From Candidatus Omnitrophota bacterium (lineage in GTDB: Bacteria > Omnitrophota > Gorgyraeia > Zapsychrales > JBDRMG01), in NCBI GenBank assembly GCA_043812495.1, contig JBDRMG010000065.1, forward strand, positions 2,339-66,338: a DNA stretch of 64,000 bases, given 5' to 3'. Positions within the stretch are counted from its first letter, which is position 1. Every line of letters starts with the position of its first letter. The notes under the pieces are model-generated. The model had not been told where the DNA came from and ran no database searches. It was given only the letters and a program-made list of their open reading frames with translations. Both the position numbers and the translations under genes were made by a program. Shown piece after piece: positions 1-64,000 of this stretch.

Positions 1-3000
1 GCGCTAGGGGGTAAAATTCCAGGACACACCTTTAATGTCCTTCCGTTAGATAATGACAGCATCATAGCTATTGATTTCAAAAATCGGCAAATTAAAGTAA
101 TAGGCCCGAATAACCCCGTTGATTTTACTGATGATAGAATTACTTCCGGTGATGTTCTTATAGATACATCTCCTTATGATGATGTGATTTATGCTAGCGC
201 TTGGTACAACCGCGGTAATGCCCTTACTGAATTAGGCCGCTACGCAGAAGCCATTGCCTCCTATGACAGCGCCCTTATCTACAAGCCTGATGATGCCGGT
301 GCCTTGTACAACCGCGGTAATGCCCTTACTGACTTAGGCCGCGACGCAGAGGCCCTTGCCTCCTATGACAGGGCCATTACCTACAAGCCTGATGATGTCG
401 AGGCCTGGAATAACCGCGGCGTTGCCCTTTATTATTTAGGCCGCTACGCAGAGGCCATTGCCTCATATGACAGTGCCGTTACCCACAAGCCTGATGATGC
501 CATGGCCTGGAGTAACCGCGGCATTGCCCTTCATAACTTAGGCCGCTACCCAGAGGCTATTGCCTCATATGACAGTGCCGTTACCCACAAGCCTGATTAT
601 GCCATGGCCTGGAGTAATCGCGGCATTGCCCTTAATTACTTAGGCCGCTACCTAGAGTCCCTTGCCTCCTATGACAGCGCCATTACCTACAAGCCTGATT
701 ATGCCATGGCCTGGACCAATCGCGGCATTGCCCTTCATAACTTAGGCCGCTACCCAGAGGCTATTGCCTCATATGACAGCGCCCTTACCTACGAACCTGA
801 TTATGCCAGTGCCTGGAACAACCGCGATGTTGCTAATGACGCTGCGCTCAGATTGAATAAGGCACAAAATAACAATTTATTTAATATTGACTTCCGGCAG
901 TTATTGAGCTCGGCAGTGGTTGCCGGACTTGCCTTGGTTGCAATAAATAGCGGCTTTCAGCTTATCTCCGGAGCCGGATTTGGTTCAGAATTATTCCTGC
1001 CGGCTACTTTGTTTACCGCAGGCGTGGTATCCAAAAGTAGTCCTGAAGAATTGAAAGAGAAATTATTAGGCTTACTAGCCGAGATTAATGCCTCAGTAGA
1101 GAGCTTAAGGGAGTTAGCTGACAAAGGCCAGGCCAATGATTTAAGTTCGGTTTTAGAAGAGCTTAAGGAAAAGGCAGCCAAGGCAATCAGCGCAATTGTT
1201 AACGAAACAAATGGGAATGATAATCTTGATAGTGTATTAAGGCACGATTTAAGCAATGCTTTGAATTTGGCCGGCTATTTTGATGTCTTCTTAAGGAAAG
1301 AAACAGGCAAGCAGATTGCTTCTATAAAAAGCGCCCTGCCAATGATAGAAGAAGATTTAACAAAGGCTGAAGCTATTATTAGTAATCCAAGGTTATATTT
1401 AGCCAGAAAAACTGTTGTTTCAGAAAATGAGCTTACTAATAAAGCATTGAAGGTTATTAGCCTTACTGCTCTCACCTGGCTGGGGTTAAGCCTGGCCTCA
1501 AGCGTCTTTGCCGGCCAGGGTGGGGCCGCTCTTGAATATAATCCTTGGGTTGTAATTGGTTTGTCAGCCGGGCTTACCGGCTTAGGCCTATTAACAGCTC
1601 TTCCAAAGGTAAGGAATTTTGTGAAAGAACTTTTAAGAAAAATTACGCTATCCACAGTTTTGATAACTGTGTTATCTTCATTAGCAGCTTTTGGCATTTT
1701 ATATGCCATACCAGAAGGAGAGAATATTACAACGCCTCAATTTGAAGTGAAAAACACAGATGAAGCAATCGACAGCCTCTGTGCTTATGCTGTCAGGATG
1801 CATGAGGCAGGCTACGAGGGAGAACTAGGCGGAGTCGTGAAAAGAGAAGAAAACAGCCTTTCAATTTATGTTACGGACAAGGCAGAGCATTCAGTCAGCA
1901 CTCCTTTGCCGGAAGTTGATAATGAATTCATTTGGCACATTCATCCTGAGGCTGATTTAGGTAATATAGAGAATGCCGCAAGGAGCTTACAGGTTTCAAT
2001 AGAAGATTTAGACGGTTTGCTTCTAACCAGAGAGATTGACGGAAAGGCAGTTTCTCATAAGCAGAGCATAGTAATACTTTCTGCCGAAGACAGATATGCA
2101 GCTTCTTTGGTTAATGAGCCTGATAGCCTGGATATGATATTCAGGAATATGTTTTTAGAAGACGCAGAGTCATTCGGAGAGCTATTTACTTCACCCCTCT
2201 TACGTCAGGCGGCAAGGGATGTTAAATGGGTGGGTAATCCATTAGAAGACTTTATTGAAGAACATGCTTGTTCATGGCCATTGGCTGCCAATATAATCGG
2301 CATTAAGGCAAACGTATATTATCAGGAAGAGGGCAAGACAATCGAATATGATTATACGCTTGAGTTTAACAGGAATAATGAATTGCAGGAATTCAGAAAG
2401 GAATTTAACCTAAATCATCAACCGGTTAATCAAGGCAAGGCTCCAGCCAGTGTAATCTTGAACCTGATGTTTCTTGGGTTTGGCCTGGCAGCGGCAAAGG
2501 CAGGCTCGGCTAAAGCTGATGATGGCAAAGGGTTTGAATACATAGGTGAAGCAAGAGTAACGGGCGGAGCACAGTATAGCCCTGAAATATCTATGGCAAA
2601 GATAATGAAGGGCATGAGAATTGACGGGTTTGGTGAGATGCTTTTTATTCTTGTGTTAGGCGAATACAAAGCTACAAAATCATCATTTAAATTTATTAGG
2701 ATGATAACTGCGCAACGAGCTGACGAATTAGACACAGTGCCTGAGGATAGGTTCCATGCTCATATTGATTACAGAAAGAAATTAATAATGCCGAGAGAAT
2801 TATTTAGAGAATCCGGGATAAAATTTCAAGAGCAAGTTGTTTTCGTAAACGCTGGTTTTCCGGAAGGTGAATTACGCATTTATTCGAAAAGAGATTGGGA
2901 TAAATTGGTTGACTTAAAAGTAGTAACCTTAGCCGGTTTAGGCTTGGGAGTATTTTTATTAAACCAATTTGTTCCTTCGCTGACTAATCTTAATACCGGG

Positions 3001-6000
3001 GTAGCAGCCCAGGCAGATATGTTAACTGCGTTTATAGCACTGGGTATTTTAGCCTTAGCCGGTATTTGCGTTAAGCTTCTTGGTTACTTACGCGCCGGGC
3101 CGGTTGATTGGATTAAAAATATAGAACTTCCGCTTTTAACTGTTTGTGCCTTGGCATTTATAACCAGAGTCATTAATCTTAATTACAACGGCCCATTTAT
3201 TGATGAATCTTTCTATTCTGTAGCCAAAGATATAGGCAACGTCTTTTATATTACCGGCGAGGCTTATCTGTGGCCGGTTGTTTCCAATTTCGCTCATACA
3301 ATAGGCGGGGTGGTAGGGGCGCGCTTTGTAACGGCTTTATTTGGCACTTTGACAGCAGGGTTTGTCTATAAGGCCGCAGAAATTTTTGCAGTTAAATTTA
3401 ATGCTAAGGATAATAAGTACGTTGGTTGCTTAGCTGGTTTAATCTTTGCATTGTCTGCACCTGCATTGCTAACTAGCACTGTAGCAGGTTATGATGCCAT
3501 GGCCTTTATGCTCTATGCCTTTGGCTTCTGGCAATTGACTAAAGGACTGGAAACAAGCAGCAAAAAATCACTTTTAATTGCAGCGGCGGCATTGGCCATT
3601 TCTGCTGATACGAGGTATATGTTAATTGGCTTTTTACCCGTTGCAGTTATCTACGCTATTTATTCTAGCGTCTTCAACAAAAATAAATTAACCACATTAG
3701 CCTATTTCTTATTACCTTTAAGTATTTTAGCCGGAGGTTACGTATATCTAAATCATGAACATGTGTTTGCAGCCTTAAACCATGCCCGCAATTTAGGATT
3801 ATCATTAGCTAAGGCACAGACAATCAGCTATATATTGGCCAATATTCTTGTCAGGATTGCTCCAGTTATAGTGTTGGCCGGTATTGGCCTGGCAGTATAT
3901 TTAAACAAGGCAATCAGAGATAGATCTATAAGGCAGATAACAAATATTGCGTTCCTGGTTAGCGCAGCTGTAGTTATAGCCGCTTATCATATCTGTGCTG
4001 GCAATGATTTTACCTTGAATAGGAACTTAACAATGACTGTTATGTTTGGTTCTATCTTAGCCGGGTTAGGCTTAAATTATTTCATCAGCAATTTGAAGAG
4101 GGCGAAATACATAATTATAGGCCTGCTCTTATCAGTCTTACTTATCCAGGCGAAAACAGTCGTTAATAAAGACCAAGCCTGGCCGGATTGGAGACCGGTT
4201 GTTAGCAGCGTGCATGATTTAGATATACCAGCTTATTGTAATTGGCGTATTTGGTGTACGACGAATAATGGCGGAAATGTCTGGCAACTAAGGGCTGAAT
4301 TTGGCAAGAGGGTAGATGAAGCCTCTCCCTGGTATGCTGATAATCCCATGGATGTTTTAAAGCAGGCCTCAGGCAAACTTATTCCAGTAGTTGTTGGGCC
4401 AATACCAGGAACAGACCTTGATGTCGGAGATAAAATTTGTGGATATGTTGTAAGGCAAGTTGTTGTTATCCCTGGCTATTCGAAAATTTATATTCTTGAA
4501 TATCTATCTGTTTATGAGTCAGAACAGAGCGCTACGCAGCAATCACAGCCAATCACTCAGGTCACCACCAACACCACCTCCCCAGCCGAGAAGAAAGAAA
4601 CAGAAGGCACCAGCGTAGCTGCGGAGATTAGTCAACCCCACGTATACTTATTGCCCCACCTACATTTAGCGCCTTCCCAGAAGCGAGATGTATTGGACAA
4701 ATTAGAGCAATTAGAGAGAGCAATGGAACAATTTTCTACCCCTGCATCAGACTCTATCTTAATGTTTAAAGCAGACATTGAAAATATATTTGCCAGCAGC
4801 CGCGAGATACTTGCTCAATATAGCCGCGAGGCAGAAGCTATTAAACAAGTTGTCAATAATCCTGTTAACAAAATAAGACGCATCGGGGTAGAGGCTGATC
4901 AAGCATATGTTTATGATTTTCTGGAAGGCGCTCAATTTAAATTACACAATCTGGAAAGTATGATGCAGTGGGTGGGCTTTGAAGATTATAAACAAAAAGC
5001 CAAAGACCTTTTACTCGTTATTTATGGCCCTGTCTTTTATTTATACGTTACAGGATATGAGCCTATCGCATCAGATACTATAGAGATAATAGGGGTAGAA
5101 TCTAACGATTTAATGTTTAGTCATTCGGTAGTTTTTAGCTCATTGGTTAGGCATTACAATCAGGACCTGCCGCGTTCAGGAGCAATGCAGCCATTGCTAA
5201 ATTTGATCGAGAATATGTTGGGCGATAAAACGAAAATCCCTATGCAAAGCGAAATTGATAGTGCAATTTCTGCGGCGCGTAAAGACTCTACGCTTATAGC
5301 AAATTCACAGTTATGGTTAGTTCGAGACGTAAAAGGGTGTATAGAAGGTTTTATAGACATAGCAAATGAACGCGATGAGTTTGTTTTTTCAAAGATACAG
5401 GCTGATTCTACTAATATATTGATTGTGCGAGGGAGAGGGCATGAGTCAAAACTGCGGGAATTGTTTAAGGAAGGATTAATTGAGATAGATTCTCTCGATT
5501 CAGGGCCCTTGCATAAGGCAAATAATAAAGAATCCGGCTTTATCAATCCAGACAGCAGTCTGCAACTGAGCGAGAATCAATCTCAGCAGCCCTTCAAGCA
5601 GAGCTCACTACTACCTTTATTCTTACTCAGCCTTATCTCAGTAAGGCCAACGAGAAGACACCGCAGGAACTTTGCCGCAACCAGGGCAACTACAGGAGTC
5701 AGAAGAGAAGGTTACTTACGCGCCGGGCCGGTTAAGGGTTTGATTTTGAGCATCCTTTTTGCCGCAGCTTTATATATCTCGCCAGTTTTTTCCACCCCCG
5801 CATATTCAGATAATTCAGCAAACCAATCAGCTTACAGCGATACAGTCAAAGATGTGATTAAGAATATAAGAGACAGTTATTTTCCTTTTCCAAATAATGA
5901 TTCCATGGGGACAGTCAGGGAATTTGACGATTTAGACAATATCGCTTCCAACATAGATGCCTGGGCAGAGTTTATAAATTTCTGCACATGGATGTCTCAA

Positions 6001-9000
6001 AAAACAGAAGACGTGGAGGAAAAAGCCCTTTATGACTCCTTGGCCAGCGGAGTTATCAATTTCGCCATAGCTACACAAGATGAAAGAGGGGCTAATTTTA
6101 CGAGACGGCTGTTTATGCCGGCTTCGGCTTCCCAGCCTTATGATTTTAGAACAGGCTTTAATTCTAGCTTATGGTCTGCAATTGTCAACAATTACAGGCT
6201 TAATCCCAGAGAAAAGCTTTTAGAGCCTATGCAAAGTTTTACCCTTTGGCTTCTTGACCAACAGCAGACAGATACAGATACAGCTTATCAGGCAAGCTTA
6301 GGAGCGTTTAGCCGGGGAGATGTCTTTTATAATCCTGATAATCAATATGACCCTGAAGATGGGTATATTCCGCCCGCGGTCATAGATTCTCTTCATTATA
6401 CTGTTGTGGCTACCTCACGCGCTATGGGCTACATGGAGAATTATTACGGTATCATTCAATATACGGATACAGAGTTAGCCTTAGAAATCCAAGAGGCTAT
6501 CAAGCTGGCTAATAATTGGCTATTGACACAGTATCAGGACTATGGGATGTATGCCTTCTTTAATGTAGGCTGTGACCTCTACGGAAAGAACCTGCCTTTC
6601 GCTGGATTTCCGGATTTATTGTTAGAGTCTCAGGTCCTGCCTCTCTATGTATGGGATTATATAAGCTGGCTGGGAGTTGATTTGACTTCCTACAAGGGGG
6701 GCGTAGATTGGCTTATCGCCATATACGAGAAAGAGATAGAGTTTAACGCTAATAATATTAAAGGGTTTTCAAGAAATACATTTGGCGACCCTTCCCAGGA
6801 GAGCGTCGCTTCGCACAGCACTCTTATGGCAGCAGGGACGCTGGATTTATTAGGCGATAGCGCAGAGGCCTCATTTTACAGCAATGAAGTTAGCAAGTTA
6901 ATTACTGATGAGGGAGGAATAATATTTAGCGCAAGCAATGCCGGCAACCTGCCGTTTCCTTCCGACTATCATTATTCTTATGTCGTATCCGGCATCTGGT
7001 ATGTATATTCTGCCTTTGGCGTAAACGGCTTTAATCCTTTTGAGGTTGAGGATTCAATAATTACTCCTGAACAGCCGTTTATACTTCATCAAAATTATGC
7101 CAATCCGTTTGGAGGGGAAGGCACTACCATTGAGTATGAATTAAAGGAGCCTGTCAAAACAGTAGATATAGAAATCTTCAATATCCTGGGCCAGAAGGTT
7201 ATAGAATTCAGAGACTTGGAAAACGGGAAAGGAATTCACGAGATTAGATGGGATGGCAAGGACGGCAATGGAGAAGGCTCAGCCAGCGGTATTTACTTTT
7301 ACAGGTTAAAGGTTGACGGCCGCATAATAGAGTCAAAGAAGGCAATGTTGATTGGCGCAGCAGAAGATGATAATGCGCCGGTATACGGACAGGAAGAAAC
7401 TTCTCCAACCCTACCTCTTTTAGCTGGATTACTTCTGACTCCTGCGATTGTTACCAGAAGAAGAAAGACAGGCATTTTAAAGACTGCTGTTATGTTAGCC
7501 GGCCTTGGCTATGCCAAAGGCATTGGGTTTGTAAACGCCTTAGCAGAAATTATCCAGGCCAGATTCTTCCATAAACGAAGAGCCGCGCTGCGCAGGCTGG
7601 CTTCCAAGGCCGTCAGCAAAGGCGCTTTCGTGTATAACAAAATAGCTGAAAGGTTAAAGGAATTGCGGTCTCCTCGCTCTGTCGCTGCTGAAACAGAAAC
7701 AGCTCATTCCTCAGGTGAGGCTTTGACTTCATTGGCAGAAATCGAAAGAGCTATTCTTTCGGCTGAGGAAATCATCATTCAAGCTAAGAAACAAATAATA
7801 AAATGGGCGCTTGGCATGTCGATTCCTTTCCTATTTTTGCTTCAGGTATTACGCGCAGGTCTGACAAACGCGGACGCATATTATTTCTTCCCGACGAGAT
7901 ATATTTTAATTTTGGCTTCCCTGGCGGGACTTATCATGACGGCCGTGGGTGTTGCACGGCAAATCAGGAATTATAGAATTTTGCGTAGTCGCGAAAGGAT
8001 TGTCCGGGAATATAAAGGCATTATTGCGGAAAGCAAAAATTTACTTGCATCTCTTGAAAGAAACGGAGCGGGAGAAGGCGCCCAATCCGATGCCGACCAA
8101 ACTCTCCACGCCAACTTCATCACGCCAGAGATTATTGCGGTCATCGGGCTGATCCTTATGATTGCCGGAATTATGTATGCGCTGCGACTGTCAGGGACCT
8201 GTCCCGCTGGTTTTGCCAAAGGCAAAACTACCAGTGGGACAGGTCCCGAAGCCGCTATGAAGATAGCCTCGGGACCTGTCCCTGCTTTTCTGATTGTGAC
8301 GGGGATAACTTTGGCGGGGACGGGGATTTTAGCGAACAACAATCATCGCGACTTGCCGAGGACTTTCAAGAATTCAGCGGCAGGAAGGATGGGAATTTTA
8401 CCGAAATTTCCAAGGGACAACAGATGGCGGTCGCCGGATACGATACAATCAACCCCGCCTTCCCTGGCGGCATGGAGGAATTTATCATCCGAGGGGTCAG
8501 CTTTGACAATGGGATCCCTCCGGAGCGGTTCGACAAAGAACGCCTGGTCTTTGATTGTTTCCGCGATCTTCAGCACAGTGGCTTTTGGGATAATTTTCTC
8601 GAACTTGGGACGGTTGATCACTTCGACGAACTCATCAAAAATTCTGTCCGATAGGACCAGCGTAAATGTTTCCTGGGAGAGTTTATCGAGAATTTTGCCG
8701 CAATGGGAATACGGCTTCAGCAGGCCGGAAACAACAATGTTTGTGTCAACAACGGCCTTGAGCATATTGGTCTTGACGGTAGGCTTTTATTTCATCGTTA
8801 ATTTCTTTTTGAGAAACAAGATGTCTCCTAAGACGCTTGCGAATATCCTTAAAGATACCCTGCCATCTTTCGCGAAAGGTTTCGTTGTTAAGCTTGCGCG
8901 CCAATTTCAGCTTAAATCTCTTAGGCATGCGGTCAACGATTTTCTCGACCTCTTTTTCCGATATATTCATAGAATATTTAATCACGGTTTCTTCTCCTCC

Positions 9001-12000
9001 GATAAATTAAGTATAGTCGCTTTCTCTTGGCCTGTCAATAATTACTCCCCGGTTTCTAACCGCGATTCCCGCGAACTCCAGGCTAATTTCATCATGCCGG
9101 CCATAATGGCCGTCGCGGCGGTCGTATTGATCATGTACGGTATGATGGTAATAGCTGGCTTATTTAAGAATCAAATGCGCGCCTCTTCCATCCAGTGCCA
9201 GGGCCCGCCTAAAGGCGAGGCACGCCCGCCGGCGAAAACGAGAATTTCCCCCGCCCTAGCCATCCTCGCTCTTTCCGCTGTTCCTGCCTTCATCATTCTT
9301 TTCGCCGTCTTCTCCGAACACAGCCTTGCGTTTATGCCGGTCGCGTTGTCTGATATTGCTTTGCCGGGATTGATGGGAGTAATACGAATTACCTCCGCTA
9401 ATAAAAATGAAATCATTGCCGAAAACAATGGCATCACAGATCCCAATCTCATCTATCCGCAAGACACCATCCAGATGAAAGGATTTATTCTTCCGTTAGA
9501 TCTTTTAAGTCATCCTCTTGTCGTGTTATTGCTCATCGTTGCGGTTGCCGTTCTAAGCTTTAACAGAGTGCGCGAGAGACTCCTGACCATCGGACTTGGC
9601 GCTTTACTCCTATTCTCGGTGTATGCGCTCACGCCGTCCTATGACTCCTCTGATAAGACCTCAAGAATCCCGGCAGGATTGATACAGCAAATTCCGGATC
9701 ATTCAGGCATCCCGCAGGCAGGGCAACGCGCATCCGATTCCCCTGTTGTCAACGGAGCTACCGAAACTCCCCAAGAGGCCATTGTGTCTTATGTCATTAA
9801 ATCCGGCGACACCCTCACGGAAATCATCGAACGGGAACTCGGCGTCTCGGCCTATCGCCCGGTTGTCAATGGCCAGATGCCCTATGAAATCATTGCCGAA
9901 AACAATGGCATCACAGATCCCAATCTCATCTATCCGCAAGACACCATCCAGATGAGATCATTCCTTGGAGACATTTTCACGCCCGGGACCCTAGCGATCA
10001 TCGCCTTTGCTCTTATAGTTGCCGGAATTATATGTGTTTATCAACTCTTAAAAAACCGCGCGGCGGTTAAGGACATGCTTGAAACATCCCTGCAGCGCCA
10101 GGGCCCGCCCGCATCCGCCGTTCCAGCGCGAGCCGGGGTTCTCCCAGCTTCATCCAGAGGCGGACGCCGATGGCGACAGCCGAGACGACCGGTCATTTCG
10201 AGCGGATCTAGATGGGAAGTTTTCGCTTTTGCCGCATTGCTCATCGGGTTTATCTTCTTCTTTAAACCTTCGGCTGCCAAGGCTTCGGATTTTGTCGAAG
10301 ATCAAGATGGCAAGATCACCGCTGTTAACGTGGAATCCGGAGACACCTGGGGTCATATCACGCTTGATTATTACAAAACCCAAGGCCAAGGCGTTGGACA
10401 GCTCTGGGGACCGGACGGAAAGGCGTATACGCTTTGGAGTGAGGTTTATGGGCCAGGTTCAGATTATACAGATATGGATCACATAAGAACCGGCGAAACC
10501 ATTGATCTGACAGGACAGAGTCAAGAGGCAGGGGCAGCTAAATCTCCAACAAAATCCAAGAGTATACAGAAATCCGCAAGAGTCAAGAAGACCGAACCAA
10601 ACAAACAAAATCAGTCAAATCCAGCTAAATCACCTGTCAAATCCGCTCAACCAGAACCAGATTCAACGACAAAACCAGTGAAGAATTCTTCGGCCGGAAT
10701 TTCTCCGGATAGCTTGAAAGACAATTCGAAAATCCAATCTCAAGACAGCGCGAAGGCCGTTGATTCGACTCAAAACAAAAATGCCAATCTATCAAAAGAC
10801 AGCACAAAGGACAAATCATCTCAGAATAAAGGGTCCTCAAGCGGCAAGATCGGCGACGGACAATTTGTCTGGAAATTATTCGGCCCTATCGGAGCTGCTC
10901 TTCTCGCGATGATGGTCGCTGGAATCGCCTTTATTCTTCTTCGAGGCAGAAGCAAGGCAACGCCAAAACAAACAAAGAAAGAATCTGCAGCTACGCCTAA
11001 TGCCGGAGGAGAAAAGGCCGAAGACGTTCCTGGAGATACAGAAGAAGGTACGCCAATAGTTGAAGCTGCAGTTGTCGCTGGATCACAAGAAGCTTCCCAA
11101 ACAGTTGAGCCTGCGGACACGCAAGCCGTTGCTGCTGAAGGAACCGAAGTAAAACCCGAAGAGCCAGGCAATGGGTCTTCTGCTGAAGCTGAAGTTGTCG
11201 CTGGACCACAAGAAGATTCCCAAACAGTTGAGCCTTCGGACAATACTCAAGAAGAAAAACCACAAGCCGTTGTTTCTGAAGGAACCGAAGAAAAATCCGA
11301 AGGATCAGACAACGGGTCTTCTGCTGAAGCTGCAGTTGTTGCTGGATCACAAGAAGCTTCCCAAACAGTTGAGCCTGCGGACACGCAAGCCGTTGTTTCT
11401 GAAGGAACCGAAGTAAACTCCGAAGGATCAGACAACGGGTCTTCTGCTGAAGCTGAAGATTTCGTTGAGCAGGTACTGAATCATGACATTAGCGATCCCC
11501 TTAAGGATCAAAAAGGAAAGCAAGATGATGAACCTGGCGATGCCTCCGACACCCAAGGAGAGGAAACTTCTGGAATCGCTTCAGATGAACAAAACGCCGG
11601 AGATTTTCCGGTATCCGTTGAAGTTCGGGACGAAAAGAATACAGAAGCCGGAGTCCAGGGGCCTGGTCAGGAACCGGTTCGGGAACCGGCGTCTAGTGAT
11701 AATCCTGAAACCGGAGAACAGGACTATATTCCTTTGTGGATGATGGATGAGGATCCTCTCGGCGCAGTAGAGGATGGCTTCGAATTCCCAGAAGAAATAT
11801 CTGATTACACGGTCGAAGCACCGGACGCAACCGGAAAAATAGTCACATTCGCCTCCGGCCAAACATACTACATGGCCTATTACGATATGGAAACCGTCCT
11901 CTCGGACATGGCCACGCGGATTACCATAAAAGAGGACGGCAACGTCGTCGTTCGATTCGATGGAATAGGAAAATCTTATTTCTCGAAAGAACTATTTACC

Positions 12001-15000
12001 TGTTTTGAAGATGCCAGGAAAAGCTTGGAGAAAGTGAAATTGTTACAAGAAGTGGAAACGGAAGACAGAACCGGAGAAAAGAAAACATTCCGCCTTGGAC
12101 AAACGGTTTACTATCCGGGCCCGGAAAGAGATAAAATCGTATCCATAACTGTGGAACAGATACGGCAATATCCGGCGTTTATTCCTTGTTTTCACGAATT
12201 TAGGACCCGGACCAGGATCATCTCCCAGGGCGAAGCTTATCCCCCGATCCTGCTTTATACCGACCGCCAGGATGCGCAACAGGAAATCCTGACTTTATCA
12301 GAGGACGACAACGCCTTGGCTTTATTCGGCCATGACCTTGGCGGCATGAATCAAGCGCTGGCTGTTATCGTTGTCCTGGTCCTTGCGGCTTATGCCTATC
12401 GCTTCTTCAAAAACCGCGCGGCGGCGAAGGAAATACTTGAGACATCGGTTCAGCGCCAGGGCCCGCCTAAAGGCGAGGTAAATCCGCCGGCGGGAATAAA
12501 GATCTCCCCCGCCCTAACCGTCCTCACCCTCGCCGCCAGACTCCTCGTTCCCGCCGTTGCCCTTGTTCTTATCGCTAAAGAAATGGTCGAGCTTATATTA
12601 AACGGAACCTTCGGCAATCCGCAGGCCCTGATAGCCATAGTCGGCTTTGCGGGGTATCCTCAAAGATTTCACGTTGACCCAGAACAGGCATTATCAAAAA
12701 GCGAGAAGTTGAGAAAGCGCGTAGACGGTTTAATCGAAGAGAAACTATTGGACAAAGAAACGGCGGAAGCAGAATTTCAAAAACTCATCACAACGCGCAA
12801 TCTTCTCGGAAAGGCCAAGCGGCAGGAAAGAGGACAAGGAAACGAGGAAAAAGTGAACGCGCTGGAAAAAGAAATCTCACGCGTTAATGGATTAATCGCC
12901 CAGGTCAATAAATACAGGGGCCGCAGCAGAACCTATTTGCCGGATTCAAGAAACGAAAATAGCTCACTGCACGCGAATGCCTTATCGCCACTAGAAATTA
13001 CCCTTTTCGCCCTCATCCTCGCCCTTGCCGCGGCTGTATTATATCTGGCCCATCGATTCTTCAAAAACCGTAAAGTGCTTGATGCATCCATCCCGCGCCA
13101 GGGCCCGCCTATCGGCGAGGCACGCCCGCCGGCGAAAGCGAGAATTTCCCCCGCCCTGAAAATCCACACCGTTCTTCCCATCCTTAATTTTTATCAATCC
13201 GCCGCCGTACATATGCTTATAGATTTTGCATATTTATCTTATTGGCTGATTATCAAAGGGTTAATCAATATCGATGTGGTCTTGGGCATTGCCCATCTAA
13301 TCGGCAGAAATGAATATGATATACAGGATACAAGAAGCATGTTGCACGAACTTTGGTCCAAAATAAGAAACATCCGTTTTGTAACCACGAAGACGTATGA
13401 TCTCAGCAGGCTGAGCGAAGAAGGTCGAAGAATAATGGTAGATTTTGCTTTAGCCAACCAAGATACAAAAGTTCTGGATATCCGGTATCAAGCCTTATTA
13501 AAAACCCACCCTGCAGAAAATGATAATAAGACGACGACGCCTCCCCAAGGCGGCGGGTTAGGATTGTCAAAGATTGCCGGCATGTTTGTGAATCACCAAA
13601 TATCCTTAAGGCGGGCCTTTGCATTGGCGAAGAGAGATTACGCGGGCGGACTTAAATACTCCACCAAAGCCAACCTTGTTGCGGAAATCATCAAAACCAT
13701 TATCAAGAAAACAAGTCAAAAAGCCGCCGGCCTCATCCGCGGGCCGACATCCTGCGCTACAGCGCCAACTGGCACTTTAACCTCTAAAATCTATACTATC
13801 ATCCTCACGCCTGAGTCTGTCGCGGCCATCGGGCTGCTCCTTATGATTGCCGGGATTACTTATGGGTATAAATTATTAGGGACAGGTCCCTCTGGTAGTT
13901 TTGCCTTTGGCAAAATTAGCGGGACAGGTCCCGAAGCCGCTATGAAGATAGCCTCGGGACCTGTCCCTGTTCTTCTTTCTCTGGCCGCTATCGCCATCCT
14001 GATTCCCGTCTTCATCATTTTCGCCTCCCCACCCGAACATATTTTTGCGCTTATGCCGGTGATGGCTCTCGGGCAGATTGTTTCAAATGACAGAAAAGAA
14101 AGCGTATGGATCATTCCTCTTAGACCCGGCTGTCCCGTAAAGTTCAACATGAACAAAAAACAATTATTTGTTCAGGCAGGCGGTTTTCTCTTTACTTTTA
14201 TTCAGTATACCATCGAGAGGACCATTCAATATAGCTCCATGCTTCATCGTCCTCAGGAGGGAGGTTGGCAAGTCTGGGTTCCGTTGATCCCCATAGGAGA
14301 GACCATCCATGTGGGCGGTAGAATCCAAGAGGAATATCCCACTAACATGGTAACGCCCGTTTCGGATAAGACTGTCTCAAGTAGACATTTGGCCGTAACG
14401 ATTACGCCAGAGGGGTTGGCGCAATTAACAGACCTTGGGTCTGAAAACGGAACCTTCATCCATGCTAGAGCTGAAGAGGTCTCGGACCTTGTGGATATAT
14501 CGCCGGAGGCGGTGCTTGAAATCTTGAGACCATCAATGCGTCCGGAGTTGCAGCAAATAAGCGTGCTTGTGGAACTTTTCAGAATCAGAAAACTCGATGA
14601 ATATAAGGAGTGGTCTGCCCAGGGCGAAGACTCAGATGAAGACTCCGCGCATGCCTTGGTTGTATTGCCCGGAGAGAGTATGCTCTTGATTCTTGCCATG
14701 ATACCTCTTGTGATTCTGGCCATGATGATTCTGGAAATGATTCCCTCATCCAGACAGCATCATCCTGAGCCTGACACAACACGCCATGACCGCGAATCCG
14801 CCACCTTCGGTTCTTCTGTTGCCGCAAAAATCCAACAAGATATCGAAGCCATGCATGCCCGCAACCAACGCTCACGAGAGCAAGCCCATGACTCGGTGCG
14901 CAGCCTGATCGCACCAGATCCAGCATTGCTTCCGATCCTCATTGCTTTATTCGCTGTTATGACTTTCCTCATGTCACGTGACCTTAAATCCGCTACCTTT

Positions 15001-18000
15001 GGCTCCAAAGAACTTGAAAAAATGCATCAAGCCCGTGAAAAGGTCTTTGACTATGATGAGGAGTCACGAGAGCAAGCCCATAAATCTGTGCGCTCTGGAT
15101 CAGGACAGACCGCCTACGGCTTTGTGACGGGGGTCTCTTTATCACTGGGAGTTTTGGTTTTTGCCATTTTGACACTCATCGTCATTCGCGCCTCCATCAA
15201 GAGGGTAAATGAAGGTAAATTGGGCAAAGGAACAGCGCTTTCTGTTTACCTCCTTCTGGCAGGCCTGACCTTCGTTCTGGGCATCCTAGGGATCCGGCAA
15301 TTCATACCGGATTCGGAAGAAAGAACAGAACGCTATTATAATCTCAAAGTCGGCCAAAAGCCGGAAGAAATTGACCCCACCTTGGTTCATGAGGACCAGG
15401 CGGCTATTCTCACCCAAGGAAGACACGCCGAGACAAGCAATGTTTGGTACAACATGTGCAAGGTCATTGTTGCCATTGACACGACAAACCAAACGGTTGT
15501 GTTTGGTCATCTGACGCCTTGGATTGGCGATAACGGCCTGGAGAAAACGCCGCAGGAATATCAAGCTTTAATCGATAACTTAAAAGATGTTATGGAGTCC
15601 GAAGGTATTATTCAGAAGAATCTTGTCATCTATCTTGTGGCTAATCACAACACGGATATTACTTTGCTTGAGGAAATGCTCAAAGAATCTTTCCCGGGCC
15701 GGATCCGCAAGGTGATTTCGCCTTTTGACAATCAAAGAGAAATTTATGTTGCCGTCTCCAATGAAGAAGAGGGAATAGAAGTAACATCCGTTGGGCAAGA
15801 AGACAATGTTCCCAATAAAGTATTAGTCATAGATCCTCACACCGGACGGATTATTGAAGAAAGGGACGGGGCTTGGTATATGCTTTATCTTTATATAAGC
15901 GCCGGATTGGCAGCCTATTACTTATTTGGCCATGGCGGTCTTTCTGCTATTGAAAGCCGGTCAAGAAGACGGAAAAGACAATCAACAGCTGATAGGGACC
16001 GATTATATCACGGCCTTGTTTTCCCCTGTCTCACAGGCACCATCATCGAGATGGCCGCGGTGGTCCTTCTAGCTGGGCTTGGGGTTTGGGCGGCCCAAAG
16101 AAGAAGGTCTAGTAGGCTGATTGATTCGGAGAATGGAAACAAGGAAACAGAACTTGACGGAGAAGAGTTCGTAGCCGCTCAGTTCTATCGACTCTACGGC
16201 GCTGACAAGATTAAAGATTTTAGCCCGGCATTCACCATTTCTGAGGCGAAACGCTTACTGGAAGCCGGCTTAGATGACATGGTGCAAAATCTTTACAAGC
16301 AGTATGGGGAAATTATACCTCCGGAAATTAATGCTCCTGAATTACGAGAATTGGTCCGCGGAATCCCTGAAGATCAGCTAACCTTTAAGAACGTGGCCCA
16401 AGCCTTTTCTGGTTATTTAAGAAAGAAATATGATCTTTATAGCAGAGGCAAAATGGACCGCGCTGCAATTATGGATCTGGGTGAGCAGGAGAAAAATATT
16501 CTTCGGTATGTCTTTAGATTATTCAGCGACAATATCCAATACGACCATCAGGGCGCAGACGGCCAATGGAAATCAATACTTTCCCATGCCATCGAAGGCA
16601 ATCCGTACATTGAAGGTAGGCCGCGTACCTATATCTGCGAAACAGCATGCGCTTTGGCCATAATGGCCCTGGAAGAAATAGGCTTAGGAGCAACGCCGGA
16701 TAAAAAACCCTCTAAAATCGGCATCCACAAAAACTTTAAAGGAATAGACATGAGCCAGGGCGGCCATGTGGCTGTTTTATGGAAAACCGTTAATGACGCC
16801 GGTATTTTTGATCTGACGCAGGGACTGGTAGATCATGATGGGCGCTCTTGCCTGGCGAACATAGACATCAATCATGAAGTTCTCAAAATCAAGCAAGCTA
16901 ACGGTCAAGAGCGATTCGTTCGCTATGGCAGCAAAAAAGATTTAGAGCCCATTCAAGGTGAGACCTTTAAAGATCTTCTCGAAGACGAAAGAGTTTGGGC
17001 CAAATACCATGATTTGACTAATAGGAACAATGCAATTGATTTTCACGCGTCTGACAAAGGCAGCATTTTGCTGCAGTCACAGAAAATTTTTAAGGAAGCA
17101 GATGCTTTAAGTAATCTTCCGGTCGTTCGTCGAGATCCGATATTAAGTGAAAATCTGAAGAATCTCAAAGCCACTGCTCAGGCTAACATACAAAGTCTCA
17201 ATAGATCTGATCGAATGAGGAATGCGTACGAAGCCCTGAAGCGACACACAGACACTTTAAACCGAATTCATCGAGTATCCAATGGGAACCATGAGCTTGC
17301 TGAAAAATCCTACACAAAACTAGCGCAAGATATAAAAGACACAATCGCTTCGCTTTCAGCCGACTCAAGGTTTATAGGAGCCACCGCAAATGATGTCAAT
17401 TTCAGATTAATAGCAGTCGACGCATACGGAAATAAGCGCGAGCGAAAAGTCGGTGGTCAGGGAATCATTGACGTCCTTGAAGATCTTAAGAAAGATGCCC
17501 AAGAACATGCTTTGATAAGCTGTTATTTCTCTAGATTTAAAAAAGCAAACGCGAGATTCCAACAAGGAGAAGACGTATTTCCAGATCCAAAGGCCGGGAG
17601 TAATTTCCAAGCGGCTTTAAGCCAATATATTTCTCTTGAGAGAGAAATTAAGAAAACTCTGCGGACCCCGGGCATTTCCAATCCAAGCATTATTCAAAAC
17701 CTAGAGAGCCTACAAGATACCATCGCTGCAAATAAAGATGCCGCAGCCGATAACATAAAAACGCTTGGCCAAACTCCACAAATGGAATCATCCCTCGGTC
17801 TCATCCTCCCCGGCGTGACAGGCACCATTATCGATGTACTCGTAGTCGCCCTGCTCCTGGCCGGGCTTGGGGTTTTGGCGGTTCAAAGAAAATGGTTTTC
17901 GAAACTAGGGGATAGGATTAGCAATGAGCGTTTAGCGTTTAGCGTAGAGCGTATAGTTAGAAATACTAAACGCTATACGCTATCTCCTATCTCCTATCTC

Positions 18001-21000
18001 CTATCCGCTATCCGCTATCCGCTATCCGCTGTCTGCTATCTCCTATCCGCTCCACGCTATGCGCTCTACGCTACTCTTCTCATAGCGGCCGTTGTTTTAG
18101 GCGGCTCGACCGCTTTTGGCTTGAGTTTTGCGATCATGCCGTTTTTGGCATCCATACGCTCGGAGGATTCTGATCCGGACCGGGAATCCCAGACGACGCA
18201 CGTCTCGATGATCCTTTCTCAGCAAGATGAGGACTTCGTTCTTGCTATCGGAGAACAATCTTTCAGAATACAAAAGAATTTAATAAAACAGGAATTTGCG
18301 GCTATTACTCAGAACGGAAAACAGATACAAGACGCGAACGTCAGACTCACCATGCACAATCTCCTTGCGTTTAATTATTTCTTCTGGCTGTATCAGCAAA
18401 AACAGAAAATAGCCAAAGGATCCGCTGATTTTATGGGCGATCTTTATGCGCGCCTAAGCATTACGTATGACCAGAAACGCGTTATTGTCCGTTACGCTTA
18501 TGGGGACGCGCCGCTTGAAGACCAGAGCGAGCATGCCTGGAGTTATGGGTTTGAGATTAACCGTGCCACCGGAGGCTATAAAGCCGAGATTCAGGACAAA
18601 GGCCTCGAGGCATATGAGAAAAACATGCTTTTTAACCGGTATGTCGAATATTTCTTAAGCATTTTAGCGACAGTCCACCGCGTTTTGGATCCAGCGACAG
18701 AGAAAGAAATGATGAGGCTTCTAGAAAAGGCATATTCTTCGAATGATTTCACAGGGTTTTATCGCCGCATTCCCGGCGAACCGGAAATCGAAGAAAAGAA
18801 AGGCGATAGCGGTCGACCAAACCTTACTTTCGGCGGTCTCATTCTCCCTGGTCTCACAGGAACCATCATCGAGGTACTCGTAGTCGCCCTGCTTCTGGCC
18901 GGGCTGGGGGTGTTGGCCCAGAAGAGAGGATGGTCCCGACGCTTTCTGAATAAAACAATTAAGGTAGTCGGGATCCCGACTTCAACAATTTCATTTAAGA
19001 GAACGTCGGGATTCCGCAGGCTGACTAATTCAGAGAACAGAAACCAAAGCACAGAAACCAAAGAAAAGAAAACCTCACCCTACTCCTCCGCCAAAAAGAA
19101 ATTCAGCAAAGCCTTCCCACTCATTGTTATTCTCATAGCCGGTGCTTTGGTGGTAATGTTTATGGATATGCGCGCTGATGTTTATGCATCTGATGATGTT
19201 AAATCTTCAGCCTTAACAATGATCCATATTCTCATAGCCACCACAGCCTTTATACTCTTGCCTTCCTTGTTGCGCTTGCTTGGATATGACAAATGGGCTG
19301 CGCGCTTAGAAAAAGTCTCTTTTGTCGGAATATTTGTGGGCCTTGTTGGACTTATGTCTGCTTCAATTTTTGTCCCCGCCCAGGCCCAGGCGCAGACAAA
19401 TCCGTTCAACACATTCTCTCCCGATGAGCCGGATGATGACGGAAATAATGGTCTTTATGGGGATGACGAGACCAGCAGTCTTCCAGCGACATTTATAACA
19501 CAAGATTATTTATTAGATTTGATTCAAAATGCTGAATGGGGAGTTAAAATATTTACAGAAGATCAATGGAATAATAATGAAGATTTAAAGGGTTGTGAAT
19601 ATCATTATGGAGGCGCTGTTGGTGTTCCTGCGACTCAAACAATGTATTATGCCGGTACCATCGCATCCACAGGGCATTTGTCTCATGAGACAACGCATGT
19701 TCTTCAATCATCCTTAACTCAGGAAGAGCTTCTGGAAGCCTATGACGGATTAGCGGGAGTTATCAGAAACCAAGAGGCTAAAGACATTCTAAGTAAATTA
19801 ATGGATGCTTATTTAACGACCTACAATAAACTTCTAATAGAGTGGGTAAACAGCCAAAACCTTCTTACCGATGAAGAAAAGAAGACGATATTGAAATCCA
19901 ATGGAGCTGATGAGACGTTTGCTCTTCTCTTTGGCATGTTTGTGGGAGCTTGCCAGCCAAGCGAATCGAATCTGGCGACCTGCCATCTTGATGAATACGG
20001 AGTGGCCAGACTGACTGAAATTTTATTGGAAAGCGAAGAAGAGAACGAAGCAAGAGAATATCTTGCTCGTTACTATAGAGATTTAGGTTACGATGAGAAT
20101 TTGGTTAATAACTTATTGCAGACAAACGGTACCCAATTAGGGGCGAATAGCTCAATAGAGCCAGAAGCTTCTTTAACTATCTGTGACTGGTTTATGCCAG
20201 GAGTGGTAGTTGGTGCGGAGGCAACTTCTGCCCCTGCCCAGGCGCAGGATATTATGCCAGTCTCTGGAGAAAAAACAGATACTGATTCAGATTCGACTAA
20301 GAACGATAATCGAAATTTTAAAACAAATCTACTTAATACTTTAAGAAGAATTGGCAGTTCGGCTTATGAAAAACCAAAACCTTATCAGGTGGCGCTAAAT
20401 AATCACCACGGGAGCGCAGATCAAAGCTTAAGAACAGAAACGAGTTCATTGAATCCAAGCGATCGCTATTGTGTAATAAAACAAAACAGAGCTCTTTCTA
20501 TTAATAACCAAATGCAAAAACCTCCTCTTCTTATGCCAGATAGTATTGTAACATTCCAGAATCTTGAAGAAGCGAAAGACTATGATATTCCAGAAGGCTG
20601 GCCCTATGCTGTCTTGCAGTTCAAAGAATGGCCTATTTATTACATTAAATTTATTGATAATTTCATACAAGGATTGGCTTTTGACCGGATGGTTTATTAT
20701 GTCGAAGTAGAGCCAGGCGTTCTTTTATTTGATCGTGAACTAAGAGCGAAAGAACAAGATATGAAAACATTTGGCGAGGGAGGACGTGATTTTCACTTAA
20801 ACGATGTAGTCGCATTCTATAATGAAACCAAGAACAAAAATTGCCCATTGAATATCATGGAGTTCAGATTGCTCGCGGAGTTTATAAATGCAGGTTTGAT
20901 CCTTCGAACAGAAAATGGATACCAACCAGCTATGGAAGCGGCTATTATGAGCACTGATTTGTTAGGAGAAGAGCAAGCGCTTAAGCAGGAATTTGATCAT

Positions 21001-24000
21001 ATGGTTTATTTTATCGATGAACAATATAGGCAAGCGGCTGATAGTCTTTATCTGGCGTTTTCTGAAGAAGACCGCCAATTTGCCGTAGACGTTGTGACCG
21101 CACTCTTTATTTATAATGATCAAAATCCAAATCTTATGGCCAGAGAAGTGGCGGGTTTCTTTAGAGAACCATGGGATCTCATCTATAACAATTTAATCCA
21201 CGTTGACACATCTCTTGCCGCGGATTCCTCAAGAATATATCAATTGGGCGAACAGGTAATTTCTCTTGAAGACCAGAGCGAAATATATAGAGATCTTGGC
21301 AGACAACAAAGATTGCTTGGATATAAGAACCTTGTGGCGCAGCTGCCGGAAAAGACAAAGCGTAATTTCCTAAAGGGCGTTAACGAGATGCAGCTCATGA
21401 CGAGAAAGCCATCCCCTTGCTTAGGCCTCATCCTCCCTGGCGTGACGGGGACCTTGATTGAGGTGCTTGCGTTATTGGCTATCGCTGGACTTGGGATTAT
21501 ATGGATTTATCGAAACTGGTTTGCTCTGAAAAATGTTTATAGCCGAATTTCTAATAGAATTCTTAGTGTGGTCCTAGGGCCGTTGGCGCAAGGAAAGGAT
21601 CATCCGTGGTCCCGACGCTCCGACCATAGGTCGGAGGTCGGGACTCCGACTTCCACAATTTCATATGGGGAAACGTCGGAGCTGTCACAAAGAAATCATT
21701 CGTCGACTGGAGACCAGATAACAGTTTACAGAAACCAGAATAGGCCGTTGGTGCCAGTCGTTCCTTCCGTGGCAGGAATTTCGACTGTTACGCCAACGGC
21801 CTCTTCTTTATTTGTTATGCGAAATAGAATAAACGGAATTTACTTAACAGCTTCGAGGTGGGTCAGCCGCTTGCCGAAATCTTCCTTGATGGTTCTAATA
21901 TCCTCTTCCATTTTAGCAAGCTTGCCGTTTATTTTTGTCAGCTCCTCTTTCATGAATGAGGAACGAAGGCTTATCGTTGTGATATCTTCCGCGTTTCTAG
22001 CCACCATTCCCATTGTGGCGTCCAATTTATCCCGTAAAATGCTCTGGCCTTCTGCAATCGCTCTCATGTCCGTATGGATCTTCTCAAGCACGACTGCAAA
22101 TTCCCTGTCTTTGGAGAATTCCTTCAATGGCTTTGTTGTCTTATTGCCTTTGATCTTCATGATGGCGCTTATTTTAATCCAGCACAAAAATATTGTCAAG
22201 AGTATTCTATCGGTAATGAGTCGTGATTCACAAAAAGATCTTTATCGACGATGGACAAAGGGCGTCTCACGTCTCGCGTCTAACGTCTCACATCCTACGT
22301 CTCGCGTCCTTCGTAAAATTTTCAGCGGCTCAGCCCAAACGACCCTCTCATCTCCTTCTTCGCTGAAAGGCTTGCGCGTTCAGCTTCGAAGGACAAGCGT
22401 GGCTTCAAAAACTAATCAACCATTAGAAAAGATTTTCAGCAGCTCAACTGATGCAGCCCCATCTACCGTGCGCCGGCCTTCCTTTGATATTAAGCCTGAG
22501 GAAGCCGGCATCCCGACTTCCACGAATCAAAATCTCGGCAGAAGGCAGAATCGTAATAACCAATCTTCATTTTCCGTGGCTGGTGAGGAAAATTGGGGTC
22601 CTTCTGCCAAGATTTTATCAGGAAAAATCGGGACTGGTGAGAAGGTTGTTCAAGTTGCGCAAAAGGACAGGGTCCGAGGTGCCCCCCTCCGCACTTCGGG
22701 CTCTGTCCGTAGTCCTTTGGCTGCTTCGGTCGTCATGAGCGTGGCAACACCCGCGACGGGCCTCGAAACAAACTCATGGTGGTTTAGTCCGATCTTCGAC
22801 GGGATCCCATTGACGCCTTATATCATTATCGTCAGTATTCTTCTTTTATTGTTTCTTACCTCTCCAGCTTGGCTATTATGGCCGATAAAATCGGCACGAT
22901 CTAAAATTCCGGATCATGTTGAATGGAAACGATTAAGCCGCAAAGATAAACGAATCGGCGTTGAAGACCTTGAGCGCTTCTTGAATCATCCTGACGGTGT
23001 AGTAATAGATATTAGGACCGACATGTCAGGGAAACAAATGGCGGAAATGCTCAATGAAAGATTTTCCGCGGTCCACACTCCCTACCGAAGAGGTTTTGCC
23101 GCACTTTACGACCGTATCATTCGGACGATTTTGAAACAGGTTTTGCCACAGCAGCCTCTCTTACCAACATCCTCCCCCCAAGATGAAATAACCGCGATTT
23201 ACAATATAGTTTCCAAAATTGCCTCCCCTCTTTCTGAAGAGGAAAAGAGAGAAATTGCCTTTAGGGTTTTGAAAGAAGCTAAAGCGGATATCAAAAGACA
23301 GGTTGAATCACCCGCAAAGTCAGACATCTTTTCTAAACTCAAGGCCATGATGTTTATCATGGCCGGTATCGTAGCTTTCGGGTCATCCAGCCTCTTCGGG
23401 GCCCAACAAGGACCCTTCCCCTTGGAAGGTTCCGCGATCCCCCATAGTTTCGCCTCTGGCGAAACTGTCATGGGGAATCCCGACTTCCTTAATATTGATT
23501 TAGGAAACGTCGGGACAACCGCGGCAGACACAGTTGCGCAAGCTGCAGCAGGTCTATCGGACATCACAACAATCGGATTGATTATTTTGGCCGTTCTTGC
23601 TGTTGGTGTTATGGGAGTAGTGATTTCCGTGAGAATGCCAATCAAATCCCATGTTGCCGAATCAAAGGCATGGAAGTTTATTCGCACCCACTACAAAAGC
23701 ATTCTTGGGATGGCGGCGGTTGTGACCATCGGGATTTTGGCCTGGCAATTCAAGCCATGGGTAGAGCTATTGGCTGCTTTTGGCGCTTCCAATTGGATGA
23801 TCAAAGCCTTCAACTATGTGGTGGCGGCTAATGTGGCCATGTTCTTAGTTCTTACTTTTGAGAAATGGAAATCCGAATACCAAAGAGTTAATCCTTTCAC
23901 CTTGACAAGAGAAGAGATCATAACCGAGCTTATGGAAAGATATAAGGCAAAAGACACGTCACGGCCGTGTCCCGCGGGCACGGAAGGAATGATCGCGGAT

Positions 24001-27000
24001 ATTCCAAAGATGTTAGAAAACTTATCCGATGGAGATCTGCGCTATTGTTATCTTGCCCTTTCTAAACAGGAAAAGGCATATCGCCCATTTAAAGCCGGTC
24101 AAATGCCAAAGACGACGATTGAGAAGATCAAAGCCAGCCGCCTGAGCCTGGCTGTGGAATTAGCGGAAAGTTATCTTGAGGCCAAGAAAATATTCAACCC
24201 ATTAACACGAAAAGGCCTAAGAAAATGGACCTCTTGGGTCCTCTTCGTTCCCTACTTCTTAGCCCGCGTGACCTATCATTTTATTACGTCCCGTTCCACG
24301 CAAAATATCAAGCTCTTAAAACAAAGATACGATTGTGAAAGAGGCGTGTTCCTGCCGGCAGCCTATGAAGATCCTGAATACTATCTGGCCGTTGAATTGC
24401 GCAAAGCGCAAAAAGGCTACACAGCGCTTGAAAAAGCCTCCCTGGCTGGTTTTGCCTCAACCATGGTCGCGCCCATCGCCAGCGGCCAGGGAACATGGAT
24501 TTTTGGACGGGTGCTTTTAGCTGGTGTTACCTGGCTTGTGAGCGCGACGTTTGCGCCTCTTCTGGCGGGATTGTTCATATTCGCGCCGCTTGTTTTTCTT
24601 TTGAACTTAATCGGATTAAACGGTCTTGGGTTGACAGCCTTTGCGATCCGCATCGGCTTAACTGTTTTGGCCTTATCTCCCAAACGAGGCCCGACGCAAG
24701 TTATCCATTTGTTGAAAACGGCCGTGAGGTCAAAACTCTTTGACGCAAAAGGCCGAATCATGACACTGGATACGGCAAGAATCATTGCCCAAGGCGATCT
24801 TTTGGATAGTCAAAAGCGCGACATCATCCGAGAGGCCTTCACAAAAGGCTGGACCTACAATGTTTTTGGCAACAGAAGTCTTGATCTTTTCTTTGAACAA
24901 GCCTTGGGTGTTACCAAAGGCGCCAATGAAGACGCGATATGGATGATTCCTTTGGCTGTTATCGCTTATATCCTTAATCCATTCTTTGCGCTTCCTTCAC
25001 GATGGATATCCAAATTCATCATGGAAAACAAGTTCATTCAAGATCCCCAAAACATAGTAAGGGCCAATTACCTGATCTCAGGCCTGGCTAATCAGCGATG
25101 GGGATTCGCCTCAAGCTCTGTCATGATGTCATTGATTGGCGTTGAAATCGGATTATTTATTGGGGGCACAGAACTGTTAGGCGGTCCGTTTGAAGTTATC
25201 GGCCATGCCGCGGAAGGACCAGACCATAGTTATATCGGCATCGGCCATACCATCCTTACCCCCATAGTGGATATCGTTGATCCGATGCATGATATTTGGC
25301 TGCCTCTAGGCGATACCTTATTGGGCGGCAAGGATAGTTTAGCAGATCATTATATGGCCCACCAGATAGGTACGACAGTTGAGAATGCCAAACGCTATAA
25401 TCGTCTTTCAGAGGAAATCCCTGAATTAGAACAAGAAGCAAGGGATTTAGGCGCGCTAAGGAATTTGCTTGGTCATGTGATTAAGGGAGACCTGCCGCTA
25501 TTCACTGCCGCGACATTAACTTCTGGCCCGTCAGCCGGAGCGGATAAACTCTTTGCCCCAGCAGACACAACTATGCTAGCCGGGATCGTCCCTGATTCAT
25601 CGGTCAGCCCGGATTCTGAGCCGCTGGCTCAGAATAACAACCCTGAGCAAGCCTCGCCATTTATGGCGGGGCGCGTCGAAGGGCTGGCTGATATGAGCTT
25701 GGCCAGCGTTAGCTCTCCTTCTGCCGATAGCGTCCATGATGCTATTGACCTTTTCTTTGCCAATGACGTTGAGAATGCGCCGGATTCAAAGCATTCAAGC
25801 GCCGATGATACCGTGAAGATCGCAGCCATATATACAGAGAATCAAGCTGACTCTCATGAGGAAGGCGCGGCAGCCGCGGATGAAGAAAACGCGATTGATT
25901 CTGATTCTGCTTTGTCCCAAAGATATGCCGGGACTTCGCAAGATGTATCCGCAGCCGCGGATGAAGAAAATGCGATTGATTCTGATTCGTCCCAAGGTGT
26001 TATCGGAGCTTCGCAGAATGGGTCTATGGAGTCGGCCGCGGAGGTTCATGTGAAAATAGACGAGGCCTCCGCGTTAGAACACATGCAGGCCGATCTTAAT
26101 AAAACAACAGAAGAAGAAATTAAGAAAAATACAAATCAGACAGATCGACAAGAACAGATAGAAAAAGTTAAAGAAGCAACCCAAAAAGATCCATTGATAG
26201 AGAAAGCAAAGGTTGAACTTGCCAAAGTCGAACAAGCTATTACAGAGAAAAGCGAACAATGGAAAGAGAAACAAGAAGAGCTAAAAAGCGTTCAAACCGA
26301 TATTCGAAAAGATCAGCTGACAAACGCCATTAAGGATTATGATGTTGGCATCAAAACAGAAAGCCAGGAATTCTTAAAATTGACCAGCCAGCCTGGATAC
26401 GATTTTTCCGGCGATAGGACCGCCAGAGAAATGCTTCAGGTTGTCCGGACCATGACAGGAAGCCAGGAAACCGGCGATATTTTCACAGCGGATGAAGCAA
26501 GGGTATTAGTGGAAGAGCAAATCGCGTTGATTGATAAAGAGAACGAAACAGGCGAATCGCAGGATCCCCGCGCTAAAGTAGCGAAAAGCCTGGAAGCCCA
26601 ACAGATTTGGCTCAGGCTCCCGTCGGTGGAAGAGCGCCATTCAGAAGTCCTTGATCTGCCGCCTTTTATTGCCGAACGTTTTGGCTCAAGAAGAATTGAT
26701 CTTGAGAGAAAATGGGTTGAGCTCAGTATCAAAGACAATGATTCGGACCAGGAATTGAGCGATGAAGAGAAAAAAGATTATGATGCCATCCGGGCATCTT
26801 ATCAATACATCAAAGCCCATGAAAGACAAGATGAATTCAAAAAGAACCCGCCGACAAAGCGAAAAGGCTGGCAAGCCACAAACGAAGATATCCAGGATCT
26901 TGTCGATGCGGGATATTTAGACCAATGGACAGTATGGTTAGCCCATGCTACAAGGCAAAACTTAAATGAAGCGGCCCTTGAGGCCGTGGCTGTTTTGCAG

Positions 27001-30000
27001 ACCATCCATGAGATTGATGAGCGCAAATTCGGCTATCCTGTTTTTGGTCCTGAAACGCGCCAGGCCCTGGAAAAAGATTTGGAAGACGTAGTAAATCGCG
27101 AGGAACAACTCTCGTTCAATCGCTTGGAGCGCCATGGAACAGAAGATCCGGATCAGTTAAAGAAACTTGACGACGAACAAGAGCTGCTGACAAAGGCAAT
27201 CGCGGAATATGATCAAAAGATATATAACGCCATAGTACAGGCCCAGGGCGAAGACATTGACACGCAAGAATTAACCGCCGCATTTGACCAGCAAGAAAGC
27301 GCGCAAACCGATTCCCAAACCGATTCCCTGGACAGCTTTGTCCTTTTTGACCCGGATAAACCTCTTAAGATCCGCAAGGATGAAGAGGGCGACGGTCATT
27401 ATCGCGCCGGCCGCGAAAGAGAAGAAACAGGAAAAGAGTGGGAACATAAAGGGATTGACCTTGTTGTGGAAACCAATATGTTTATTTATGTTCCAAAGGA
27501 ATTTGACGGCGCGAAAGTCACAAGAGCTGATAAAGATCAATTTGAGAGTACGGATCATTACGGCAATGTCATTGACATTACCAAGGTGATCAATGGGGAC
27601 ACATACACATTACGTATAGCTCATGTGGGTACCGTATGGCCTGATCTCGGAGACATTGTTAAAACCGGACAGGTCTTGGCGCTCACAGATGTGATCACAG
27701 GATGGGCTCATCAGTCCATGCTTCCGGGTTCCAAAATGCTCGAACATATTCATGTTGAGATCTTGAAAAATGGTAAAAATGTTGATCCAGAGGAGCATAT
27801 GACAGGCATTGAGGCTTCAGACGAAGACTCGCCCGATAAGAAGGAATATTTAGAAAAGCGTTCAAAAGAAACGAATCCGGCCACGGCCGTTCCGCAGTTT
27901 ACGCCTGTTGTCCCTGAAGCAATGCAGGCCTCTGTTGTTTATGGACCGGAAGGCGACTCCACGCGCGTCTATCAAGATGTCGCTCAAGAGCTTTATGAAG
28001 AAGTCGATACCGGCCGCGAAGGCCAGGTCGGATTCGGCGCTGTCGGCGCTAAGAGCGTTTTGCCCACGGGTTATTTCACGAGTAAAAATCTCAGATTCAT
28101 ATTGAGCGGAAGCAAAACAGAAAAAGCCATCCACGGAACGCTCTATTGGCAGAATTCCTGGATGAATTCCGCCGCAAGAGGACTCTATAGCGAAGATATC
28201 GCCAGCCTTGGCATTAACAGCAAGGTCCAAACAGGCCGGTGGGCCCTTCTCTTTGACGGCACCTGGATCAAGAGCTTGGTCCCCAAAGAGGATGAAGACG
28301 GGGTTGAAATAAGATACCATGACGACACCTTCTGGCAGACTTATAATCTTGGCGCTGAATATACGGATAACTACCTTCACGTGGGAACAAATGTTTTCGT
28401 TAATCCTCAGGCCGAGGGTGAAGACGAGGAAGTCCTTGGTGACGTGAGCGTCGAAGCGAAGCTGCCCTACGGTATCGGTGAAGTGAGCGGTAATATCTAT
28501 GGTCTGGGCGATGATCCGGAAAGCAGAACATCCAGTGGTTTCATTTCCGGTGCCATTCAAAAGGAAAGATTCAACTTCAATTGGGATGTTGTCAAGCCCA
28601 CAAACTCAGAGAAATTTAATTATAACGCTCAAGCGAAATTCCCGCTCGTAAGAGATAAAGATAAAAACCGCGATGTGACCTCGATCAGCGTCGCGGGCTC
28701 GCGCGTCTATAACTCGCCTTATAATACGGACGGGTCCGCCGCTTATTTTATGGACGCTCAATTCGCGTTCAATCCCACCTGGGAATCCCGCTTAAGCCTG
28801 CGCGCCGATAAACTATTCACCAATCAAACAAGATATGTTTCTGACGTCTTTGTCGGTGATTGGTCTTTCAAGCCGCATTTTTATGGTGATTATAATGATC
28901 AAGGACAATATCACAGCCGGTTTGAATTGGCTCCTCCGCTTGGCCAAAAGAGCAGCCTGGCGTTCTATATCAACGGCCAAAAAGAAGAAAGATTTACCCG
29001 TAGAGGATTTAGTTTTTCCTACAACGATCGCGTGCGCTTTGGTGTTTCCGAAGGCCAATCCGGGGCCTTCTATCCGACGGGCAGCGTGGATTTTGGACGC
29101 TTTAGCATCACAGGACAAGGGATGCGCTATCAAGGAAGAACAGAAGTCGATGTGATCGCGACGGTTGAAGACGTCAAATTCCCTATCATTGGAGTTGTGG
29201 GCGACATCAACGGGGGTGCGCTTGTCGATGAAACAGATAAACCTTATTTTCACGTGGGCTTTAACTTTGATGCGAGAAGCCTTTATGGCAGAGGCGGAAA
29301 TCATAGCACGCCAGATCAGGATTACAGTGACTCGCGTATGTCCAGCCTGAACTCTGTTCAAAGCGTATCGAGCGCGAGCCGCGAGCCAATGCCAATAAAA
29401 AGAGTGTTTGAGCTGATGGTTCAGAACGCTCCATCTCCAGATAAATTGCAGGCCGGCATCTCCCTCTCATCGTCAGACACGCCTGCGACAAACGCGCCAG
29501 AGACTGGCTTACAAGAAAATGTTCTGACCATTAAAAATAATCCAGGCATTAAGAAGACGGGCGGCTCTTCCGCGTCAAATGTGACAGAGGCTGACCTCAG
29601 AGAATACAATCTGGCTATTGAGAAGATTCCGGCCCTTGGAGAGATGACCGCTGACAATCCCAAGGCGCGCGACATGCTCTTGAACGCCATGGTCCTTCAG
29701 GTCGGCCCCGGAAAAATCTATAAAGATGTTCAAGCCTGGCAGGCAAATCTCGCGGGATTGGCTGGCTTGAGCGAGCCGCAGCTTGTAACGGAGCTGCAAA
29801 TACAGTCTAAAGAAGATTTCAATACCGCCATCAAAGGGCTATTGCGCAAATACAATCTTTCCTTGGCAGACATTGATCCCATTCTCAAGGCTGTCTTAGA
29901 CCTTCTGGGCGCGGTGGCCGTCGAAATCCCTAATACCGATCCGGTCGAATACACCTATCCATCTCTCCCTGCCGATCAATTGTCAGCGGGCCATAAGGCC

Positions 30001-33000
30001 TTGCGCGATCTGGGCAACAGCGATCAAAACAACAAAGACGACCAAGGTGATTGGGTGCGCAATCCTTGGACAGGGGAGTACATCTCTAAGGTCTGGGACT
30101 TTGGATTTAACACAAAAGTAAAATATATCGGAAAAGACGAAAACGGCAATCCCCGGGCCTGGCCAACGGTTGGGCGCTACTTAGAAGATATCGTGAAGGT
30201 TTTTGAACTGGTGACAATAGATCAGCGTGACTACAATTACAGTGCTGTACGCAATTTGCATAACTTAACTTATTTCCACTTGGATCAGCGGGCCGGACGC
30301 ATTGAAACGGATTTTCTCTTTGGTCTCAACCGCTCCTGGGCCGTTGTTTGGTCTTATTTTGAACCCAAACTTAAATTCTGGGATCCGAAAAATAAAGATT
30401 ACAATGCCGAATTTGCCGCGAATTACACGCCCGGTTATCGCGATCCGTTGTCACCCGTACCGGAATATGACGGAAAGAAATTCAAGTATGGCCGGGAATT
30501 CAGAGAAATGGGGCCTATGTATAAATCGGCCAAAAATATCCATGAATTTCTCGTAGCCATGGACTATAAACTTTTAGAAAAAATCATCGGCCGCTTGTTC
30601 CCCTCCAAACTGGCGTTCTTTAAGAAAATGCGCGATCCCAATCGAATTCAGCCCGTCATAGGCATTGACGCGGATGAAGATTTTCATGATTGGGCCATCG
30701 AATTGGAGCAAGTCCTCAAACACGACACAAGAAAATACGGCCTGCGCATTAAAGATCCGAGCGTGCCTGATGTGCTTGAAAGATTTGAAGTTCAGATCAC
30801 GCAGGTCTGGAGTCTGGTCCTGATTCTTAAGAACTATTATGACCTTCTCTCGGACAATGAGATCCTTGATCTCTTAAAGTTCAAATTCCCTGAAATTACG
30901 GATTGCACATTGATCGATCCGGATGACGATAACTTAAGCGACGATGTGCCGAGCCAATCCGAGCTTGCGCCCAAACGGAATATTTATGAAAACAATCCCT
31001 GGCTGCAGTTTGCCACCCAGGTGGAAGAACAGGCGATTTACCTCGAAACAGGCGAACGGACCTTTTATGTTCGCGAAGGCTGGGATACGTTCCTCAATAC
31101 GTTTATCAGCGATGAAAAAGCCGATCTTCTTAATCACCGTTACGGCATTACAGGCATCAAGCAGGATTTGATCAATTACAAAAAGTTCTGGGAAGAGATG
31201 TGCGGGCCCCATCAGCCTGCGGCCGAATTATATGATAATCTCTTTTGGGTTAAAGGAAGGGATTTTGCCGGAAAAACATTCGATGATTATGAAACAAACA
31301 ATACAAAGGAAAATGGTTTTAATCGCAGAAATGACGTTCATCGGTCGGTTGTCAACGGCTGGATTCGTGATATCAAAGTCGAAGGCCGCGAAGTGATCAT
31401 CCAATACAGACTGAAACTTCCTTCCATTGGACGCTATAAGGAAAGTGTTCTCAGCCAACCAAAATTTATTCCGGCCACAGAAGATCTCAAGAAAAAATTG
31501 GAAATTGCCGAAGACCTAAAGGATATCAGAGACAAGTATGAAAAGACTATCCTCAATATTCATAGCTACACCCTGCCTGTCGATGGCGGTCCGTTTTACC
31601 AAAGATTGCTGGATTATCTGTTTCCCTCAGACCTTCATGTCTATAATCTCGATGCGGTATGGACTAAACGCTTAACCGACGCGCTGACTATAGAAGAAGC
31701 GCAAGACTTGAATGACCTATACGAAAAACTGCTTGAACACGAGGATCTTATCCAAACCCTTGGCGAAATGGCTCAGGTGCGCGGGGCCCGGGTCGAGTCT
31801 TTAGACGGCAAGCATAAAACGCTGGCCGCGGCAACGGAGCGTGACGAATTTGCCCTTCTTGGGACTATTGGCAATCTATTGATTAACACCATTAAACCGC
31901 AATTGGTTGAGCAACTTGGCCTGGATAATCAATTTCATGTTATTCAGACATTCGATAACGAAGCTGAGCTGTTTGAAAAACTAAAGCAGATTCAAGAACT
32001 CTTCTTCCTGTTAAGAAACACCAAGGGTCTTGACGCCAAGGTGCCTTTGGCCAAAGCCGGTATTGAAAATTGGCGCGGCAACCGCACGCGCATCGTGCAG
32101 TTCTGGTTTGACCTGCTTTCTTTAATTGGCGTGGACGATGGTTTTGATCCCCTGAAAGGGCCAAGCAAAAAGCCATTCAGGACCGTTATGTCCCTCATCG
32201 AGCATCTCAAGAAGGAAGAAGAAATGTCTCCGATCCTGGCGGAGATCGCGCCTCATCCGCTTTATCCGGATGCGGATATGGATGACTGGGGCTTTATGTT
32301 AAGAAACACCGAATACCTTGAGGGCGAAAAGTTTTCCGACGCCAAGGCCCATGCCTTCTCCACAGGCCGCTTTGGCCGGGATTTCCAGGAAGGGCTCAAT
32401 GTGACGGATTTTGCCTGGCTGACTTCCTTAAATAACGAAGATATCATCCAGGCCACGTATGAACCAACAGGCATCAGCAAAGACGGGAAACGCGTGCATG
32501 TGACCATGAGGGTTTATGATGAGGGCAGGCTCGAAGATATGAAGGAAGTCAAAGGGCGGGTGGTCTTTGAAAATCCGCGTATTTTAGATCAGCTGACAGG
32601 CGCCTATATCAAAGGCATGATCCCTATTGATGATGAATACTTCTGGTATATCGTGAATGAATACGATGAATACTTCGATGACGTAAAACCCAGCTGGAGC
32701 GGATTGGATATTACCTCAAAGCATAACAAAGTTCCCAGCAAAACCATTATTTACCTGGCCAAGAAAGGCTCCGATAAAGCCCTTCGCTTTGCCGAAGCCG
32801 TCAGTCTTAAAGACTATGAAAAAGGAAACGGAGAGCTCAAACAGGAAGTGACCTATTATGCCGGCCGTCAAGTCATCGCGAAAGAAGTCCAAACCATTGA
32901 TGTGACAAGCGCCTTTGGCCGCGTGATCGAAAAAGAAAATAAGCAAGCCGGCTGGAAAGCAAAATTTCCGCTCACGACCGAAATCGACGGGAAAGACGTA

Positions 33001-36000
33001 CCCAACTTCTTTGCCGGCACGGCGATTGAATCCAGATTCACCGATCCCAAAGGTGCCTTGCGGACAACGCGATTGGACGCTAAAAAGATCGCCGAAAATA
33101 TTTACGCGCCTATGTATGATGAAAACCTCAACCAGATGGCCACCCTGACCAAGCCGGCCGGTACCTATCGGCAGATACTCTCACCCAGACGCCTGGGCGC
33201 CGTCCTGGAAGAGACCAACATGCTCACCCACAGCAAAACGATTTATGAAGATTTCTTCGGAAATATTGCTCGCCGTTTCCATTATGAGGAAGATAAAACA
33301 ATCAAAGGCGTGGATACGCCTTATCGCACAGAAGGCCGTCTTGTTGTCGACTCCTCACCGTGGCGGGTGCCGGTCCTCACAAACGGCCTTCTGGTGACCA
33401 AGACAGAAGAATTTTTGGGCCAGGAAGTCGGCCAGACATGGACCGATTATCTGGATCCAAGCGTCCTGGGCCGCCGGGCCGGACGCATTTTGGGCAACGA
33501 CAATGTCATCACCAATCACGCGTTCTGGGATGACATTGCCACGGTCTCAAGCGAATTACAGCCTTCGACCGGTCATGTCGCGTGGACCTATGTCGACACA
33601 CAAGAAAACGGCGAAGTCATCGCGGATTCAATGAATCGCACGGGTGTTCGAATAGATGACGGCCTCAAGGTTGTCTCGGCCACGTTAGATTTTAATAACG
33701 GCGCTGTGATGAATCACTATGATCCTGCCATCGGCTTAAGGACCGATCATCCGGAACAAATTGTCACCAAAGCCAAAAAGACCGCTTCTAATTTCTACGG
33801 CCCGTATCCCATCTACGCGATTAAAACCATAGGGCTGAAACAAGAATTTTCCATACGCGACAATGATGAAGGTGTGCCGTTGTTGATGGATGCCGCGGAT
33901 ATGACCAACCAGACCCACAGGTCATTCAAAGAATCCATCGCGACCGACTTAGGGAAGTCCAAAAATGTCATTACGCAAGAATTATATCGCGGTCTTTATG
34001 GACAGCTGATTTATTTGAAGCGGGGCAACGGCTCGGAATCCCGCTATGGGTATTGGGTCGGTCAGACACCATCCCGCTGGATCATGACCCACGGTCCCTT
34101 GACAGAACAAGGATTTTATCGTTTGGGAACAGGCGAATCCGCCGGTGTGTTTGAAACAGAAATCATCAATGGTATTAAGACGCTGCCGGCGGATATTATT
34201 GCGACAGCCGATCCGTTTACCAATCAGCAGTACAGAACAGTCTACAGCAGTGTTCACGACGGCGAAGAGCTCGCTTCGCGGCTCGACTGGAGCTATATCA
34301 CGAAAGACGGCCAAGAGCATCATGAAGTTGTGCTGGTTGTTACCGCGACCGATTACAATGATCTGACAAAATCGGTGAGCATAACAGATATCATGACCGG
34401 TGCGTTGGCGGGCACGGAAGATGCGTATTTTGACGGAACGAACTGGGTCTTTAATGAGCGTATGCTCGATCCCAATAATCCTTCCACGGTCATATCCAGA
34501 AGATCAAAAGCCATTGAGCCTTACGGTCTGTATGCCTGGTTTAAAGATACAAAAGAGATCGTTTATCCGGAGTATATCGGCGGCGTGCAGATTGGCTCAG
34601 AAGTTAAAGGATTAGAAAGTCAAGCCGTGGAAAGAAGGACCAATGTTTTGGATTGGCTGCCCGATAATATCGTTTCAACCCGGGAGCAAGACGCGTTAAA
34701 ACAACTTAACTTAAATGAAGTCCTCTACAATCCCATCGGGCAGCCCGTCAAAGTCAAATTTGATGTTGCCGATAATATCGAAGGCGAAATCCCGTCCTTA
34801 AATTCCGAAACAGATGTTGTTTATCAGGGGGCCTCCGCTCTCTCGGATTACGGCAAGACTTACTATAATGGTCTTTTAGACTATTCCAGTCTGACGCAGC
34901 CCATCGCCGATGACATATTACCCATCGTGAAGGATAAAGTCTTCGGAGACGTCAAACGTATTGACCGGCTTGATCTGGAAGACGGGAATGCCGGGTATTA
35001 TCCGAGATCCTATCGCTCCACGGTCTTTATCTTTGAGGAGCCCTACACAGGTCCGTATACTCTCAAGGCAGTCAAATGGATGGGCCGTACCGATATGCCT
35101 AATGAACTTTTCTTGGTGGATGAATACGGAACAATCCTTGAGCGCCATGCGGTTGAAATTGATCATGCGGGCAAACGAACAACCGTTCAGATTTATCGCG
35201 TCAACCCGTTCGCCCAGAATATGCCGATTGCCTTTGATGAAATGAAGGTTCCCGCCATTGACGCTAGCGGCAACATCATTTGGGTTGATTATTTTGTCCA
35301 AGGTCTGGCCATCGATCCCTCGAATGTGTCTCAGGCCGTGATGGATGAAGCGAAAGCCGGCGACTGCAACCTTGTGCGCTCCTATCAAATTGACGGCAGA
35401 GATGATATTGTCAACATGGCAAAAACAACAGGCCTGGATGTTGACCTTGGATTTGAGCCAACGGAATTAATGACAAAACTTCCCGATGGCAGATATTTTT
35501 ACGAAAAGGTTCTTCTTGAAGATCTTCCGTATTCCAAGTACCCGAATATCAAGTTCGTCGGACCCAACGAACCTGTGCTGAATGGTGATTGGCACGAGTG
35601 GGGAGATTACGCGACATTCAAACTGTATTATGACCGTTTTGTTGATTTTGTTAAGAAACACGATCCCATGCGCTTGCCGACCGTGCACCTGGCGGATGAA
35701 GATGACGTTGTTTTCTTAAGGCAATTCATTCTAGATTATGGCGATAACGGTCAGGCGGAAAATTCCCCCAAAGGCGTAAACAACCGCGCGGATTATCGGT
35801 TGCCCGTCATATTCTTTAATACCTATCGCTGGGAAGATCCTCAATTAGCGGCCTATGATTATAACCACATTGCGCTGGATTTAAGGAACGCGAAAAGAAT
35901 TGTATCAGCACCTGCTTTTGCCTTTGGTGAAATCGGCGCTGATTCCCGTGATGAGCTGGAAGGAAAAGAACGGCAGGATTTGCAGGCGCGGGCCGTCAGA

Positions 36001-39000
36001 ATGATTACGATGCGCGCAGCGGAGCTCCAGAATGTTTATGGTTATAGAACTCTGCAATCACCATACACCCAGGAGGAAATCATGAAGCGCGGTCAGGGCG
36101 ACCGCATCCGGGGTATCGGAGGCTACATTAACTTTCAGGCCAAAGATGTTCCAGGAAAGGCGTCGATGAGCGAAGGCATGGAAGGCGCCTGCTATGACCA
36201 GTATGAAAATATGGATAAGTACGGCGTCTTGGGTAAACCGGCCTGGCAGGAAATCAAGAAGATCAATGCCCAAGAATGGGAAGTGACACCGGAAGATCTC
36301 AGAAGAATAGATGTTTATTATCGTTACACAGATTTCCTCGAATACAGGATTAATGTACCGCTTCAACAAAAAACCTATTACGGTTTGTCTCTGGAAAAAT
36401 TACCTAATGGACAGTCCTTTATCGCCAATTTCCCGCAAATGGTCCAGGACTTGACGGGCCGCGAAGGATATTTCAACAAGGAAACAGGCCGGGATCATAT
36501 TATCGAAATAACGGTTTGCCGAGGCTATGCCCCAGGATCGCCCGGCATCGGATACTATTATCAAAGCGCCATGAACTTAGAAGATATTTATAGCCCTGGC
36601 GCGTTGACTAAAGAAAGAGCCGATGAGGTCTTCCCTCTAAATATGCCGTTCGAGAAGAAACTTTTAGCCGGATTCTTCTCCACATGGCATACCGCAAGCG
36701 CTGATCCTCAAACGCTGGCCGGTTTAGGTGTTAGATTATCTGTTTATTCCGAACGAGGGGAACTGTTAAACGTAACGGTCTTAACGCCGGCGGTACCGGG
36801 CACAACGCAGACAAGTCAGACATCCAAGCAGCCTCATTCTTATTATCCATCTCAAGTCTACGATAGTCTAAAGACCGCTCTGGACATCAAAGAGAGCCTC
36901 GAAAAACAGCAGGAGGCAAAACAGAAAACGCAAAGACAGATTTATGAAGAGCAGGAAGAAGCCAAAAGAGACAGCATCTATCAAGGAATCATCAGGAAGA
37001 ATCAACAGAAACTCAATCAGGGCCAACAGAATCAGCCGCAGAAAAGCGGCTCCGGCCAAACACCGTCCTCGGAACCGATAGGCAGTTTGATTCCCGACGC
37101 CCCTGAAGACATATTTTCAAAAGAATTTTTAGCCCAGGCTCCGGTCAACTCCCCGGAATTAATGCCCATGTTGACTCCCGTCATGCCGGCGCCGGCTCTC
37201 ATCGCTCATCCCATTGAAGCGGATAACGTTCATAAAGCCGCCCAGGAATATCTTAATCGACCAACCGAAAGCAGCCTGTATACCGGACGAAAGTTAGAAT
37301 ATGGTGCCTTCGCCTTGAAGTTCTTAGAGCAGCAGTACACAAACGGCCAGCCTGTGGCCTATCGGACAAAAGACGGTGAAAGAAGATGGAACATGCAGCC
37401 AGAAGAAATCAGTGCAAGACTTCAAGAAAAAGGATTCAATGCTGATTTTGTGCTCAACCAGATTCGCAAACATGAAAATCAGGACACAGAAGAAGGAGGG
37501 ATAGCAGCCCAGGTGAAAGATATTGAAGAACAGATGCCGGAAGAGATTAAAACGGGCGGAAAGCGGCCCATTGCGCCTTATACGCAAGCTTTGAAGGACG
37601 GAACAGTGATTCCGGGAGAGAAAGTCCAAAGAACGCCCAAGCTGCCCATGCCGGAATTGGTCGAAGAATTTGACCCGCTCAAGGCTGGATATGGTTTATA
37701 TGATTTTACCCTCAGAGATTTTAAGAATTTCGGATCGGTGCTTGTTCCAACTGTCCAGAAAATATTTTTCGACAAAATCGGAAAAAAGGAGAAAACTGTT
37801 CAGTACTTGGTCGACCCGGAAACAAAAAAACTGTACTTAGGCGTTGTAGCCAAGGAAGCCACGCTCGAACAGCTCTGCTTGGATTGTCTTAAGGAATTTA
37901 TCCGCTATGAGGCCCAGAACGATCCTACCGGCGCCTGGGACTTCTTAAGAAAGCAAATGAACACGTCCATTGCTGTGGATATTGAAGGTGTGCGCGAAGT
38001 CATCAACCCGGAAACCGGCGAGAAAGAAATCCATATGCTCAAGGGCTGGACCACCTTCATCGATGTTGTCTCCGGTAAAGAAATTTTCCAAATAGACGAA
38101 AAAGAGGGTCTGGCCCGCTTTATTTTCTATGACGACCGGTATCAACTGGTGGGAAGCTTTGACTATGCGTGGGACCGCTGCTGCGGCATCGGCGCGGAGC
38201 CGGTTTTCAATGACGATGGCAAGCGCCAGTGGCCGGGCGCTAAACCGCAAAGCATATCGCTTTATATCGGTAAGAAAAATAATGAAGATAACAGTCATGA
38301 AGAAAGATTTTTCCTGGTCCATGACCTTAATCAGCCCGATATTTATCTCATTGAGCGAAGAGACAGGTATGCTTTGGACGCGGTCATGGAAGTCACTAAG
38401 GGGATGTGTGATTATCGCTACGGCTTGACTTTGGATGAGAAAGAAGTGTACCGATTAAGGCAACAGGGACTTGGACAAAGAAAAGATGCGGTCGACCAAC
38501 ATTTTATTCAATTCGCTCCTTATGAATCAACGGTTCACACGTATGCAGACTTTACATCGCCGAGCGATCCACTCAATCCATTTAAGCGGACATTTCTGTT
38601 GGTGGCTCAAGTGTGGGCCGAAAGCCACACATATGTCCTTCATGATAGCTGGGTCGTAATCCCGATGTGGCGTGAGGGTGATTTGGCCAATGGCGGAACA
38701 GGCGCACTCAGCTATTCAAAACTCTCCGAACTTCGCTATCGTGAAGGAGATTTGAGAGCCGTCGCCGTGTCCCATTATGAGCTAACCACGGATAAAACAG
38801 GTGAATATATCACTCAGAGCGGCGTCTCCCATGATTGGGATATTCTCGAAGTGATCAACGGTTTTAACGGAACAAAAATGGAAAAATGGTTTGGAGAGCT
38901 TAACGCGGATGGACGTTATGTTATGCCGGAAGAGGCGATAAAGATATACAGCATCTATGCAAAAACATTTGAGGATCGCATTCGATTTAATAAAGTGCCC

Positions 39001-42000
39001 ATGCGCTCGTACATCACAACCGTTTTTGAAACTTCCAAGGATGCCAGAAAGCAAAATGTTTCCCTCCCTGCTTATTTCGAGGTCATTACGGGCAAAGCCA
39101 AGACCGATAGTATTGAGATAACGACAAGAACATTAACCACCTCCAAATGGGATGCCCAACGAGAACAAATGAAATCGATTGAAGTTCTGGGAAAAGAAGC
39201 CAGCATTCTTCTGTATGCCCAAAGAGGCTTTGGTTGCATAGTCGAAGAGGGAGTTGAAAATTTTGAGGAGATTTTCCCGATTAAGGATGAAGAGAATATC
39301 TTAAAGGCCTTAAGAGGAGGGAATGTGGCTTCCGAAGACGGCCGCATACACCTCAGCCTGCCGGGTGACCCCGAAACGGTTTTCAGCGATCACCATGCCA
39401 TTTTCGAGAAGAATTCTATTCGCTTCTACCATCTTCTTAACGTATGGGATGAAGTCAAAACAGGTACCGGCCAACTCATGATGACAAGAAATAATTACCA
39501 GAAAGCTTTTGATACCGGCGATCCGCAAAGACCCTCATTAGAGCCGGCGGATATCACGACCCTCAAACATCCCCTGATCGAAAATCCAAGAAGCACCAAC
39601 ATCGAAGACAGGGTATTTTATGTGTTGGGTTATGGCGAATCCAGTGAGACATATCCTTTCAGAGACGATGGCTATCTCAACAAACACGCGGAATATATTC
39701 TTAAAGACTTTCAAGACATCCGTCTTGCGCAAAGCGATCATCGAAGACTGATCAAATCAGAAGAAGGAAAGACTCTAGCGACCTACGATATGAACGACCG
39801 TCGGTATGGACTATCACTAGAGAGCAAAGCGTTCTTAATGGATGGGAGACTTTATTATGATCAGTATAAAGGCAGACCGGAAGAGCCGGATGTCATTAGG
39901 CTTTTCTACAGCCCGATCGAAATTCCTTGTAACTCATGGGGCTTTAATGAAGATGGAACAAAAGAATATTGGCGCTATTATCATGTGGCTCTCTTTGAGT
40001 GCAATGAGCATAATTATAGGATTATTGATGAAATCGATGTGGTCGGCTCCCTTAAAGAGCCTCGATTTATTTATCCTGAATTGAGTTGGTCTATTTATCA
40101 AGACGCTGTGTTCTTCGCGCGCTCAGAAAAATGGGAATTTTCTATAGAGGAATATAAGGGAACCCGAAACTTCAGCGACGATGTGGCCAACAGCTGGCCG
40201 TCGAGATTGCTCAAACTTCATAAACAAGCGATTAAGGAAGCAAGGGGAATGCTTCAGCGAACAGAGGAAAAAGGCCTCTTCGTTTACGAAGGAGAAGAGG
40301 TTTCCAAAGATCAGCTGAATTACGCAAAGGAATCTCGCATCAAGCGCCTTATCCTATCTAATGGGGCGGTTGCGGTGATCCTCATTTCCATACTCGGATT
40401 CCTTATGCTCATTTGGAAGATTTTGCGCCTGCAGACTAGAGGCGTCAATCTTAATTCTAGCGATAAAGAACATCTTGAACAAGTGATGTCCGAGCGCGAT
40501 ACGACCAGTGTATTGCGCTATAGGGCTAGGAAGGAAGTCATTAAAGATATTCATGAGATAGAAGATCTTTTACGTGATACTAAATTTAGACGCTTAGCCC
40601 GCAAGATTACTTTGACCGAGAAAGCCGGTGGAATCAATCAAGCTCAAATCAATGAATTACGAAATTTCACCTTTAGTGCCTTATCAACCAATGGCATTCT
40701 ACGAGATGCGAAAGAACAGATTACCGATTTCGTAAATGAAGGGTTCTTAACGAGCAGTGACGTCGAGGCTATCATTCGTCGTTTTGCGGACGATCTCTTT
40801 GAAGGAGTGTTACCGGAAAAGTTGGTTTTAGGCAAAATACTCAATAAAATCTTTAAGAACGCTTATTGGGATAAAAATGGTTTATTCAAGAAATCAACTG
40901 AAGATAAATTCCGCAAAAGTATAAAAAATTTGTTTGGCCGTATAGACTTTCATGTTTCAGAAGATTTTGTTAACAGTATTATCTCCGAAATATCTATCTT
41001 ACGGCCCGTTGAATATGTGCATCTTTCTAAGAGAGGCAACCATGAAGGCGGCACATCCCTAGACACGCACCTGTGGCTCTTGGACTGGGACAATGGTTTC
41101 CGCGTTGTTTCTCTTGAAGATTTTGTTCTCAGCTACAAGGCGATGTACCGCTTGATGCCGTTTATCTCAGGCCATACGCCGGCCATACGATGGTTTGTCC
41201 GGCAAATCAAAACATTAATGGCCAAGGGCCGAGAGAAGGAAGTGATTCCTTTCATTAATGCCCATCGCCTTTACTGGTATCAAGTGCTTAAGAATGAACT
41301 TGATAACCGCTTGGAAAATCAACGTGATGACCGCAGAAATGGCCCTGCCTATGAAAATAAAAAGGCCCGTCTCTGGAAGTTCATTTTACGCCGTTCAGAA
41401 TTTACGGACCTCTTGCGCTATCTATTAGAAGAAGATGATTTGGATAATCCTCTTTCCGTTACTCCAGAGTTTAAGGCCCGTAAGGCCCAGGTTGAAAAAG
41501 AAATGAAAAGGATTTATGACATTACGGTTCAAAATCCCGCAGCTTTTAATAATGACAAGATGACGGCGGAAGAAATCGAAACGATTGTCGAAAACATCTT
41601 TAGGCCGCTTATCCTTTATACGCGGCACGAAATCTTAAGATTACCAAACTATGATAATATTCTAAGACCCGAGGACACGGATCGTAACCATCTGAAAGCG
41701 TGGTATTGGTTCCAAAACGTGCTGCGCAAAATCCCGTTGGCCCGGAGACATTTTGGAACGGAAAGAGGCGAATTTGGCGTCTTCTCATTTCTTATTAGAA
41801 AAATTTTATTGAATAAGAATTTCTGGAGTCTTGACAGCATAAATAATGCCAAGGACAAACTATCTTCGATTCCGCCTTTATTAAAAATCCTGAGCTTCGC
41901 GGCCTTTGGCATCCTTGTGGCCACCATTACGTTCAAGGTGACAATTTTGGGAGTGACTATCGCCCTGCCGTTATGGATAAAAGCGATATTTCCGGTTATG

Positions 42001-45000
42001 ATCTATGGGTTATTTAAGCTTTTTACCAGCAATCAAACTTTAAAAAAGAAGAGGGCCAGTCTCTTCTGGGGTGCGGTAAGCCTGTTAACGCTAGGTTTTG
42101 TAATTTATATTGTCGGTTTTGTCGCCATACACTATATCTTTATGCCTTTACCGTATGCCATTGAAGGTTTTGGCTTGTCCATACTCCTGCCTATCTGGAC
42201 AAAATATTTGTTGATTGCCTTATCGGTCGTTCCTTTCTTGGATATGTTTTTCTTAACGTTCGTGGCTATCTCTAATATCGCTAAGGCGTTCGTAAGATTC
42301 TACATGGGATATAAGTATCGATTCTATAAGGCCAAGACATTTACCCAGGCCATGAAGCTTTTACCGGAGGTCTTGACGGATGAAAAATTTGGTCAGGATA
42401 GGGTATTTAAACTTAGGACAATTATAAAAGATTGGGATGACGAACGTCAAATATCCACAGCCGAATATGAACAATTTACAAAGGCTATTAAGGCGATAGA
42501 GGTAGGGGAGGTTAAGATCGATCTTCCTAAGGGGTTAAGGTCAAAGAGAATTGAAGAATGGTTAGAGAATTTTGTTAATAAATACTACCGTAAAGATATT
42601 GCGGTCGATCCGCAAAGCCTCTTTGATCTACGCTCCTTTACCAAGCAAGTCAGCGGTTTTGGCGAAACGCCTTATTTTGCTTTTGATGACGCAAACAAAC
42701 TCAAGAAGGGGACCTTGCAGACTCAAATAGGGATGCTGGCGACCTCCTATCCTAATGAGTATAAGATAGTTGTTGAAAGATTAAAAGAGGAAGGCTTAAT
42801 CAATGACGCCCAGGAGGAAGAACTCCTATGGTTGATCAGCCATCCTGACCATTCCCTTGAACTGCTTTTGCCGCAGGAAGACGCGCAAGCCCGTCTTGAA
42901 ATAGAAGAATGGGTCAACCTCAATCTTCAATCCGGTTATGCCAATATGAAGAGCTTAGTCAAGCTTAGAATAGTTTACAGATACTATATCGAAAAATTCT
43001 TACCTGGTCTTCCGGAGGCAGAAGTTGCAAAATTAGTCGATAGCTATTTACAATTTGCTTATATCTATGATCTTTTCGCACAAAATACTCAGAAAGATTT
43101 AAGAGACAAAACAGGCATTAGGGATTTAGACATAGCTGATTATCCTAGATTATTAAGAGAAGGAAGAATAGCTTTACCTGAAGATTTGTCCTATAGCACT
43201 AAGAAGTTCCTCAGATTCTTGGCTGATAATAATATTGAAATTTCTAAAGGCGGTGTATTCAAGACAGGCAATATCTTGGAGAAAACCGATACCCATGATG
43301 CAAAATACACAAGCTGGATGAGCTATATGAGTAATGTTAGAGGCGAAATCGTCATGGCCTTGGACTGGGACCACTACAATCCCTTAAGCGAATTGTGGTT
43401 CTTTCCCAATGTGGGTATGGATTTTGCTTTAGATGAGCGTTTAGCCGGTGGGACTTACAATAGCGACATCTTTACCCGGCCTATTTCCTCTTCTGCTAAT
43501 ACCATGGGTTATATGGAAGAAGGGTGGTTAGACGGCGAGCAGCCCGTTAAAGGCGAGATTGATGTTATTCTTTTTTATGGTAAAGGATTTAAACGTACCG
43601 GAGCTTTGAGAAATCACGAGATACTCGTTGAAGATGATAGTGTCCAGGAAGACGCTATGGGTATGATAAAGTCTATTGCACGTGGCGCACGCACTAAGGT
43701 CTTTCATGGGATAAAAATTTTCAAAGGATTAGCAAATATGATCTTAGGCGCTCTTGTTCCGTTGCGAAAGTGGAGCAGCGACTCTTCGGAAGGCGTTCGG
43801 CTCATTGAGATTATTAAGTTCTACCTAAATCCCAATATTCATTGGACTAAAAAATTAGGCAGTCTCATCAGTTGGATTTTCTATGGAAAAAAACCCTCTG
43901 TGAAAAGAGTCACGATCCAAGTTTTGATTATTTACTATGTCTTTAATCTTAACCCATGGTCTGGCTTGGCTTTAGCCTTGTGGTATGTAGGTGTGAATGC
44001 GGGACAAGCTATTGGATACGGCGGTTTGGGTGTGTACATGAGAAGATATGGCTACATAAAAGGTTTTGTTTTGTGGGTTTACGATATGGTAACAAAACAC
44101 TTCCCCTTTGCAACTGGCATTATTCCTCTTTATGCCGATGTTGTTAAAAGAGGTTTCAATGGTTTTACGAAATTCATCAGAACCGGCGGCAAGGCTGGTG
44201 TTCTGGCTAGAACTCTAGGCATAGACCTTTATGTCTTCGCATTCAAAGGCATCATCCCGGCTTCCGTATTAACAGCGCTCGTGACATTTTCTTCGTTTGA
44301 TCCGATCAAGGCCACCATATGGCTTCCGCAGATCTTGACAGTCACGGTGGGGTGGTTAACGTTTATCTTTATCCTCGACCCTGTTGGATCGATCAAGAAA
44401 ATTCCGTATATATTGCAAAATATTGCCAATATCTTTTTTGGATTTATGTTCGGCCTTATTGACTTTACCGCGAATGTCATTTCCTTAGTACCTGGTATAA
44501 GACAGTTAAGAAAACTGATGAATAAAAAGGTCTATGAAAGGGCCTATAAAGTACAACATCTAGCACGAAAATATAAGGTCGGCAGCTATGAAAATGATAT
44601 GTTAACGGCCTTTGCCGGGCTTGAAGATGTTTCTCCATCCACAGGTTTCCATTATGCCTTGAGAGGATATACTCAAGGCAGAATCGAAGGCATGCCGTCA
44701 TTCATGATGACCATGCGGGTTTGGCAGCTGTCACATAGTAAGAAAATCATCAAAGAAGATATGAGGATGGAACTTAATGGGGAATTAGTGGAAGATCACG
44801 CCAAACCCCGCTTAGGATTCACGGAAGACGACGTTGTCGCGGAGGCCAAAGACATTATTCATTCAGAAAAGATCCATACCTTCGCGATCCTGACCGAAGA
44901 GACGCCTTATGTCAAAGCGGTCCTCGATTATTATGAACAAAACAACCAACTTGAAAAAGCCAAAAGACTGCGCGACAGGCTCTCCGGCCATATGGTGCGC

Positions 45001-48000
45001 GAAGGTCCCATGACCACGGCCTTTGGCGCCAATCTCGATGGCTATATCCTCATCGCCACCAACGACAATCCCAATCCCGCCTCCGTAACGATTCATGAAA
45101 ACAACAACGGAACCCATGCCGACAAGCTCCAGGCTGAGCGAATCTACCAAAAGAAATTAAATATTGTTGCTGTCTCACCGGAAGTTGCTCCATTTTCTAA
45201 GTCCGGCGGATTAGGTGATGTGATCCAGGGTCTCCCTAAATCACTGGCCCGCATCAAGAATCAAGTTACTGTTGTGACTCTCTTGTACGATTCCATTGAT
45301 CGCGAAAAATTTAATATTCAAGAGACCGGATTAACGATTGACGTTCCGATTGGAGGACGTCTAGAAAGAGGAGATCTCCTTACAACCCAAATCGACGGTG
45401 TTCAGTATTACTTCATTTATCATCCTCTTTACAGCAAAAAACTTTATCTGGGAACACAGCTGGGTAAATACGAAGAACAATATGAACTCATCAAAGACGT
45501 GGTTCATCATCGATTAGGTCGTCATGTTCCGGTCCACGAACTTCCTGTGTTCATCCACCAGATTTGCTATGAACAAGCTCACTTTTTATCCATGGGTGCT
45601 CTTGAGGCGATCAAAGCTCTCAAGATTGAGCCTGATATTCTACATACCCACGATTGGCAGACATCTCTGCTGCCGATATTTGTCCAAGCCCATCTCAACT
45701 ATCGAAGAGATCCCCGCTTCACGCGCGCGTTAACTGTTTATACAATCCATAATTTACGTTTTCAGGGCCGGTTCAACAAGCATCTCTTGCCGTTATCCGG
45801 AATTGACTGGGTAGAATTCACGGTCGACAAGCTGGAATTTCACGATGACATCAACCTGATGAAAGCGGGCATTGTCTATACGGATGTGGTCACGACGGTT
45901 AGCCCGAACTACAGAAATCAAATCCTCACAAAAGAATTCGGCGAAGAACTCGAAGGCGTCTTAGTCAACAACAAGGATAAATTATACGGCATCCTCAACG
46001 GTCTCGATTATCAGGAATTCGATCCACAAACAGATGAAGCATTGGCGAAAAAATACACTGTTCGTACTGTCAAGAAAGGCAAGAAAGCCAATAAGTCAAA
46101 TCTTGCTGAGCGTATGATGGAAGAAATGAAAGAAGACAATGATGCTCGTGAGCAATCGAAAGAAGACAATATCCCTCAGATCAACATAGATCCCGAGGGC
46201 ATTCTCATCAGCATGGTCGGACGCATCACTGTCCAAAAAGGTCTTGCGCTTCTTGCCGGGTCGCTTGGGCAGATTTTAGAAAATAATCCGTCTGTGCAGA
46301 TTGTCTTGGCCGGTAAACCGGATCTTGATGTGAAAGAATATGTTGAAGCTATTAATGAGGTGCAAAAACAGTATCCTGACAGGCTGATCCTCATGCCGAA
46401 ATATATCAGCGAAAACCTTGCAAGAAATATCTACGCCGCTTCCGATATCTTCTTCATGCCTTCCACCTATGAGCCCTGCGGCCTGACACAGCTCATTAGC
46501 TATCGCTACGGGACCGTACTGGTTGTCTTTAAGACAGGCGGTTTGGCCGATACAGTCCATGATTATTCTGAAAATCCTGAAATTACGACAAGCACCGGAT
46601 TTGTTTTTGACGAATACACGGTGGACGCATTCGTCGAAAAAGTCCAGCAAGCCGTTACCCTCAAGAAAGAACAGCCGGACATCTGGCATCAAATTATTAC
46701 GCACAACATGAACATAGACTTCTCCTGGGGAGTCCCCGGCGTACGATACAATGGTCTATTTACAGAGGCGTTGATGAGAAAGAATGCAAACAGATCAAAT
46801 AACAACAGTCAGGCATTGGAACTCTATAGCATATCTACAGCACCTATAGGAGGTTTGATTGTTGTTCTTGCCATGATTCTGGTTTTATTATTTATAGTCT
46901 TCCCGATGATCTCTATTGCGCTTGGCACAGGGGATTTGGGAACTCAACCGATCGTAATAAGACATTATTATAAATTACGTGAAAATGATCCTACTCTGAC
47001 TCACTTCGGAGAGATTCAAGATAATTTACGCGGAATGAAGCCGAACGAATTAGTTAAGATCATCAAAGAAATGAAAGACGATAAAATGCTGAGAGAACAC
47101 ATTCTCTTTTTAGCCTGGCATGTCGAAAGGTCATTCTGCTATTGCGATAGAAAATATTTGCGTTATCTTATCCCTGATTTCAGAAGTATATTAAATAATG
47201 ATTATTACTCTAAGGAAACAAAAACTGTTGTTATTGATGCCTTGAAAGTCCTGGCAAGACTTAGAAATGTCGAAGCAGCGTCAATACTGAGAGAACAAAA
47301 AGTCAATTTCTATGTTAAGCAAAACATCGTATCTCTTTATTTCATCAGCCTGACAGGATTTCTTGTCGGCTCTTTGCGTTCAAAAAGTGTTTCGTATAAG
47401 GATGGCCCGGAGGCTATATGGCAGAGATATCAAGAATTAGCTAAAGAAAAAGACCAAGGATTCATGATAGCTGTCGGAGGGAATATGGTTTCTTCCGGGA
47501 AGACACATATCGGCCGCATGATTTACCGGCTTTTTGCTGAACGCCTTAATAATGAGAAAGTCACCTTTATTGATCAAGATCAGTGCGCTGATGATGAAAG
47601 AATAGAATACACAAGGTTAGTTCAGTATGCAGCAGAAAAAGATAAAGTAGCGATAATCAGTACGGCGACAATAGGAGATCTCGATGATGAGCCTGATATC
47701 AAAGTTTATATTACGAATTCGCCCGTGAGCCGTTTGAGCAACCAATTAATACGTATATTATCACCGTTAAAATCCATTAAAACAGCACCCTGGATTATAT
47801 ATCATATTCTTGGACTTTTTCCATTTCTACTTCACTTCATTGTTGACCTATTTGGCTCAGCATTTGCTATGGATATCAGTGAACCCGATATCATTATTAG
47901 AAATACACTATTAGCAAGACTGACTCCTAAGAAAAAGACCGATTCCGCCCTTCGACAAGCTCAAGACAAAGCCAAACCCCGCTTAGGATTTACGCAAGAC

Positions 48001-51000
48001 GATGTTGTCACCGAAGCCAGAGGCATTATCGATTCAGAAAAGATCAACACATTTGCGATCCTGACCAAAGAGACACCTTATGTCAAAGCGGTCCTCGATT
48101 ATTATGAAAGAACCAACCAGCAGGAAAAAGCCAACAGACTGCGCGCCAGGCTCTCCGGCCACATGGTCCGCGAAGGTCCCATGACCACAGCCTTCGGCGC
48201 CAACCTCGGCGGCTATACCCTTATCGCCACCAACGACAACCCCAATCCCTCCTCTGTAACGATTCATGAAAATAACAACGGAACCCATGCCGACAACAGC
48301 AAAGAAGAAGCACTCTTTATTCAATACACAGACCGCAATACCATCCGGCAATACTTGCGCAATGCCCTTCGCAAAGGCTGGAAAGTTACCAATTTAATTT
48401 TAACGGCTTTTACCGGTTCCCAGGCCGATATGTTTACTTCCCAGATTGATTCCAGCCTCTATCCCCGAGGTACCTTCGTCAGGGCCTTGGCTGATCCTAA
48501 GGCCGGGAAAGACATGAAAACCTATGGGAGGGCCTTCGGTAACGGCCTTGCCAACCTCGGCGCCTTACGGATGTCCTTGAATGATCACGTAGCCTATCTT
48601 AACCTTCAAGAAGGGGAATATGAGCTACGCTCTATTATCGGCGAAAGATTCTTCGTCGGTTTACACGGCGGCGGGTCCTCCAGCCGTAATCCCAAATTTA
48701 CGCAAATCGGAAAATTCAACGGCACCCTTCCCATTAAGAGAGCCAAGGCTGACCCAAGCGAGCCCGACATGCCCGTAACATTGCAAGAAGAACTCCTTGC
48801 TCCGATTGCTGTCTTTAGCGATGCATATCCCGAAGGAAGGCCGGCGTACCTCAATGTCAACGGTGATGCCATTATTACATTTAACGCCGAAGAATTAAAA
48901 TCTTTCCTCCGCAGCGACAGCGAAATTGCGGAGGGCACTGTAATTCTCTTAAGAAAAGTCGATGCCTCGGAAGCTCCGACCTGGGGCGTAGCTGCGGTTG
49001 ATGACTTTGGCCACATTATTGAGTTTAAGGAGAAGCCGACCAAGGGCATGAAAGTCTCCGAGTCCGAAAGAAAAGAACTCTTAACCAGAGAAGGTCTGCT
49101 AGTCGACGACCAATATGTGCTGATGAATACCGTTTTTGCCATCCTAGGCGGTGAGGCTATGGTCCGCTGGCTTAAAATGGCCGGTGTTAAGATTACGAAA
49201 GAAGGCAATGTCATCATCGACAGCGAAGGCCAGCTTGTTTATGAAGATGACAGCGTGTATAAAAGACTGCTCACGTATGGCGGCGAATTGGATACGTTCG
49301 GGCATTTGATTTCTATCATGGCGCCTAAGGCCAATGCCCAAAAATGCATCTTTGGCGAGCTTTTGAAGAAATTTAACGAAGATGAAGACTTTATTAGAGA
49401 AATCAATGCTCTGATAAGTTTAGGCGAAGACACAGACGGTCCTCTGGACTTAGCCATTCTCAGAGGTCAGATCGAATACCGGATCGCTTATTATATTGAC
49501 GCCATCAACGCAGAAACAATCCTCTCAGTTAAAAAAGATTACACCAATAAACTTATCGCTCTTGGCCGGGCAAGTATATTTGCCATGATGTGGGAAACCC
49601 TTAGAGCCGAAGGCCCGGGAAGCGTGTTATGGGGCGCCCAGATCGAAGGTCAATGGCTGGATACGGGCCGGACGGACGAAGAAGCCGATATTATTCTCGG
49701 CAATAATCCCGGCGCCCGAGATATAGCAAAAGTCTTTAGTATTGAGCCTTCGATTGCCTCTGTCGGCGGGGCCCATGCCTTTGAAAGTATCGTCGAAGGC
49801 CAGGAAACCGAAGAAGTTCATCCAACCTCGATTCAAATACGCTCGCGCCTAACCGGCCATCAAATCGTTCTTGAAGCCGAAAGTCAAACCCATTTAGTCA
49901 GTTGGCCTTATAATATTCGGCTGATCAAAAAAGCCGTTATGAATGAAGGCGCTGTGCATGACGACAAGGGCAACGCCTGGGTCGTGCATGGCCTCTGGCA
50001 CATGAATGATTTGCCCAAAGACAGCACCTCACATTTTGGTTATGAGATTGAGCGCTGGCTGGCTGAGCATAACATAAAGAGTGAACAGGTCTTCGGTAAT
50101 GCCAAGCACACGCTTCTTTTTGCCAAGCTATTTCCCGGAGTCAGCTCAAGCGGTATCAACCAGAATAGGCCAGTTGACCAATTAGATGCCCAGCTGATCA
50201 ACGATCTTCCTTTGATTTGGATGGTCCTTCAAACCCACCAAGGCGTTATGCCCGAATCCTGGTACAGTGCCTTAAGGACCGGACGCCTGTTCTCCTTGGA
50301 TGATTTGTATCAAAAACCAAGCGTTGGCCTTTTGAGTTCGCGCCTTGAAGAAGTTTCAAAAGCCGTTCGGAAAGAAATATCCAAAGCGGCTCCCAAGGAA
50401 ATGGCTGCCGAAGAAGAGGCCGTTCAATGGAAAAACAGGGTTGTCTGGGTCATTGTTTCTCAAGATGACGAAATTATCTATTATACGAGGGGTTCTGAGA
50501 TTAAAGCATCTAAGAATAGAGACGCGTTGTTCAGCGTGGAAGGAAGAGCGGAGGAGCTGACCCCTGTGATGATGGCCAAGCTTTTGGGTGTCGAAGGAGC
50601 GACGCCAGTCATATCCGTTAAAAAGATGGGGATTTATAACTATGCGGGCGAAGAAGGCTTTGAAGGAGATATCTATAAGTACAGATATGACGATCCCGCG
50701 GGGAATCCTGAAATTCTGGATGTTCGCGTCGTCAGGATAGAGAAGTCAGCCCTGGATATACAAAGGCAGATGGCAAGCCAGAATTTAGTCAATCTTACAA
50801 AGATTGCAGCAATTAAACACGAAGAAATCAATAAATTGATTGAAGATGTCCGAAGAAGGCCGGATACATACAACAGCACCATGCGCATTATTTTGGGCTA
50901 CAAGGCCATTACCGAAAGAATCAAAGAAGCGATCGTCCGATCTCAAGAGGGGCCATCGGGTCAAAGCGGTTCTTACAAGGGTCCTCTGAGCGCAGAAGAA

Positions 51001-54000
51001 CTCAAAATAGTTCATTCCGAGATTGAGCAGGCTCACAAAGAACAAAGAGCGACTGTTGTTCATGGAAAGATTGAGGGTCTCGCTAAGGCAAGCGCCCAAC
51101 AGATCCAATCGTTCGCCGCCGCCCATGACCTTCTGAAAGGATTCACCGTCGACTTGGGAAGATTTCAAACGGGTGAAGTTGATATTTACGAATCGTTAAG
51201 AGCGTCCAATATCGTCTTGATTCTACCCAGAGCCAACGCGCCCAATCCGGTGGCCAAGATAACCCCTGCCGTTGTGATCGACGGAACCATTTACTTCTTT
51301 AGTGACCTTCAAAATATTTCCCCTGTTATTCTTGCCCAAAAGCTTCTTCATGAAGCCGTTGAATTAACCGCACAGACTAAAGCGACAGACTTTAAAAATA
51401 TCGAACAAAAAGTCCATGATTTTGCCCGAGAAACCGAAAAAGAATTCCTAAAATCAGACGCCGGACGTTTAGCCCTCCATGAGCAAACCATGGATGTCTT
51501 AAAACCTGTTCTTGAGAGAGCAAAAGAACAACTCGACCGGAGGGTTGACATCGTTATCGGCATCAATGCGCATAACGAAGTCGATAACATCACCCATGTC
51601 GTTGATTCTTTAAAACAAGGCCTAAGCAGAGACTATCCCGGCAAGACGGCCGTCCTCATTATTCTGGGAAGCCCTCTGGCGGATGAGCTCATTAGCGTTG
51701 TGAAGGCGATTCCCGAGGAAGACAACATTAAAATCATCACAATGAAAAGCCCGCACCGAGGAAAGGTTTGGGGAATCCTGAGTCTGTTTGATTTGGCCCA
51801 CTTGTTGGATGCCGAAACCGCCATCATGATTGATGCCGATATCACAAATCGCAACTTAAGCGACTGGGTGAAGGCCTATACCCAAAAAGTGGCGACTGAA
51901 GGATTTGATTATGTGGATTCCAATTATGCCAGAAACGAAATCACGGATGACGGCGGAATAACAAAATATATCATCGGGCCTGTCCTGACAAGTTTACTGT
52001 CCGTTCCGAGCGAACAACCGGTCGGCGGTGAATTCGCCTTCTCAAAGACATATATCCGCCATGCCAGACGAGACCAAAGAATCTTAGACGCTGTATTGTC
52101 AAGAAAGACATACGGCTTAACCGGAAGAGCGGCTGGATCTTTGGGTGAATATCTCATTCTCACCGGAATGCTTTCCTTAGCGGCTGAACACAATCTGAAA
52201 ATTTCCGCAAGCCTCCCCTTGGGCACCAAAGAGCACAATCCGATTATCCCCGAAGAAAGATTCACGGTTGCCTTAAGAGGATTTCTTGAACAGGTCAATA
52301 ACGACGCGGCCATTTGGCTTGGAAGAAAAGCCGATGTCGATCTCAGCGCCCTTACCTTGGCGTATTGTGCCATGGATGACGCATTGAAAACAAAACAAAG
52401 CCAATGGATGGAAAATTTCAGAAGTCACTTTACAGATTTTAAAGACATCTATTGTGCCGTTCTGACTCCCGAAACCAATGACTTATTAGAGAAGGCAGCA
52501 GTCGAAGATCAAGGTGATCTGGAAATAACTCCCGCAATCTGGGCGCAAACGATCTACGGCATCATTTTGGCCTATCATTTGCGTAGCGAAATCAACCGCG
52601 ACCGATTACTGGACGCGACCAATATCGTCTTTCAGCTGTTTTCCGCGCTGTCTGTCGCAAAGATCGCGGCCGGGGGTCTGACGGCCGAAGATTATGTGCG
52701 TGATGTTTACAAAGCATTTTCAGCCCAAAGAGACACTTTCATCAAGGCATGGCAGCAAGCCAAATGGCATCAGTTTCTTAATTCCATCAAAGAGCATCTT
52801 CCGTTAGATTTCAGACAGATCTCTTTATCCCATATCAAAGAAATCGTTATTCCTTCATGGCCGGCGTTTCGGGAATATTCATCTCAGGAGAACGATTTGC
52901 TCAGTGAAACAAAAATTTTATTGACCATACCCTCCTTCGTCGATCAGCTTTTCAGCCATAGCCTGCGATACGGTTTGCATGTCACTTACGGCCTTGCTTA
53001 TTTAAGACAGCTATCTCCGGCCAAACGGGACGATGTGTTGGGACAAATAAGAACTTTAGGCTATGCGGATTTGGCAGACTGGTTAGCCCTAAATCACAAT
53101 GCTAGAATCAACGAGGCCATGGAAGCCATCAAGGCAAGCTATCCGGATCAATCCTCCGAAGGACGCAAAGTTTTAAAAGATCTCATTGCCTTAAGAGATA
53201 TTGTCATGAGCCGTAGCCGGTCTTTAAAAGTGGCTACCGAAACATTAATCGACCATCAGGGCGACGAAGGATATCAGGGAATTTTAGACCTTTTGTTCAA
53301 CAACAAAGGGATTCTGGATGTCCTCTATGGCATTGCGCCGGTAGCCATTATCGAAACCATGGTCTCTGGAAAACGGATTGAACTTCTCAGAGAAGTCCTC
53401 TGGGCCTTGCACCAGGTGGAAGGCGTTGTTGTCAACGTGCTTGCTTTGGGCAATAACACGTACTACGTGTACGATGAAAATGCCCTGAAACGCATGGCGC
53501 CCCATAACGTGAGACGATGCACCGTGACCAAGGAAGGGCTGGAATCAAGGATCCAACTAGATCTGGCAAGAGAAAACGGAACGTATTATGACCTGCCGCG
53601 GGAAACCAGAAGAGCGTCTGTTCTTGAGGCGACTGTTGTTGATAAACTAAGTCAAGCCATTCTTCTTGTTGGGCCGGGTCAGAGATTCTCGCTTTGGGAT
53701 GAAGCATCCCGTATTCACAGGGCAGGGGCGCTTGCGTCAAGAGCATTCAGCTTAGAAGCATCAAAGGTGGATGTCAACACAACGGCCACCATTAACAGGG
53801 CCAAGGCCTTAGACGAACAAGTGAGCGCGGAGCTCGAGGCCGAGACAATAGTTAATAACCGCATTCCTCAGGTTATTATCGATGATTCCCTACCGGAAAT
53901 CTTCGCCCAGAACGCCCAGACGTTGGCCCGCTTGTCAGAAAAATACGGCGTTAAGATTATTCATTTGTCGGCTTTAAACAGGGAAATGGACCAAAGGCAA

Positions 54001-57000
54001 TTTGCCCTGCATCTTGTCGAAACTTACCAAAGCTTGCTCGATCGAAACGAATTGCCACCGGCGCTAAAAGATATTCTGCGCGCACGCGGCCTTGTCGAAA
54101 ACGACACGATTCTTGTTGAAAAAATGGTTGCCTATGCGACAAGAAATATATTCTTCCACATCTCGGGCGTGCGTAATTATACCGTCTTGATTGTTCATGG
54201 CTTAGTGAAGGCAGGCCTCTTAGACCGGGCCGACGTGATCATGAGCATGGATGACGACGCCCCGGCCGAAACATATGTCTTGAAAAGAAAAGTCGATGTA
54301 GAAGGGTTCGAGCACATCAAGGAATACAGCCGCGATGCCATGAGACAGGAACGCCTTAGCCAAAGAGCCGAAGCCGTCCGGGCCATGATCGATGAAGTGA
54401 ACGTCCTTTGTCAAACCAACATCAAGGATGAGCAAGAACTTTATCGGGCGTTGGCCGATGATACCCTCTACAAACAAGCGAAACCGATTCTTGAAAAATA
54501 CTTTACCTATTCTGCGGATGGGTCCACGGGGATGATTCCTCTGGCTATGGGCCAGATATCAAAACTATCTGACCGCTATATCGAGCCCAAAGATCTCAAG
54601 ATAACGCATCAACGCTACCAATCCATACAGCTTCCTCTTCCCGAATATCTCTTAACCATGAGCGACTTCGTTTATCCCCGGCCAAGAACGGAAAAGAAGG
54701 ACGATATCTTTATGGTCATGCCGGTCAATATTTTTGCCGCGACAAAGCTGATCGGGCAAGTCGTCGAAGACACGAATTTACCGATTATGTACGGAGACCT
54801 AAGAGGAACCATGGCCAATCCGGATAAATCACAACACCACTCCCTCGGCTCGGTTGACATAACAAACAAAAGGATTACCTATCTCGCCTATCCCTTCATC
54901 GAAGATCAGGACACATCGGGGATTGCGCAGTTCTTGCGATACCTGGAGCAAGACGTCAAGAGCAGCGTCAATCTTCAGCATGCCGATCAGTCAGCGTTGA
55001 TCTTAGAAGGCGTCGGCGGTTTTGCTTCCGATACCTACATCATCTTTAACCGAGCCGTCTTGGATAACACAATTCCGTCCCCGTCCATCGGACGCGACCT
55101 GAGATTCGAAGAACCTCCGTTTATTAAGTGGGTGAGAAGCCCGGCCGCTTACGGATCCCTGGTCATGGCTTTCTCGACGGTGGCCGGCGGTCAGCAGAGA
55201 GAAATCGGCGAACGCATGTACATTATCGCTAAACAGGATTTTGACGAGCAGGTGGGCGGATTCGCAAGAGCCTTTTACGAAGAGGCCGTGCGTGATTTCT
55301 ATTCGACGGTAATGGATGCGGATTATGTGGCGCTTGAGCCCAGAAAATCAACAGAAGAACTTTATCAAATATTAGCAGAGAAATATATCGAACACGGTCG
55401 AAAGTTCACCTTGGTTGGAGAAAGGAGAGAAGAGGCCCTTGAAATTAGGAAAATAAGGGCTTATTTGGCAGCTCAGCTCGGGACCCAGCTGAAACAAAAA
55501 GAAGCCCAGTTAGCGGATTTAAAAGCAAAAGGCCAATCGGAAGATCTGGATCGAACGATAATTGACTCGCTTCAGGATCAGATCAACGCCATGAGCTTAA
55601 TCTTGGTTCAATTCGCTCACTTTTTCCATCTTTATCATGCCAAGAGTATTCGCGGCCGAGCGGATGATGACACTTCTTGTGTCAATGAAACCCAAGATTA
55701 TTTCTATCATATTAAACGCGAGGGCGATTATCTAACCTGGCAGGCCGTTGTTCCTCAAATCAAAGTGGGCAATCGACGCGGTATTATCGTATCTCTAGAC
55801 AGTCGTTGGGTGCCGCTTGAAGGAAAGCAAGGTCGCATGGTTCTTGACAGCTGGCAGGCTAAACATCAAACGTTTGAGGCAGAGCCGGGTCGATCCATTA
55901 TCCTAGGCAGCCAATTCGAAAAAGGTCAAGAAGCCATCGTGCCGGCTATTGTGAGCACCTTCACGAATGAATATCTCGAAGCGATCGCGAAAAAAGCTTC
56001 TGATCAAATTGTTTCTGACGGTGAGTTGATTATGTTGTGGGCAGATATCGCCAAAAGACTTAACAATTGGCAAGACACCAATGAGCAGAGAATTGAAGAG
56101 GCCGATCTTATCACTGAAGATGTGACCCGATCGGTCGGGATTGAACTGAACACGCAGATCAAAGCTATCCAGGAACTTGTGGCCGGTTCTCAACCGAGTG
56201 AGCTTGTTGAGACAACCATAGCTGAAATCGAAAAGATTCTTGCCCGGGATTGGCTTACGCCCCAGACTATTCACAAGGTCAGAGCTGTTGCTGCGTTTGT
56301 GGGAGAAGGGGCCAGAATCATGGATGACCTTATCAAAAGCGAAGAAAGAATCAAGGCCCACTATCGCCTACTCATAGAAAAGGCGAAAGAGGACCACGCC
56401 AAACCCCGTCCTGGCTATACAGAAGAAGATGTCGTTAAAGAAGCCACCGAAATCATCACCTCTGGCAGAATCAATAACCAAGCCGCTTGGGCTATCTTGA
56501 CGGAAGATGTTGATTGGATCAAGGCGGTCTTAGATTATTATGAGATCACGCATCAAACGGAAAAGGCCGAAAGACTGCGCGCCAGGCTCTCCGGCCGCAT
56601 GGTGCGCGAAGGCCCCATGACCACGGCCTTTGGCGCCAATCTCAATGGCTACATCCTCATCGCCACCAATGATAATCCAAATCCCGCCGCAGTCCTCGCC
56701 CATGAAAACCACGGCAAAAGCCACTCAGAAAACACCCAGGCAGAGTTTAGATATATTCTTCATGATGAAATCAAAGAATTAATCGATGAGAAAATTCAGC
56801 GTGACTCTTTGCCAAGCGAAACCGGCTCCAACGATACCGCAAACGGCATTCTTGGAATGCCGTTGGCTTGTTTTGGCATCACCCTGGCCGTTGCTATTTT
56901 GCTATTGTTTTTAGCCTATAAAGCCTACCGCAATGACATCGCACCCCATCAAATTTTCAGAACAATTCTTAGTGGTGTCCAAACCAAAGGGCCGCTGCAA

Positions 57001-60000
57001 ACAAAAAATATTCCGTTCCAACCGTGCGTCGACTTTTCTATCAAGAAAATTTCACGGAAGTCGACATCCCGACTTCAAAAGATCAAAATCTCGCTGGAAA
57101 GAATTCTACCTAAAACTACTTCTCGCTATCCGTGGCTGGCGGAGAAGAATCAGTACTTCCCAGCGAGATTTTATCTAGAAAGGTCGGGGCTGGTGATCGG
57201 ATATTTTGCAGCGGCCCTGCTTATTGTCCTCATTCCTTTATTTTGCATTAAAGCGCTGGGAATAATCTTAACGGCCATGCCGTTGCTGTTGGTCGGCGGG
57301 GTTGAAGGCGAAGATTATCAGCCAATAGGCCAGGTAACCGCCCGCGCCAAAGCGCTTTCATTGATCTTCGGCGAACCTATTGAATTACTGCCGAATTTAC
57401 CGGAATACAAAGATCTTCCTGTTATCCCGCACACGGTATTCCCTGCAAACCAGGACATCACAACGGATATCAAGAAAGTCATTTTAGATCATCCTGACCT
57501 GTTTGCCGTGATCGCGGGTGTACGCAAAGCCGCCTTCATTGAAGGCTTAACTCTTACGCCTGAGCAGGAAAAAGACTTACGTCATATCTTAAGGATGCTG
57601 AACATCATGGTGCTGGCTTCCACTGATTTCATTATTCTTCCTCAAGGCCTCTACATCTATGAAGGCTACCAATTAACAGCCGAACTCTATAGGAATAATC
57701 CTTCTGACTTACGTCTTGGCTTTACCCAGGCCGGACTAAAACTACTTATCCTGCGAGATTTTGCCAGAGGTCCCGGCCATATCTTCTATGACTTAGCTGT
57801 CCAAGCATTAAATGAGCAAGATTTATCGAACATTTCATTTGTCAGAAATGTGATGGAAGTTAAGCAGGAAGCTTCTTCTAGAGAAGGCACGCTTAAAGAG
57901 TGTTATGTTCCCACCTTTGACCGGCCGGACACCTTGCACAGAGTATTAATATCCTTGAAGACACACAATAAGCTTTATGGCCATAATGTCGCTGCTGTTA
58001 TTCATGATGACTCTCGGGATAAGTCCAATGCCGAGGGCCGCAATTTTTATCAGGAGAACCAGGCCATCATCCGTGAAATGCGTACCGCCGGGTTAGATAT
58101 TATCTACATCGGCGTTGAGGATAAAACGACTAAAATAAAGAACATGGTAGACTATCTCTTCGATAAATTTAATCTGTTATTGACCCAAGGACAATTAGAT
58201 TCCTGTATCCAAGCCCAAGTCATCCGAGATGGCTCGATCGACCGGGCCCTGATAGAAAACGCAGTTGCGGCTGCCTTTGCCACCAATATCGCGGGGGTGC
58301 GCACATTCAATAATGCCCGAAGCCAGGGCGATACATTCGCCTCGATAGACGATGACGCCTTATTCCAGATCAGAGCCCATACAAGAGCAACCTGGGAGAG
58401 AATCACAGCCGGACGGGAAGAAAAAGTTTACGCGCTCGAAATATTACTTTATGGTGAATTGGCTGACCTTTGTGAAATAACCATAGAAAATCAAGAAGAT
58501 TTTCTTGGAGCATTACGTTTAATTCCCGGCCTTCCTTCGGAGAAACAGCTTGCGGCCAACGAAATCTTTGAGCGTTATTATGCCTATCCTGACGGCCTTA
58601 TTCTTGCTGCCGCCGGCCAGATTGCCGATAATCAAGATGGTAAATATGAAAACCGCCTCAGGTTTAATGATGAACTTCAGCAGGGTTTAGATCAAAAGTT
58701 AGTCGTAGTCGAAGATACCGGGGACACGTTACCGGACATTGAAGATACGGACTTTATCCTTGTGCCGGTCGACTTCTTCGGTGTTGCCAACCATCTTATG
58801 GAAACAGGCGTAACGGCTGAATCAGGCTCGCTGATGTCCAGGGATCTGCGCGGCATTGCCGGGATCCCGGCTGATCCGGCTAACATTCCTTATGGTAAAC
58901 CTATACGCGGTGTCTCGGGCCACTTTATCGGAGCTCGTGACGGCAGCGGCAGGACACACTTTATCGAAGCCATCCAGCGCTGGAAGAGAGTCAGCAGAGT
59001 CGATTCTCATGACTTTAGGAGAATGGTGCGTTTAGCCTATGCTGGGAAGATAGGGTTATTAACCAGATTCTCTATGGACCTAGGCAATGAATTCTGCTGC
59101 AATGTTCACGCCATAGACCAGCGTGGCATGGATGAAAACGGTATGTCTTTCGCTATTCCCACCGCTTCAGGCTGGCAGAGAAGAGAAGAGCCATACCTGG
59201 TACAGTTGATGAGATTCTTATTTGACGCCTGTAGCGTCTGGGCCACAGGCGGAGCCCATGAACGCGTTCCCGGCTTGCGCCGTCCAGCCATTGGTAAGCA
59301 GGCTCTCTGGGAATTTGTTACGTTAATCTCCTATGTAGACCTGCATCCGATCCTAGAAGCATTACATGAAAGTATTCCTCAGGGCAACTCAGCTGAAAGA
59401 ATCCAGGCCTTAGGCCAGGCCTATCTTGAACTGGCAAGAACCTATCAGATCCCCGCTGATCAGATTGACCGCTTAAGAAAAGAGCAGAGACTGATCTTAA
59501 AATGGGCCAATGAACTCTTTGCGCTTCTTCAGAACCCGAATATTAATATGACCGGCGATAACGAGAGAGAACTTCTTGAAATGGCTCAGGAGTTCTGTGA
59601 ACAATTTGGGCTGTCTCGCTATCGCATGACTGATGAAGGTGTCATTGTCAAAGAAATTCCTGTTTTAGAATCCGACCCTGTCTGGCAGAACGGCCGCTAT
59701 AAAGAAAAGATTACATGGAATGCCTCTGAAGAATTAGATCCTTCTATCGTGACAATGATGACGAATGATCACATAGAATATTATGCCGCTATGGAAGACG
59801 GAATAGTATTTGAAGGCTTGTTGAAGCGTACCCGCAGCATCATTATCGAGCAGATGATCTACGACGGCCTGCAGTACCTCTTATGGCCGGATATCTTAGA
59901 GGCCATGAAGAATACCGAAGGCATTGCGATGCCGGGAGAGGTGGTTGCTTCTTTAGATAACAGACTTTCGATGGAAAGACAAGAGACGTTAGAGTATTTA

Positions 60001-63000
60001 AGAGATTTTATGAATAATTGCGAGGTGGCAAGAAGCGCATCAGATTGGCATGATCATCATTTGCACGGCACATGGGATAAGATGATACGCGAAGATGATT
60101 ATCAAGCGATATGTGCTTCTTTTGAAGGAATAGAGAAAGGCAAAGATGTTTTAGTTGTTTTACTTAGCGAGCTCGTGGTCACAAATGTTATTTCTCCTAT
60201 TCGCATTCTTACTGATGAGCACGAAATATTTGCGGTGTTAAGAAAGATCGTTACAGGTTCTCAGCTAAGTGATTCAGAAAGATTAATTAAAGAAGAATTT
60301 CTTAGAATCCTTCTTTTGGAAATCAGGAATCTGCTTGGAATATTATCCCCGCCTCGTGCGGCTGAAGATGGTGAAAACAAGAAACTGATAGAGAAACTAA
60401 ACGCAATAATTAATCAAAAAGGTTCTGAAGGCAACTCTCCTTCAAAATCTCTCGACAAAATCGAACTTGTTAAGCGCAACATTGACTTCACGACTCGGCT
60501 TATTGAAGACGGACAGGTTCCGGATGTGATCGGCACGGTCGGCAACGCGGCCTCTCAAGGATTCTGGCAGACGATTATGGATATATTTGCAAGAACCATC
60601 GGAGCCAAGCGCGGCATCGCCTTAAAAGAAGATCTTCCGACCAATCAAGCATTCGGTATTTTGTACATGTGGCATAATTTGCGGGATATCATTAAGAAGG
60701 AAGGCAATCCCTTAAGCGCGTTGTTTGCTTTTGTGTTTGGCTCAGGTTCACGCTCCACGCCTTTTACCGAAACCGACTGCGCCCAAAAACCGGCCATTCA
60801 AGGTCCCGTTAAATTAGGAGAGCGCCATGTCTCAGCCGTCGAGCTTGCCATGATGTATTTCATCGGTGTGCAGAAGCATCTTTGGCGCTCCGGATTCAGA
60901 GGAATCGTTATCAAATGGGGTGATGAGATCCAAATACCCACCCTGGATTTATCTCAGGATAATCCGTTATTCCAAAATGCTGATATCGTGCGTTTTGTTT
61001 CTTTGCGAAAAATGAATGATGATGAATCCAAGAATAAAGATTGGGTCGGAGTCGACAGCGAAGGCAAAGTGACGGCCTTTATCCCCAGAAGGTCATTAAA
61101 AGAGATGGAGCTTTTAGCGGATCAAGGTTTATTGCAGCGCCGTGAAGACGGCCTCTACGGCGGCATCAACTTGGGAAGCGTCGCCATATCTTATGATTTA
61201 TTAGAAGTCTTATTAGATGAATTCAAGAATGATGTTTTAGACCCCAATGTAAAAAGAGGCGACCGCCCTGATTTAGATCCGCAGTTCTTTACAGCCGTCT
61301 GTATTGCAGCCATCGCTGATGCCGAAGCCCGGGAAACAGCATGGCAGGAAGCCATCACGACTGTCAAGGCCATGAAAGAATTCAATGACAAGATGCCGGG
61401 GGTCTTAGCCAGAATCCGCCATGCCTTAGATAACCTTGAGCAAGCCCATAGCCGTCCGATTAAGATGGTGGCCATGGATTTCTTGGATCAATACTGGGCG
61501 GATATCGGTCAGCACGCGAAGATGTTTGACTTCTTTACCTTAATTAATCAAGACGGCGCTGAAGCTGAAATCAGCCGCTCGCTGGCCGGCATCGAGGCAC
61601 AACGCGATGATAGCGGCAATATCCTCATCGGCAACTGCCAGATCAGCCCTGATGTGCAAGTGACCAATTCCATTCTCATTGACGTCCGATTGACCGGTCA
61701 AGGGCATGTCAAAAATAGCGTGTTGATCGGCACCGAAACCATGAATATAGAAGCTGTTAATGCCTTTGATTTCCAGAGCATAGTTCCGGCGATAACATTA
61801 GAAAGCAGAGCCGGCACATATAAAGTTGTTTCGGATGAGCCTGTTTATGCCCGCGAAAAAATGCGTCTCACCACTTTGTTTATGCCCTCCTATGGCATCA
61901 AGCTTATGCAGGTGCACGAAGACGATGACTTGCGCAAAGATGAGATTTACGGCAAAACGAAAGAAGGCACAGATCTAGAGCCCATTCATGGTAATGCCGT
62001 TACCTTTGTTCAAGCCCATGAGGATATGGGGCAATTAAGTTATGAAGAATTGCAGGAACGCAGAGCAAGAAGAATAGAAGAGGTGAAGGCTGTTATAACG
62101 AGTTCGAGCCGTTCTTCAGGCTCCTTTGTTGGGTCCTCTGCGTCGGAGGGTGTTGCGATAGATATCATTTCAGACCATGGCGAAATTGTCAGGATTTTAA
62201 CGGAGGCAAGTCAAGAAAGCGGATTCCCACTGGAAGGCGTCACGATTTTCAATTTTGATGAACATGATGACCGCGGCGTTGTCCCCGAAGTATTTGATCA
62301 CTGGACGAGATTTGATGGATGCTGGGCTAGCGTCGCCGAAGCAAGAAAGCTGGCTAAAGTTGTTGTGCATTGTTCTCCCAGAGTTGTTTTTAATCCAGAT
62401 TTATTCAAACAAATATTAGGACAAAAAATTCAAACACCCGTTTGGATAACCGTATGCTACGACTTCTTCTCTTATCAAATGCATGATGAACACGGCTTCC
62501 CAATGGGACAGGTCTTACGACATTTAGAAAAGAAAAGTATTAAGGCTGAAATTGAGAAGATAATTAAACTCTGCGAACATCTCAATGTCACCAGAGTTGT
62601 ACTTGCCTATTCCCCCGGTTATTTGTCAGAACGGGCAGACGCCGATTATATTAAATTCATTGATGAACAGTTTAAATTAGCCTTTGGTAAATTCGATAGT
62701 CATGCAAGAAGCGCCCTTTCTAAAAAAGACAACCCGACGGCTCTTCCTTGCAATATCCCGCTGATTGTGAGCGCCAACATCCGCACCGGCCAAGACGGTT
62801 ACACATGGGGAAGATTGGCCAAGGAATCCGAAATTCTTCGGATGTTAGGTATTACGCCTCAAGACATCGGTATATCCGATGATGAACCGGTCGGTGAGCT
62901 TTGGCTGGCTTCTGATGACCGGACATATCCTTCCCAGGTGCAATTACCCGATGGTACGACTACAACACTTCCCGAGCTCCTTGAAAAAGAAGGGAAGCGT

Positions 63001-64000
63001 ATCTTAGGAGACAAGCACTACGCCATCCATGGTCCCTACATGGCCACCATCATGAAGCTCATCGACGCCGGTCAATCCTTATCCGTTCAGGTTCACCCGG
63101 CCATGGGGCATCCCACGCGTCCGGCCAAGCCGGAGATGTGGATGGTCGGTCCGGCCGGCGCAAAATTATTCCTTGGATTTAACCAAGATGTCTCTTCCGA
63201 AATCTTAAGGGAGGCTTATGAAAACGGTACTCTCGAAGATTTGCTTTATCAAATGAGCCCGAACCCGGGAGACCTTGTTGTGGTCAGCGGCGCCTTAACC
63301 CATGCCATAAGAGCCGGCACAACCATCTGGGAATGGTCACATGCGCCAACCGGAGAAGAAATCGCCAAAGGCGATATCAAGAAAGCCACCGTGGCGCCTT
63401 GGGACCGAACAGACGGCAAAAAGCCGCGACAGGGCAAGGAAGATTTAGAAGGCACCATCGAAGTCCTGGATGACGCGACCGACAGAGCGGGTATTCCGGC
63501 CTATCAGAAGATAGATTTGAGCAAGGTCTACAGCCAAAGAAAAACAAAATATTCCGACAATAGCGGTAACAAAATTGACAGGCTCTTCACGACGACAGAG
63601 GTTGTTGTGGATGAGATAACCGTCACTGCTGCTTTGGATCAAGACACCAACGGCAACGGCTATCCGATCTTTATTCTCGAAGGTTCCCTTGAAATCCGCG
63701 CTCCGGACAATACATTAGTTGCGACGTTAAAGAAAAATGACTGCGTTCTTATCCCCGCCTATTTAGAAAAACATATCTTCATCAATAAATCCTCTAAGCC
63801 TTCCAAGATTGTCAAGTGGTATGCGCCCATAGGTCCTTCAGCTGTCTTTTCTCCTGCGATTAATGAATGTCTTGATATGAGTTCATCTGATTTCAAAAAT
63901 GAATTATTGAAGAAACAAATGATAGGTTGGGGAGAGTTATTTCTTGGAATTGCTTTCATTGCCTGCTTGATATGGGCACCTTCTTTTGAAAATGGAACTA
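1..64000 (+). CDS. Single uninterrupted giant ORF (frame +1), partial at both window edges; over 21,333 codons inside the window; mosaic multi-domain, multi-transmembrane giant protein
   Basis: Frame 1 translated codon by codon over every 60-nt line of the window with no TAA/TAG/TGA found. Translation is protein-like over most of its length, and every recognisable domain (TPR, LysM, FHA, M23, GlgA-like, PMI-like and others) is in this same frame. All other frames are fragmented into ORFs of 60-232 aa, as in the supplied track. Confidence 0.85.
199..900 (+). repeat. Array of 7 tandem TPR repeats (34 aa / 102 nt period), repeated at both DNA and protein level
   Basis: Seven consecutive units of the form AWYNRGNALTELGRYAEAIASYDSALIYKPDDAG, starting at 199, 301, 403, 505, 607, 709 and 811. 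Canonical TPR positions (W-NRG-AL--LGRY-EAI-SYD-A----P) are kept in each. Confidence 0.9.
2905..4160 (+). other. Polytopic membrane domain of about 11-12 helices; possibly a GT-C fold glycosyltransferase (PMT/ArnT-like)
   Basis: A run of hydrophobic 20-25 aa segments (LKVVTLAGLGLGVFLL, MLTAFIALGILALAGICV, ELPLLTVCALAFI, ..., YIIIGLLLSVLLIQA). An acidic DE motif (NGPFIDESFYSV) sits in the first predicted extracytoplasmic loop, as in PMT_2/ArnT-type enzymes. A soluble domain follows at 4200-4560. Confidence 0.35.
7084..7356 (+). other. Type IX secretion C-terminal sorting domain-like module (Por_Secre_tail-like), placed inside the ORF rather than at a C-terminus
   Basis: LHQNYANPFGGEGTTIEYELKEPVKTVDIEIFNILGQKVIEFRDLENGKGIHEIRWDGKDGNGEGSASGIYFYRLKVDGRIIESKKAMLI matches the consensus QNYPNPFNP.T.I.Y.L.....V.L.IYD..G..V......aG.h...WDG.d..G..vaSGvYfYrL.......kKm.L of T9SS type A CTDs. 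Confidence 0.7.
7396..7460 (+). other. Tripartite sorting-signal-like motif (SPTLP - hydrophobic helix - TRRRK) directly after the T9SS CTD-like module
   Basis: SPTLPLLAGLLLTPAIVTRRRKTG: a short motif, a hydrophobic span and a basic cluster, the architecture of PEP-CTERM/IPTL-CTERM-type signals. The assignment to a specific family is uncertain. Confidence 0.3.
8193..8284 (+). repeat. Palindromic multi-hairpin repeat element A, copy 1, inserted in frame (encodes SGTCPAGFAKGKTTSGTGPEAAMKIASGPVPA)
   Basis: Contains gggacctgtccc, ttttgccaaaggcaaaa, gggacaggtccc and gggacctgtccc inverted repeats. The 3-prime 49 nt are identical to copy 2 at 13878-13968. Confidence 0.8.
8343..8765 (-). CDS. vapC: PIN-domain toxin (VapC-like, TIGR00305-type PIN family), 140 aa, nested antisense inside the giant ORF
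   Basis: MLKAVVDTNIVVSGLL...GKILDKL....LVLSDRI.DEF.EVINRPKF.......KIAE.....AFFVEP....PIV.DP.DDKFLHAARE.GVDCIVSGDRHLLSLG....IPIL.AAEFLK fits the PIN consensus, with the conserved acidic residues (D6, E44, D95-like, SGD near the C-terminus) in place. Composition is protein-like, not S/L-rich. Confidence 0.85.
   Translation of the reverse strand: MLKAVVDTNIVVSGLLKPYSHCGKILDKLSQETFTLVLSDRIFDEFVEVINRPKFEKIIPKATVLKIAETIKDQAFFVEPLRRDPIVKADPSDDKFLHAAREGGVDCIVSGDRHLLSLGNFGKIPILPAAEFLKVLGKSR
8746..8985 (-). CDS. Putative antitoxin partner of the PIN toxin (79 aa, K/R/E-rich), GTG start, overlaps the toxin start by 20 nt
   Basis: Sits immediately upstream of the PIN gene on the same strand with the start/stop overlap typical of type II TA operons. 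A GGAGG Shine-Dalgarno lies 10 nt upstream of the GTG, and a sigma70-like promoter sits just upstream. Confidence 0.55.
   Translation of the reverse strand: MIKYSMNISEKEVEKIVDRMPKRFKLKLARKLNNETFRERWQGIFKDIRKRLRRHLVSQKEINDEIKAYRQDQYAQGRC
9010..9038 (-). promoter_or_regulatory. Sigma70-like promoter for the nested minus-strand TA operon: TTGACA-N17-TATACT, then a GGAGG SD and GTG start
   Basis: Minus-strand reading of 9038..8983 gives TTGACAggccaagagaaagcgacTATACTtaatttatcGGAGGagaagaaaccGTG. The -35 is a perfect consensus and the -10 matches 5 of 6. Confidence 0.5.
9160..9257 (+). repeat. Repeat element B, copy 1 (TM helix - FKNR - QRQGPPxGEARPPAKxRISPAL); the 65-nt core is highly conserved
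   Basis: Core ccagggcccgcctaaaggcgaggcacgcccgccggcgaaaacgagaatttcccccgccct. It is nearly identical to 13093-13157 and similar to 12451-12515, and partly to 10093-10150. It contains a cgcc-taaa-ggcg hairpin and a cgccggcg palindrome. Confidence 0.75.
9781..9957 (+). other. LysM domain. Its C-terminal 71 nt are an exact duplicate of 9408-9478, which is a partial LysM copy.
   Basis: YVIKSGDTLTEIIERELGVSAYRPVVNGQMPYEIIAENNGITDPNLIYPQDTIQM has the LysM pattern (Y.V..GDTL..IA....-....I...N.I.....I..GQ.L.IP). 9408-9478 is identical to 9885-9955 at every nucleotide. Confidence 0.7.
10040..10150 (+). repeat. Repeat element B, copy 2 (degenerate 3-prime half)
   Basis: ttaaaaaaccgcgcggcggttaaggacatgcttgaaacatccctgcagcgccagggcccgcc, then diverged sequence. 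Confidence 0.6.
10315..10509 (+). other. Second LysM-like module
   Basis: ITAVNVESGDTWGHITLDYYKTQGQGVGQLWGPDGKAYTLWSEVYGPGSDYTDMDHIRTGETIDL: an SGDTW...I..YY start and an I..G..I.L end, with a longer internal loop. Confidence 0.45.
11040..11460 (+). repeat. Acidic tandem repeats, about 3.5 units of 41-47 aa (E/S/T/A/Q-rich)
   Basis: Units start at 11061, 11184 and 11325: SSAEAAVVAGSQEASQTVEPADTQAVVSEGTEV.SEGSDNG. The period is 123-141 nt and the DNA is nearly identical between units. Confidence 0.85.
12400..12515 (+). repeat. Repeat element B, copy 3
   Basis: ttcaaaaaccgcgcggcggcgaaggaaatacttgagacatcggttcagcgccagggcccgcctaaaggcgaggtaaatccgccggcgggaataaagatctcccccgccct. Confidence 0.75.
13055..13157 (+). 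repeat. Repeat element B, copy 4
   Basis: ttcaaaaaccgtaaagtgcttgatgcatccatcccgcgccagggcccgcctatcggcgaggcacgcccgccggcgaaagcgagaatttcccccgccct. Confidence 0.75.
13878..13968 (+). repeat. Palindromic multi-hairpin repeat element A, copy 2, in frame; first two hairpins are flipped relative to copy 1
   Basis: agggacaggtccc...tagttttgcctttggcaaaatta...gggacaggtcccgaagccgctatgaagatagcctcgggacctgtccctg. The central hairpin is the exact reverse complement of the copy-1 hairpin (loop aaa vs ttt; ct vs ag). Confidence 0.8.
14284..14500 (+). other. FHA (forkhead-associated) phosphopeptide-binding domain
   Basis: SRHLAVTITPEGLAQLTDLGSENGTFIHARAEEV matches the FHA core (R.H..i.......i.DLgS.NGTfvN...i). 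Confidence 0.6.
16024..16116 (+). other. Internal C-terminal-sorting-signal-like motif no.1 (PCLTGTIIE - helix - QRRRSSR)
   Basis: FPCLTGTIIEMAAVVLLAGLGVWAAQRRRSSR: a motif, a hydrophobic span and a basic tail. Confidence 0.5.
17797..17895 (+). other. Internal C-terminal-sorting-signal-like motif no.2 (LPGVTGTIID - helix - QRKW)
   Basis: GLILPGVTGTIIDVLVVALLLAGLGVLAVQRKWF. It is 85 percent nucleotide-identical to motif no.3. Confidence 0.55.
17925..18075 (+). repeat. Array of degenerate 7-nt tandem repeats with dyad symmetry (agcgttt/agcgtag/agcgtat ... acgctat/ctcctat x3/ccgctat x4 ...) around a 9-bp-stem hairpin
   Basis: The left arm (agcgtNN)n is the reverse complement of the right arm (NNacgct)n. 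The hairpin agcgtatag(17948-17956)/ctatacgct(17973-17981) sits in the middle. Four perfect ccgctat units lie at 18004-18031. The region is in frame, and the unit length is not a multiple of 3. Confidence 0.85.
18835..18945 (+). other. Internal C-terminal-sorting-signal-like motif no.3 (LPGLTGTIIE - helix - QKRGWSRR)
   Basis: GGLILPGLTGTIIEVLVVALLLAGLGVLAQKRGWSRR. Confidence 0.55.
18967..19016 (+). repeat. Repeat element C, copy 1: palindrome gtcgggatcccgac, a 24-nt loop, then gtcggga; in frame (GIPTSTISF)
   Basis: gtcgggatcccgacttcaacaatttcatttaagagaacgtcgggattccg. Confidence 0.7.
21421..21525 (+). other. Internal C-terminal-sorting-signal-like motif no.4 (LPGVTGTLIE - helix - YRNWF)
   Basis: CLGLILPGVTGTLIEVLALLAIAGLGIIWIYRNWF. 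Confidence 0.5.
21608..21684 (+). repeat. Repeat element C, copy 2, including a 38-nt near-perfect palindrome (21610-21647); in frame (GTPTSTISY)
   Basis: gtcccgacgctccgaccataggtcggaggtcgggactccgacttccacaatttcatatggggaaacgtcggag. Confidence 0.7.
21840..22160 (-). CDS. Nested antisense small protein of 106 aa, charged and coiled-coil-like, function unknown (the track version of 119 aa starts at a TTG inside the -35 box)
   Basis: MKIKGNKTTKPLKEFSKDREFAVVLEKIHTDMRAIAEGQSILRDKLDATMGMVARNAEDITTISLRSSFMKEELTKINGKLAKMEEDIRTIKEDFGKRLTHLEAVK is K/E/D/R-rich and S/L-poor, as real proteins are. The opposing frame +1 peptide here is S/L/I-rich, which looks like passenger sequence. A sigma70-like promoter lies directly upstream. 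Confidence 0.5.
   Translation of the reverse strand: MKIKGNKTTKPLKEFSKDREFAVVLEKIHTDMRAIAEGQSILRDKLDATMGMVARNAEDITTISLRSSFMKEELTKINGKLAKMEEDIRTIKEDFGKRLTHLEAVK
22171..22199 (-). promoter_or_regulatory. Sigma70-like promoter TTGACA-N17-TAAAAT for the nested minus-strand small gene; near-leaderless
   Basis: Minus strand: TTGACAatatttttgtgctggatTAAAATaagcgccatcATG. The -35 is perfect and the -10 matches 5 of 6. About 10 nt separate the -10 from the ATG. Confidence 0.45.
22507..22541 (+). repeat. Repeat element C, copy 3 (subfamily with atcaaaatctcg)
   Basis: ggcatcccgacttccacgaatcaaaatctcggcag. Confidence 0.55.
27420..27800 (+). other. Peptidase M23 (LytM/lysostaphin-like) metallopeptidase domain
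   Basis: EWEHKGIDLVVETNMFIYVPKEFDGAKV...HYGNVIDITKV...YTLRIAHVGTVWPDLGDIVKTGQVLALTDVITGWAHQSMLPGSKMLEHIHVEILKNGKNVDPEEHM has the H.G.D ... G....HLHFE...nG..vdP layout of M23 peptidases. Confidence 0.7.
44797..45126 (+). repeat. Conserved ~110-aa repeat domain R, copy 1 (unknown function)
   Basis: HAKPRLGFTEDDVVAEAKDIIHSEKIHTFAILTEETPYVKAVLDYYEQNNQLEKAKRLRDRLSGHMVREGPMTTAFGANLDGYILIATNDNPNPASVTIHENNNGTHADK. The same domain recurs at 47968-48300 and 56395-56735 with mostly synonymous differences. Confidence 0.8.
45154..46760 (+). other. glgA: Glycogen/starch synthase (GlgA, GT5-like) catalytic module embedded in the giant ORF
   Basis: KLNIVAVSPEVAPFSKSGGLGDVIQGLPKSLA is the GlgA N-terminal ADP-glucose-binding motif (V.SE..PF.KTGGLaDV.gaLP.aL). 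Further GlgA-type motifs: LHTHDWQTSL, GILNGLDYQEFDPQTD, LISMVGRITVQKGLALL, IVLAGKPD and [34 protein letters not shown]. Confidence 0.85.
47968..48300 (+). repeat. Repeat domain R, copy 2
   Basis: KAKPRLGFTQDDVVTEARGIIDSEKINTFAILTKETPYVKAVLDYYERTNQQEKANRLRARLSGHMVREGPMTTAFGANLGGYTLIATNDNPNPSSVTIHENNNGTHADNS. Confidence 0.8.
48640..49380 (+). other. Sugar-1-phosphate nucleotidyltransferase-like module (GlgC / ADP-glucose pyrophosphorylase-like)
   Basis: FFVGLHGGGSSSRNPKFTQIGK is a G-rich NTP-transferase loop. WGVAAVDDFGHIIEFKEKP resembles GlgC YGVM.vDe.GrIieF.EKP. It sits 1.9 kb downstream of the GlgA-like module. Confidence 0.5.
56395..56735 (+). repeat. Repeat domain R, copy 3
   Basis: HAKPRPGYTEEDVVKEATEIITSGRINNQAAWAILTEDVDWIKAVLDYYEITHQTEKAERLRARLSGRMVREGPMTTAFGANLNGYILIATNDNPNPAAVLAHENHGKSHSEN. 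Confidence 0.8.
57058..57098 (+). repeat. Repeat element C, copy 4 (subfamily with atcaaaatctcg)
   Basis: gaagtcgacatcccgacttcaaaagatcaaaatctcgctgg. Confidence 0.55.
57895..58600 (+). other. GT2-like (GT-A fold) glycosyltransferase module
   Basis: ECYVPTFDRPDTLHRVLISLKTH ... NVAAVIHDDSRDKS follows the GT2 pattern (iP.yN....L...L.Sl..Q, then a D.D/DDgS.D motif). Confidence 0.4.
60780..61900 (+). other. Nucleotidyltransferase-like region ending in left-handed beta-helix hexapeptide repeats
   Basis: ILIGNC QISPDV QVTNSI LIDVRL TGQGHV KNSVLI GTE shows 6-residue periodicity, typical of the C-terminal LbH domains of sugar-nucleotide pyrophosphorylases. The upstream part (WGDEIQIP...GGINLGS) is nucleotidyltransferase/fucokinase-like. 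Confidence 0.35.
62890..63400 (+). other. Type I phosphomannose isomerase (ManA-like cupin) module
   Basis: GELWLASDD..., then LIDAGQSLSVQVHP (the PMI zinc-binding QVHP motif), then PGDLVVVSGALTHAIRAGTTIWEWS (PMI pG.aifipAGt.HAy..G...E motif). Confidence 0.65.

Follow-up and report, generated by a model that had tools for sequence, protein, structure and literature searches.

The stretch of DNA analysed here, 64,000 nt long and hereafter called the window, is occupied by a single reading frame on the + strand (positions 1..63999), which contained no stop codon in 21,333 codons and ran off both ends of the window. The five remaining frames were interrupted by 1,143, 1,529, 1,340, 846, and 927 stops and stayed open for at most 144-247 codons. 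The probability that such a frame stays open by chance was calculated as 10^-445 for uniform codons, 10^-525 for the base composition of the window, and 10^-517 for the stop rate of the remaining frames. These results agree with the initial annotation, which had described frame +1 as stop-free beyond chance and as reaching neither end of its gene, with all other frames broken; it had written six such frames where there are five. Stop-codon reassignment is irrelevant because TAA, TAG, and TGA are all absent in the frame.

Several features showed that frame 1 is a genuine coding sequence under purifying selection. In each 3-4 kb block, the purine fraction at codon position 1 was 0.61-0.68 and the period-3 signal-to-noise was 14-36. 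Synonymous-codon preferences were the same across all three thirds of the window, and paralogues inside the ORF gave dN/dS values of 0.22-0.27. Furthermore, a motif scan of the window found the catalytic motifs of the encoded enzyme domains intact. GC3 along the ORF ranged from 0.33 to 0.58 per 500 codons, which exceeds binomial variation. We also considered separate genes inside the ORF. An SD-like motif with an in-frame start was not enriched over the whole window (34 in frame 1 and 51 in frame 2), and promoter-like and terminator-like motifs in the scanned nt 1-20,000 were at shuffle level; hence, this possibility was rejected. No tRNA, tmRNA, or Rfam family was found on either strand of the window.

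The product consists of hydrophobic helices alternating with soluble blocks. When hydrophobic 19-mers with a Kyte-Doolittle value of at least 1.7 were collected, approximately 71 helices were obtained, a few of which may instead be buried inside soluble domains, the hydropathy method being crude. Aa 1-8,400 account for 56 of them and the part beyond aa 13,450 for 15, whereas aa 8,401-13,450 contain none; the number is close to the about 60 helices of the initial annotation, and the helices are not evenly spread. Such numerous transmembrane (TM) helices are a feature of Omnitrophota giant ORFs. The product also carries recognisable domains matching Pfam and NCBIfam, as had been expected from its protein-like appearance. 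All features below lie on the + strand and are given as window positions together with residue numbers (aa).

The first ~9,300 aa contain domains of the cell-envelope type, including a T9SS-type Ig domain, LysM, an M23 peptidase, and a GT-C-like polytopic block, and signal-peptide-like and stop-transfer-like helices bracket soluble segments. This part opens with a TPR array of about six 34-aa repeats (178..870, aa 60-290; TPR_1 E 3e-52), whose DNA forms a tandem repeat (period 102 nt x6.1, 87% matches) and whose PDB matches were TPR proteins and the OGT TPR domain. A polytopic membrane block follows at 2905..4164 (aa 969-1388, TM helices 6-12), which showed weak GT-C similarity; the PMT_2 match (E 2.5e-5, 25.0 bits) was just below the cut-off of 26.1. 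At 5716..7491, judged by TIGR04183, FlgD_ig, CHU_C, and the flanking charges, the ORF contains a unit resembling a complete exported protein. It starts with a basic stretch and a signal-peptide-like helix (aa 1906-1931), continues with a soluble domain, and ends with an Ig domain like the T9SS type-A sorting domain (aa 2366-2446), a hydrophobic segment, and then RRRK. The sorting-domain match was above the cut-off (TIGR04183, 37.5 bits against 23), but the domain is not at a C-terminus, since ~18,900 codons lie downstream in the same frame. A LysM peptidoglycan-binding domain was found at 9790..9951 (aa 3264-3317; 25.3 bits, cut-off 20.9), with a second LysM-like copy at aa ~3130-3160 (internal repeat 3137-3193 / 3296-3353), and an FHA domain core at 14359..14466 (aa 4787-4822; 23.9 bits, cut-off 20.7; weak FhaB/FipA).

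The region 15994..21525 contains four copies of a linker (aa 5332-5368, 5925-5965, 6270-6312, and 7130-7175), assigned from repeat families. Each consists of the sequence G-L-I-L-P-G-[VL]-T-G-T-I-I-E-V-L, a TM helix, and a basic cluster; a soluble segment ends at each copy, and K/R lie on the C-terminal side in all four. Helix-linker families recur through aa 2,700-7,200, within which a signal-peptidase-like site AQAQAQ (aa 6460) and an HETTH motif (aa 6562) were also observed. We compared the four linkers and two similar elements with known C-terminal sorting signals, and all were below cut-off; for the linkers, the LPXTG, PEP-CTERM, GPS-CTERM, and related models gave at best 11-17 bits against cut-offs of 20-30. 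The resemblance of the four linkers to known sorting signals is one of layout only. The helix-free stretch of 5,050 aa (25201..40350, aa 8401-13450) contains an M23 metallopeptidase-like domain (27445..27789, aa 9149-9263; Peptidase_M23 E 4.6e-6). Its score of 27.2 bits is just below the cut-off of 28.7, and the zinc motifs HxxxD (HKGID, 9149) and HxH (HIH, 9249) are present. No other Pfam, PDB, or NCBIfam match was found in aa 8401-13450; a GH5-like match at aa 11844-11892 was very weak (E 0.12).

Judged by their domains, the last ~8,000 aa are a succession of enzymes for sugar nucleotides and glycans, which include two GT75/RGP-like units of 1,100 aa described further below. A conserved polytopic membrane block at 41305..44526 (aa 13769-14842, TM helices 58-63) showed 42-58% identity to aa 79-1332 of L002, a giant ORF of an Omnitrophota MAG described below. 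It is followed by an ADP-glucose-type glycogen/starch synthase of the GT5 + GT1 type at 45160..46671 (aa 15054-15557), which matched Glyco_transf_5 (PF08323, 7.6e-65), Glycos_transf_1 (PF00534, 2e-20), TIGR02095 (416.5 bits, cut-off 328.45), and starch/glycogen synthases in PDB (1e-58 to 1e-34), with the motifs KSGGL, RITVQKG, and EPCGL intact. Cassette A (48319..50598, aa 16107-16866) is a block resembling sugar-1-phosphate nucleotidyltransferases and fucose pyrophosphorylase (Fucose_pyrophosphorylase 8e-10; NTP_transferase 3.9e-5; weak GlgC), and showed 46-53% identity to duplicated cassettes of L002 and of another relative, L007. A weak GT-A glycosyltransferase core similar to mannosylglycerate synthase was recognised at 51826..52086 (aa 17276-17362; IDAD at 17277) from an MGS_GT match with E 5e-4, below cut-off, and a weak HpnB GT match. 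Near the end of the window, 62785..63813 (aa 20929-21271) encodes a type I phosphomannose isomerase catalytic domain plus cupin (PMI_typeI_cat 32.5 bits, cut-off 22; a manA match; weak Cupin_2) with the zinc motif QVHP. Three assignments in the window, namely PMT_2, M23, and MGS_GT, thus lie just below curated cut-offs.

In total, Pfam recognised about ten distinct domain types in the window, and only TPR was repeated, locally. When the entire product was searched in five pieces against PDB sequences, the matches were restricted to TPR, glycogen/starch synthases, and PMI; most of the product had no match in Pfam, NCBIfam, or PDB. The domains of the window point to glycan and sugar-nucleotide synthesis at least as much as to degradation.

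Two TM helices, 68 and 69 (aa 18955-18973 and 19072-19090), surround a 98-aa basic loop at 56863..57270, and both carry K/R on the loop side. This pair is a hairpin tether joining soluble enzyme blocks, and the positive-inside rule places the large blocks outside. The charge bias of the last helix (71, aa 21307) is opposite to that of helices 68 and 69. Two gaps between enzyme blocks were examined and each contained two predicted helices, so that the flanking blocks would share a side of the membrane. We also attempted a global topology from hydropathy and the positive-inside rule, and it was dropped as unreliable because of parity conflicts, for example at aa 5370-5930 and between helices 71 and 69.

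A segment of ~120 aa, which we call the connector, is present in three copies in the window and is conserved in six further loci. Copy 1 (44746..45147, aa 14916-15049) was detected as an internal repeat; copy 2 (47953..48318, aa 15985-16106) shares 80% identity with it, with a dN/dS of 0.27, and copy 3 (56329..56754, aa 18777-18918) shares 60-63% identity with the other two. The shared motifs are KPR.G.T..DVV, YYE, VR.GPM.TA[FY]GAN, LIATNDNP, and HE.N...H..N..AE, in which the polar residues T-N-D-N-P and H-E-x-N-x-x-x-H are invariant. Two of the three copies in the window, as well as copies in relatives, directly precede an enzyme cassette, and the domain that follows is GlgA, NTP_transferase, GDPD, cassette C (see below), or a GalE-like epimerase. 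Identity between connectors was 58-85% within a genome and 24-47% between genomes. No member matched a Pfam family (best E 0.04), and the connector profile gave a best E of 0.45 against PDB sequences. Its structure was predicted poorly (pLDDT 43, from an MSA of four sequences). Judged by sequence comparison, this conserved segment before enzyme cassettes, with no match in Pfam or PDB, looks new.

Cassette C (52741..56367, aa 17581-18789) is a unit of ~1,100 aa with a confidently predicted fold (pLDDT 92). In the model, its core is a GT-A fold that comes closest to RGP/UAM and carries a DxD motif (DDDAP at aa 18084); the nearest folds were the GT75/RGP UDP-arabinopyranose mutase (PDB 8cid) and MtdL (PDB 7xpu), with identities of 9-13%. 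The window copy matched no Pfam family, RGP included, and the cassette C profile found no PDB sequence. Unlike in GT75 and MtdL, the core sits inside a multi-domain unit of ~1,100 aa, and no counterpart was identified for the other domains of this unit. A distant paralogue, cassette C', was identified by sequence comparison at 57328..59988 (aa 19110-19996) and showed 22-33% identity to many proteins of the cassette C family. Homologous cassettes also occur as separate genes of 1,000-1,900 aa. The Pfam families in cassette C homologues were exclusively sugar-nucleotide enzymes, each in at most two members, and the flanking domains were likewise sugar-nucleotide enzymes. When nine Met-initiated homologues were inspected, four (P0002, P0003, P0012, and P0017) had a signal-peptide-like start and five had no signal peptide. 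On the basis of the predicted structure, this GT75/RGP-like unit looks new.

Subsequently, relatives were examined. With the connector as the query, 185,579 species genomes (GTDB) yielded five loci: two share one Omnitrophota MAG contig, one is from Ca. Zapsychrus exili, and the remaining two come from MAGs labelled Planctomycetales. Scanning JGI metagenomes contributed three more, L006, L007, and L008. Neither scan recovered the contig from which the window derives. Of the eight loci, seven sit in long open frames, and no stop interrupts L002, L004, L005, or L007 anywhere in the fetched locus (8.6-20.4 kb). L001 and L002 belong to contig CAWHFJ010000013.1 of the Ca. Omnitrophota MAG MFD04780.bin.2.175, and L007 to the metagenome contig Ga0210019_1000129. 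Window aa 13,769-18,921 matched the L001/L002 ORF in blocks with 42-58% identity and partly conserved order. The ORFs of these two contigs share with the window the membrane block, connector, cassette A, and cassette C at 42-58% identity, as well as the order of connector then enzyme, and are stop-free over 20 kb. In contrast to the window, the MAG ORF on CAWHFJ010000013.1 carries cassette A twice, cassette C at least three times, additional GDPD and NTP-transferase cassettes, and a frameshift. Cassette order and copy number thus differ between the window and its relatives, in whose giant ORFs homologous cassettes occur in duplicate and in other orders. L003, from an Omnitrophota MAG, shares the connector only (43% identity), and the relatives in MAGs labelled Planctomycetales were weaker than those in Omnitrophota MAGs. 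Among the scanned genomes, the closest relatives are stop-free giant ORFs from two Omnitrophota MAGs, consistent with the kinship to giant multi-transmembrane genes of this group suggested in the initial annotation. The window contains no marker gene, and an Omnitrophota-like host is suggested by these best relatives, which are only about 50% identical to it.

We also searched a set of 5.8e9 proteins with a word-indexed method. For the connector, queried both as one sequence and as a profile of 16 sequences, the only match was a Tara Oceans fragment of 172 aa, and aa 12001-13200 had no homologue; as MAG relatives exist, this set seems to lack giant ORFs, and its negatives are no evidence of novelty. 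No external homologue supporting continuity was obtained for the first ~13,700 aa, which is a weak negative, with aa 12001-13200 searched in the 5.8e9-protein set.

Giant bacterial genes of 10,000 to 147,000 codons are well documented in Omnitrophota. The ORF exceeds both published length thresholds, > 20 kb for giant ORFs (Seymour et al. 2023, PMC10066038) and >= 10,000 aa for 'large' proteins (West-Roberts et al. 2023, 10.1101/2023.11.21.568195); the latter study sets its 'giant' tier at >= 30,000 aa. It also defined 'Archaeovorins' by GT5, GT1, TPR, peptidase, and sugar-metabolism domains and reported a divergent SecA_DEAD domain in most full-length members (10.1101/2023.11.21.568195); the type protein, from Velamenicoccus archaeovorus LiM, has 39,678 aa (10.1101/2023.11.21.568195; PMC10066038). 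Like the Archaeovorins, the window consists of one very long ORF rich in TM helices, with a sequence that is mostly unannotated and poorly conserved. It contains the GT5 glycogen-synthase-like and GT1 domains (PF08323, PF00534, TIGR02095), TPR, sugar enzymes, and a peptidase, the M23 match being just below cut-off; as in Archaeovorins, there are neither dockerin nor thrombospondin type 3 repeats, with no Pfam match in the window to these or to EF-hand. This sets it apart from the dockerin-type giant proteins. No SecA family matched at E <= 0.01 within the window. The 21,333-aa segment likewise gave no C39/S8, HEAT, methyltransferase, or NUDIX domain; these and SecA_DEAD are characteristic of the published class and may lie elsewhere in the gene. 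Glycosyl hydrolase domains were absent too, apart from the very weak GH5-like match. The likeness to Archaeovorins is one of domain content.

PF08323 and PF00534 also lead the 'sugar metabolism' module of 916 long proteins reported by Nielsen & Lui (2026, 10.64898/2026.06.07.730766). The window shows the features of their multi-enzyme metabolic class, being membrane-anchored and having many Pfam families with none dominant, and it is unique in sequence, as are the singletons that make up 80% of their long-protein clusters (10.64898/2026.06.07.730766). Its helix density (~1 per 300 aa overall, 1 per 150 in the first 8,400 aa) is above their average of ~2% of residues, a comparison that is indicative only because the methods differ. 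Taken together, these findings make it probable that the window is an internal piece, of at least 21,333 codons, of a single genuine giant gene of the multi-enzyme, membrane-anchored, 'Archaeovorin'-like class from an Omnitrophota-like (PVC) host. The gene is a very divergent new example of the known Omnitrophota giant-gene phenomenon and not a new phenomenon.

As to function, we tentatively propose that the protein is a self-contained factory for an envelope glycan or 'coat'. Activated sugars would be produced and consumed by the C-terminal cassettes at the cytoplasmic face, while the GT-C-like polytopic block and the conserved membrane blocks would act within the membrane. On the outside, the exposed N-terminal loops would bind and cut peptidoglycan. 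The connector may be a common adaptor tethering or organising each enzyme, and its repeated sequence may also be a substrate for cassette duplication and shuffling.

A somewhat less likely alternative is that most soluble blocks, including the 'metabolic' enzymes, are extracytoplasmic and have as their target the envelope, or even the contents, of a host or prey cell during attachment or predation, a role proposed in the literature for Omnitrophota giant proteins, rather than serving synthesis of the cell's glycans. By the positive-inside rule, the enzyme blocks on either side of the hairpin (aa 18955-19090) would lie outside, but the charge bias is reversed at the helix of aa 21307. Sec-type signal-peptide-like N-termini were seen in the stand-alone homologues P0002, P0003, P0012, and P0017, whereas the other five of the nine inspected had none. 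LysM, M23, and the T9SS-type Ig domain are of the exported type; on the other hand, an FHA domain, which is typically cytoplasmic, is present, and ADP-glucose-type glycogen synthase, nucleotidyltransferases, and phosphomannose isomerase require cytoplasmic substrates. Most Archaeovorin-type domains were predicted to be extracellular by West-Roberts et al., who nevertheless regarded some of the predicted localisations as 'highly unlikely' (10.1101/2023.11.21.568195), and peptides of the V. archaeovorus giant protein were up 3-fold in attached cells (PMC10066038). The hairpin charges and the signal-peptide-like starts in four of nine cassette C homologues also run counter to the coat-factory model.

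An unlikely alternative, compatible with either functional model, is that the product is made as one chain or as long pieces and then cut at the connectors, for example by Asn-Pro autocleavage at TNDNP, and/or at the signal-peptidase-like or sorting-like elements. The connector recurs at cassette borders with invariant polar residues, but it matched no known peptidase or self-cleaving family in Pfam or PDB, and Asn-Pro cleavage would be an analogy to the NPTH of FlhB/YscU. Internal units are laid out as complete exported proteins (basic stretch, signal-like helix, and AxA, then passenger, then anchor and basic tail), and the sorting domain of the T9SS type, normally found at the C-terminus, lies inside the chain, although the matches of the linkers to sorting-signal models were all below cut-offs. 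The occurrence of homologous cassettes as separate genes of 1,000-1,900 aa is in line with cutting, whereas the window contained no protease domain beyond M23 and one HExxH motif. Cleavage by C39/S8 domains was raised as a possibility by West-Roberts et al. (10.1101/2023.11.21.568195).

Connectors stand before mutually unrelated enzymes in stop-free giant ORFs of several lineages. They might be a new domain that sets the 'grammar' of giant proteins, either as an Asn-Pro self-cleaving polyprotein site or as an adaptor/carrier that links successive carbohydrate enzymes in a membrane-bound line for glycan assembly, comparable to the carriers of PKS/NRPS, although we regard this as doubtful. By analogy only, PKS/NRPS megasynthases are also very long chains in which enzyme cassettes are bordered by a small recurring domain, and they evolve through cassette duplication and shuffling. 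However, they have no sequence or fold relation to the window, which lacks carrier-protein, condensation, and ketosynthase domains; its chain is threaded through the membrane, and its enzymes are carbohydrate-active.

Finally, it is very improbable that several genes or organisms were joined in frame or that stops were lost in polishing: metagenomic giant ORFs are error-prone, a related MAG ORF is broken by a frameshift, GC3 varies beyond binomial expectation, and no external sequence supports the N-terminal 13,700 aa, but errors break ORFs and do not yield 64 kb without a stop, synonymous-codon preferences are equal across the three thirds, internal repeats are few, which makes the collapsed-repeat artefact raised in the initial annotation unlikely, independent assemblies hold homologous blocks in long stop-free frames, and the helix-linker families tie aa 2,700-7,200 together.

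The existence of a further giant gene is unsurprising, and this one adds a very divergent example. If the details hold, the connector and the GT75-like unit would provide handles on the building, threading, possible processing, and function of giant proteins. Furthermore, the presence of cytoplasm-type sugar-nucleotide enzymes and envelope-type domains on one chain makes the long-standing topology paradox of such proteins directly testable on defined segments.

Frame +1 of the window contained no TAA, TAG or TGA in any of its 21,333 codons and was open at both window ends. Each of the other five frames had 846-1,529 stops, with a longest open run of 144-247 codons. By chance, such a stop-free run would have a probability of 10^-445 if codons were uniform, 10^-525 given the base composition of the window, and 10^-517 given the stop rate of the other frames. 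Coding signatures were observed in each block of 3-4 kb, in which purine at codon position 1 was 0.61-0.68, G1 was 0.30-0.38, and the period-3 signal-to-noise ratio was 14-36. These results bear out the initial annotation, which had described the whole window as one stop-free frame. It had also described the other frames as broken by stops, and this is correct, although it counted six of them and the number is five.

Furthermore, the differences between paralogous copies within the ORF were mainly synonymous, with a dN/dS of 0.22-0.27 among three copies of a connector module of about 120 aa and 0.29-0.38 for the linker and LysM copies. The catalytic motifs of the glycogen synthase (KSGGL, RxxxQKG, and EPCGL) were intact, as were the zinc motifs of the M23 domain (HxxxD and HxH) and of the isomerase (QVHP). 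The preferred synonymous codons were identical across the three thirds of the window, which argues against a cross-organism chimera. In-frame starts preceded by a Shine-Dalgarno-like (SD-like) sequence were not enriched (34 in frame 1 versus 51 in frame 2), promoter-like and terminator-like motifs were at the shuffle level in the first 20 kb scanned, and no tRNA or Rfam family was found on either strand of the window. Several independent checks agree that the frame is a real single coding sequence.

GC3 per 500 codons ranged from 0.33 to 0.58 and varied more than binomially (standard deviation 0.055 versus 0.022 expected). It was low (0.33-0.38) at aa 501-1500, 3501-4000, 6501-7000, and 15501-16000, and 0.50-0.58 elsewhere; this patchiness could reflect cassettes differing in age or origin. 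An imperfect heptanucleotide tandem was observed at window positions 17973-18051 (CTATCTC three times, then CTATCCG four times, continuing to 10.4 copies with 86% matches). It encodes 'LSPISYLLSAIRYPLSAVCYLLSAP', and a weaker tandem was present at 22263-22308. Because the period is not a multiple of three, gain or loss of one unit would shift the frame and truncate the giant protein. The tandem could be a phase-variation site, or a breakage point for assembly or polishing of such ORFs.

Membrane helices and soluble blocks alternate along the single chain. Its first ~9,300 aa carry domains of envelope type, and its last ~8,000 aa carry enzymes that activate and transfer carbohydrates. A Kyte-Doolittle scan detected about 71 hydrophobic 19-mers, and topology was read from hydropathy and charge bias alone. 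The many hydrophobic helices expected from the initial annotation were therefore present, but they were clustered and not spread along the chain: the first 8,400 aa held 56, aa 8,401-13,450 held none, and 15 followed after that. The recognisable domains that it had mentioned were also found by the Pfam, NCBIfam, and PDB-sequence searches, though sparsely. They comprised a TPR array (aa 60-290), a polytopic block weakly similar to GT-C/PMT_2 (aa ~969-1388), an Ig domain resembling the T9SS type-A sorting domain (aa 2366-2446), which scored above the NCBIfam cut-off yet is internal, LysM (aa 3264-3317, with a second copy), FHA (aa 4787-4822), and an M23 peptidase just below the Pfam cut-off (aa 9149-9263). 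Most of the chain, including the ~5,000 helix-free residues, had no match in Pfam, NCBIfam, or PDB sequences. External support for the first 13,700 aa was not found; the search of the large protein set, which seems to lack giant ORFs, covered aa 12001-13200 of this part and gave no hit.

Judged from sequence features, the N-terminal half resembles a series of exported units. A basic stretch and a signal-peptide-like helix open several of its soluble segments, in some cases together with an AxA site; examples are aa 1906-1931 and AQAQAQ at aa 6460. At their other end these segments have a hydrophobic helix with a basic cluster behind it. Four segment ends (aa 5332, 5925, 6270, and 7130) had the motif GLILPG[VL]TGTIIEVL... 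in common. When these ends were considered as C-terminal sorting signals, all model scores were below the cut-off, and the likeness is one of layout alone. The segment at aa 6460-7140 (window 19378-21420), which begins after the signal-peptidase-like AQAQAQ site, looks exported and contains HETTH at aa 6562, the only HExxH motif in the window. Because of this motif, the segment may be a zincin-type metalloprotease; Pfam gave no support for this candidate. An acidic low-complexity repeat, 'AEGTE..SEGSDNGSSAEAEVVAG.QE.SQTVEP.D', was observed at window 11122-11383 (aa ~3688-3819; 141-nt period, 1.9 copies, 88% matches) inside a helix-free segment of ~470 aa. Its dN/dS of about 0.8 marks it as a recent duplication under little constraint.

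Within the helix-free region, a possible clan-A glycoside hydrolase was noticed at window 35530-35970 (aa ~11844-11990). The Pfam Cellulase match over aa 11844-11892 was very weak (E 0.12); NEP at aa 11856 and GEIG at aa 11975 have the spacing of GH5 enzymes. By eye, many Tyr/Asp-rich, beta-strand-like motifs, such as 'RRYGLSLESKAFLMDGRLYYDQYKG', were seen in aa ~10800-13450 (window 32400-40350), where no Pfam match at E <= 1 was obtained. They recall RHS/YD repeats, as well as the antiparallel beta-helix 'tubule' of ~1,500 aa predicted for Archaeovorins, a published multi-enzyme giant-protein class of Omnitrophota, by West-Roberts et al. (10.1101/2023.11.21.568195).

The C-terminal third is organised around the connector, whose three copies (aa 14916-15049, 15985-16106, and 18777-18918) were 60-80% identical to each other. 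Its near-invariant motifs were KPR.G.T..DVV, YYE, VR.GPM.TA[FY]GAN, LIATNDNP, and HE.N...H..N..AE. The connector had no match in Pfam or PDB sequences, and an AF2 model from four sequences gave no usable fold (pLDDT 43). Five residues after copy 1 begins an ADP-glucose-type glycogen/starch synthase (GlgA; aa 15054-15557; PF08323 7.6e-65; TIGR02095 416 bits against a cut-off of 328), which matched starch and glycogen synthases of the PDB at 1e-58 to 1e-34. Copy 2 is directly followed by cassette A, a nucleotidyltransferase/fucose-pyrophosphorylase-like block (aa 16107-16866). Further blocks were a weak GT-A core (aa ~17276-17362), a distant paralogue of the cassette-C family (aa 19110-19996), and a type I phosphomannose isomerase (PMI) with a cupin (aa 20929-21271). 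In relatives and database fragments an enzyme domain likewise begins 3-13 residues past the connector, namely an NTP_transferase, GDPD, cassette C, or a GalE-like epimerase.

When an alignment of the three window copies served as the query against 185,579 species, each represented by one genome, five connector loci were obtained. Two were on one contig of the Candidatus Omnitrophota MAG MFD04780.bin.2.175, one was in the Omnitrophota member Ca. Zapsychrus exili, and the other two came from MAGs with the label Planctomycetales. A metagenome scan yielded three further loci. Very long open frames held seven of the eight. Four loci (L002 of MFD04780.bin.2.175, L004 and L005 of the Planctomycetales-labelled MAGs, and L007 from a metagenome) were stop-free across the whole fetched 8.6-20.4 kb, and the remaining three were open for 2,680-4,927 codons; no long open frame was found in the 1.3-kb metagenome fragment L008. 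In a set of 5.8 billion proteins, which seems to lack giant ORFs, the sole connector match was P0001, a 172-aa fragment from the mesopelagic of Tara Oceans station 137. It is orthologous to copy 2 and to the beginning of cassette A, with 51% identity across 170 aa, showing that relatives are present in the open ocean. Connector identity was 58-85% within genomes and 24-47% between genomes, which points to lineage-specific cassette expansion or concerted evolution.

Window aa 13,769-18,921 matched the giant ORF of MFD04780.bin.2.175 blockwise, in stretches of 400-1,350 aa with 42-58% identity. Shared between the two were a polytopic membrane block, the connector, the nucleotidyltransferase-like cassette A, and cassette C, and their order was conserved only in part. 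In that MAG the cassettes were duplicated and reordered, A occurring twice and C at least three times, each preceded by the connector. The apparent end of its ORF on CAWHFJ010000013.1 (nt 14785; L001 14779-16164) is a frameshift, and in the next ORF, in a different frame, cassette C continues with sequence matching an earlier copy. Consequently, the giant gene is longer than called; the break is either an indel error or a real frameshift. In the stop-free related ORF on CAZOSW010000044.1, a sub-threshold match to the intein-like Hint family (PF05203; L004 ~5878-5994; E 1.3e-4, 22.5 bits against a cut-off of 32.1) lies ~725 aa past the connector, and if real it would bear on processing of the giant protein.

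Cassette C was searched exhaustively with HMMER against 1.84 billion cluster representatives, and only 66 related clusters were obtained, 32 of them at E < 1e-30. Many were fragments and some were Met-initiated proteins of about 1,040-1,940 aa; signal-peptide-like starts were seen in four of the nine Met-initiated homologues inspected. One homologue, P0002, is a called 1,938-aa gene of the NCBI MAG GCA_041643115.1 (contig JBGGHG010000450.1), so homologous cassettes also occur as separate genes. It combines GDPD, GDP-glucose-phosphorylase (GDPGP1), and cassette C behind a Sec-type signal-peptide-like N-terminus, and was 55% identical to cassette C (50% over 1,235 aligned aa by BLASTP). Nearby, on the other side of a ParE/Phd toxin-antitoxin pair, is a Glyco_transf_5 (GT5) gene of 1,658 aa with a hydrophobic N-terminus; both genes belong to L009 866-12388. 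Sugar-nucleotide enzymes made up nearly all of the domains flanking cassette C in its homologues (GT1, NTP_transferase, epimerase, GDP-mannose dehydratase, PGM/PMM, and TreT). AlphaFold2 modelled cassette C confidently (1,200-aa query, 55-sequence MSA; pLDDT 92, pTM 0.90), and a Foldseek search of the PDB with this model returned nothing significant, the list being mostly GT-A enzymes.

Two of the gaps between large C-terminal blocks were examined, and in each a pair of helices was predicted (15619-15637 with 15932-15950, and 18955-18973 with 19072-19090); the blocks should accordingly share one membrane side. The substrates of ADP-glucose-type glycogen synthase, nucleotidyltransferases, and PMI are cytoplasmic, and for this reason we tentatively place the enzymes in the cytoplasm; the protein might in that case be a self-contained factory for envelope glycan or a 'coat'. 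Sugars would be activated and consumed on the inner side of the membrane. The polytopic blocks (GT-C-like and conserved) would act within the membrane, and the loops with LysM, M23, and Ig domains would face outward. The connector would be an adaptor common to the cassettes and would also provide the substrate for the recombination that shuffles them.

In the main rival reading, which is the published view, most blocks are extracytoplasmic and act on the envelope of a host or prey. The positive-inside bias of the hairpin at aa 18955-19090 and the predicted signal peptides of stand-alone cassette-C homologues agree with this, but the substrate needs of the enzymes contradict it and the last helix has the opposite charge bias; we regard this reading as somewhat doubtful here. 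A polyprotein, compatible with either topology, is suggested by the invariant polar motifs of the connector and by internal units shaped like exported proteins, but no result favoured cleavage and we consider it distinctly unlikely. An assembly artefact is very improbable as the source of the ORF: sequencing errors interrupt ORFs and do not make them, and a collapsed repeat is unlikely because self-BLASTP found few internal repeats (the TPR array, helix-linker families, the short acidic repeat, and the three connectors).

Three papers allow comparison with known giant proteins. ORFs of >20 kb occur in most Omnitrophota genomes, and a protein of V. archaeovorus LiM is 39,678 aa long and has 42 TM helices (PMC10066038). 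West-Roberts et al. described lengths up to 85,804 aa and defined Archaeovorins by GT5, GT1, TPR, peptidase, and sugar-metabolism domains with many TM helices, SecA_DEAD being usual; from their work, T2SS-like genes and genes for sugar import would be expected as neighbours. Nielsen and Lui (10.64898/2026.06.07.730766) listed 3,650 proteins of at least 10 kAA, up to 147,155 aa, with PF08323 and PF00534 leading their 'multi-enzyme metabolic' class. The window exceeds 20 kb and 10,000 aa and has the TM helices and the GT5/GT1, TPR, peptidase, and sugar-enzyme domains; the resemblance to giant multi-TM genes of Omnitrophota-like bacteria proposed at the outset thus holds. It has no SecA_DEAD, C39, HEAT, methyltransferase, or NUDIX domain, which may lie beyond the window. 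The window holds no marker gene, and the host taxon is that suggested by the relatives alone, which are about 50% identical. Taken together, these features suggest a divergent addition to a giant-protein class already known. In the available text of the three papers we found no mention of the connector or of the GT75-like 1,100-aa unit of cassette C, and these two elements are the most useful leads.

Follow-up and report, generated by a model that had tools for sequence, protein, structure and literature searches.

A canonical T9SS type-A C-terminal domain (CTD, aa 2362-2452) lies in the interior of a giant open reading frame (ORF) from an Omnitrophota bacterium. The sequences around it suggest that a complete secreted-enzyme cassette (nt 5737-7467) was probably captured in frame by the giant gene, and that the CTD now serves as a spacer. 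The cassette would consist of a Sec-type signal-like helix, a helical passenger of about 420 residues, and the type-A beta-sandwich, joined in frame. The ORF continues beyond both limits of the window (the whole stretch of DNA analysed, 64 kb). Its product, a polytopic membrane protein of giant size with no fewer than 21,333 residues, resembles the Archaeovorins. The features of the region are listed in Table 1.

Table 1. Coordinates of the giant ORF and of the features around the internal CTD
Feature	Nucleotides	Strand	Basis or properties
Single uninterrupted reading frame, runs off both window ends	1..63999	+	frame +1, 21,333 codons
Anchor 1, SSLLPLFLLSLISV (aa 1868-1881) + RPTRRHRR (aa 1882-1889)	5602..5667	+	KD14 2.11, KD19 1.04
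Strongly basic 31-aa loop, aa 1882-1912	5644..5736	+	10 K/R vs 1 D/E
Signal-peptide-like helix GLILSILFAAALYISPVFS, aa 1913-1931	5737..5793	+	direct reading; KD19 2.01
Passenger, aa 1932-2350	5794..7050	+	TM-free, acidic, all-helical, ~420 aa
T9SS type-A CTD homolog	7051..7356	+	TIGR04183, FlgD_ig, profile, alignment, models, Foldseek
Acidic linker AAEDDNAPVYGQEETSPT, aa 2453-2470	7357..7410	+	without counterpart in terminal relatives
Anchor 2, LPLLAGLLLTPAIV (aa 2471-2484) + TRRRK (aa 2485-2489)	7411..7467	+	local hydropathy
Basic, helical, TM-poor segment, aa 2490-2598	7468..7794	+	hydropathy, charge count

Identity and Boundary of the CTD

The internal domain is a T9SS type-A CTD in both sequence and predicted fold. 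In frame +1, nt 7084-7460 read QNYANPFGGEGTTIEYEL...FNILGQKV...WDGKDGNGEGSASGIYFYRL...SKKAMLIG, then AAEDDNAPVYGQEETSPTLPLLAGLLLTPAIVTRRRK. The homologous region comprises a lead-in (DSIITPEQPFI, aa 2351-2361) and a seven-strand Ig-like beta-sandwich (nt 7084-7356). An earlier note on this DNA had called the domain a near-textbook T9SS CTD, and this description holds. The model TIGR04183 (T9SS type A sorting domain) matches at 42.3 bits (E 5.7e-11), well above its curated cutoff of 23. The second model that the note had named, Pfam Por_Secre_tail PF18962, reaches only 17.4 bits and falls below its cutoff of 27. The best Pfam match is FlgD_ig PF13860 (33.3 bits, cutoff 27), and CHU_C scores 24.1 bits. 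Annotation with PF13860 only is also seen on several true terminal CTDs, for example that of P0004. The NCBI name of P0004 is "T9SS type A sorting domain-containing protein".

The closest relatives of the domain and its structural models agree with this assignment. Identity to 22 database relatives found by BLASTP is 34-45% (E 1e-13 to 5e-21), and to terminal CTDs overall, both protein and genomic, it is 34-47%. The motifs P..F.L.QNY.NPF, NILGQ.V, WDG.D..G..ASG.Y.YR, and KK.ML are kept, and the beta7 lysines are present (K2446-K2447). Three near-invariant positions of the N-terminal motif differ, with P17 replaced by A and the N-P at 22-23 by G-E. AlphaFold2 predicted a seven-strand sandwich for residues 2362-2452 alone (pLDDT 84.3, pTM 0.75), in line with the beta-sandwich named in the note, and in another AlphaFold2 model the CTD has a pLDDT of 86-96. 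By E-value, the top Foldseek matches are FlgD Ig domains; the CTDs of PorU (6za2, TMq 0.64) and NucA (8glk_D, TMt 0.65) are also matched. A profile search of the ORF found one copy of the CTD (aa 2350-2451, 103.9 bits) and no diverged further copies or paralogous modules.

The CTD ends in the giant ORF where its relatives end as proteins. It is terminal in 19 of the 22 protein matches and internal in one, and it is terminal in all 29 strong genomic matches (L001-L028, L030), in keeping with the statement of the note that such a domain normally ends a protein. These terminal relatives stop one or two residues past the position aligned to I2451. Their last residue is K or R in 20 of 20 aligned cases, while the giant ORF has Gly2452 at that site, and the place of their stop codon is taken by codon 2453 (GCA). 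In a scan of genome representatives, 57 of 57 loci matched the WDGKDGNG motif of CTDs only. One of the loci, L011, is labelled Omnitrophota and is an ordinary protein with a terminal CTD. Its contig has many long overlapping ORFs on both strands, which suggests high GC, and it is possibly mis-binned.

The Host Reading Frame

The ORF is exceptional in length and in the variety of its domains. No stop codon occurs in frame +1 of the window, compared with 846-1529 in each of the other five frames. Hydropathy gives about 75-90 hydrophobic segments in frame +1; a topology parse of the whole ORF by hydropathy is unreliable, and topology was read for the local region only. Along the ORF are TPR, PMT_2-like GT-C, LysM, FHA, M23-like, GlgA (GT5 and GT1), NTP_transferase, and ManA-like domains. 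The M23-like domain scores 27.3 bits, below the cutoff of 28.7. Apart from it, no T9SS component, sortase, or peptidase was detected in the 64 kb with Pfam and NCBIfam.

The embedded GlgA is complete. Glyco_transf_5 scores 220 bits and GT1 73.5 bits, and the TIGR02095 match of 417 bits reaches model position 476 of 477. GlgA keeps its native first strand and its native end, which is followed by a linker and then a TM helix.

The frame continues past the CTD much further than had been thought. The in-frame continuation described in the earlier note is real, but its "several kilobases" fall short: because the ORF is open to the window end, no less than 56.5 kb of it lies beyond the CTD. The residues encoded there number at least 18,881 and include dozens of TM helices. 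A protein database search with the 3,048 residues downstream of the module found no relatives, and no orthologous giant gene was found among 5.8 billion proteins. An exact 34-mer spanning the junction had no matches in JGI metagenomes.

The Passenger and its Flanking Segments

The passenger belongs to a nearly orphan family. Among 1.84 billion representatives it has two relatives, P0023 (E 1.8e-6) and P0024 (E 3.1e-5), and a search with the family alignment returned three weak relatives. P0023 and P0024 are standalone secreted proteins with N-terminal signal peptides. The alignment with P0024 extends to the last residues of that protein (...VNPFKP, then the stop), and its end coincides with the passenger/CTD junction. 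At the same place P0023 has a dockerin, another C-terminal anchoring domain. The AlphaFold2 model of the passenger is helical and of low confidence. Foldseek matched this model to the GH127 structures 3wrf and 4qk0 at a probability of only 0.57, and P0023 scores 24.4 bits with Pfam GH127_cat, just under the cutoff of 24.9. The modelled structure and this score suggest that the passenger is possibly a GH127-like (alpha/alpha)6-barrel domain of the glycosidase type. Among the annotated cargo of TIGR04183 proteins, glycosyl hydrolases form the commonest class (PMC11205867).

The helix ahead of the passenger resembles a signal peptide, although it is internal to the ORF. It has a 14-residue h-region after a basic n-region, and a c-region of the signal peptidase I type, with Pro at -4, Val at -3, Ser at -1, and Thr1932 at +1. 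Signal peptidase may cleave after it. Homology of this helix to the signal peptides of the relatives was not demonstrable in the alignments with P0023 and P0024. The basic loop before it (aa 1882-1912) is presumably cytoplasmic and would double as its n-region.

Two similar anchors flank the cassette. Anchor 1, the first signal implied by the "second tripartite signal" of the earlier note, is indeed present as a short, Pro-containing hydrophobic stretch; it closes a presumably exported segment (aa 1389-1867) that follows the GT-C block. Such a stretch followed by TRR(H/R)R occurs at two sites in the 21,333 residues, and these are the sites on either side of the cassette. Anchor 2 has a core from L2471 to V2484 with a best KD19 of 1.38. 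This core is only 14 residues long, so the "hydrophobic helix" of the note is better regarded as a marginal TM segment.

Neither anchor belongs to a curated family of C-terminal sorting signals. Anchors 1 and 2 and the other recurrent TM-plus-basic motifs of the ORF were all below cutoff, and anchor 1 had no match to the curated models. The best score for anchor 2 was 13.4 bits with Synerg-CTERM (cutoff 22.5), and this alignment covers only the generic hydrophobic-plus-basic tail. The proposed "tripartite signal" thus finds no support in these families. Anchor 2 is better called a stop-transfer anchor that would follow the positive-inside rule and return the chain to the cytoplasm.

The charges on the two sides of anchor 2 are asymmetric. 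The presumably exported segment before it has 34 K/R and 78 D/E, while aa 2485-2598 have 22 K/R and 10 D/E, and the next strong TM helices begin at aa 2599. The segment of aa 2490-2598 is presumably cytoplasmic. The GC3 of the 38-codon stretch that starts at codon 2453 is 0.237, which places it in the bottom 2.1% for windows of this size in the ORF.

Probable Capture of the Cassette and Alternative Explanations

The boundaries of the module suggest how the giant gene acquired it. The earlier note had proposed that fusion left the ends of the modules intact, and this agrees well with what was found: the CTD ends to the residue where its relatives end as proteins, the C-terminal boundary of the passenger is the end of the standalone P0024, and a signal-peptide-like helix lies on the N-side of the module. 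GlgA, embedded end-to-end in the same way, is an independent case of this construction. The native stop of the cassette would have been lost, so that the frame reads on through an acidic linker of 18 residues, a short hydrophobic anchor, and TRRRK. During co-translational insertion by Sec/YidC the basic loop would remain cytoplasmic, with the signal-like helix initiating the export of an acidic 539-residue segment made up of the passenger and the CTD. Anchor 2 and its Arg cluster would then halt transfer and return the chain to the cytoplasm. The CTD would thus be held close to the membrane and form an Ig-like stalk, or a folding unit for the exported enzyme, and it would not be used as an outer-membrane export signal. 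Some residual signal competence may persist, because the C-terminal motif with the beta7 lysines is kept and short extensions are tolerated.

Some observations count against capture of a cassette. Both anchors are marginal as TM segments (KD19 1.04 and 1.38, with prolines in the 14-residue cores), and in the AlphaFold2 model, which has low confidence there, anchor 2 is not helical. There is no sharp break in GC or GC3 at the cassette. A recent horizontal insertion was rejected for lack of such a break and of flanking repeats. Relic or internal expression signals were also considered and rejected; promoter- and terminator-like sites are near the shuffle expectation, and none lies at the junctions.

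Other explanations of the internal CTD appear less probable. The earlier note had raised the idea that it is an internal processing or targeting site. It would then be a working T9SS signal or PorU-type site, with the passenger cut at the passenger/CTD junction and either freed or attached to the surface while the CTD stays behind. The domain is indeed well preserved, scores above the TIGR04183 cutoff, and keeps the beta7 Lys motif. Short C-terminal extensions are tolerated by the system, since His-tag extensions of PorU, PorZ, and PPAD did not block T9SS function in P. gingivalis (PMC11285876), and cleavage by PorU is reported to be sequence-independent (PMC4804311). These points notwithstanding, no positive evidence for such a site was obtained, and this explanation is quite unlikely. 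The terminal K/R of all 20 aligned relatives is lost to Gly, the three near-invariant positions of the N-terminal motif are altered, and the CTD is held about 18 residues from an inner-membrane anchor and is continuous with over 18,800 more residues. Internal CTDs are also exceptional among the close relatives, with none at the 29 strongest genomic loci and one in 22 protein matches. No T9SS gene, sortase, or peptidase is found in the window, and T9SS is reported in the FCB superphylum only (PMC11205867), while the architecture of the ORF is that of the Omnitrophota giants. Processing of a membrane-threaded polyprotein is somewhat less improbable, though still unlikely. Here signal peptidase I would cut at VFS|T1932 and another protease or sorting enzyme would make a second cut in the acidic linker or at anchor 2. 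The product would again be a secreted protein close to its native form, with the CTD at its end, much as flavivirus polyproteins are processed. The signal-like helix with its textbook c-region, h-region of 14 residues, and basic n-region would suit this, as would the two unusually short anchors, unique in the ORF, that flank the cassette and the acidic linker placed exactly at the native end. That giant proteins are perhaps cleaved into smaller polypeptides was raised as a possibility by West-Roberts et al. 2023 (bioRxiv 10.1101/2023.11.21.568195). Against it, an uncleaved signal-anchor fits the sequence equally well, neither anchor fits a curated sorting-signal model, and the only candidate peptidase domain in the window is the sub-threshold M23-like one. 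There is little likelihood that such a polyprotein would in addition have its CTD cassette targeted to the surface by a T9SS-like or novel route, in a lineage without a known T9SS.

The history of the domain can also be read differently. It might be a generic internal Ig-like module of the FlgD_ig type that was never a protein terminus, with a likeness to CTDs at the superfamily level only. The best Pfam match and the best Foldseek E-values point to FlgD, PF18962 is under threshold, and internal FlgD_ig-type domains are known in proteins of Verrucomicrobia, Streptomyces, and Gammaproteobacteria (L029, L054, L053, L057). However, those four lack the QNYPNPF start and the KKM.LLK end, both of which are kept in the giant ORF, and FlgD-type matches to it are partial and weaker by 1e5 to 1e10 than matches to terminal CTDs. 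Terminal CTDs make up all of its closest relatives (34-47% identity), their termini mark the exact end of the alignment, and TIGR04183 is above its curated cutoff, so a purely FlgD-like origin has a poor chance of being correct. The least probable explanation is that the continuity is an artefact, in which an assembly chimera or sequencing error joined a CTD gene to unrelated sequence. This could account for the flanking giant-protein sequence having no relative in 5.8 billion proteins and for the low junction GC3 (2.1st percentile). Yet 64 kb with zero stops is beyond chance joins, the frame is kept on both sides of the cassette, the composition is in the range of the ORF, and the junctions lack repeats. 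Independent work has documented other giant ORFs that encode many TM helices and contain complete enzymes.

Significance

The probable in-frame capture of a secreted-enzyme cassette would have implications for how giant genes arise. Giant genes with between 20,000 and over 100,000 codons have only lately been recognised in bacteria and are almost wholly uncharacterised. The cassette is an unusually clear molecular fossil. It has kept the native boundaries of a signal-like helix and an enzyme, and those of a strictly terminal sorting domain as well. It suggests that giant genes grow at least partly by in-frame capture of whole genes, those of secreted proteins included, and that the topogenic signals acquired in this way serve again to lead the product to and fro across the membrane. 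T1932, the junction at aa 2350-2362, G2452, and anchor 2 are landmarks for studies of topology and of possible polyprotein processing. For T9SS biology the ORF is a natural experiment on whether an internalised type-A CTD keeps any function.

Comparison with Known Systems

The arrangement of the cassette resembles internal signal and stop-transfer pairs. Such pairs occur in polytopic proteins and in viral polyproteins, for example at the prM/E/NS1 junctions of flaviviruses. In both, a basic loop precedes a signal-like helix, the domain to be exported comes next, and the hydrophobic stop-transfer segment that follows has its positive residues facing the cytoplasm. The setting here is bacterial, the likeness is functional without homology, and cleavage in the giant protein is a supposition.

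Several C-terminal sorting signals are similar to anchor 2 in part. The LPXTG/sortase, PEP-CTERM/exosortase, Synerg-CTERM, and GPS-CTERM systems share the short hydrophobic stretch and the Arg/Lys cluster, which in anchor 2 come after SPTLP, a small motif with Pro and Thr. In contrast to these signals and VPLPA-CTERM, both anchors are internal. Anchor 2 lacks a recognisable signature motif, and the window contains no cognate sorting enzyme.

The type-A CTDs of RgpB, PorU, PorZ, and NucA of F. johnsoniae belong to the same sequence family as the internal domain. The seven-strand Ig-like sandwich and the sequence motifs, including the beta7 Lys-Lys, are the same. Ahead of the internal domain lies a probably glycosidase-like passenger with a signal-peptide-like helix, which recalls the commonest class of cargo. 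The domain of the giant ORF differs in that it is not C-terminal, has Gly in place of the terminal K/R, is followed by an inner-membrane anchor 18 residues downstream, and has at least 18,881 residues after it. Judged from lineage, a T9SS would not be expected in an Omnitrophota host. FlgD (PF13860) belongs to the same Ig-like superfamily, gives the best Pfam score, and is likewise known internally. The FlgD hook-cap protein has about 140-230 residues, while the giant ORF has neither the FlgD N-terminal domain nor a flagellar context.

The giant ORF as a whole resembles the Archaeovorins of Omnitrophota (10.1101/2023.11.21.568195; 2026 preprint 10.64898/2026.06.07.730766). These two papers do not mention T9SS-type CTDs, sorting domains, or FlgD_ig. 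The Archaeovorins differ in having HEAT repeats and a divergent SecA_DEAD domain, neither of which was detected in the 64 kb with Pfam and NCBIfam; both may sit outside the window, because the ORF passes both of its ends. In common with the Archaeovorins, the ORF is far longer than 10,000 residues and has numerous TM helices, GT5 glycogen-synthase-like, GT1, and TPR domains, sugar-phosphate and sugar-nucleotide enzymes, and domains that bind or degrade the cell wall.

Results

The window is a single uninterrupted frame, and therefore the CTD (a homolog of the T9SS type-A C-terminal domain) sits inside a giant gene. A six-frame stop count found positions 1-63999 of the forward strand stop-free for 21,333 codons and open past both ends, and the other five frames contain 846-1529 stops each over the whole window. 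The ORF listing gave only seven short ORFs because the real one runs off both ends. Domain content was taken from Pfam and NCBIfam scans of the full frame +1 translation (Table). A hydropathy scan found about 75-90 hydrophobic segments, and hydropathy-based topology of the whole ORF is unreliable; West-Roberts et al. (2023) likewise met unreliable topology prediction for giant proteins. Among 5.8 billion clustered proteins there were no relatives of the giant protein itself for aa 1899-2500 (602 aa) or aa 2453-5500 (3,048 aa). The genome-representative scan matched only unrelated CTD-bearing genes, and an exact 34-mer spanning the junction was absent from JGI metagenomes.

Table. Features of the giant ORF (aa, codons of frame +1; nt, positions in the window)
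Feature	aa	nt	Strand	Evidence or composition
TPR repeats	~60-270		+	Pfam/NCBIfam scan
PMT_2-like GT-C block, ~10 TM helices	~969-1388		+	25.2 bits, just under cutoff 26.1
479-aa TM-free segment after the GT-C block, ending at anchor 1	1389-1867		+	
Anchor 1, SSLLPLFLLSLISV-RPTRRHRR	1868-1889		+	
Basic loop, 31 aa	1882-1912		+	10 K/R, 1 D/E
Signal-like helix, GLILSILFAAALYISPVFS, then TPAYS	1913-1931		+	14-residue hydrophobic core
Passenger, ~420 residues, TM-free, acidic	after signal-like helix		+	
CTD	2362-2452	7084-7356	+	TIGR04183
Linker	2453-2470		+	
Anchor 2, ending TRRRK	2471-2489		+	
TM type preceded by L(H/Q)AN(F/A)(I/L).P, three copies	~2710, 3034, 4331	~8128-8184, 9100-9156, 12991-13047	+	
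LPG-TGT-type TM motif, four copies	~5339, 5943, 6288, 7151	~15985-16110, 17800-17925, 18835-18960, 21424-21549	+	
M23-like peptidase	~9149-9263		+	27.3 bits, cutoff 28.7
Glycogen synthase (GlgA), complete	~15054-15589	~45160-46770	+	Glyco_transf_5 220 bits; TIGR02095 417 bits, cutoff 328
GlgC-like NTP-transferase	~16221-16379		+	Pfam/NCBIfam scan
ManA-like domain	~20929-21034		+	Pfam/NCBIfam scan
LysM and FHA domains	giant ORF		+	Pfam/NCBIfam scan

Family assignment of the CTD agrees with the earlier note, which had named TIGR04183 and PF18962. The first matches at 42.3 bits (E 5.7e-11, curated cutoff 23), and the second stays below threshold at 17.4 bits. The best Pfam model is the related FlgD_ig (PF13860; 33.3 bits, cutoff 27). 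A match to PF13860 alone is also what several true terminal CTDs in the database give, one of them annotated by NCBI as a T9SS type A sorting domain protein. The CTD shares 34-45% identity with 22 database relatives (E 1e-13 to 5e-21) and as much as 47% with genomic loci. All hallmark motifs are present (P..F.L.QNY.NPF, NILGQ.V, WDG.D..G..ASG.Y.YR, and KK.ML), and three near-invariant positions of the N-terminal motif deviate. AlphaFold2 confidently predicted a seven-strand sandwich for the CTD alone (pLDDT 84.3, pTM 0.75), in line with the fold expected earlier, and gave the CTD a pLDDT of 86-96 inside the model of the whole module. In Foldseek the best E-values belonged to FlgD Ig domains, and the query-normalised TM-score was highest (0.64) for the PorU CTD 6za2. 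The NucA CTD in its translocon-bound form (8glk_D) also matched; a sequence-profile search of the PDB returned the same mixture. The FlgD_ig and T9SS-CTD families are inseparable by fold alone, and it is sequence evidence that does separate them. A profile built from the CTD alignment matches only aa 2350-2451 (103.9 bits), with no further copies in the 21,333 aa even at E <= 1000.

The internal position of the CTD is exceptional, and its boundary is exact. The frame continues after it, as noted earlier, and does so over 56.5 kb or more. For 19 of the 22 matching proteins the alignment stops at I2451, with exactly one residue (K or R) left before their stop. The strongest genomic matches are terminal in all 29 cases (L001-L028 and L030, E <= 4e-9; 57 loci scanned); the next locus, L029 (7e-9), is internal. 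All 14 loci with a non-terminal domain match only weakly or in part. Some end in short tails, as flagellar FlgD would, and others are generic FlgD_ig domains from Verrucomicrobia, Streptomyces, and Gammaproteobacteria that have neither the QNYPNPF start nor the KKM.LLK end. Here Gly2452 (GGC) occupies the position of the terminal K/R, Ala2453 (GCA) is the codon where relatives carry the stop, and the frame then reads AAEDDNAPVYGQEETSPT-LPLLAGLLLTPAIV-TRRRK and onward. The only other canonical CTD found in an internal place is in the database relative P0014, at aa 96-182 of 588. This protein (L058, 1868-3634, on an ENA metagenome contig) bears a signal peptide and runs on for 406 residues beyond ...SIKMIK, and the genes around it are uninformative.

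Two other genomic loci are of separate interest. L011 (8951-10348; DATJEJ010000217.1) is an ordinary protein with a canonical terminal CTD (...KKLILLK*) in a MAG labelled Candidatus Omnitrophota. Long overlapping ORFs are numerous on both strands of its contig, which suggests that GC is high and that the contig may be mis-binned; should the label be correct, Omnitrophota do have terminal type-A CTDs. L019 (2390-12417), on an uncultured-bacterium contig, has six CTD matches packed into about 10 kb, so that genes bearing type-A CTDs are densely clustered there.

Judged from sequence, the CTD terminates a complete secreted-protein cassette, which with linker and anchor 2 spans nt 5737-7467. The c-region of the signal-like helix, with Pro at -4, Val at -3, and Ser at -1, has the predicted layout of a classical signal peptidase I site. 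The passenger has almost no relatives: HMMER, run over all 1.84 billion representatives, found only P0023 (E 1.8e-6) and P0024 (E 3.1e-5), and an alignment-based search added two weak matches. P0023 and P0024 are secreted proteins of an ordinary kind, each with a signal peptide at its N-terminus. P0024 aligns to aa 2046-2346, and its last residues, ...VNPFKP*, meet the query's GFNP immediately ahead of the CTD lead-in; therefore the passenger/CTD junction is a native protein end in a relative. P0023 has a GH127-like catalytic-domain match near threshold (24.4 bits versus 24.9) and ends in a dockerin, so the C-terminal anchoring domain differs between members of the passenger family. The passenger is probably a glycosidase-like (alpha/alpha)6 barrel, with low confidence because its all-helical AlphaFold2 model is itself low-confidence and Foldseek hinted at GH127 enzymes with a probability of only 0.57. 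Among annotated TIGR04183 cargo, glycosyl hydrolases form the largest class (PMC11205867).

The two anchors resemble each other. A systematic scan found a short Pro-containing hydrophobic stretch followed by T-R-R-(H/R)-R/K at only two sites in the entire frame, anchor 1 just upstream of the signal-like helix and anchor 2 closing the cassette. The second of these had been described as a tripartite signal, and it reads as a stop-transfer anchor of a generic type rather than as any known sorting signal. Among curated C-terminal sorting-signal families anchor 1 has no match, and the best for anchor 2 is Synerg-CTERM (13.4 bits, cutoff 22.5), covering only the generic hydrophobic-plus-basic tail. 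Both are marginal TM helices: their best Kyte-Doolittle means over 19 residues are 1.04 and 1.38. Despite this, charge argues that both cross the membrane. The segment from the signal-like helix to anchor 2 is strongly acidic (34 K/R versus 78 D/E), and basic stretches flank it, the 31-aa loop ahead of the helix (10 K/R versus 1 D/E) and the 114 residues after anchor 2 (22 K/R versus 10 D/E). In GT-C glycosyltransferases a periplasmic C-terminal domain follows the last TM helix. The charge pattern fits this topology, in which aa 1389-1867 would be the periplasmic domain, ended by anchor 1.

Other parts of the ORF also have a modular appearance. Positions ~2905-5601 (aa 969-1867), directly upstream of the cassette, look like another complete enzyme module. 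Downstream, recurrence of the LHAN-type TM segment suggests internally duplicated TM modules. A second TM motif, L(I/V)(L/F)PG(V/L)TGT(I/L)IE(V/M)L..LLLAGLGVL followed by basic residues, occurs four times and may be a repeated mark of module boundaries; its first copy bears a weak, below-cutoff resemblance to GPS-CTERM (16.3 bits, cutoff 28), LAETG (14.8, cutoff 30), and VPLPA-CTERM (13.4, cutoff 25.35). Positions ~25162-40368 (aa 8388-13456) form a 5,069-residue TM-free, strongly acidic stretch (net charge -239), where the sub-cutoff M23-like peptidase is the sole recognisable domain and the remainder is unannotatable.

Discussion

The cassette fits an origin by in-frame capture of a complete secreted-protein gene that lost its stop codon. 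Several independent boundary coincidences support the earlier proposal that module ends were preserved after fusion. The embedded GlgA is a second example of the same construction: the TIGR02095 match runs through model position 476 of 477, the native first strand KKLNIVAVSPEVAPFSKSGGLGDV is kept with only the initiator Met replaced, and beyond the native end, also kept, come a low-complexity linker and then a TM helix. It supports end-to-end capture as a general building principle of the giant gene. The cassette has no sharp GC or GC3 break, no flanking repeats were found, and it has no promoter or terminator signals beyond chance, suggesting that the fusion is not recent or that the donor was similar in composition. 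The closest CTD relatives are mostly from the FCB group (among others Zixibacteria, Ignavibacteriales, Chlorobi, Cloacimonadota, KSB1, and Bacteroidota), which suggests, short of proof, an FCB-type donor. The 38 codons of linker and anchor 2/TRRRK (7357-7470) have a GC3 of 0.237, in the lowest 2.1% of 38-codon ORF windows, and the Arg codons of TRRRK are AGA-AGA-AGA; this would suit a linker and anchor drawn from DNA past the lost stop that had not been coding before, but as evidence it is weak. On a larger scale, 1200-7800 and 40001-48000 have a GC of 0.39-0.44 versus 0.46-0.50 elsewhere, with GC3 also lower, which hints at a mosaic composition.

The other reading in the earlier note, an internal processing or targeting site, is unsupported and of low probability, and a role for the CTD as a T9SS signal is improbable. 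Position alone does not disqualify it, since in P. gingivalis short C-terminal extensions (8-His on PorU; polyhistidine on PorZ and PPAD) leave T9SS function unimpaired; replacing the last residues impairs it (PMC11285876). Such a role is unlikely because the terminal basic residue is lost and the N-terminal motif is altered, and because the CTD is held about 18 residues from an inner-membrane anchor, with over 18,800 further residues attached. Genomic context argues the same way: Pfam and NCBIfam scans found no T9SS component, sortase, or peptidase encoded within the 64-kb window, the T9SS is described only in the FCB superphylum (PMC11205867), and no paper was found tying it to Omnitrophota.

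Most likely, the cassette is exported as a loop. In this model the basic n-region would remain inside and the signal-like helix would open the Sec channel. Passenger and CTD would fold on the far side of the cytoplasmic membrane, and transfer would be stopped by anchor 2 and its TRRRK. The CTD would then probably serve as a membrane-proximal Ig-like stalk or folding unit.

The cassette is a clean fossil of giant-gene assembly and gives precise landmarks for tests of topology and polyprotein processing. The giant ORF resembles the Archaeovorin giants of Omnitrophota, described by West-Roberts et al. (2023) as having GT5 glycogen-synthase-like, GT1, TPR, and sugar-phosphate enzyme domains and many TM helices, all of which it shares. 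A 2026 preprint extended such proteins to 147,155 aa, and neither paper mentions T9SS-type, sorting, or FlgD_ig domains. The type-A CTD and the giant Archaeovorin-like protein are each of a known kind; the new point is their combination.

Follow-up and report, generated by a model that had tools for sequence, protein, structure and literature searches.

A VapBC-like toxin-antitoxin operon nested antisense within a giant open reading frame of a Candidatus Omnitrophota bacterium

Results

The nested operon and its host frame

The window analysed here is the whole stretch of 64,000 nt of DNA from a Candidatus Omnitrophota bacterium. Positions 8343-9038 on its minus strand are, judged from sequence, a real type II toxin-antitoxin (TA) operon of the VapBC kind, embedded antisense within a giant open reading frame (ORF). 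The reading preferred, with a probability of about 0.8, is that this real operon is probably expressed, that the host spacer opposite to it is selected only to remain free of stops, and that the nested lineage recurs elsewhere. The elements of the operon and its host are the following.

1-64000, plus strand: the giant host ORF in frame +1, running off both ends of the window (at least 21,333 codons)
8341-9039, plus strand: read-through linker, aa 2781-3013 of the giant ORF, antisense of the TA cassette, Ser/Phe-rich and acid-poor
8343-8765, minus strand: PIN_3 (VapC-like) toxin gene, 140 aa, third codon positions facing those of host frame +1
8746-8985, minus strand: 79-aa antitoxin gene from a GTG start to a TGA stop, antisense to host frame +1 and in codon register with it
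8996-9000, minus strand: GGAGG Shine-Dalgarno site, preceding the antitoxin GTG by 10 nt
9010-9038, minus strand: sigma-70-type promoter, TTGACA (9038-9033), 17-nt spacer, TATACT (9015-9010)

An earlier sequence-only reading had proposed a PIN toxin ORF, an overlapping upstream partner with a GTG start, a GGAGG Shine-Dalgarno and a TTGACA-N17-TATACT promoter, together forming a real antisense operon within a linker of the giant ORF. All of these elements were recovered with the coordinates listed above, and frame +1 is open throughout. The promoter matches the consensus at 11 of 12 positions, being the best site within 7500-10000, and the toxin ATG sits 20 nt within the antitoxin gene (a 20-nt ORF overlap). 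Promoter, Shine-Dalgarno and intact genes indicate that the operon is probably expressed, and the 140-aa PIN_3 ribonuclease toxin is predicted to be translationally coupled to the antitoxin.

The toxin and its partner

The 140-aa protein is a full-length member of PIN_3/TIGR00305, far over both curated cut-offs: PF13470 matched along the full length at 1.2e-21 with 78 bits (cut-off 27) and TIGR00305, also along the full length, at 1e-16 with 61 bits (cut-off 29). Residues D7, E45, D90, D93 and D112 occupy invariant or nearly invariant alignment columns; the predicted active site is intact, with the catalytic acidic residues all present. The AF2 model has a pLDDT of 91.7 and its best PDB folds are VapC structures (probability 1.0), comprising toxins from M. 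tuberculosis, Shigella, Salmonella and Pyrococcus. Sequence identity to the solved VapCs is only 10-18%, and no PDB relative of the toxin was found by sequence. Homologues number 57, of about 135-150 aa each, and stand-alone ones occur in ordinary two-gene operons.

The two minus-strand ORFs could in principle be shadow ORFs of a conserved segment of the giant protein, given the wobble-on-wobble phase, in which conserving one frame largely conserves the other. This explanation is effectively refuted by the full-length PIN_3 match and by the stand-alone homologues in ordinary two-gene operons. Codon usage at the cassette is also better in the minus frame than in frame +1, and the pair presents the architecture of an operon, with its own promoter, Shine-Dalgarno, starts and stops.

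For the 79-aa partner the family search gave a divided result. The match to a VapB15-type profile is weak (NF047401, 5.8e-6, 26 bits, under the cut-off of 80), whereas the proteins encoded upstream of related PIN toxins are clear homologues: identity is 30-43% along the full length to those of three other nested copies described below (loci L016, L021 and L022), and the GTG start is consistent with their alignment. The Pfam search of the antitoxin gave no match, no AbrB, RHH, Phd or HTH DNA-binding domain was recognised in it, and a profile of four nested antitoxins found nothing significant in the PDB; nor was an operator recognised at the promoter. This protein would presumably neutralise the toxin.

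The module itself is an ordinary VapBC-like one. As in VapBC systems, the antitoxin comes first in a bicistronic operon with overlapping ORFs and a promoter directly upstream, and the toxin, about 140 aa long, has the PIN fold with conserved acidic residues. Unlike them, the entire operon lies antisense within another ORF.

The host frame across the cassette

Frame +1 had been described as open, and no stop was identified in its 21,333 codons; frames +2 and +3 contain about 8-9 stops each within the 700-nt TA region. By codon usage frame +1 scores highest in 419 of 425 scanning windows, and another frame outscores it at just two places, one of them the TA cassette. There its log-likelihood is at or below zero over the PIN half, and the antitoxin half has coding-like scores on both strands. 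Pfam matches in the first 10,000 aa were TPR, PMT_2, FlgD_ig, LysM, FHA and M23, and a hydropathy scan identified 77 TM-like segments in the giant ORF. SecA-like domains were not found in those first 10,000 of the 21,333 aa.

The linker had been called compositionally odd and of low complexity, and only the first part of this description was borne out. Ser amounts to 13.7% (6.4% in the whole ORF), Phe to 9.0% (4.2%) and Glu to 1.7% (7.0%), a composition to be expected of the antisense of a Lys/Glu/Asp-rich protein. The segment is not truly of low complexity, and two TM-like hydrophobic stretches are present (aa 2848-2866 and 2919-2937). Its translation matched nothing in Pfam or NCBIfam, and its sole relatives are the corresponding antisense-TA segments in other long ORFs.

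The earlier suggestion that openness is the only constraint on frame +1 here is backed by resampling, by the stops of stand-alone relatives and by five further loci. With synonymous codons resampled by codon usage, the overlap is open on both strands beyond chance (0 stops against 4.0 expected, P = 0.008); a conservative test, permuting the synonymous codons of the genes themselves, gave P = 0.107 for 0 stops. The chance probability from the window cassette alone is modest. Stand-alone relatives contain one stop in the matching phase of the toxin gene and one to three in the antitoxin gene, and the few stops (about 2-4) of a normal cassette are missing here.

The cassette lies in the phase most permissive for host read-through, which would be why read-through works. 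Since the wobble positions of the toxin face those of the host, host stops are possible only at Tyr, His or Gln contexts; since the antitoxin is codon-aligned with the host, TTA, CTA and TCA codons are their only possible source there. The giant frame would cross the cassette and read its antisense as a Ser/Phe-rich spacer of about 233 aa, on which selection may act only through the absence of stop codons.

Recurrence in other long open frames

The same TA family was identified antisense within five other long open frames: L016, L021, L022, L023 and L024. L016 belongs to a Candidatus Omnitrophota MAG, and its host frame has no stop over all 13.8 kb. Its nested antitoxin (79 aa) and PIN_3 toxin (135 aa) have their own promoter, and the locus was reached independently of the TA, via a second nested gene. 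The others come from a search of the frame +1 translation of the insert against 1.84 billion proteins, which retrieved six long proteins, four of them (L021-L024) confirmed at the DNA level as antisense TAs in open host frames. All five nested TAs share the same codon phase with zero host-frame stops, phase and openness being in L021-L024 partly derived from the search, which detects only open, same-phase copies. The same arrangement in at least five other long genes, from related bacteria that are uncultured, suggests that the giant gene is kept readable through the nested pair.

The antitoxin-first overlapping layout is common to L001, L016 and L021-L024. In the six copies both ORFs and their overlap are intact, with identities of 41-53% for the toxin and 30-49% for the antitoxin. 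Promoter boxes TTGAC(A/T)-N17-TAT..T lie upstream of the cassettes in L016, L021 and L022, with GGAGG, GGGG or GGAG as Shine-Dalgarno at the equivalent place, and a near-consensus promoter plus Shine-Dalgarno is present in four of the four cassettes inspected (the window, L016, L021 and L022). Catalytic residues were inspected in the window and L016 copies and are present in both. Neither outcome that the earlier reading had named as refuting, broken minus-strand genes under a preserved frame +1 or the lack of a PIN match, was seen for the TA. The cassette is, by sequence homology, a member of a TA lineage that recurs nested in other long or giant ORFs.

A second antisense gene was identified farther along the window.

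21840-22199, minus strand: second nested gene, encoding a 106-aa coiled-coil protein (CDS 21840-22160); its promoter is TTGACA (22199-22194), 17-nt spacer, TAAAAT (22176-22171)

Its phase relative to frame +1 is that of the PIN gene. Eight further open frames, long or giant, also harbour it; its relatives are mostly in Omnitrophota MAGs, and it is the only segment common to otherwise unrelated giant ORFs. In L018, where the host frame is still open, the coiled-coil copy is broken in two, each piece a separate ORF, and this locus also has a DUF5615 toxin nested in the open host frame.

As the broken copy in L018 indicates, decay of a nested gene need not close the host frame, and the TA cassette might likewise be a dead relic, a recent insertion with ORFs intact by chance and no longer expressed or toxic. 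This is very unlikely: the TA genes with their overlap are intact in all six diverged copies examined, the catalytic residues are kept in the window and in L016, and all four cassettes inspected have retained promoter and Shine-Dalgarno.

Slightly less probable still is that the giant frame is untranslated across the cassette, the region being two or more genes or a pseudo-ORF whose openness is incidental or an assembly artefact. The poor codon usage of frame +1 over the PIN half would fit this, and chance openness at one locus is not astronomically unlikely. Against it, the frame has no stops in its whole length, which leaves ribosomes that translate the upstream part nowhere to terminate. 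Openness is moreover found in independent assemblies (the TA at six loci, the coiled-coil gene at nine, the DUF5615 toxin in L018), and no intron-like RNA family was found in the window.

The nested TA and the second gene may instead have been retained for a benefit to the giant gene, as a guard against internal deletion between its many repeats or as a control of its expression by head-on transcription and sense/antisense duplexes. One TA family in six long ORFs with conserved promoters, a cassette between paralogous repeat units able to recombine, and a coiled-coil gene that alone is shared by unrelated giant ORFs would all agree with such a coupling. It is nevertheless unlikely: position and synteny relative to host domains are not conserved, the order of TA and coiled-coil gene is reversed in L016, and the host flanks are unrelated from locus to locus.

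Under the preferred reading the module would be a selfish or addictive passenger, surviving since the host is not truncated. As a side effect, deletion of the TA-bearing part of the giant gene would be penalised, and head-on transcription with complementary mRNA could interfere with giant-gene expression.

Flanking repeats and origin of the nesting

The TA operon is situated between two transmembrane-hairpin repeat units of the >64-kb ORF.

8104-8313, plus strand: host repeat unit A, TM hairpin with GTGP/SGPVP loop, abutting the TA 3' end
8194-8282, no strand assigned: three GGGACCTGTCCC/GGGACAGGTCCC palindromes that fold into strong hairpins, 60-150 nt past the PIN stop
9076-9309, plus strand: host repeat unit B, TM hairpin with QGPPKGE...ISPAL loop, starting about 40 nt past the TA promoter

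Unit A has a paralogue at 13789-13998. Their homology ends at aa 2771 (nt 8313) by BLASTP and fades at the DNA level at about 8300-8335, just short of the PIN stop codon. The palindromes belong to the host repeat unit; their region has a fold energy of -67.9 kcal/mol (z = -5.3), and the hairpins could incidentally terminate TA transcription.

Three kinds of inserted element were considered. The window copy lacks the marks of a mobile cassette with target duplication, as it has neither a flanking direct repeat longer than 15 nt nor conserved termini, none being shared among four nested cassettes. A group I or II intron was discarded as no Rfam family was identified in the window, and an intein-like interruption as the frame +1 translation of 7801-9600 gave no Pfam match. 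No close orthologue of the TA-bearing stretch of the giant gene was found in the collections searched.

The nesting could also have originated by fusion, if the TA once separated two plus-strand genes and the giant ORF arose or grew through the gap as stops disappeared. About 900 nt before the TA there is a C-terminal-looking FlgD_ig/CHU_C domain, then a hydrophobic segment ending in TRRRK; G+C steps near the cassette from about 0.41-0.44 upstream to 0.48-0.50 downstream, and only about four stops would need removal. This origin is possible but rather doubtful. A 43-nt direct repeat, identified nowhere else in that locus, brackets the L016 cassette, and its in-frame spacing (816 nt, 3x272) looks like the product of insertion or duplication. 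The window cassette has host repeat units of one family on both sides, and stop-bearing intermediates would have split the gene.

Discussion

Embedded antisense genes are known; examples are ano of E. coli O157:H7 and the long antisense overlapping genes of Pseudomonas aeruginosa. Published examples usually have a young, family-less ORF embedded in an old, well-folded gene (PMC5960689, PMC8850804; review PMC7457138). The present case shares with these overlaps the ORFs on opposite strands of the same DNA and an embedded one with promoter-like and Shine-Dalgarno-like signals. It differs from them in that the embedded genes are old and domain-bearing, forming a two-gene operon of about 640 nt, while the non-descript sequence is the host frame, apparently selected only for lack of stops, and in that the arrangement recurs across several genomes.

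The giant ORF itself resembles the giant genes described in Candidatus Omnitrophota (10.1101/2023.11.21.568195; 10.64898/2026.06.07.730766) in its length (>64 kb), its many TM segments and its sparse cell-wall-related domains (LysM, M23). SecA-like domains (divergent SecA DEAD) are reported for such genes. In the text of the two papers the terms 'antisense', 'nested' and 'opposite strand' are absent. The recurrent, frame-preserving nesting inside giant ORFs appears to be undescribed.

TA modules of superintegrons and genomic islands stabilise large dispensable DNA. Similar to them, the present one is a compact promoter-plus-TA cassette among recombination-prone repeats, and a cell that lost the segment would be left with a stable toxin set free, although here stabilisation is only inferred. 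Unlike superintegron TAs, no attC site or integrase was seen, and the cassette is inside a coding frame and not between cassettes.

More tentatively, and at somewhat less than even odds, the giant ORFs of Omnitrophota and relatives may be a habitat for 'read-through-tolerant' genes, some of them kept to protect or regulate the giant gene. Such a set would comprise the PIN_3/antitoxin lineage, the DUF5615 toxin and the conserved 102-106-aa coiled-coil gene, shaped to be stop-free in one antisense phase and residing in a translated frame without truncating it. Protection would then be exerted by addiction penalising internal deletions, or control of expression by head-on antisense transcription. 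If this is true, these genes would represent a new mode of bacterial gene nesting and a new constraint on keeping 100-kb genes intact.

The nested toxin-antitoxin operon

The toxin-antitoxin (TA) cassette comprises a compact operon on the minus strand, embedded antisense in the giant ORF (the plus-strand frame +1, or host frame), with a promoter, a Shine-Dalgarno site, an antitoxin gene and a toxin gene with an intact active site. All the elements listed in the sequence-only reading (both ORFs, their overlap, the GGAGG, the promoter and the open frame +1) are present. They are given below together with the second nested gene of the window.

Genes and signals nested antisense in the giant ORF
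8343-8765, minus strand: toxin ORF, 140 aa
8746-8985, minus strand: antitoxin ORF, 79 aa, GTG start, 20-nt overlap with the toxin ORF
9000-8996, minus strand: Shine-Dalgarno site GGAGG, 10 nt ahead of the GTG
9038-9010, minus strand: promoter TTGACA-N17-TATACT, 11/12 matches
21840-22160, minus strand: coiled-coil gene, 106 aa, no Pfam family; second place flagged by the codon-usage scan

The promoter is the top promoter-like site within 7500-10000. The toxin gene has no Shine-Dalgarno site of its own and its start codon lies inside the antitoxin gene, so its translation is probably coupled to that of the antitoxin.

The identification of the toxin as a PIN-domain protein was borne out by the profile searches, the match being full-length PIN_3 (PF13470, 78 bits, 1.2e-21, profile positions 1-115 of 115) and TIGR00305 (1e-16), in both cases far over the curated cut-offs. 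In the protein index 57 homologues of ~135-150 aa were identified, the closest just 45% identical, in ordinary two-gene operons with an antitoxin gene of 81-107 aa upstream. Residues D7, E45, D90, D93 and D112 occupy invariant or nearly invariant columns. The AlphaFold2 model has a mean pLDDT of 91.7, and its top matches among solved structures were VapC proteins of VapBC complexes from M. tuberculosis, Pyrococcus, Salmonella and Shigella (probability 1.0, TM ~0.62-0.67). Sequence searches of the PDB with the PIN protein and with the PIN profile gave no significant match, and PADLOC no defence-system match. Exact look-ups of the PIN protein and of the 79-aa protein returned no record, which would follow from gene callers annotating the giant ORF instead. 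The TA is an ordinary though divergent VapBC-like module of the PIN_3 subgroup.

For the antitoxin the outcome was divided: homology to the partners of related PIN genes was found, but the family match was sub-threshold. No match was obtained in Pfam, nothing significant with its profile in the PDB, and the VapB15 model gave 5.8e-6 and 26 bits, below the cut-off of 80. With the partner of the best stand-alone toxin homologue the protein shares 28% identity over 47 aa, and with the partners of nested PIN homologues 30-43% at full length, an alignment that agrees with the GTG start. From what is known of VapBC systems, it would bind and neutralise the PIN ribonuclease.

The giant frame across the cassette

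Frame +1 had been described as free of stops across ~700 nt; it has 0 stops in all 21,333 codons of the window, with frames +2 and +3 containing 8-9 stops each inside the same 700 nt. Codon usage was scored as a log-likelihood with frame +1 as the training set, and this frame came out best in 419 of 425 sliding windows; the remainder fall in exactly two places, 8251-8850 and 21601-22200. In the first of these the top score went either to the PIN frame or to frame +3, which is its codon-aligned shadow. A finer scan of the PIN half gave zero or negative scores for frame +1, against +8 to +11 per 30 codons for the PIN frame; in the antitoxin half the scores are positive on both strands.

The odd composition noticed for frame +1 was also confirmed, the spacer (its translation across the cassette, 8341-9039) being rich in Ser and Phe and poor in Glu, Asp, Tyr and Gln. 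The third codon positions of the PIN gene lie opposite the third positions of the host. The first two bases of a host codon are thus the reverse complement of the first two of a toxin codon, turning Lys/Asn into Phe/Leu and Glu/Asp into Ser, and a Ser/Phe-rich, acid-poor spacer is what this wobble-facing geometry predicts. The spacer contains two TM-like stretches and no family match in Pfam and NCBIfam profile searches. Elsewhere the giant ORF comprises TPR, PMT_2, FlgD_ig, LysM, FHA and M23 domains and ~77 TM-like segments, and it has the appearance of a genuine protein of the type encoded by Omnitrophota giant genes. Nine other long minus-strand ORFs of the window were tested and dismissed, with no Pfam match and an antisense-like composition. 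Rfam and tRNA scans of the window identified nothing.

The openness was compared with chance by resampling synonymous codons with both protein sequences held fixed. The only contexts in which a host stop can arise are, in the toxin, a Tyr codon after a codon ending in T or C and a His or Gln codon after one ending in T and, in the antitoxin, the codons TTA, CTA and TCA. With the codon usage of the giant ORF 4.0 stops are expected and the probability of 0 stops is 0.008; a conservative permutation of the synonymous codons that the two genes already use gives 0.107. In stand-alone relatives the equivalent phase is interrupted by 1 stop in the toxin gene and by 1-3 stops in that of the antitoxin. 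A naturally occurring cassette thus comes close to being open in this phase, and the one in the window lacks the few stops that would remain.

Nested cassettes in other long ORFs

Relatives of the giant-protein stretch aa 2501-3400 were identified neither in an index of 5.8 billion proteins nor in GTDB genomes, and JGI metagenomes gave LysM fragments only. A second nested TA was identified in a Candidatus Omnitrophota MAG (locus L016), reached independently of the TA through the second nested gene. The frame opposite that gene is open over all 13.8 kb fetched, and the codon-usage scan located in it a 79-aa antitoxin and a 135-aa PIN_3 toxin (PF13470, 1.3e-20) in the same phase as in the window, 30% and 43% identical to the respective window proteins and preceded by TTGACA-N17-TATATT and GGAGG. 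A 43-nt direct repeat (984-1026 and 1800-1842, 93% identical, no further copy in the 13.8-kb locus) brackets this TA, its copies being 816 = 3x272 nt apart; it resembles the trace that an in-frame insertion or duplication would leave.

Since nested genes are invisible to gene callers, further copies were sought by comparing the spacer, as translated in frame +1, with a representative library of 1.84 billion proteins. Six long proteins (440-2399 aa) were matched over ~200 aa, with E-values to 1e-20, and all four loci looked up (L021-L024) have an antitoxin-PIN pair on the opposite strand. Their host frames are open over 5.6-8.0 kb, in L023 and L024 over the whole contig, and the pairs are in the phase of the window with zero host stops (per-locus chance 0.002-0.045), although phase and openness partly reflect the search, which detects solely same-phase copies in open host frames. 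L016 and the window are free of that bias. Promoters (TTGACT/TTGACA-N17-TATCTT/TATATT) and Shine-Dalgarno sites were identified in L021 and L022. The nested antitoxins are 30-49% identical among themselves at full length; against the partner in the stand-alone locus L001 they show 28-33% over 36-47 aa, one being without any match.

Shared cassette termini or inverted repeats were rejected, as four upstream and four downstream flanks align at the promoter and gene ends only. A linker motif, SSP[LVA], that apparently flanks cassettes in other hosts is absent from the giant protein of the window. In L021 (1-7200) the host ORF, of at least 2399 aa, contains RelA_SpoT and acetyltransferase domains, which shows that TM-rich giant genes are not the only hosts of nested genes; 22 nt after it lies a 2799-aa ORF with PEP-utilizers_C.

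The second nested gene

The coiled-coil gene has a promoter, TTGACA-N17-TAAAAT, with its upstream edge at 22199. Its ATG is just 10 nt after the -10 box, so that judging by this spacing the mRNA looks leaderless. Four copies of GAGACG(T) in ~50 nt (~22262-22330, minus strand) lie upstream of this promoter and could be an operator or a repeat; read in frame +1 they fall within an oddly composed segment.

Homologues of ~102 aa show 54-72% identity. In eight other loci (L011-L018, mostly Omnitrophota MAGs) the homologue is antisense in an open frame of up to 20.3 kb, a frame being counted as open across the whole fetched locus. The phase is that of the PIN gene, there are zero host stops in every nested copy, and the coiled-coil segment is essentially the sole one common to these giant ORFs and that of the window. 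In lineage P0061 (L007-L010) the gene stands alone, following alanine racemase, and has a single stop in that antisense phase; it is therefore a genuine gene rather than the giant frame's shadow.

Further nested genes were observed in these loci. At 9300-9662 and 8352-8732 (plus strand) L018, an Omnitrophica WOR_2 MAG, contains an antisense DUF5615 PIN-like toxin (PF18480, 5e-20) and a coiled-coil copy split in two ORF pieces, the host frame being still open. Extra coiled-coil paralogues are nested in the same giant ORFs in L013 (2153-2509) and L017 (1658-2035), one of them with an internal tandem (IVTMKTD)n expansion.

The site of the cassette

Next to the 3' end of the cassette lies a TM hairpin (aa 2702-2771) that is a repeat unit of the host, with a paralogue at aa 4597-4666 (59% identical). 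Homology of the unit ends at aa 2771 (nt 8313) in the protein and fades at ~8300-8335 in DNA alignments, just ahead of the PIN stop codon, and a second unit of the same family begins ~40 nt past the TA promoter. No direct repeat was found flanking the cassette of the window.

The minus-strand RNA of 8345-8180 forms very stable hairpins (-67.9 kcal/mol, z = -5.3). They correspond to the GGGACCTGTCCC and GGGACAGGTCCC palindromes, which encode GTCP, GTGP and SGPVP in the repeated unit and occur at 8194-8282 and at 13878-13968 with ~55 nt identical. Because of this second copy the strong GGGACCTGTCCC hairpins were assigned to the host unit and a cassette-borne terminator was rejected; the host hairpins at 8194-8282 could nevertheless terminate the TA transcript.

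The G+C content steps from ~0.40-0.44 (1001-8000) to ~0.46-0.50 (8001-19000) close to the cassette, a possible mosaic junction. Relative to the cassette itself, it rises from ~0.41-0.44 on the upstream side to 0.48-0.50 on the downstream side. Features typical of C-termini were identified well inside the giant ORF. At ~7111-7480 (plus strand, aa 2371-2495) these are a FlgD_ig/CHU_C domain, type IX secretion-like, and after it a hydrophobic stretch ending in TRRRK; a similar RRHRR anchor lies near aa 1885. They suggest that proteins once separate have been chained together in the giant ORF. Capture of the TA by gene fusion, rather than its insertion, is a tentative and somewhat unlikely origin, to be set beside this chain and the step in G+C on one side and the in-frame bracketing repeat of L016 on the other. 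A 79-nt direct repeat (9407-9485 and 9884-9962, 96% identical), encoding the LysM-like peptide EIIAENNGITDPNLIYPQDTIQM, has the look of a duplication that arose recently within the giant ORF.

Discussion

On sequence evidence, the host frame passes through the TA without a stop and this arrangement recurs in other long ORFs, the TA being nested in six and the coiled-coil gene in nine. The cassette would persist because in this phase the host is not truncated. The host would tolerate ~233 extra residues between TM-hairpin units, and selection on it would purge stops from the antisense of the cassette. Incidentally, a stable toxin would be set free whenever the segment is lost, and head-on transcription and complementary RNA could lower expression of the giant gene. 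That the cell uses these addiction or antisense effects for the giant gene is unlikely in our view, and persistence through host-frame selection is preferred.

Antisense nesting in bacteria is mostly claimed for short ORFs without a family, and is hence contested; the identity of the genes nested here is unmistakable. Published antisense embedded genes are mostly young, family-less ORFs in conserved genes (PMC7457138, PMC5960689, PMC8850804), whereas here the roles are reversed, a toxin of a Pfam family and its partner being embedded in a featureless host frame, and a whole operon is embedded, with promoter and ribosome-binding site. The words 'antisense', 'nested' and 'opposite strand' are absent from the text of two papers on giant Omnitrophota genes, and a literature search for nested TA modules gave nothing comparable. 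On this basis the recurrent nesting of an operon in a giant frame that stays open appears to be undescribed.

The recurrence indicates that selection keeps giant frames stop-free even across foreign genes, which is indirect evidence of their end-to-end translation. Nested genes are hidden from standard gene callers, and TA and other small genes are thus under-counted in these genomes. The recurrence also provides a tangible starting point for asking how genes of 60-400 kb escape decay and deletion.

Follow-up and report, generated by a model that had tools for sequence, protein, structure and literature searches.

The giant reading frame and its elements

The window analysed here, i.e. the whole stretch of 64 kb from Candidatus Omnitrophota, is a single open frame on the plus strand (frame 0; 21,333 codons, no stop), and the codon score places this frame on top in 99.4% of the intervals scored. 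The encoded protein has Pfam matches to TPR, PMT_2, FlgD_ig, LysM, FHA and M23 and about 80 TM-like segments; this ORF of more than 64 kb is probably a giant membrane-protein gene of the Omnitrophota type, and a homolog, P0004 (MFH1359812.1), is found in Candidatus Omnitrophota. That one giant ORF spans the window was not mentioned in the preliminary description of this DNA. The frame carries two copies of a palindromic element, element A, and a nested antisense toxin-antitoxin (TA) operon:

1 to 64000, plus strand: giant ORF, frame 0, continuing past both ends of the window
8113 to 8190, plus strand: TM1 of module m1, ITPEIIAVIGLILMIAGIMYAL, upstream of copy 1
8194 to 8282, strand not applicable: element A copy 1, 89 nt, ordered P1-X-P2-Y-P3, with P1 at 8194-8205 (centre CT), X at 8206-8235, P2 at 8236-8247 (centre AG), Y at 8248-8270 and P3 at 8271-8282 (centre CT)
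8283 to 8291, plus strand: pyrimidine-rich tail common to both copies (TGCTTTTCT versus TGTTCTTCT, 7/9 identical), where the homology between the two loci ends
8343 to 8765, minus strand: PIN-domain toxin gene, 140 aa, ATG at 8765, stop TGA at 8345-8343
8746 to 8985, minus strand: putative VapB-like antitoxin gene, 79 aa, GTG at 8985, overlapping the PIN start by 20 nt
8994 to 9038, minus strand: promoter and RBS of the TA operon (TTGACA at 9038-9033, 17 nt, TATACT at 9015-9010; SD GGAGGAG at 9000-8994)
9052 to 9375, plus strand: paralogous module m3, 59% identical to P0004, with the ordinary loop FKNQMRASSIQCQGPPKGEARPPAKTRISPA instead of element A
9952 to 13200, plus strand: paralogs with an ordinary loop, e1 (9952-10200), e2 (12298-12600) and e3 (12952-13200)
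13798 to 13875, plus strand: TM1 of module m2, LTPESVAAIGLLLMIAGITYGY, upstream of copy 2
13879 to 13967, strand not applicable: element A copy 2, 89 nt, ordered P1-X-P2-Y-P3, with P1 at 13879-13890 (centre AG), X at 13891-13920 (inverted relative to copy 1), P2 at 13921-13932 (centre AG), Y at 13933-13955 and P3 at 13956-13967 (centre CT)
13969 to 14070, plus strand: TM2 of module m2, VLLSLAAIAILIPVFIIFASPPEHIFALMPVMAL, homologous to TM2 of m3 and of P0004

Anatomy and folding of element A

Each copy of element A contains three times the 12-mer P, GGGACNNGTCCC, which is self-complementary (GGGAC-NN-GTCCC) and whose 2-nt centres read, from P1 to P3, CT/AG/CT in copy 1 and AG/AG/CT in copy 2. 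Both spacers hold a hairpin of their own, TTTTGCC-NNN-GGCAAAA in X (30 nt) and GCTAT-GAAG-ATAGC in Y (23 nt). The ends are AGGGAC...GTCCCTG, and the unit read in frame covers 90 nt or 30 codons (8194-8283 and 13879-13968). The arms of P1-X-P2 (18 nt) and of P2-Y-P3 (17 nt) are 94% complementary in both cases. P occurs six times in the window for 0.01 expected, a number reached in none of 100 shuffles: element A is a non-chance structure made of inverted doublets with hairpin-forming spacers. The two copies announced in the preliminary description are both there at the coordinates it gives; no third one was found in the 64-kb window, and neither the metagenome and viral scans nor the genome matches listed contain the specific core of the element.

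Both copies fold strongly. RNA folds reach -53 to -60 kcal/mol on both strands (z -6.0 to -7.7) and DNA folds have a z of about -7 to -7.7, while none of 200 shuffles folds as well. It had been proposed that the secondary structure is preserved between the copies. The sub-hairpins bear this out, the higher-order pairing does not: P1 of copy 1 pairs with P2, giving a predicted three-way junction, while copy 2, with its P1 complementary to P3, is predicted to fold into tandem hairpins.

Conservation at the DNA level

The 3′ halves of the copies share 49 identical nucleotides (8236-8284 and 13921-13969), as noticed previously, and P2-Y-P3 is conserved at 47/47 positions; the p of an uninterrupted match over 47 bases is about 4e-7. 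In the 5′ half X is inverted as a block, the reverse complement of X1 matching X2 at 27 of 30 positions without gap, against 10 of 30 in the direct comparison, and the centre of P1 is likewise flipped. The reverse complementarity of two stem-loops, put forward in the preliminary description, is therefore real, but the two are not independent: a single 30-nt block, plus the centre of P1, accounts for them.

Allowing for the inversion of X, and with P1 scored directly (10/12), 84 of the 89 positions are identical. The adjoining TM1 is identical at 57 of 78 positions between m1 and m2, with 14 of 26 codons differing (11 nonsynonymous and 3 synonymous changes), and the contrast between this helix and element A is significant (Fisher p = 1.9e-4). 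On both flanks of the m1/m2 homology the identity is at random level, e.g. 21/60 beyond the pyrimidine-rich tail. The encoded peptide differs where X is inverted; its 16 C-terminal residues are identical, without any synonymous divergence across the 16 codons. Element A has changed much less than the TM helix beside it, and the comparison supports its maintenance or copying at the level of nucleic acid, and not as a protein motif.

The loop occupied by element A

Each copy follows a TM helix, TPEIIAVIGLILMIAGIMY and TPESVAAIGLLLMIAGITY, as the preliminary description had it, and element A occupies the 30-residue loop between TM1 and TM2. The gapless alignment to P0004 indicates that the ordinary loop is equally long, so that the supposed insertion keeping the frame did not add any residue: the element fills a loop of ordinary length. 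An ordinary and unrelated loop stands at this position in the four paralogs m3 and e1-e3 and in P0004, of which two modules with a TM1 of the m1/m2 type carry it, and we found no residual similarity between element A and this ordinary loop. The peptide of element A is a 30-residue linker rich in Gly, Pro, Ala, Ser and Thr, both orientations of X are stop-free in the frame used, and the exhaustive protein search returned no protein with this peptide.

The copies occupy equivalent places in paralogous modules of one gene and are not dispersed; only 2 of the approximately 80 TM segments of the giant ORF bear the element. As regards a possible protein motif, the position in the protein is conserved and the amino acids are not. 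The earlier proposal of a palindromic element at the nucleic-acid level is supported: the DNA is near-identical beside a much less conserved TM1, the peptide is altered by the inversion of X, the loop is an unrelated one in paralogs and homolog, and element B, a second palindromic family of the same giant ORF, is read in two registers, its stems being kept through double changes.

The antisense TA operon next to copy 1

The preliminary description did not mention that copy 1 adjoins the 3′ end of an antisense vapBC-like operon. This operon (8343-9038) appears complete, with promoter, SD, putative antitoxin and full PIN toxin, and the giant frame passes through all of it without a stop. The toxin matches PF13470 PIN_3 over the entire profile (1-115/115, E 1.2e-21, 78 bits for a cut-off of 27) and TIGR00305 (61 bits for a cut-off of 29); its sequence shows D7, E45, D93/94 and D112, its codon score favours the minus strand, and 394 plasmid relatives are annotated as PIN-family TA toxins. 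The antitoxin matches NF047401 VapB15 over profile positions 2-66/66 with an E of 5.8e-6, below the curated cut-off, and the codon score of this region is 9.2 in the minus frame versus -1.0 in the giant frame. The SD lies 8 nt ahead of the antitoxin GTG. The promoter matches 11/12 positions, a level attained or exceeded only four times in the window and each time on the minus strand.

Copy 1 is found 61 nt beyond the PIN stop codon, a proximity with a p of about 0.009, and the junction with the TA cassette lies 9 nt past P3. This junction is placed by the 7/9 tail, a short stretch rich in pyrimidines, which weakens the placement. No intrinsic terminator was detected for the TA transcript: its minus-strand tail UGACAGUCGC has no U-tract and the terminator scan reports no site there. 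The plus-strand tail after element A is U/C-rich. No antisense gene adjoins copy 2, nor is there any PIN or VapB remnant near it, and no PIN or VapB gene was found beside same-stem hairpins in 120 other loci. In other phyla the same 12-mer makes up intergenic arrays of a REP/BIME-like kind: those of Clostridia and Coprococcus are ordered P-spacer-P-spacer-P, and their spacer hairpins occur in both orientations. In an Omnitrophota MAG it forms a hairpin between genes. Rfam gives no match to element A above its gathering scores.

Comparison with known systems

REPINs are REP doublets that form hairpins (PMC3116915). Like REPs, BIMEs and REPINs, element A is built from short self-complementary units that form inverted doublets and are separated by spacers folding into hairpins in ssDNA or RNA, and it recalls their mosaic arrays in which units occur in either orientation. 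Such elements typically lie just 3′ of a gene, and so does copy 1 relative to the PIN gene. On the other hand they are extragenic, whereas both copies of element A are inside the giant ORF, copy 1 being extragenic only relative to the minus-strand TA operon. Element A differs further by its two known copies, located within a translated ORF of the opposite strand, and has no sequence relation to described REP families. REP elements are dispersed over their genome in many copies and have a cognate RAYT (Y1/HUH) transposase there; the 64-kb window, with its two copies of element A, contains just the giant ORF and the genes nested in it.

The preliminary description had compared element A with the Rickettsia palindromic elements (RPEs). 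RPEs are palindromic, measure about 100 nt and are translated in frame without breaking the host protein; they are scattered over intergenic DNA and over many unrelated genes, to which they add a conserved peptide (PMC10969869). Element A is similarly palindromic, in frame and stop-free inside its host protein. The likeness stops there: no residue is added relative to P0004, an equally long loop being replaced; the two copies stand behind the paralogous TM1 helices of a single gene, at one position of its modules; and the peptide is partly unconserved owing to the inversion of X.

Template switching is known to invert the spacers of inverted repeats and to homogenise their arms, also in coding DNA; in such cases the arms are perfect over more than 9 bp, the spacer appears as its reverse complement and several neighbouring residues change at once while the stems remain perfect (PMC8604942; PMC8794818). 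Element A has these traits too. The inverted spacers reported in coding regions measure 2-5 nt, against 18-30 nt in element A, where the spacer is itself a hairpin; besides, these reports compare strains, and we compare paralogous copies.

The TA cassette resembles type II VapBC systems by the canonical succession of its parts: promoter, SD, a small putative antitoxin and, overlapping it, a PIN toxin whose catalytic residues are acidic. It departs from usual VapBC by its antisense location within a larger ORF, which continues through it without a stop, and by an antitoxin match below the curated cut-off. TA cassettes are a common cargo of integrons, whose attC sites are active as folded single-stranded DNA. 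Element A recalls attC by its imperfect palindromy, its similar size and its place 3′ of a gene cassette; unlike attC, it has no R''(RYYYAAC)/R'(GTTRRRY) cores, the window contains no integrase or attI, and copy 2 is outside any cassette array.

Possible origin and roles of element A

We propose, with a probability of roughly 0.55, to see in element A a composite palindrome of the REP/BIME (REPIN-like) type which the giant gene tolerates as a linker, which template switching has reshaped, and which at copy 1 was used as a landing site and then as a 3′ hairpin of the TA operon. The giant gene would tolerate the element because both orientations are stop-free and the 30-residue linker has the length of the ordinary loop. 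The near-identity of the copies may come from a recent non-reciprocal copying between paralogous sites or from the homogenisation of inverted-repeat arms, and the inversion of X together with the flip of the P1 centre looks like the signature of replication template switching between such arms. The palindrome of copy 1 was most likely a fragile or hairpin-forming site at which the TA cassette landed; it might now act as a strong stem-loop ending or stabilising the TA transcript, and could limit antisense transcription into the giant gene. In favour of this, the other antisense gene nested in the giant ORF has a long hairpin at its end as well. Certainly several observations weigh against this reading. 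Just two copies are known, in equivalent places of paralogous modules within one gene, and a simple mobile insertion does not predict a loop of equal length to the one replaced. The identity extends to unpaired bases, which homogenisation of the arms alone does not explain. With no U-tract after it, the minus-strand hairpin does not qualify as a canonical intrinsic terminator, and copy 2 has no neighbouring antisense gene.

Element A could alternatively be the integral end of a mobile TA cassette, i.e. an attC-like site recombining as folded DNA, copy 2 being a solo site or a scar. Copy 1 stands just 3′ of the PIN stop, the usual place of cassette-terminal sites, it is a multi-hairpin palindrome, and the copies are near-identical as recombination cores would be. 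We nevertheless consider this unlikely: inspection reveals no attC core (GTTRRRY/RYYYAAC), the window shows no recombinase gene, and PIN and VapB are missing both near copy 2 and at the 120 loci mentioned above. In addition, the shared 9-nt tail is native TM2 coding sequence in m2, which suggests that element A is older than the cassette at m1. An mRNA signal of the plus strand, pausing ribosomes during the membrane insertion of TM1 or acting as a translation-dependent attenuator that ends transcription once ribosomes fall behind, seems equally improbable. Such a signal would account for the plus-strand fold (-53 to -59 kcal/mol), the position of both copies directly after TM1, the conserved pyrimidine-rich tail that follows them (UGCUUUUCU and UGUUCUUCU) and the G-U pair lengthening the X stem of copy 2, which works in plus-strand RNA only. 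However, it concerns 2 of about 80 TM segments, with paralogs and homolog doing without; the higher-order fold is unlike between the copies and the minus strand folds equally well; structure alone does not explain the near-identity of unpaired bases, and two copies give no evidence of covariation.

That element A is an ordinary Gly/Pro-rich protein loop of recently duplicated or gene-converted paralogs, with incidental palindromy, would fit its position, frame and length, those of the ordinary loop, its identical 16 C-terminal residues and its restriction to two copies, none being found elsewhere in the window or among the scan matches listed. This is quite unlikely in view of the excess of the 12-mer (6 versus 0.01 expected), the fold z of -6 to -7.7, the peptide changed by the inversion of X, the absence of synonymous divergence in 16 codons when 14/26 TM1 codons differ, and the exhaustive search that found this peptide in no protein. 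Sites of serine recombinases are symmetric with an asymmetric 2-nt centre, which resembles P; a programmed intragenic inverton, in which a recombinase flips X between inverted P sites and switches the loop peptide from AGFAKGKTTS to SGSFAFGKIS and back, could thus be imagined from the perfect inverted 12-18-nt arms around X in copy 1 and from the two orientations of X at two different loci, the inversion being in frame and stop-free. It is very unlikely: the segment of 18-30 nt is far below known invertible segments, P1 and P2 of copy 2 are direct repeats between which X cannot flip, a single inversion leaves the centre of P1 unexplained, and no invertase gene is present in the window. An artefact of assembly or sequencing has hardly any probability. 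An exact 49-nt repeat with strong hairpins may mislead assemblers, but the flanks differ between the two loci, the 64-kb frame runs unbroken through both of them, a real antisense gene fully accounts for the apparent break of frame at copy 1, and the promoter, SD and stops of the cassette come in the expected order.

A broader idea, speculative and in our opinion unlikely, is that palindromes are junction or landing sites at which self-contained, promoter-bearing antisense genes are loaded into the giant ORF without its frame ever being broken. If so, the vapBC operon next to element A would be one load, and giant genes would be integration platforms growing partly by foreign DNA translated as filler, in which hairpin elements insulate the two directions of transcription. 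Another load would be a small, coiled-coil-like gene located beside element B and a long hairpin.

Structure of element A

Element A, a multi-hairpin palindrome of about 89 nt, is present in the sequence at the two positions assigned to it by the preliminary description. Both copies read P1-X-P2-Y-P3, where P is the self-complementary 12-mer GGGACNNGTCCC and X and Y are spacers of 30 and 23 nt, enclosing the hairpins TTTTGCC-NNN-GGCAAAA and GCTAT-GAAG-ATAGC respectively. Six occurrences of the 12-mer were counted in the window, for 0.01 expected, and all of them lie within the two copies.

The only known copies of element A (P centres are the two middle nucleotides of P1, P2 and P3)
8194-8282: copy 1, P1-X-P2-Y-P3, centres CT, AG, CT
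13879-13967: copy 2, P1-X-P2-Y-P3, centres AG, AG, CT

RNA folding of the two copies, suggested in the preliminary description, gave -51 to -60 kcal/mol over both strands (z -6.0 to -7.7), far stronger than shuffled sequences: for both strands of both copies, 0 of 200 shuffles folded as well. Folded as DNA, the copies reach z values of about -7 to -7.7. Two sub-hairpins had been described as flipped between the copies. The flips are indeed there, but they are not separate events: the whole 30-nt spacer X is inverted, copy 1 matching the reverse complement of copy 2 at 27 of 30 positions without a gap, versus 10 of 30 in direct orientation. The apparent one-codon shifts flanking the inner hairpin are explained by this inversion of X as a block. 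Besides X, the two central nucleotides of P1 are flipped. Similarly, the secondary structure said to be preserved is kept at the level of the sub-hairpins, whereas the higher-order pairing differs: P1 of copy 1 is exactly complementary to P2 (18-nt arms), and this copy is predicted to fold best into a three-way junction; P1 of copy 2 is complementary to P3 (13-nt arms), and here a row of hairpins is the best prediction. The encoded peptide, as proposed, is not preserved; it differs where X is inverted (GTCPAGFAKGKTTS versus GTGPSGSFAFGKIS), and an exhaustive protein search found the element A peptide in no protein.

Conservation of element A and of its surroundings

Copies 1 and 2 are carried by m1 and m2, two of the paralogous TM1-loop-TM2 modules, and the homology between these loci is sharply bounded (8113-8291).

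Identity between the m1 and m2 loci
60 nt upstream of TM1: 15/60
TM1: 57/78 (codons: 12 identical, 3 synonymous and 11 nonsynonymous differences)
P1: 10/12
X, compared inverted: 27/30
P2-Y-P3: 47/47 (49 nt including the next two bases)
9 nt after P3: 7/9, the homology ending at 8291
following 60 nt: 21/60

Element A is more conserved than TM1 (Fisher p = 1.9e-4), and 47 consecutive identities at the divergence of TM1 have a probability of about 4e-7. Judged from these comparisons, element A is conserved as DNA and not as protein.

The modules of the family follow the pattern L(H/Q)ANF..P - TM1 - loop - TM2.

Module starts
8083: m1
9052: m3
9952: e1
12298: e2
12952: e3
13768: m2

In m3 and e1-e3 the loop is of an ordinary type, FKNR..QRQGPPKGEARPPAKxRISPA. 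P0004, the Omnitrophota homolog of the protein encoded by the open frame that spans the window (hereafter giant frame, or frame 0), contains two modules with a TM1 of the m1/m2 type (LTPEAVAAIGLVLTLAGIM), a TM2 nearly that of m3 and an ordinary loop (FFKNRRNSTQRGMRIATPSQGPPVKARISPA). Since its alignment with m2 is gapless over the loop, the 30 codons of element A (8194-8283 and 13879-13968) replace an ordinary loop of equal length. Element A is thus no simple addition, contrary to the view that it was inserted so as to keep the frame. An origin of element A in situ from the ordinary loop is rejected too: it has no detectable similarity to the m3 and e1-e3 loops, local alignment scores being no higher than those of shuffled sequences.

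An antisense toxin-antitoxin operon beside copy 1

At only two places in the window does another frame beat frame 0, and the stronger of these begins just behind copy 1, with its change point at 8297 (support 8290-8309) and a return at 8630-8650. The frame-switch block gains +31 lnL, whereas the runner-up among blocks elsewhere stands at -8. As + frame 2 scores above frame 0 at 8292-8650, as the P1-P3 span of 89 nt is 2 mod 3, and as copy 1 has the same 12-mer at P1 and at P3, 77 nt apart, this block suggested a frameshift, PRF or a hop from P1 to P3. However, six-frame scoring shows the + frame 2 signal to be the mirror of a minus-strand gene coding for a PIN protein, with which + frame 2 is codon-aligned; for this reason a frame-shifting insertion, -1 frameshifting and ribosomal bypass at copy 1 are ruled out. 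By eye there is no slippery heptamer at copy 1, and neither the + frame 2 nor the frame 0 peptide of the block has a match in Pfam.

Toxin-antitoxin (TA) operon, minus strand
9038-9010: predicted promoter, TTGACA-17-TATACT, near-consensus (11/12)
8 nt before the GTG: SD, GGAGGAG
8985->8746: VapB-like gene, 79 aa, overlapping the PIN start by 20 nt; weak match to VapB15 over the whole profile
8765->8343: PIN toxin gene, 140 aa; PF13470, E 1.2e-21, 78 bits, profile 1-115/115

The PIN protein also scores above the cut-off of TIGR00305, the model of PIN-family TA toxins, and 394 full-length relatives on plasmids carry the annotation of PIN-family TA toxin; a sequence-level search of the PDB gave no relative. 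The VapB-like ORF beats the giant frame in codon usage. A complete vapBC-like operon (8343-9038, minus strand) thus lies antisense within the giant ORF, and the giant protein is homologous to P0004 again from nt 9046 onward, just beyond the -35 box. Copy 1 is 61 nt past the PIN stop codon, and the probability for a copy of element A to lie within such a distance of it is about 0.009. No cassette remnant or antisense gene was found beside copy 2.

A stop-free giant frame is allowed by 6.5% of the synonymous recodings of PIN and by 11% of those of VapB; given the protein sequences, and counting the non-coding parts too, it would stay open over the whole operon with a probability of about 9e-4. 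This roughly 1-in-1000 outcome implies that selection acts on the integrity of the frame and on the tolerance of "filler" peptide.

The 12-mer in other genomes

Genome contigs were scanned loosely for two 12-mers 20-34 nt apart, a pattern which is unspecific, and at least 120 loci in diverse phyla were obtained. Among the matches listed, 71 of about 150 have an AG/CT centre, and most loci lie in short open stretches and are therefore intergenic. Among the same matches, several unrelated phyla have multi-copy palindromic repeats, mostly intergenic, whose stem is the exact 12-mer GGGACAGGTCCC/GGGACCTGTCCC.

Loci with 12-mer repeats (others were found too)
Clostridium MAG: L001, L019, L059, L080, L087, L112, L115
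Coprococcus MAG: L075
Omnitrophota MAG: L016
Fredinandcohnia: L021/L053/L061/L070

Some of the Clostridium and Coprococcus loci display P-spacer-P-spacer-P in intergenic DNA, the spacer hairpins pointing one way or the other, and an Omnitrophota MAG has one intergenic 12-mer hairpin. By their architecture these intergenic arrays are REP/BIME-like. Among the 12-mer loci listed, none resembles element A beyond the 12-mer itself, and PIN or VapB genes were not found beside same-stem hairpins at 120 other loci. The core pattern of element A gave 12 matches in metagenome contigs, all of them chance, and 0 in viral contigs; word-indexed protein searches for other copies were empty, Rfam returned only generic hairpin noise, and in the literature the 12-mer appears only in unrelated primers.

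Proposed nature and remodelling of element A

Taken as a whole, the features of element A agree with a composite palindrome of a REP/BIME-like kind that is maintained and copied at the DNA level. Its tolerance within an ORF is explained by the absence of stops, in the frame used, in both orientations, and by the peptide it encodes, a flexible linker whose length is right for the position. This reading does not fully account for the equal length of element and loop, nor for the identity of the unpaired bases. Moreover, REPs are extragenic, element A is not, and the dispersed insertion typical of Rickettsia palindromic elements (RPE), to which it had been likened, is not observed; we therefore do not file it as REP, REPIN or RPE. 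Analogies with attC and with serine-recombinase sites find no support in its sequence.

Spacer inversion and arm homogenisation in coding DNA are known effects of template switching between inverted arms (PMC8604942; PMC8794818), a process that has probably remodelled element A. The 9-nt tail common to both copies is native TM2 sequence in m2, which suggests that m1 once consisted of the element followed by TM2, and that the TA cassette joined later, directly behind the palindrome. Copy 1 would then have been the landing or breakage site of this cassette, and would now also provide the TA transcript with its 3' stem-loop. The loci offer concrete cases for asking whether palindromes are hotspots of cassette capture, and how hairpin-driven template switching may recast coding sequence several residues at once.

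The giant gene

Bacterial genes of giant size, between 30,000 and 147,000 codons, were discovered recently. The window is a single reading frame with 0 stops in 21,333 codons (64,000 nt), and in 99.4% of sliding windows frame 0 is the one that scores best for codon usage. The protein matches TPR repeats, PMT_2-like, FlgD-Ig, LysM, FHA and M23 peptidase domains, and has about 80 TM-type hydrophobic segments. The sole relative found for it among 1.84 billion representative proteins is P0004 (NCBI MFH1359812.1), a partial protein of 7,503 residues from a Candidatus Omnitrophota MAG, which spans the whole of its 22.6-kb contig. The gene matches the description of the published Omnitrophota giant proteins, of up to 147,155 residues, with many TM helices, TPR and cell-wall-degrading domains; neither of the two papers mentions nested or antisense genes (10.1101/2023.11.21.568195; 10.64898/2026.06.07.730766). 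Here it is directly visible that a giant ORF stays open despite REP-like palindromes and a whole functional-looking antisense TA operon, and the loci are a concrete case for asking how antisense transcription may be insulated in so long a gene.

Several repeats were noted along the gene. A TPR array of 102-nt (34-residue) repeats occupies the start of the window (89-898), its DNA being 63-86% identical to a reference copy. A LysM-like segment of 79 nt is repeated at 9407-9485 and 9884-9962, 477 nt apart, with 96% DNA identity, which again points to a recent local event, duplication or gene conversion, in that part of the gene. An inverted repeat at 2897-2975 has 23-nt arms, 78% complementary and 33 nt apart, and tandem 7-nt CTATCYC/CTATCCG units with the 14-nt family spacing (17966-18070) adjoin another at 17927-17981.

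A second nested gene, element B and other minus-strand signals

Nested gene 2 and its surroundings
22199-22171, minus: predicted promoter, TTGACA-17-TAAAAT
ATG 22160 to TAA 21840, minus: nested gene 2, 106 aa, coiled-coil-like, probably leaderless
21737-21807: hairpin with 15-nt arms, 33 nt past the stop

Over this second gene the minus frame has a codon score of 11.7 versus -1.5 for the giant frame; its protein has no family match. Upstream of the promoter are heptamer repeats and copy 1 of element B, a second palindromic family. The layout is the same as that of the TA operon. Tandem 7-nt units of the GAGACGY type lie near this gene on the minus strand (22260-22330).

The two copies of element B (22466-22643 and 57022-57199, 178 nt each) are identical at 113 of 178 positions without gaps, and form two hairpins whose stems are kept via changes on both arms. 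The register in which the giant frame reads them differs between the copies, and element B is a stronger case than element A for conservation as DNA and not as protein. Weak partial relatives of it occur near 18946-18988 and 21633-21679.

Promoter matches of at least 11/12 number four in the window, all on the minus strand, versus 1.2 expected over both strands. Besides the promoters of the TA operon and of nested gene 2, these are two sigma-70-type matches (11/12) at 42450 and 6188, with no convincing ORF downstream. Finally, a minus frame is slightly above the giant frame in codon usage at 10057-10300, 18811-19066, 29245-29470 and 63766-64000; a palindrome (18957-18990) and a partial match to element B coincide with the region at 18.8-19.1 kb.

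Follow-up and report, generated by a model that had tools for sequence, protein, structure and literature searches.

Giant proteins of Omnitrophota are described as carrying tens to hundreds of transmembrane helices together with GT5/GT1 and TPR domains (bioRxiv 10.1101/2023.11.21.568195, 10.64898/2026.06.07.730766). By term search, these two papers mention neither conserved anchor motifs or internal C-terminal sorting domains nor repeats or hairpins in inter-helix loops. Short repeats that insert in frame into genes are known from the Rickettsia palindromic elements and other MITEs (PMC10969869).

The window analysed here is a 64,000-nt stretch of an Omnitrophota contig. Its frame +1 contains no stop in 21,333 codons (1..63999, + strand) and is open past both window ends, so that it represents a fragment of a giant gene; the other five frames contain 846-1,529 stops each over the whole window. 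In the Kyte-Doolittle scan, which together with charge counts was the sole basis for all topology assignments, 51 of the 65 predicted hydrophobic helices fall within the first 8,400 codons, and such a density in one ORF agrees with what is published on the architecture of giant proteins in Omnitrophota. Using Pfam for all 21,333 codons and NCBIfam for the first 20,000, we detected TPR, PMT_2, LysM, FHA, M23, GlgA, NDP-sugar pyrophosphorylase and PMI domains, and no SecA-like domain was seen within this fragment.

Four paralogous copies of a tripartite motif

The four tripartite units of the original prediction are present in frame +1. In each, the motif GL(I/V)(L/F)P(G/C)(V/L)TGT(I/L)I(E/D) leads into a hydrophobic helix that includes AGLG, and a basic tail completes the unit. 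Their first G is located at aa 5338, 5933, 6279 and 7142 (nt 16012, 17797, 18835 and 21424). All on the + strand, they comprise copy 1 (GLVFPCLTGTIIEMAAVVLLAGLGVWAAQRRR, 16012..16107, aa 5338-5369), copy 2 (GLILPGVTGTIIDVLVVALLLAGLGVLAVQRKW, 17797..17895, aa 5933-5965), copy 3 (GLILPGLTGTIIEVLVVALLLAGLGVLAQKRGW, 18835..18933, aa 6279-6311) and copy 4 (GLILPGVTGTLIEVLALLAIAGLGIIWIYRNW, 21424..21519, aa 7142-7173). Copy 1 is a divergent version (LVFPCLTGT) and carries the tail QRRR, which corrects the order in which the tails had been listed.

The alignment of the copies spans 50 positions, of which twelve do not vary (G, L, P, TGT, I, AGLG, R). Run over the whole ORF, a profile built from the four copies, as had been suggested, recovers exactly these copies (86-94 bits), and since the next-best match in 21,333 residues reaches 6 bits, chance is excluded. 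Synonymous differences among the copies are near saturation (pS 0.44-0.71) and non-synonymous differences are lower (pN 0.17-0.41; dN/dS 0.21-0.59), thus the copies are old, translated and constrained: they are old paralogues under purifying selection. Other repeats in the same linkers are indeed repeated DNA that is merely translated, and the motif could be imagined as such a DNA-level or chance feature without a role for the peptide. However, the differences fall preferentially at synonymous sites, so that the peptide is what is kept, and we regard this idea, refuted by the substitution pattern and by the isolated profile scores, as hardly credible.

The explanation that we favour, with somewhat better than even confidence, is that the motifs represent paralogous stop-transfer anchors in a giant multi-pass membrane protein, followed by permissive cytoplasmic loops. 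They look like reusable anchors marking the “end of outside module” and not like a proven new sorting signal. Each copy, most clearly copies 2, 3 and 4, would act as a stop-transfer sequence, closing a soluble module at the outer surface of the cytoplasmic membrane. The anchor would cross the membrane from outside to inside, held by its basic tail according to the positive-inside rule, and would lead into a positively charged cytoplasmic loop of little constrained sequence, until the next hydrophobic, signal-anchor-like helix directs the chain outward again. Insertion would be co-translational via Sec/YidC, and the chain would stay uncleaved. The LPGxTGT-IIE edge and the AGLG core, kept by selection at the peptide level, probably set the outer membrane boundary and the packing of the helix. 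Copies 2-4 have 0-1 K+R residues upstream vs 3-6 downstream; copy 1 has basic residues on both flanks, which makes its orientation ambiguous. The same plan of hydrophobic residues, Pro, helix and basic tail recurs in many other helices of the protein (FITPE..., FIMPA..., VVLPGE...), and at least two further paralogous anchor families are present.

Against a plain anchor stands the LPGxTGT-IIE edge, which is more conserved than needed and common to otherwise unrelated modules and to an otherwise unrelated protein; this is how portable recognition signals behave. Furthermore, copies 1 and 2 are 585 residues apart with zero helices between them, so at most one of them could run from outside to inside if the chain were uncut, and copy 1 is consequently inverted, inactive or cut. 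Two successive crossings of this kind would be possible only in a cut chain, and this speaks for a polyprotein that is cleaved by an outer-leaflet, membrane-embedded enzyme of the sortase, exosortase or rhomboid type, at LPG(V/L)TG or close to it. Such cuts would release or re-attach outside modules, and the motif would then represent a new class of sorting or cleavage signals. Enzymes of this kind require such a tripartite architecture, placed at the outer membrane boundary; the P, G, TGT and AGLG residues, which break helices, are reminiscent of rhomboid substrates; and strong purifying selection acts on the juxtamembrane edge, which is conserved in two otherwise unrelated giant proteins. 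Cleavage of giant Omnitrophota proteins is also an openly stated question in the literature.

Nevertheless, we consider processing improbable. No curated C-terminal sorting-signal model matches the four copies, in line with the earlier statement that the motif fits no signal that could be named: the best score, obtained with copy 1 alone, is 15.5 bits for GPS-CTERM (cut-off 28), and with one extra residue the motif is not LPXTG. The cognate enzyme that had been sought is not apparent in the window, as sortase, exosortase, rhombosortase and rhomboid domains are absent from the Pfam scan of the whole frame and the NCBIfam scan of its first 20,000 codons. Proteins ending in the motif, another proposed check, were found nowhere among 1.84 billion representatives, the GTDB species genomes and the JGI metagenomes, which also counts against former gene ends (see below). 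The only other carrier in these databases is P0001, an Omnitrophota MAG fragment in which the motif is internal too and again precedes a basic loop and another helix; the linker is not conserved, and the anchor is all that this otherwise unrelated giant protein has in common with ours. P0001 has the AGLG helix four more times without the LPGVTGT edge, so that the helix and not the edge is the common unit, a further point against a cleavage signal.

Linkers, modules and a palindromic repeat

The original prediction placed a linker and then a signal- or anchor-like helix after every motif. This holds for copies 2-4, each of which is followed by a positively charged, weakly coding linker and a new helix. 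Copy 1 has neither; it leads straight into a soluble, well-coding module of ~550 aa (highest 19-residue Kyte-Doolittle mean 1.42, fold z-score -0.3). Simple repeats and strong hairpins, also part of the prediction, were confirmed after copies 2, 3 and 4 (fold z -3 to -7). The linkers have a net charge per 100 residues of +8 to +23 vs -0.6 to -7.5 in the modules, do not show the GC1>GC2 signature seen in the modules and score ~0 against background in the codon model. Strong-fold windows are enriched in inter-helix loops in general (12 of 17 vs 3.5 expected).

Linker 2 (17896..18078, + strand; net charge +12 per 100 residues, no GC1>GC2 signature, fold z -5.0) contains arrays of inverted heptamers (17906-17996) as well as a 7-nt unit repeated in tandem ~15 times (17973-18073). 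The helix scan places the putative re-insertion helix at 18079..18150 (+, aa 6027-6050), with an acidic stretch downstream of it. Linker 3 has a net charge of +23 per 100 residues; past the repeat element described below, its remainder (19012..19113, +) contains a 14-nt tandem repeat at 19034-19071 and ends at a signal-anchor-like helix (19114..19170, +, aa 6372-6390), after which two more helices extend to aa 6457. The hydrophobic helices reported near 18060 and 19090 are thus real. Linker 4 and the low-coding stretch downstream of it (21520..22821, +) are rich in S, T, R and P; they include three serine-rich helices (aa 7295-7393), a further hairpin at 21737-21807 and a 7-nt tandem repeat at 22262-22314. 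The periods of the tandem repeats in the loops are not multiples of three.

The soluble modules between the anchors comprise module 1 (16141..17775, aa 5381-5925), module 2 (18151..18825, aa 6051-6275) and module 3 (19378..21405, aa 6460-7135), all on the + strand. Modules 1 and 2 have a normal coding signature, module 2 is net acidic, and module 3 has a net charge of -7.5 per 100 residues and a HETTH (HExxH-type) motif at nt 19684-19698. Module 1 has no detectable homologue in our searches.

Several loops contain a double-hairpin palindromic repeat of the TCCCGAC/GTCGGGA family, roughly 70-80 nt long (range ~60-85 nt), whose copies were scored with the covariance model R1. One copy begins at the first codon past anchor 3 (18934..19011, +, 62.4 bits) and is read as SRRFLNKTIKVVGIPTSTISFKRTSG. 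A second lies in linker 4 (21610..21681, +, 71.9 bits, fold z -5.2) and is read as SRRSDHRSEVGTPTSTISYGETSE, and a degenerate one follows in the same stretch (22471-22540). A partial copy in another frame (GNPDF; 23449..23515, +, 30.8 bits) occupies a loop and lies 18 aa ahead of the helix at aa 7857; a weak one (57027..57099, - strand, 17.9 bits, E 0.008) lies in the loop bounded by the helices at aa 18955 and aa 19072. In metagenomes the element occurs within 23S rRNA and RNase P RNA, in rRNA spacers and in the flanks of tRNAs; of the 26 loci elsewhere, 24 are non-coding DNA, and it is in frame in two other ORFs (L005, 1,224 codons; L022, 226 codons, the weaker case). The hairpins after copies 3 and 4 are selfish insertions of a dispersed palindromic repeat rather than demonstrable relic intergenic terminators. 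Under the stop-transfer reading, the loops would have accumulated this repeat and the tandem repeats because they are unconstrained, and they would resemble intergenic DNA because selfish DNA collected there.

A fossil gene end and possible fusions in the frame

The original prediction explained the arrangement by separate genes for secreted, C-terminally anchored proteins that were fused in frame, intervening DNA included. In that case, each motif would be a former C-terminal anchor and the next helix a former signal peptide. We regard such fossil gene boundaries at the four sites as unlikely. This explanation concerns origin and does not exclude a present anchor function.

In principle, the idea of fusion holds, but outside the region of the four motifs. 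A T9SS C-terminal sorting domain (7063..7353, +, aa 2355-2451) scores 34.5 bits with TIGR04183 vs a cut-off of 23, and the same region scores 28.9 vs 27 with CHU_C and 37.8 vs 27 with FlgD_ig. It aligns to the extreme C-terminal domain in nine of nine database homologues; in eight, 1-2 residues separate the end of the alignment from the stop, and in the ninth, P0011, the BLAST alignment ends 21 residues before the stop, inside the same terminal domain. A signal-peptide-like segment (RREGYLRAGPVKGLILSILFAAALYISPVFS, 5704..5793, +, aa 1902-1931) 520 aa upstream opens the unit that ends in this domain, its start overlapped by a low-coding stretch (5554-5733) that reaches further upstream, and a short helix and RRRK come after the domain. 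Judged from these alignments, at least one genuine fossil gene end is present in the ORF; with ~19,000 more codons after it, the usual action of a terminal signal is not possible.

A full-length GlgA embedded from its first residue is likewise suggestive of fusion. The same applies, at the motif sites, to the shape of the tripartite motif, which is that of a C-terminal anchor, to its occurrence at the end of three or four non-homologous modules and as the sole feature in common with P0001, to linkers that are non-coding-like in composition and carry a repeat otherwise located mostly in non-coding DNA, and to the segment KKKFSKAFPLIVILIAGALVVMF...VYA|S after copy 3, which looks like a complete signal peptide. 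However, besides the lack of terminal instances, copy 1 without linker and signal-like helix does not fit, and the mobile repeat, inserted also in rRNA and RNase P RNA, accounts for the hairpins. RISN past the basic tail is common to copies 2 and 4, and copies 3 and 4 have 29% identity along a stretch of 180 aa that takes in the linker and the helix after it; such similarity beyond the tail points to duplication of an already internal anchor. Terminator-like (22 vs 21.3 expected in shuffled controls) and promoter-like sites (20 vs 23.4) are not in excess, and modules 1-3 are without homologues for a comparison of synteny. The two “antisense genes” claimed for the linkers have no Pfam match and are chance ORFs, as the five other frames contain 50 stop-free runs of at least 100 codons.

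Comparison with known systems

The region aa 2355-2451 resembles T9SS C-terminal sorting domains (TIGR04183 / PF18962 / CHU_C) in passing the curated TIGR04183 and CHU_C cut-offs and in aligning end to end with domains that are terminal in other proteins, and differs from them in its position ~19,000 codons before the end of the fragment. Like the Rickettsia palindromic elements (PMC10969869), the repeat is short, palindromic, dispersed, read through in frame and tolerated at permissive sites; in contrast, it belongs to a different sequence family, the TCCCGAC/GTCGGGA double hairpin, and is found mostly around rRNA, RNase P RNA and tRNA genes, here in loops of a giant ORF.

With the sortase LPXTG, exosortase/archaeosortase PEP-CTERM, PGF-CTERM and rhombosortase GlyGly-CTERM signals, the motif shares the order of short motif, helix and basic tail and the association with unrelated passenger domains. 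Unlike these, it lies inside the ORF with no stop within thousands of codons, matches none of the curated models (at six residues, LPG(V/L)TG is longer than LPXTG) and was found with neither a terminal instance nor a cognate enzyme. As in polytopic membrane proteins with stop-transfer and signal-anchor helices, a ~19-residue hydrophobic helix is followed by a K/R-rich flank, and the anchors alternate with putative re-exporting helices, the predicted inside loops being positive and the outside modules acidic. Ordinary stop-transfer helices are, however, not conserved paralogues with an invariant juxtamembrane motif, whereas the ~33-aa unit seen here occurs in four copies in one giant protein and in a further copy in another. 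Finally, the locus resembles the Omnitrophota giant genes (“Archaeovorins”, multi-enzyme giant proteins) in an ORF of >20,000 codons with dozens of transmembrane helices, in the combination of TPR, GT5/GT1 (GlgA) and sugar-nucleotide enzymes in one frame, and in that the sole relative of its motif is an Omnitrophota MAG protein.

The giant reading frame and its internal type IX secretion domain

Frame +1 contains no stop in 21,333 codons and remains open at the two window ends; each of the other five frames is interrupted by 846-1,529 stops. Therefore, the whole window represents a fragment of one giant gene. A hydrophobicity scan of the encoded protein revealed 65 helix-like peaks, 51 of them within the first 8,400 codons. 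According to domain scans, this single frame encodes i) TPR repeats, a PMT_2-like membrane glycosyltransferase, LysM, FHA and an M23 peptidase, ii) a sugar-nucleotide pyrophosphorylase together with a phosphomannose isomerase and iii) a full-length glycogen synthase (TIGR02095, 408 bits against a cut-off of 328). Near the window start, six tandem 102-nt units of 87% identity (202-826) encode TPR repeats. Further downstream, at 44746-46770, this glycogen synthase (GlgA) is embedded in frame, complete from residue one (KKLNIVAVSPEVAPFSKSGGLGDV); it is directly preceded by a domain of about 130 residues (HAKPRLGFTEDDVV...NDNPNP...HEN), which recurs three times with 54-82% identity (see also 47959-48333 and 56329-56769).

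Besides these domains, a type IX secretion system (T9SS) C-terminal sorting domain is located internally and in frame at window 7063-7353 (aa 2355-2451). TIGR04183 matches aa 2366-2446 with 34.5 bits against a cut-off of 23, and the isolated segment passes CHU_C (28.9 against 27) as well as FlgD_ig (37.8 against 27) and fails PF18962 (21.1 against 27). Database homologues of this segment number nine and measure 491-968 aa. For eight of these, the alignment reaches to within 1-2 residues of the C-terminus; for the ninth (P0011), it breaks off 21 residues before the end, still inside this terminal domain. The window domain matches the models of type IX secretion signals, but does not stand at a protein C-terminus. 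Since it is internal here and terminal in all nine homologues, it is a relic, a true fossil gene end, and not a working terminal signal. A signal-peptide-like segment (RREGYLRAGPVKGLILSILFAAALYISPVFS, window 5704-5793) is positioned about 520 residues upstream, its start overlapping with a low-coding stretch that extends further upstream, and a short helix with RRRK (PTLPLLAGLLLTPAIVTRRRK) follows directly downstream of the domain. The internal T9SS domain with its upstream signal-like segment shows that at least one complete secreted-protein gene was absorbed in frame. A search for a relic start codon with a Shine-Dalgarno sequence before the signal-like segment at aa 1902 gave nothing convincing, and no PDB sequence matched the all-alpha domain that precedes the T9SS domain. 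The AlphaFold2 model of the unit ending in the T9SS domain, calculated without an alignment, was unusable (mean pLDDT 37.4). The original prediction had proposed that formerly separate secreted-protein genes were fused in frame. This idea holds as a general principle at the T9SS site, which lies outside the interval reported there (16024-22870); at the four LPGxTGT sites within that interval the evidence points away from it.

Four copies of a conserved anchor motif

The four tripartite motifs described in the original prediction are indeed present. Copies 1-4 begin at aa 5338, 5933, 6279 and 7142 (nt 16012, 17797, 18835 and 21424), and every copy consists of the motif GL(I/V)(L/F)P(G/C)(V/L)TGT(I/L)I(E/D), an AGLG-containing helix and a basic tail, the tails having originally been listed out of sequence. 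A profile HMM of the four motifs, a check suggested at that stage, was built and recovers only these four in the ORF, scoring them at 86-94 bits against at most 6 bits in the rest of the ORF. Pairwise among the copies, pS amounts to 0.44-0.71, pN to 0.17-0.41 and dN/dS to 0.21-0.59. As the differences are mostly synonymous, these are old copies maintained as a peptide and not a recent DNA repeat, which demonstrates both paralogy and selection on the peptide. A DNA-level repeat as the nature of the motif is ruled out by the same substitution pattern.

With Kyte-Doolittle 19-residue means of 2.14, 2.84, 2.58 and 2.38 for copies 1-4, the helices are long enough to span the membrane, and the hydrophobicity scan combined with charge counts shows a positive-inside bias and an alternation with re-inserting helices for copies 2-4. 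Copy 1 is divergent (FPCLTG), basic at both flanks and has no helix for 585 residues downstream. It is directly followed by a soluble, well-coding module of about 550 residues, with no linker, hairpin or new helix, so that the earlier statement of a linker after every motif fails for this copy. This is the one point at odds with the stop-transfer model described below: as no helix lies between copies 1 and 2, copy 1 must either be inverted, its upstream flank being no less basic than its tail, or lack function, or be separated through cleavage. The similarity between the copies extends beyond the basic tail: (D/S)RISN is common to copies 2 and 4, and copies 3 and 4 share 29% identity over 180 residues including the linker, a palindromic element and the next helix. 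Together with the setting of copy 1, this is the pattern expected of intragenic duplication of an already internal anchor. For aa 5300-7700, no homologue was detected at E<=1e-5. Module 3, the soluble stretch between anchors 3 and 4, gave an unusable AlphaFold2 model without an alignment (mean pLDDT 32.8). It contains a HETTH (HExxH-type) motif at nt 19684-19698 (aa 6562-6566), which may mark a candidate zinc metalloprotease on the outer face, with no family or structure match.

As in sortase signals, a hydrophobic segment followed by a basic tail is present in all four copies. The sequence itself, LPG(V/L)TG or FPCLTG in copy 1, is not the LPXTG pentapeptide, and the extreme C-terminal location fails, as the four copies are internal in a stop-free frame and the sole occurrence outside the window is internal as well. 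The only LPXTG-type match, strep_LAETG with 13.8 bits against a cut-off of 30, falls on the copy 1 helix. In agreement with the initial view that the motif stands outside the nameable sorting-signal classes, no curated model matches: the best C-terminal models, all on copy 1 only, are GPS-CTERM (15.5 against 28), VPLPA-CTERM (14 against 25.35) and MYXO-CTERM (11.5 against 20), and copies 2-4 match none of the NCBIfam -CTERM models (PEP-, PGF-, GlyGly-, MYXO-, VPLPA-, GPS- and others). None of ten other anchors of the ORF pass the curated sorting-signal models, and Pfam/NCBIfam domain scans found no sortase domain inside the window.

When 1.84 billion representative proteins were searched exhaustively with the profile, one true match emerged, MFH1360522.1, a partial protein of 3,320 aa that takes up a 10-kb contig from a Candidatus Omnitrophota MAG. 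Its motif (SAYGLILPGVTGTLVEVFVVALLLAGLGVLAIRF...) is internal (aa 1761-1791), and here too a basic loop and then a new helix come after it. The protein has four more AGLG-type helices without the LPGVTGT edge and shows no other similarity to the window protein. A unit of about 130 aa (RINAPNGVLEGIRVSGDQGLGYPDIGVLGTKY...) stands three times after AGLG-type helices of this protein (aa 30-166, 2450-2574 and 3247-3320), and its presence at both contig ends makes it probable that the assembly was broken by a DNA repeat. The GYPDIG peptide of this unit may correspond to the TCCCGAC-type element of the window (see below) read in another frame. Proteins truly ending in the motif, which the sorting-signal idea had called for, were found neither in the 1.84 billion representatives nor in the GTDB species genomes or the JGI metagenomes, collections to which the source genome does not belong. 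The motif profile found no match among 5.8 billion word-indexed proteins. Scanning the GTDB species genomes gave a single chance match to a multi-helix membrane protein of Occultella, which we take to be DoxX-like, and a JGI metagenome scan with the peptide pattern gave nothing that was confirmed. A recognition or cleavage role for the anchor edge would be in line with the strong conservation of this juxtamembrane edge and its occurrence in otherwise unrelated proteins, but we judge such a role improbable. Equally little weight is given to the more specific idea that the LPG(V/L)TGT-IIE/AGLG anchor is a site for a membrane protease or transpeptidase cutting Omnitrophota giant proteins into modules at the outer face of the membrane; if true, these proteins would gain a first defined processing signal, and sorting signals a new class that works internally.

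Linkers and the palindromic element

The linkers after copies 2-4 are rich in S, T, N and P and carry a net charge of +8 to +23 per 100 residues, whereas the modules between the anchors are neutral to acidic, which demonstrates the charge asymmetry. In the modules, GC at codon positions 1-3 is 0.52-0.54, 0.34-0.36 and 0.36-0.50, respectively. The linkers lack the GC1>GC2 pattern common to the modules and the rest of the ORF (0.48, 0.48 and 0.42 in an example linker), and in a periodic Markov model their score relative to background is close to zero, with frame 1 still being the top-scoring frame. All well-supported tandem repeats of the ORF with a period that is not a multiple of three fall in linkers; two weak two-copy arrays (period 13 and 17-18) sit inside module 3. 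The linkers also contain strong hairpins, and throughout the stretch strong folds (90-nt windows with z < -4) are concentrated in the inter-helix loops, which hold 12 of the 17 against 3.5 expected. These linker properties fit unconstrained cytoplasmic loops, but taken alone would equally fit translated former intergenic DNA. A fusion origin of the four boundaries, which is compatible with the present-function reading, nevertheless appears rather unlikely to us, because the similarity of the copies runs past the basic tail and through the linker of copies 3 and 4, and because copy 1 has no boundary-like surroundings. The "antisense genes" initially noted in the linkers are chance ORFs: in the other frames, 50 runs of 100 codons or more are free of stops, and the two in question have no Pfam match.

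Two heptanucleotide arrays are found in the ORF, one at window 17906-18073 with about 15 units of CTATCCG/CTATCTC (17973-18073) opposite four inverted units, and one at window 22262-22314 with some 6.6 copies of CGTCTCA. If a single unit were gained or lost, translation would run into a stop about 10-100 nt further on, and the arrays are a possible slippage switch truncating the giant protein; slippage at the ten-unit heptanucleotide tract could have this effect.

A double-stem element is common to the hairpins behind copies 3 and 4; its first part has the form TCCCGAC-GCT-[hairpin]-GTCGGGA and its second part the form YYCCGAC-TTC-[hairpin]-GAAC-GTCGGRR. A covariance model places copies at window 18934-19011, 21610-21681, 22471-22540, 23449-23515 and 57027-57099, all in inter-helix loops and using all three reading frames. 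With a pattern built from the window hairpins, 27 metagenome loci carrying the element were recovered. Among 21 distinct aligned copies, the two outer pairs of the second stem (P2) covary perfectly with none broken, and in the first hairpin pairing is kept through five pair types by compensatory changes. The element occurs inside a 23S rRNA gene (L008) and an RNase P RNA gene (L010), in 16S-23S spacers with up to five copies in one rRNA operon, and beside tRNA genes or within tRNA fragments. It is also inserted in frame in a 1,224-codon open frame (L005, read EVGTPTS) and, weaker as evidence for a gene, in a 226-codon open frame (L022, read EVGIPTS); the window copies read VGIPTS and VGTPTS. 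The element is absent from Rfam, and the window contains no Rfam family match at gathering thresholds. One of the contigs carrying the element also holds a group I intron (RF00028, 79.5 bits; L015, 1706-1961). The double-stem element is shown to be a repeat, and it is a selfish palindromic repeat surviving at permissive sites. The closest parallel are the Rickettsia palindromic elements, as both are inserted in frame into genes (PMC10969869). With this identity, the hairpins that follow copies 3 and 4 can be accounted for without relic terminators. Of the initial interpretation of the hairpins as relic intergenic DNA, their presence stands, but they are a mobile repeat, and a promoter and terminator scan yielded counts comparable to those of shuffled sequences.

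Two perfect hairpins, read SGTGPEAAMKIASGPVP, come after a second anchor family (...ANFITPE or ILTPES plus helix) at window 8205-8290 and 13870-13975. The hairpin (fold z of -7.3 and -6.8) is 95% identical between both sites compared to 76% for the flanking coding sequence, which suggests nucleotide-level selection or recent conversion. At window 8058-8823, frame 1 scores below frame 3 and one antisense frame in the codon model; the longest open run outside frame 1, with 198 codons (8058-8651) and no Pfam match, overlaps with this stretch.

Proposed membrane topology and comparison with known giant proteins

Based on these data, we consider it somewhat probable that the four sites are plain reusable anchors. 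The motif helices would act as stop-transfer anchors closing modules on the outside, the basic linkers would form inside loops, and the next helices would re-export the chain. For this stop-transfer model, we infer how the helices are oriented, on which side the segments lie and that the chain is not cleaved.

For bacterial giant genes, two questions are open in the literature, namely the origin of such genes and the possible cleavage of their products. In this context, the internal T9SS domain provides a dated fossil, and the conserved anchor motif at module ends a selectable mark. In addition, the inter-helix loops collect frame-shifting microsatellites and selfish palindromic repeats, the latter shared with rRNA, RNase P RNA and tRNA loci. 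As the loops gather such repeats, "intergenic-looking" DNA in a giant ORF is not by itself evidence of fusion.

Giant Omnitrophota genes with many helices are already known. According to the published picture, their products have tens to hundreds of TM helices together with GT5, GT1 and TPR domains, and whether they are cleaved is a stated open question (bioRxiv 10.1101/2023.11.21.568195; 10.64898/2026.06.07.730766). By term search, the anchor family, the internal T9SS fossil end and the colonisation of loops by a repeat are unmentioned in both papers. The window ORF comprises at least 21,333 codons (>10,000-30,000 in the class), 65 predicted helices and GT5/GT1, TPR and sugar-metabolism domains in one frame. 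This architecture, together with the sole relative of the motif, MFH1360522.1 from a Candidatus Omnitrophota MAG, suggests that the window stems from an Omnitrophota genome. A divergent SecA DEAD domain, which is carried by most members of the Archaeovorin / multi-enzyme class, was not found in the 21,333 codons scanned of a gene that extends past both window ends. In its length, its many helices and its GT5, GT1 and TPR domains, the ORF in the window matches what is published on these Omnitrophota giant proteins.
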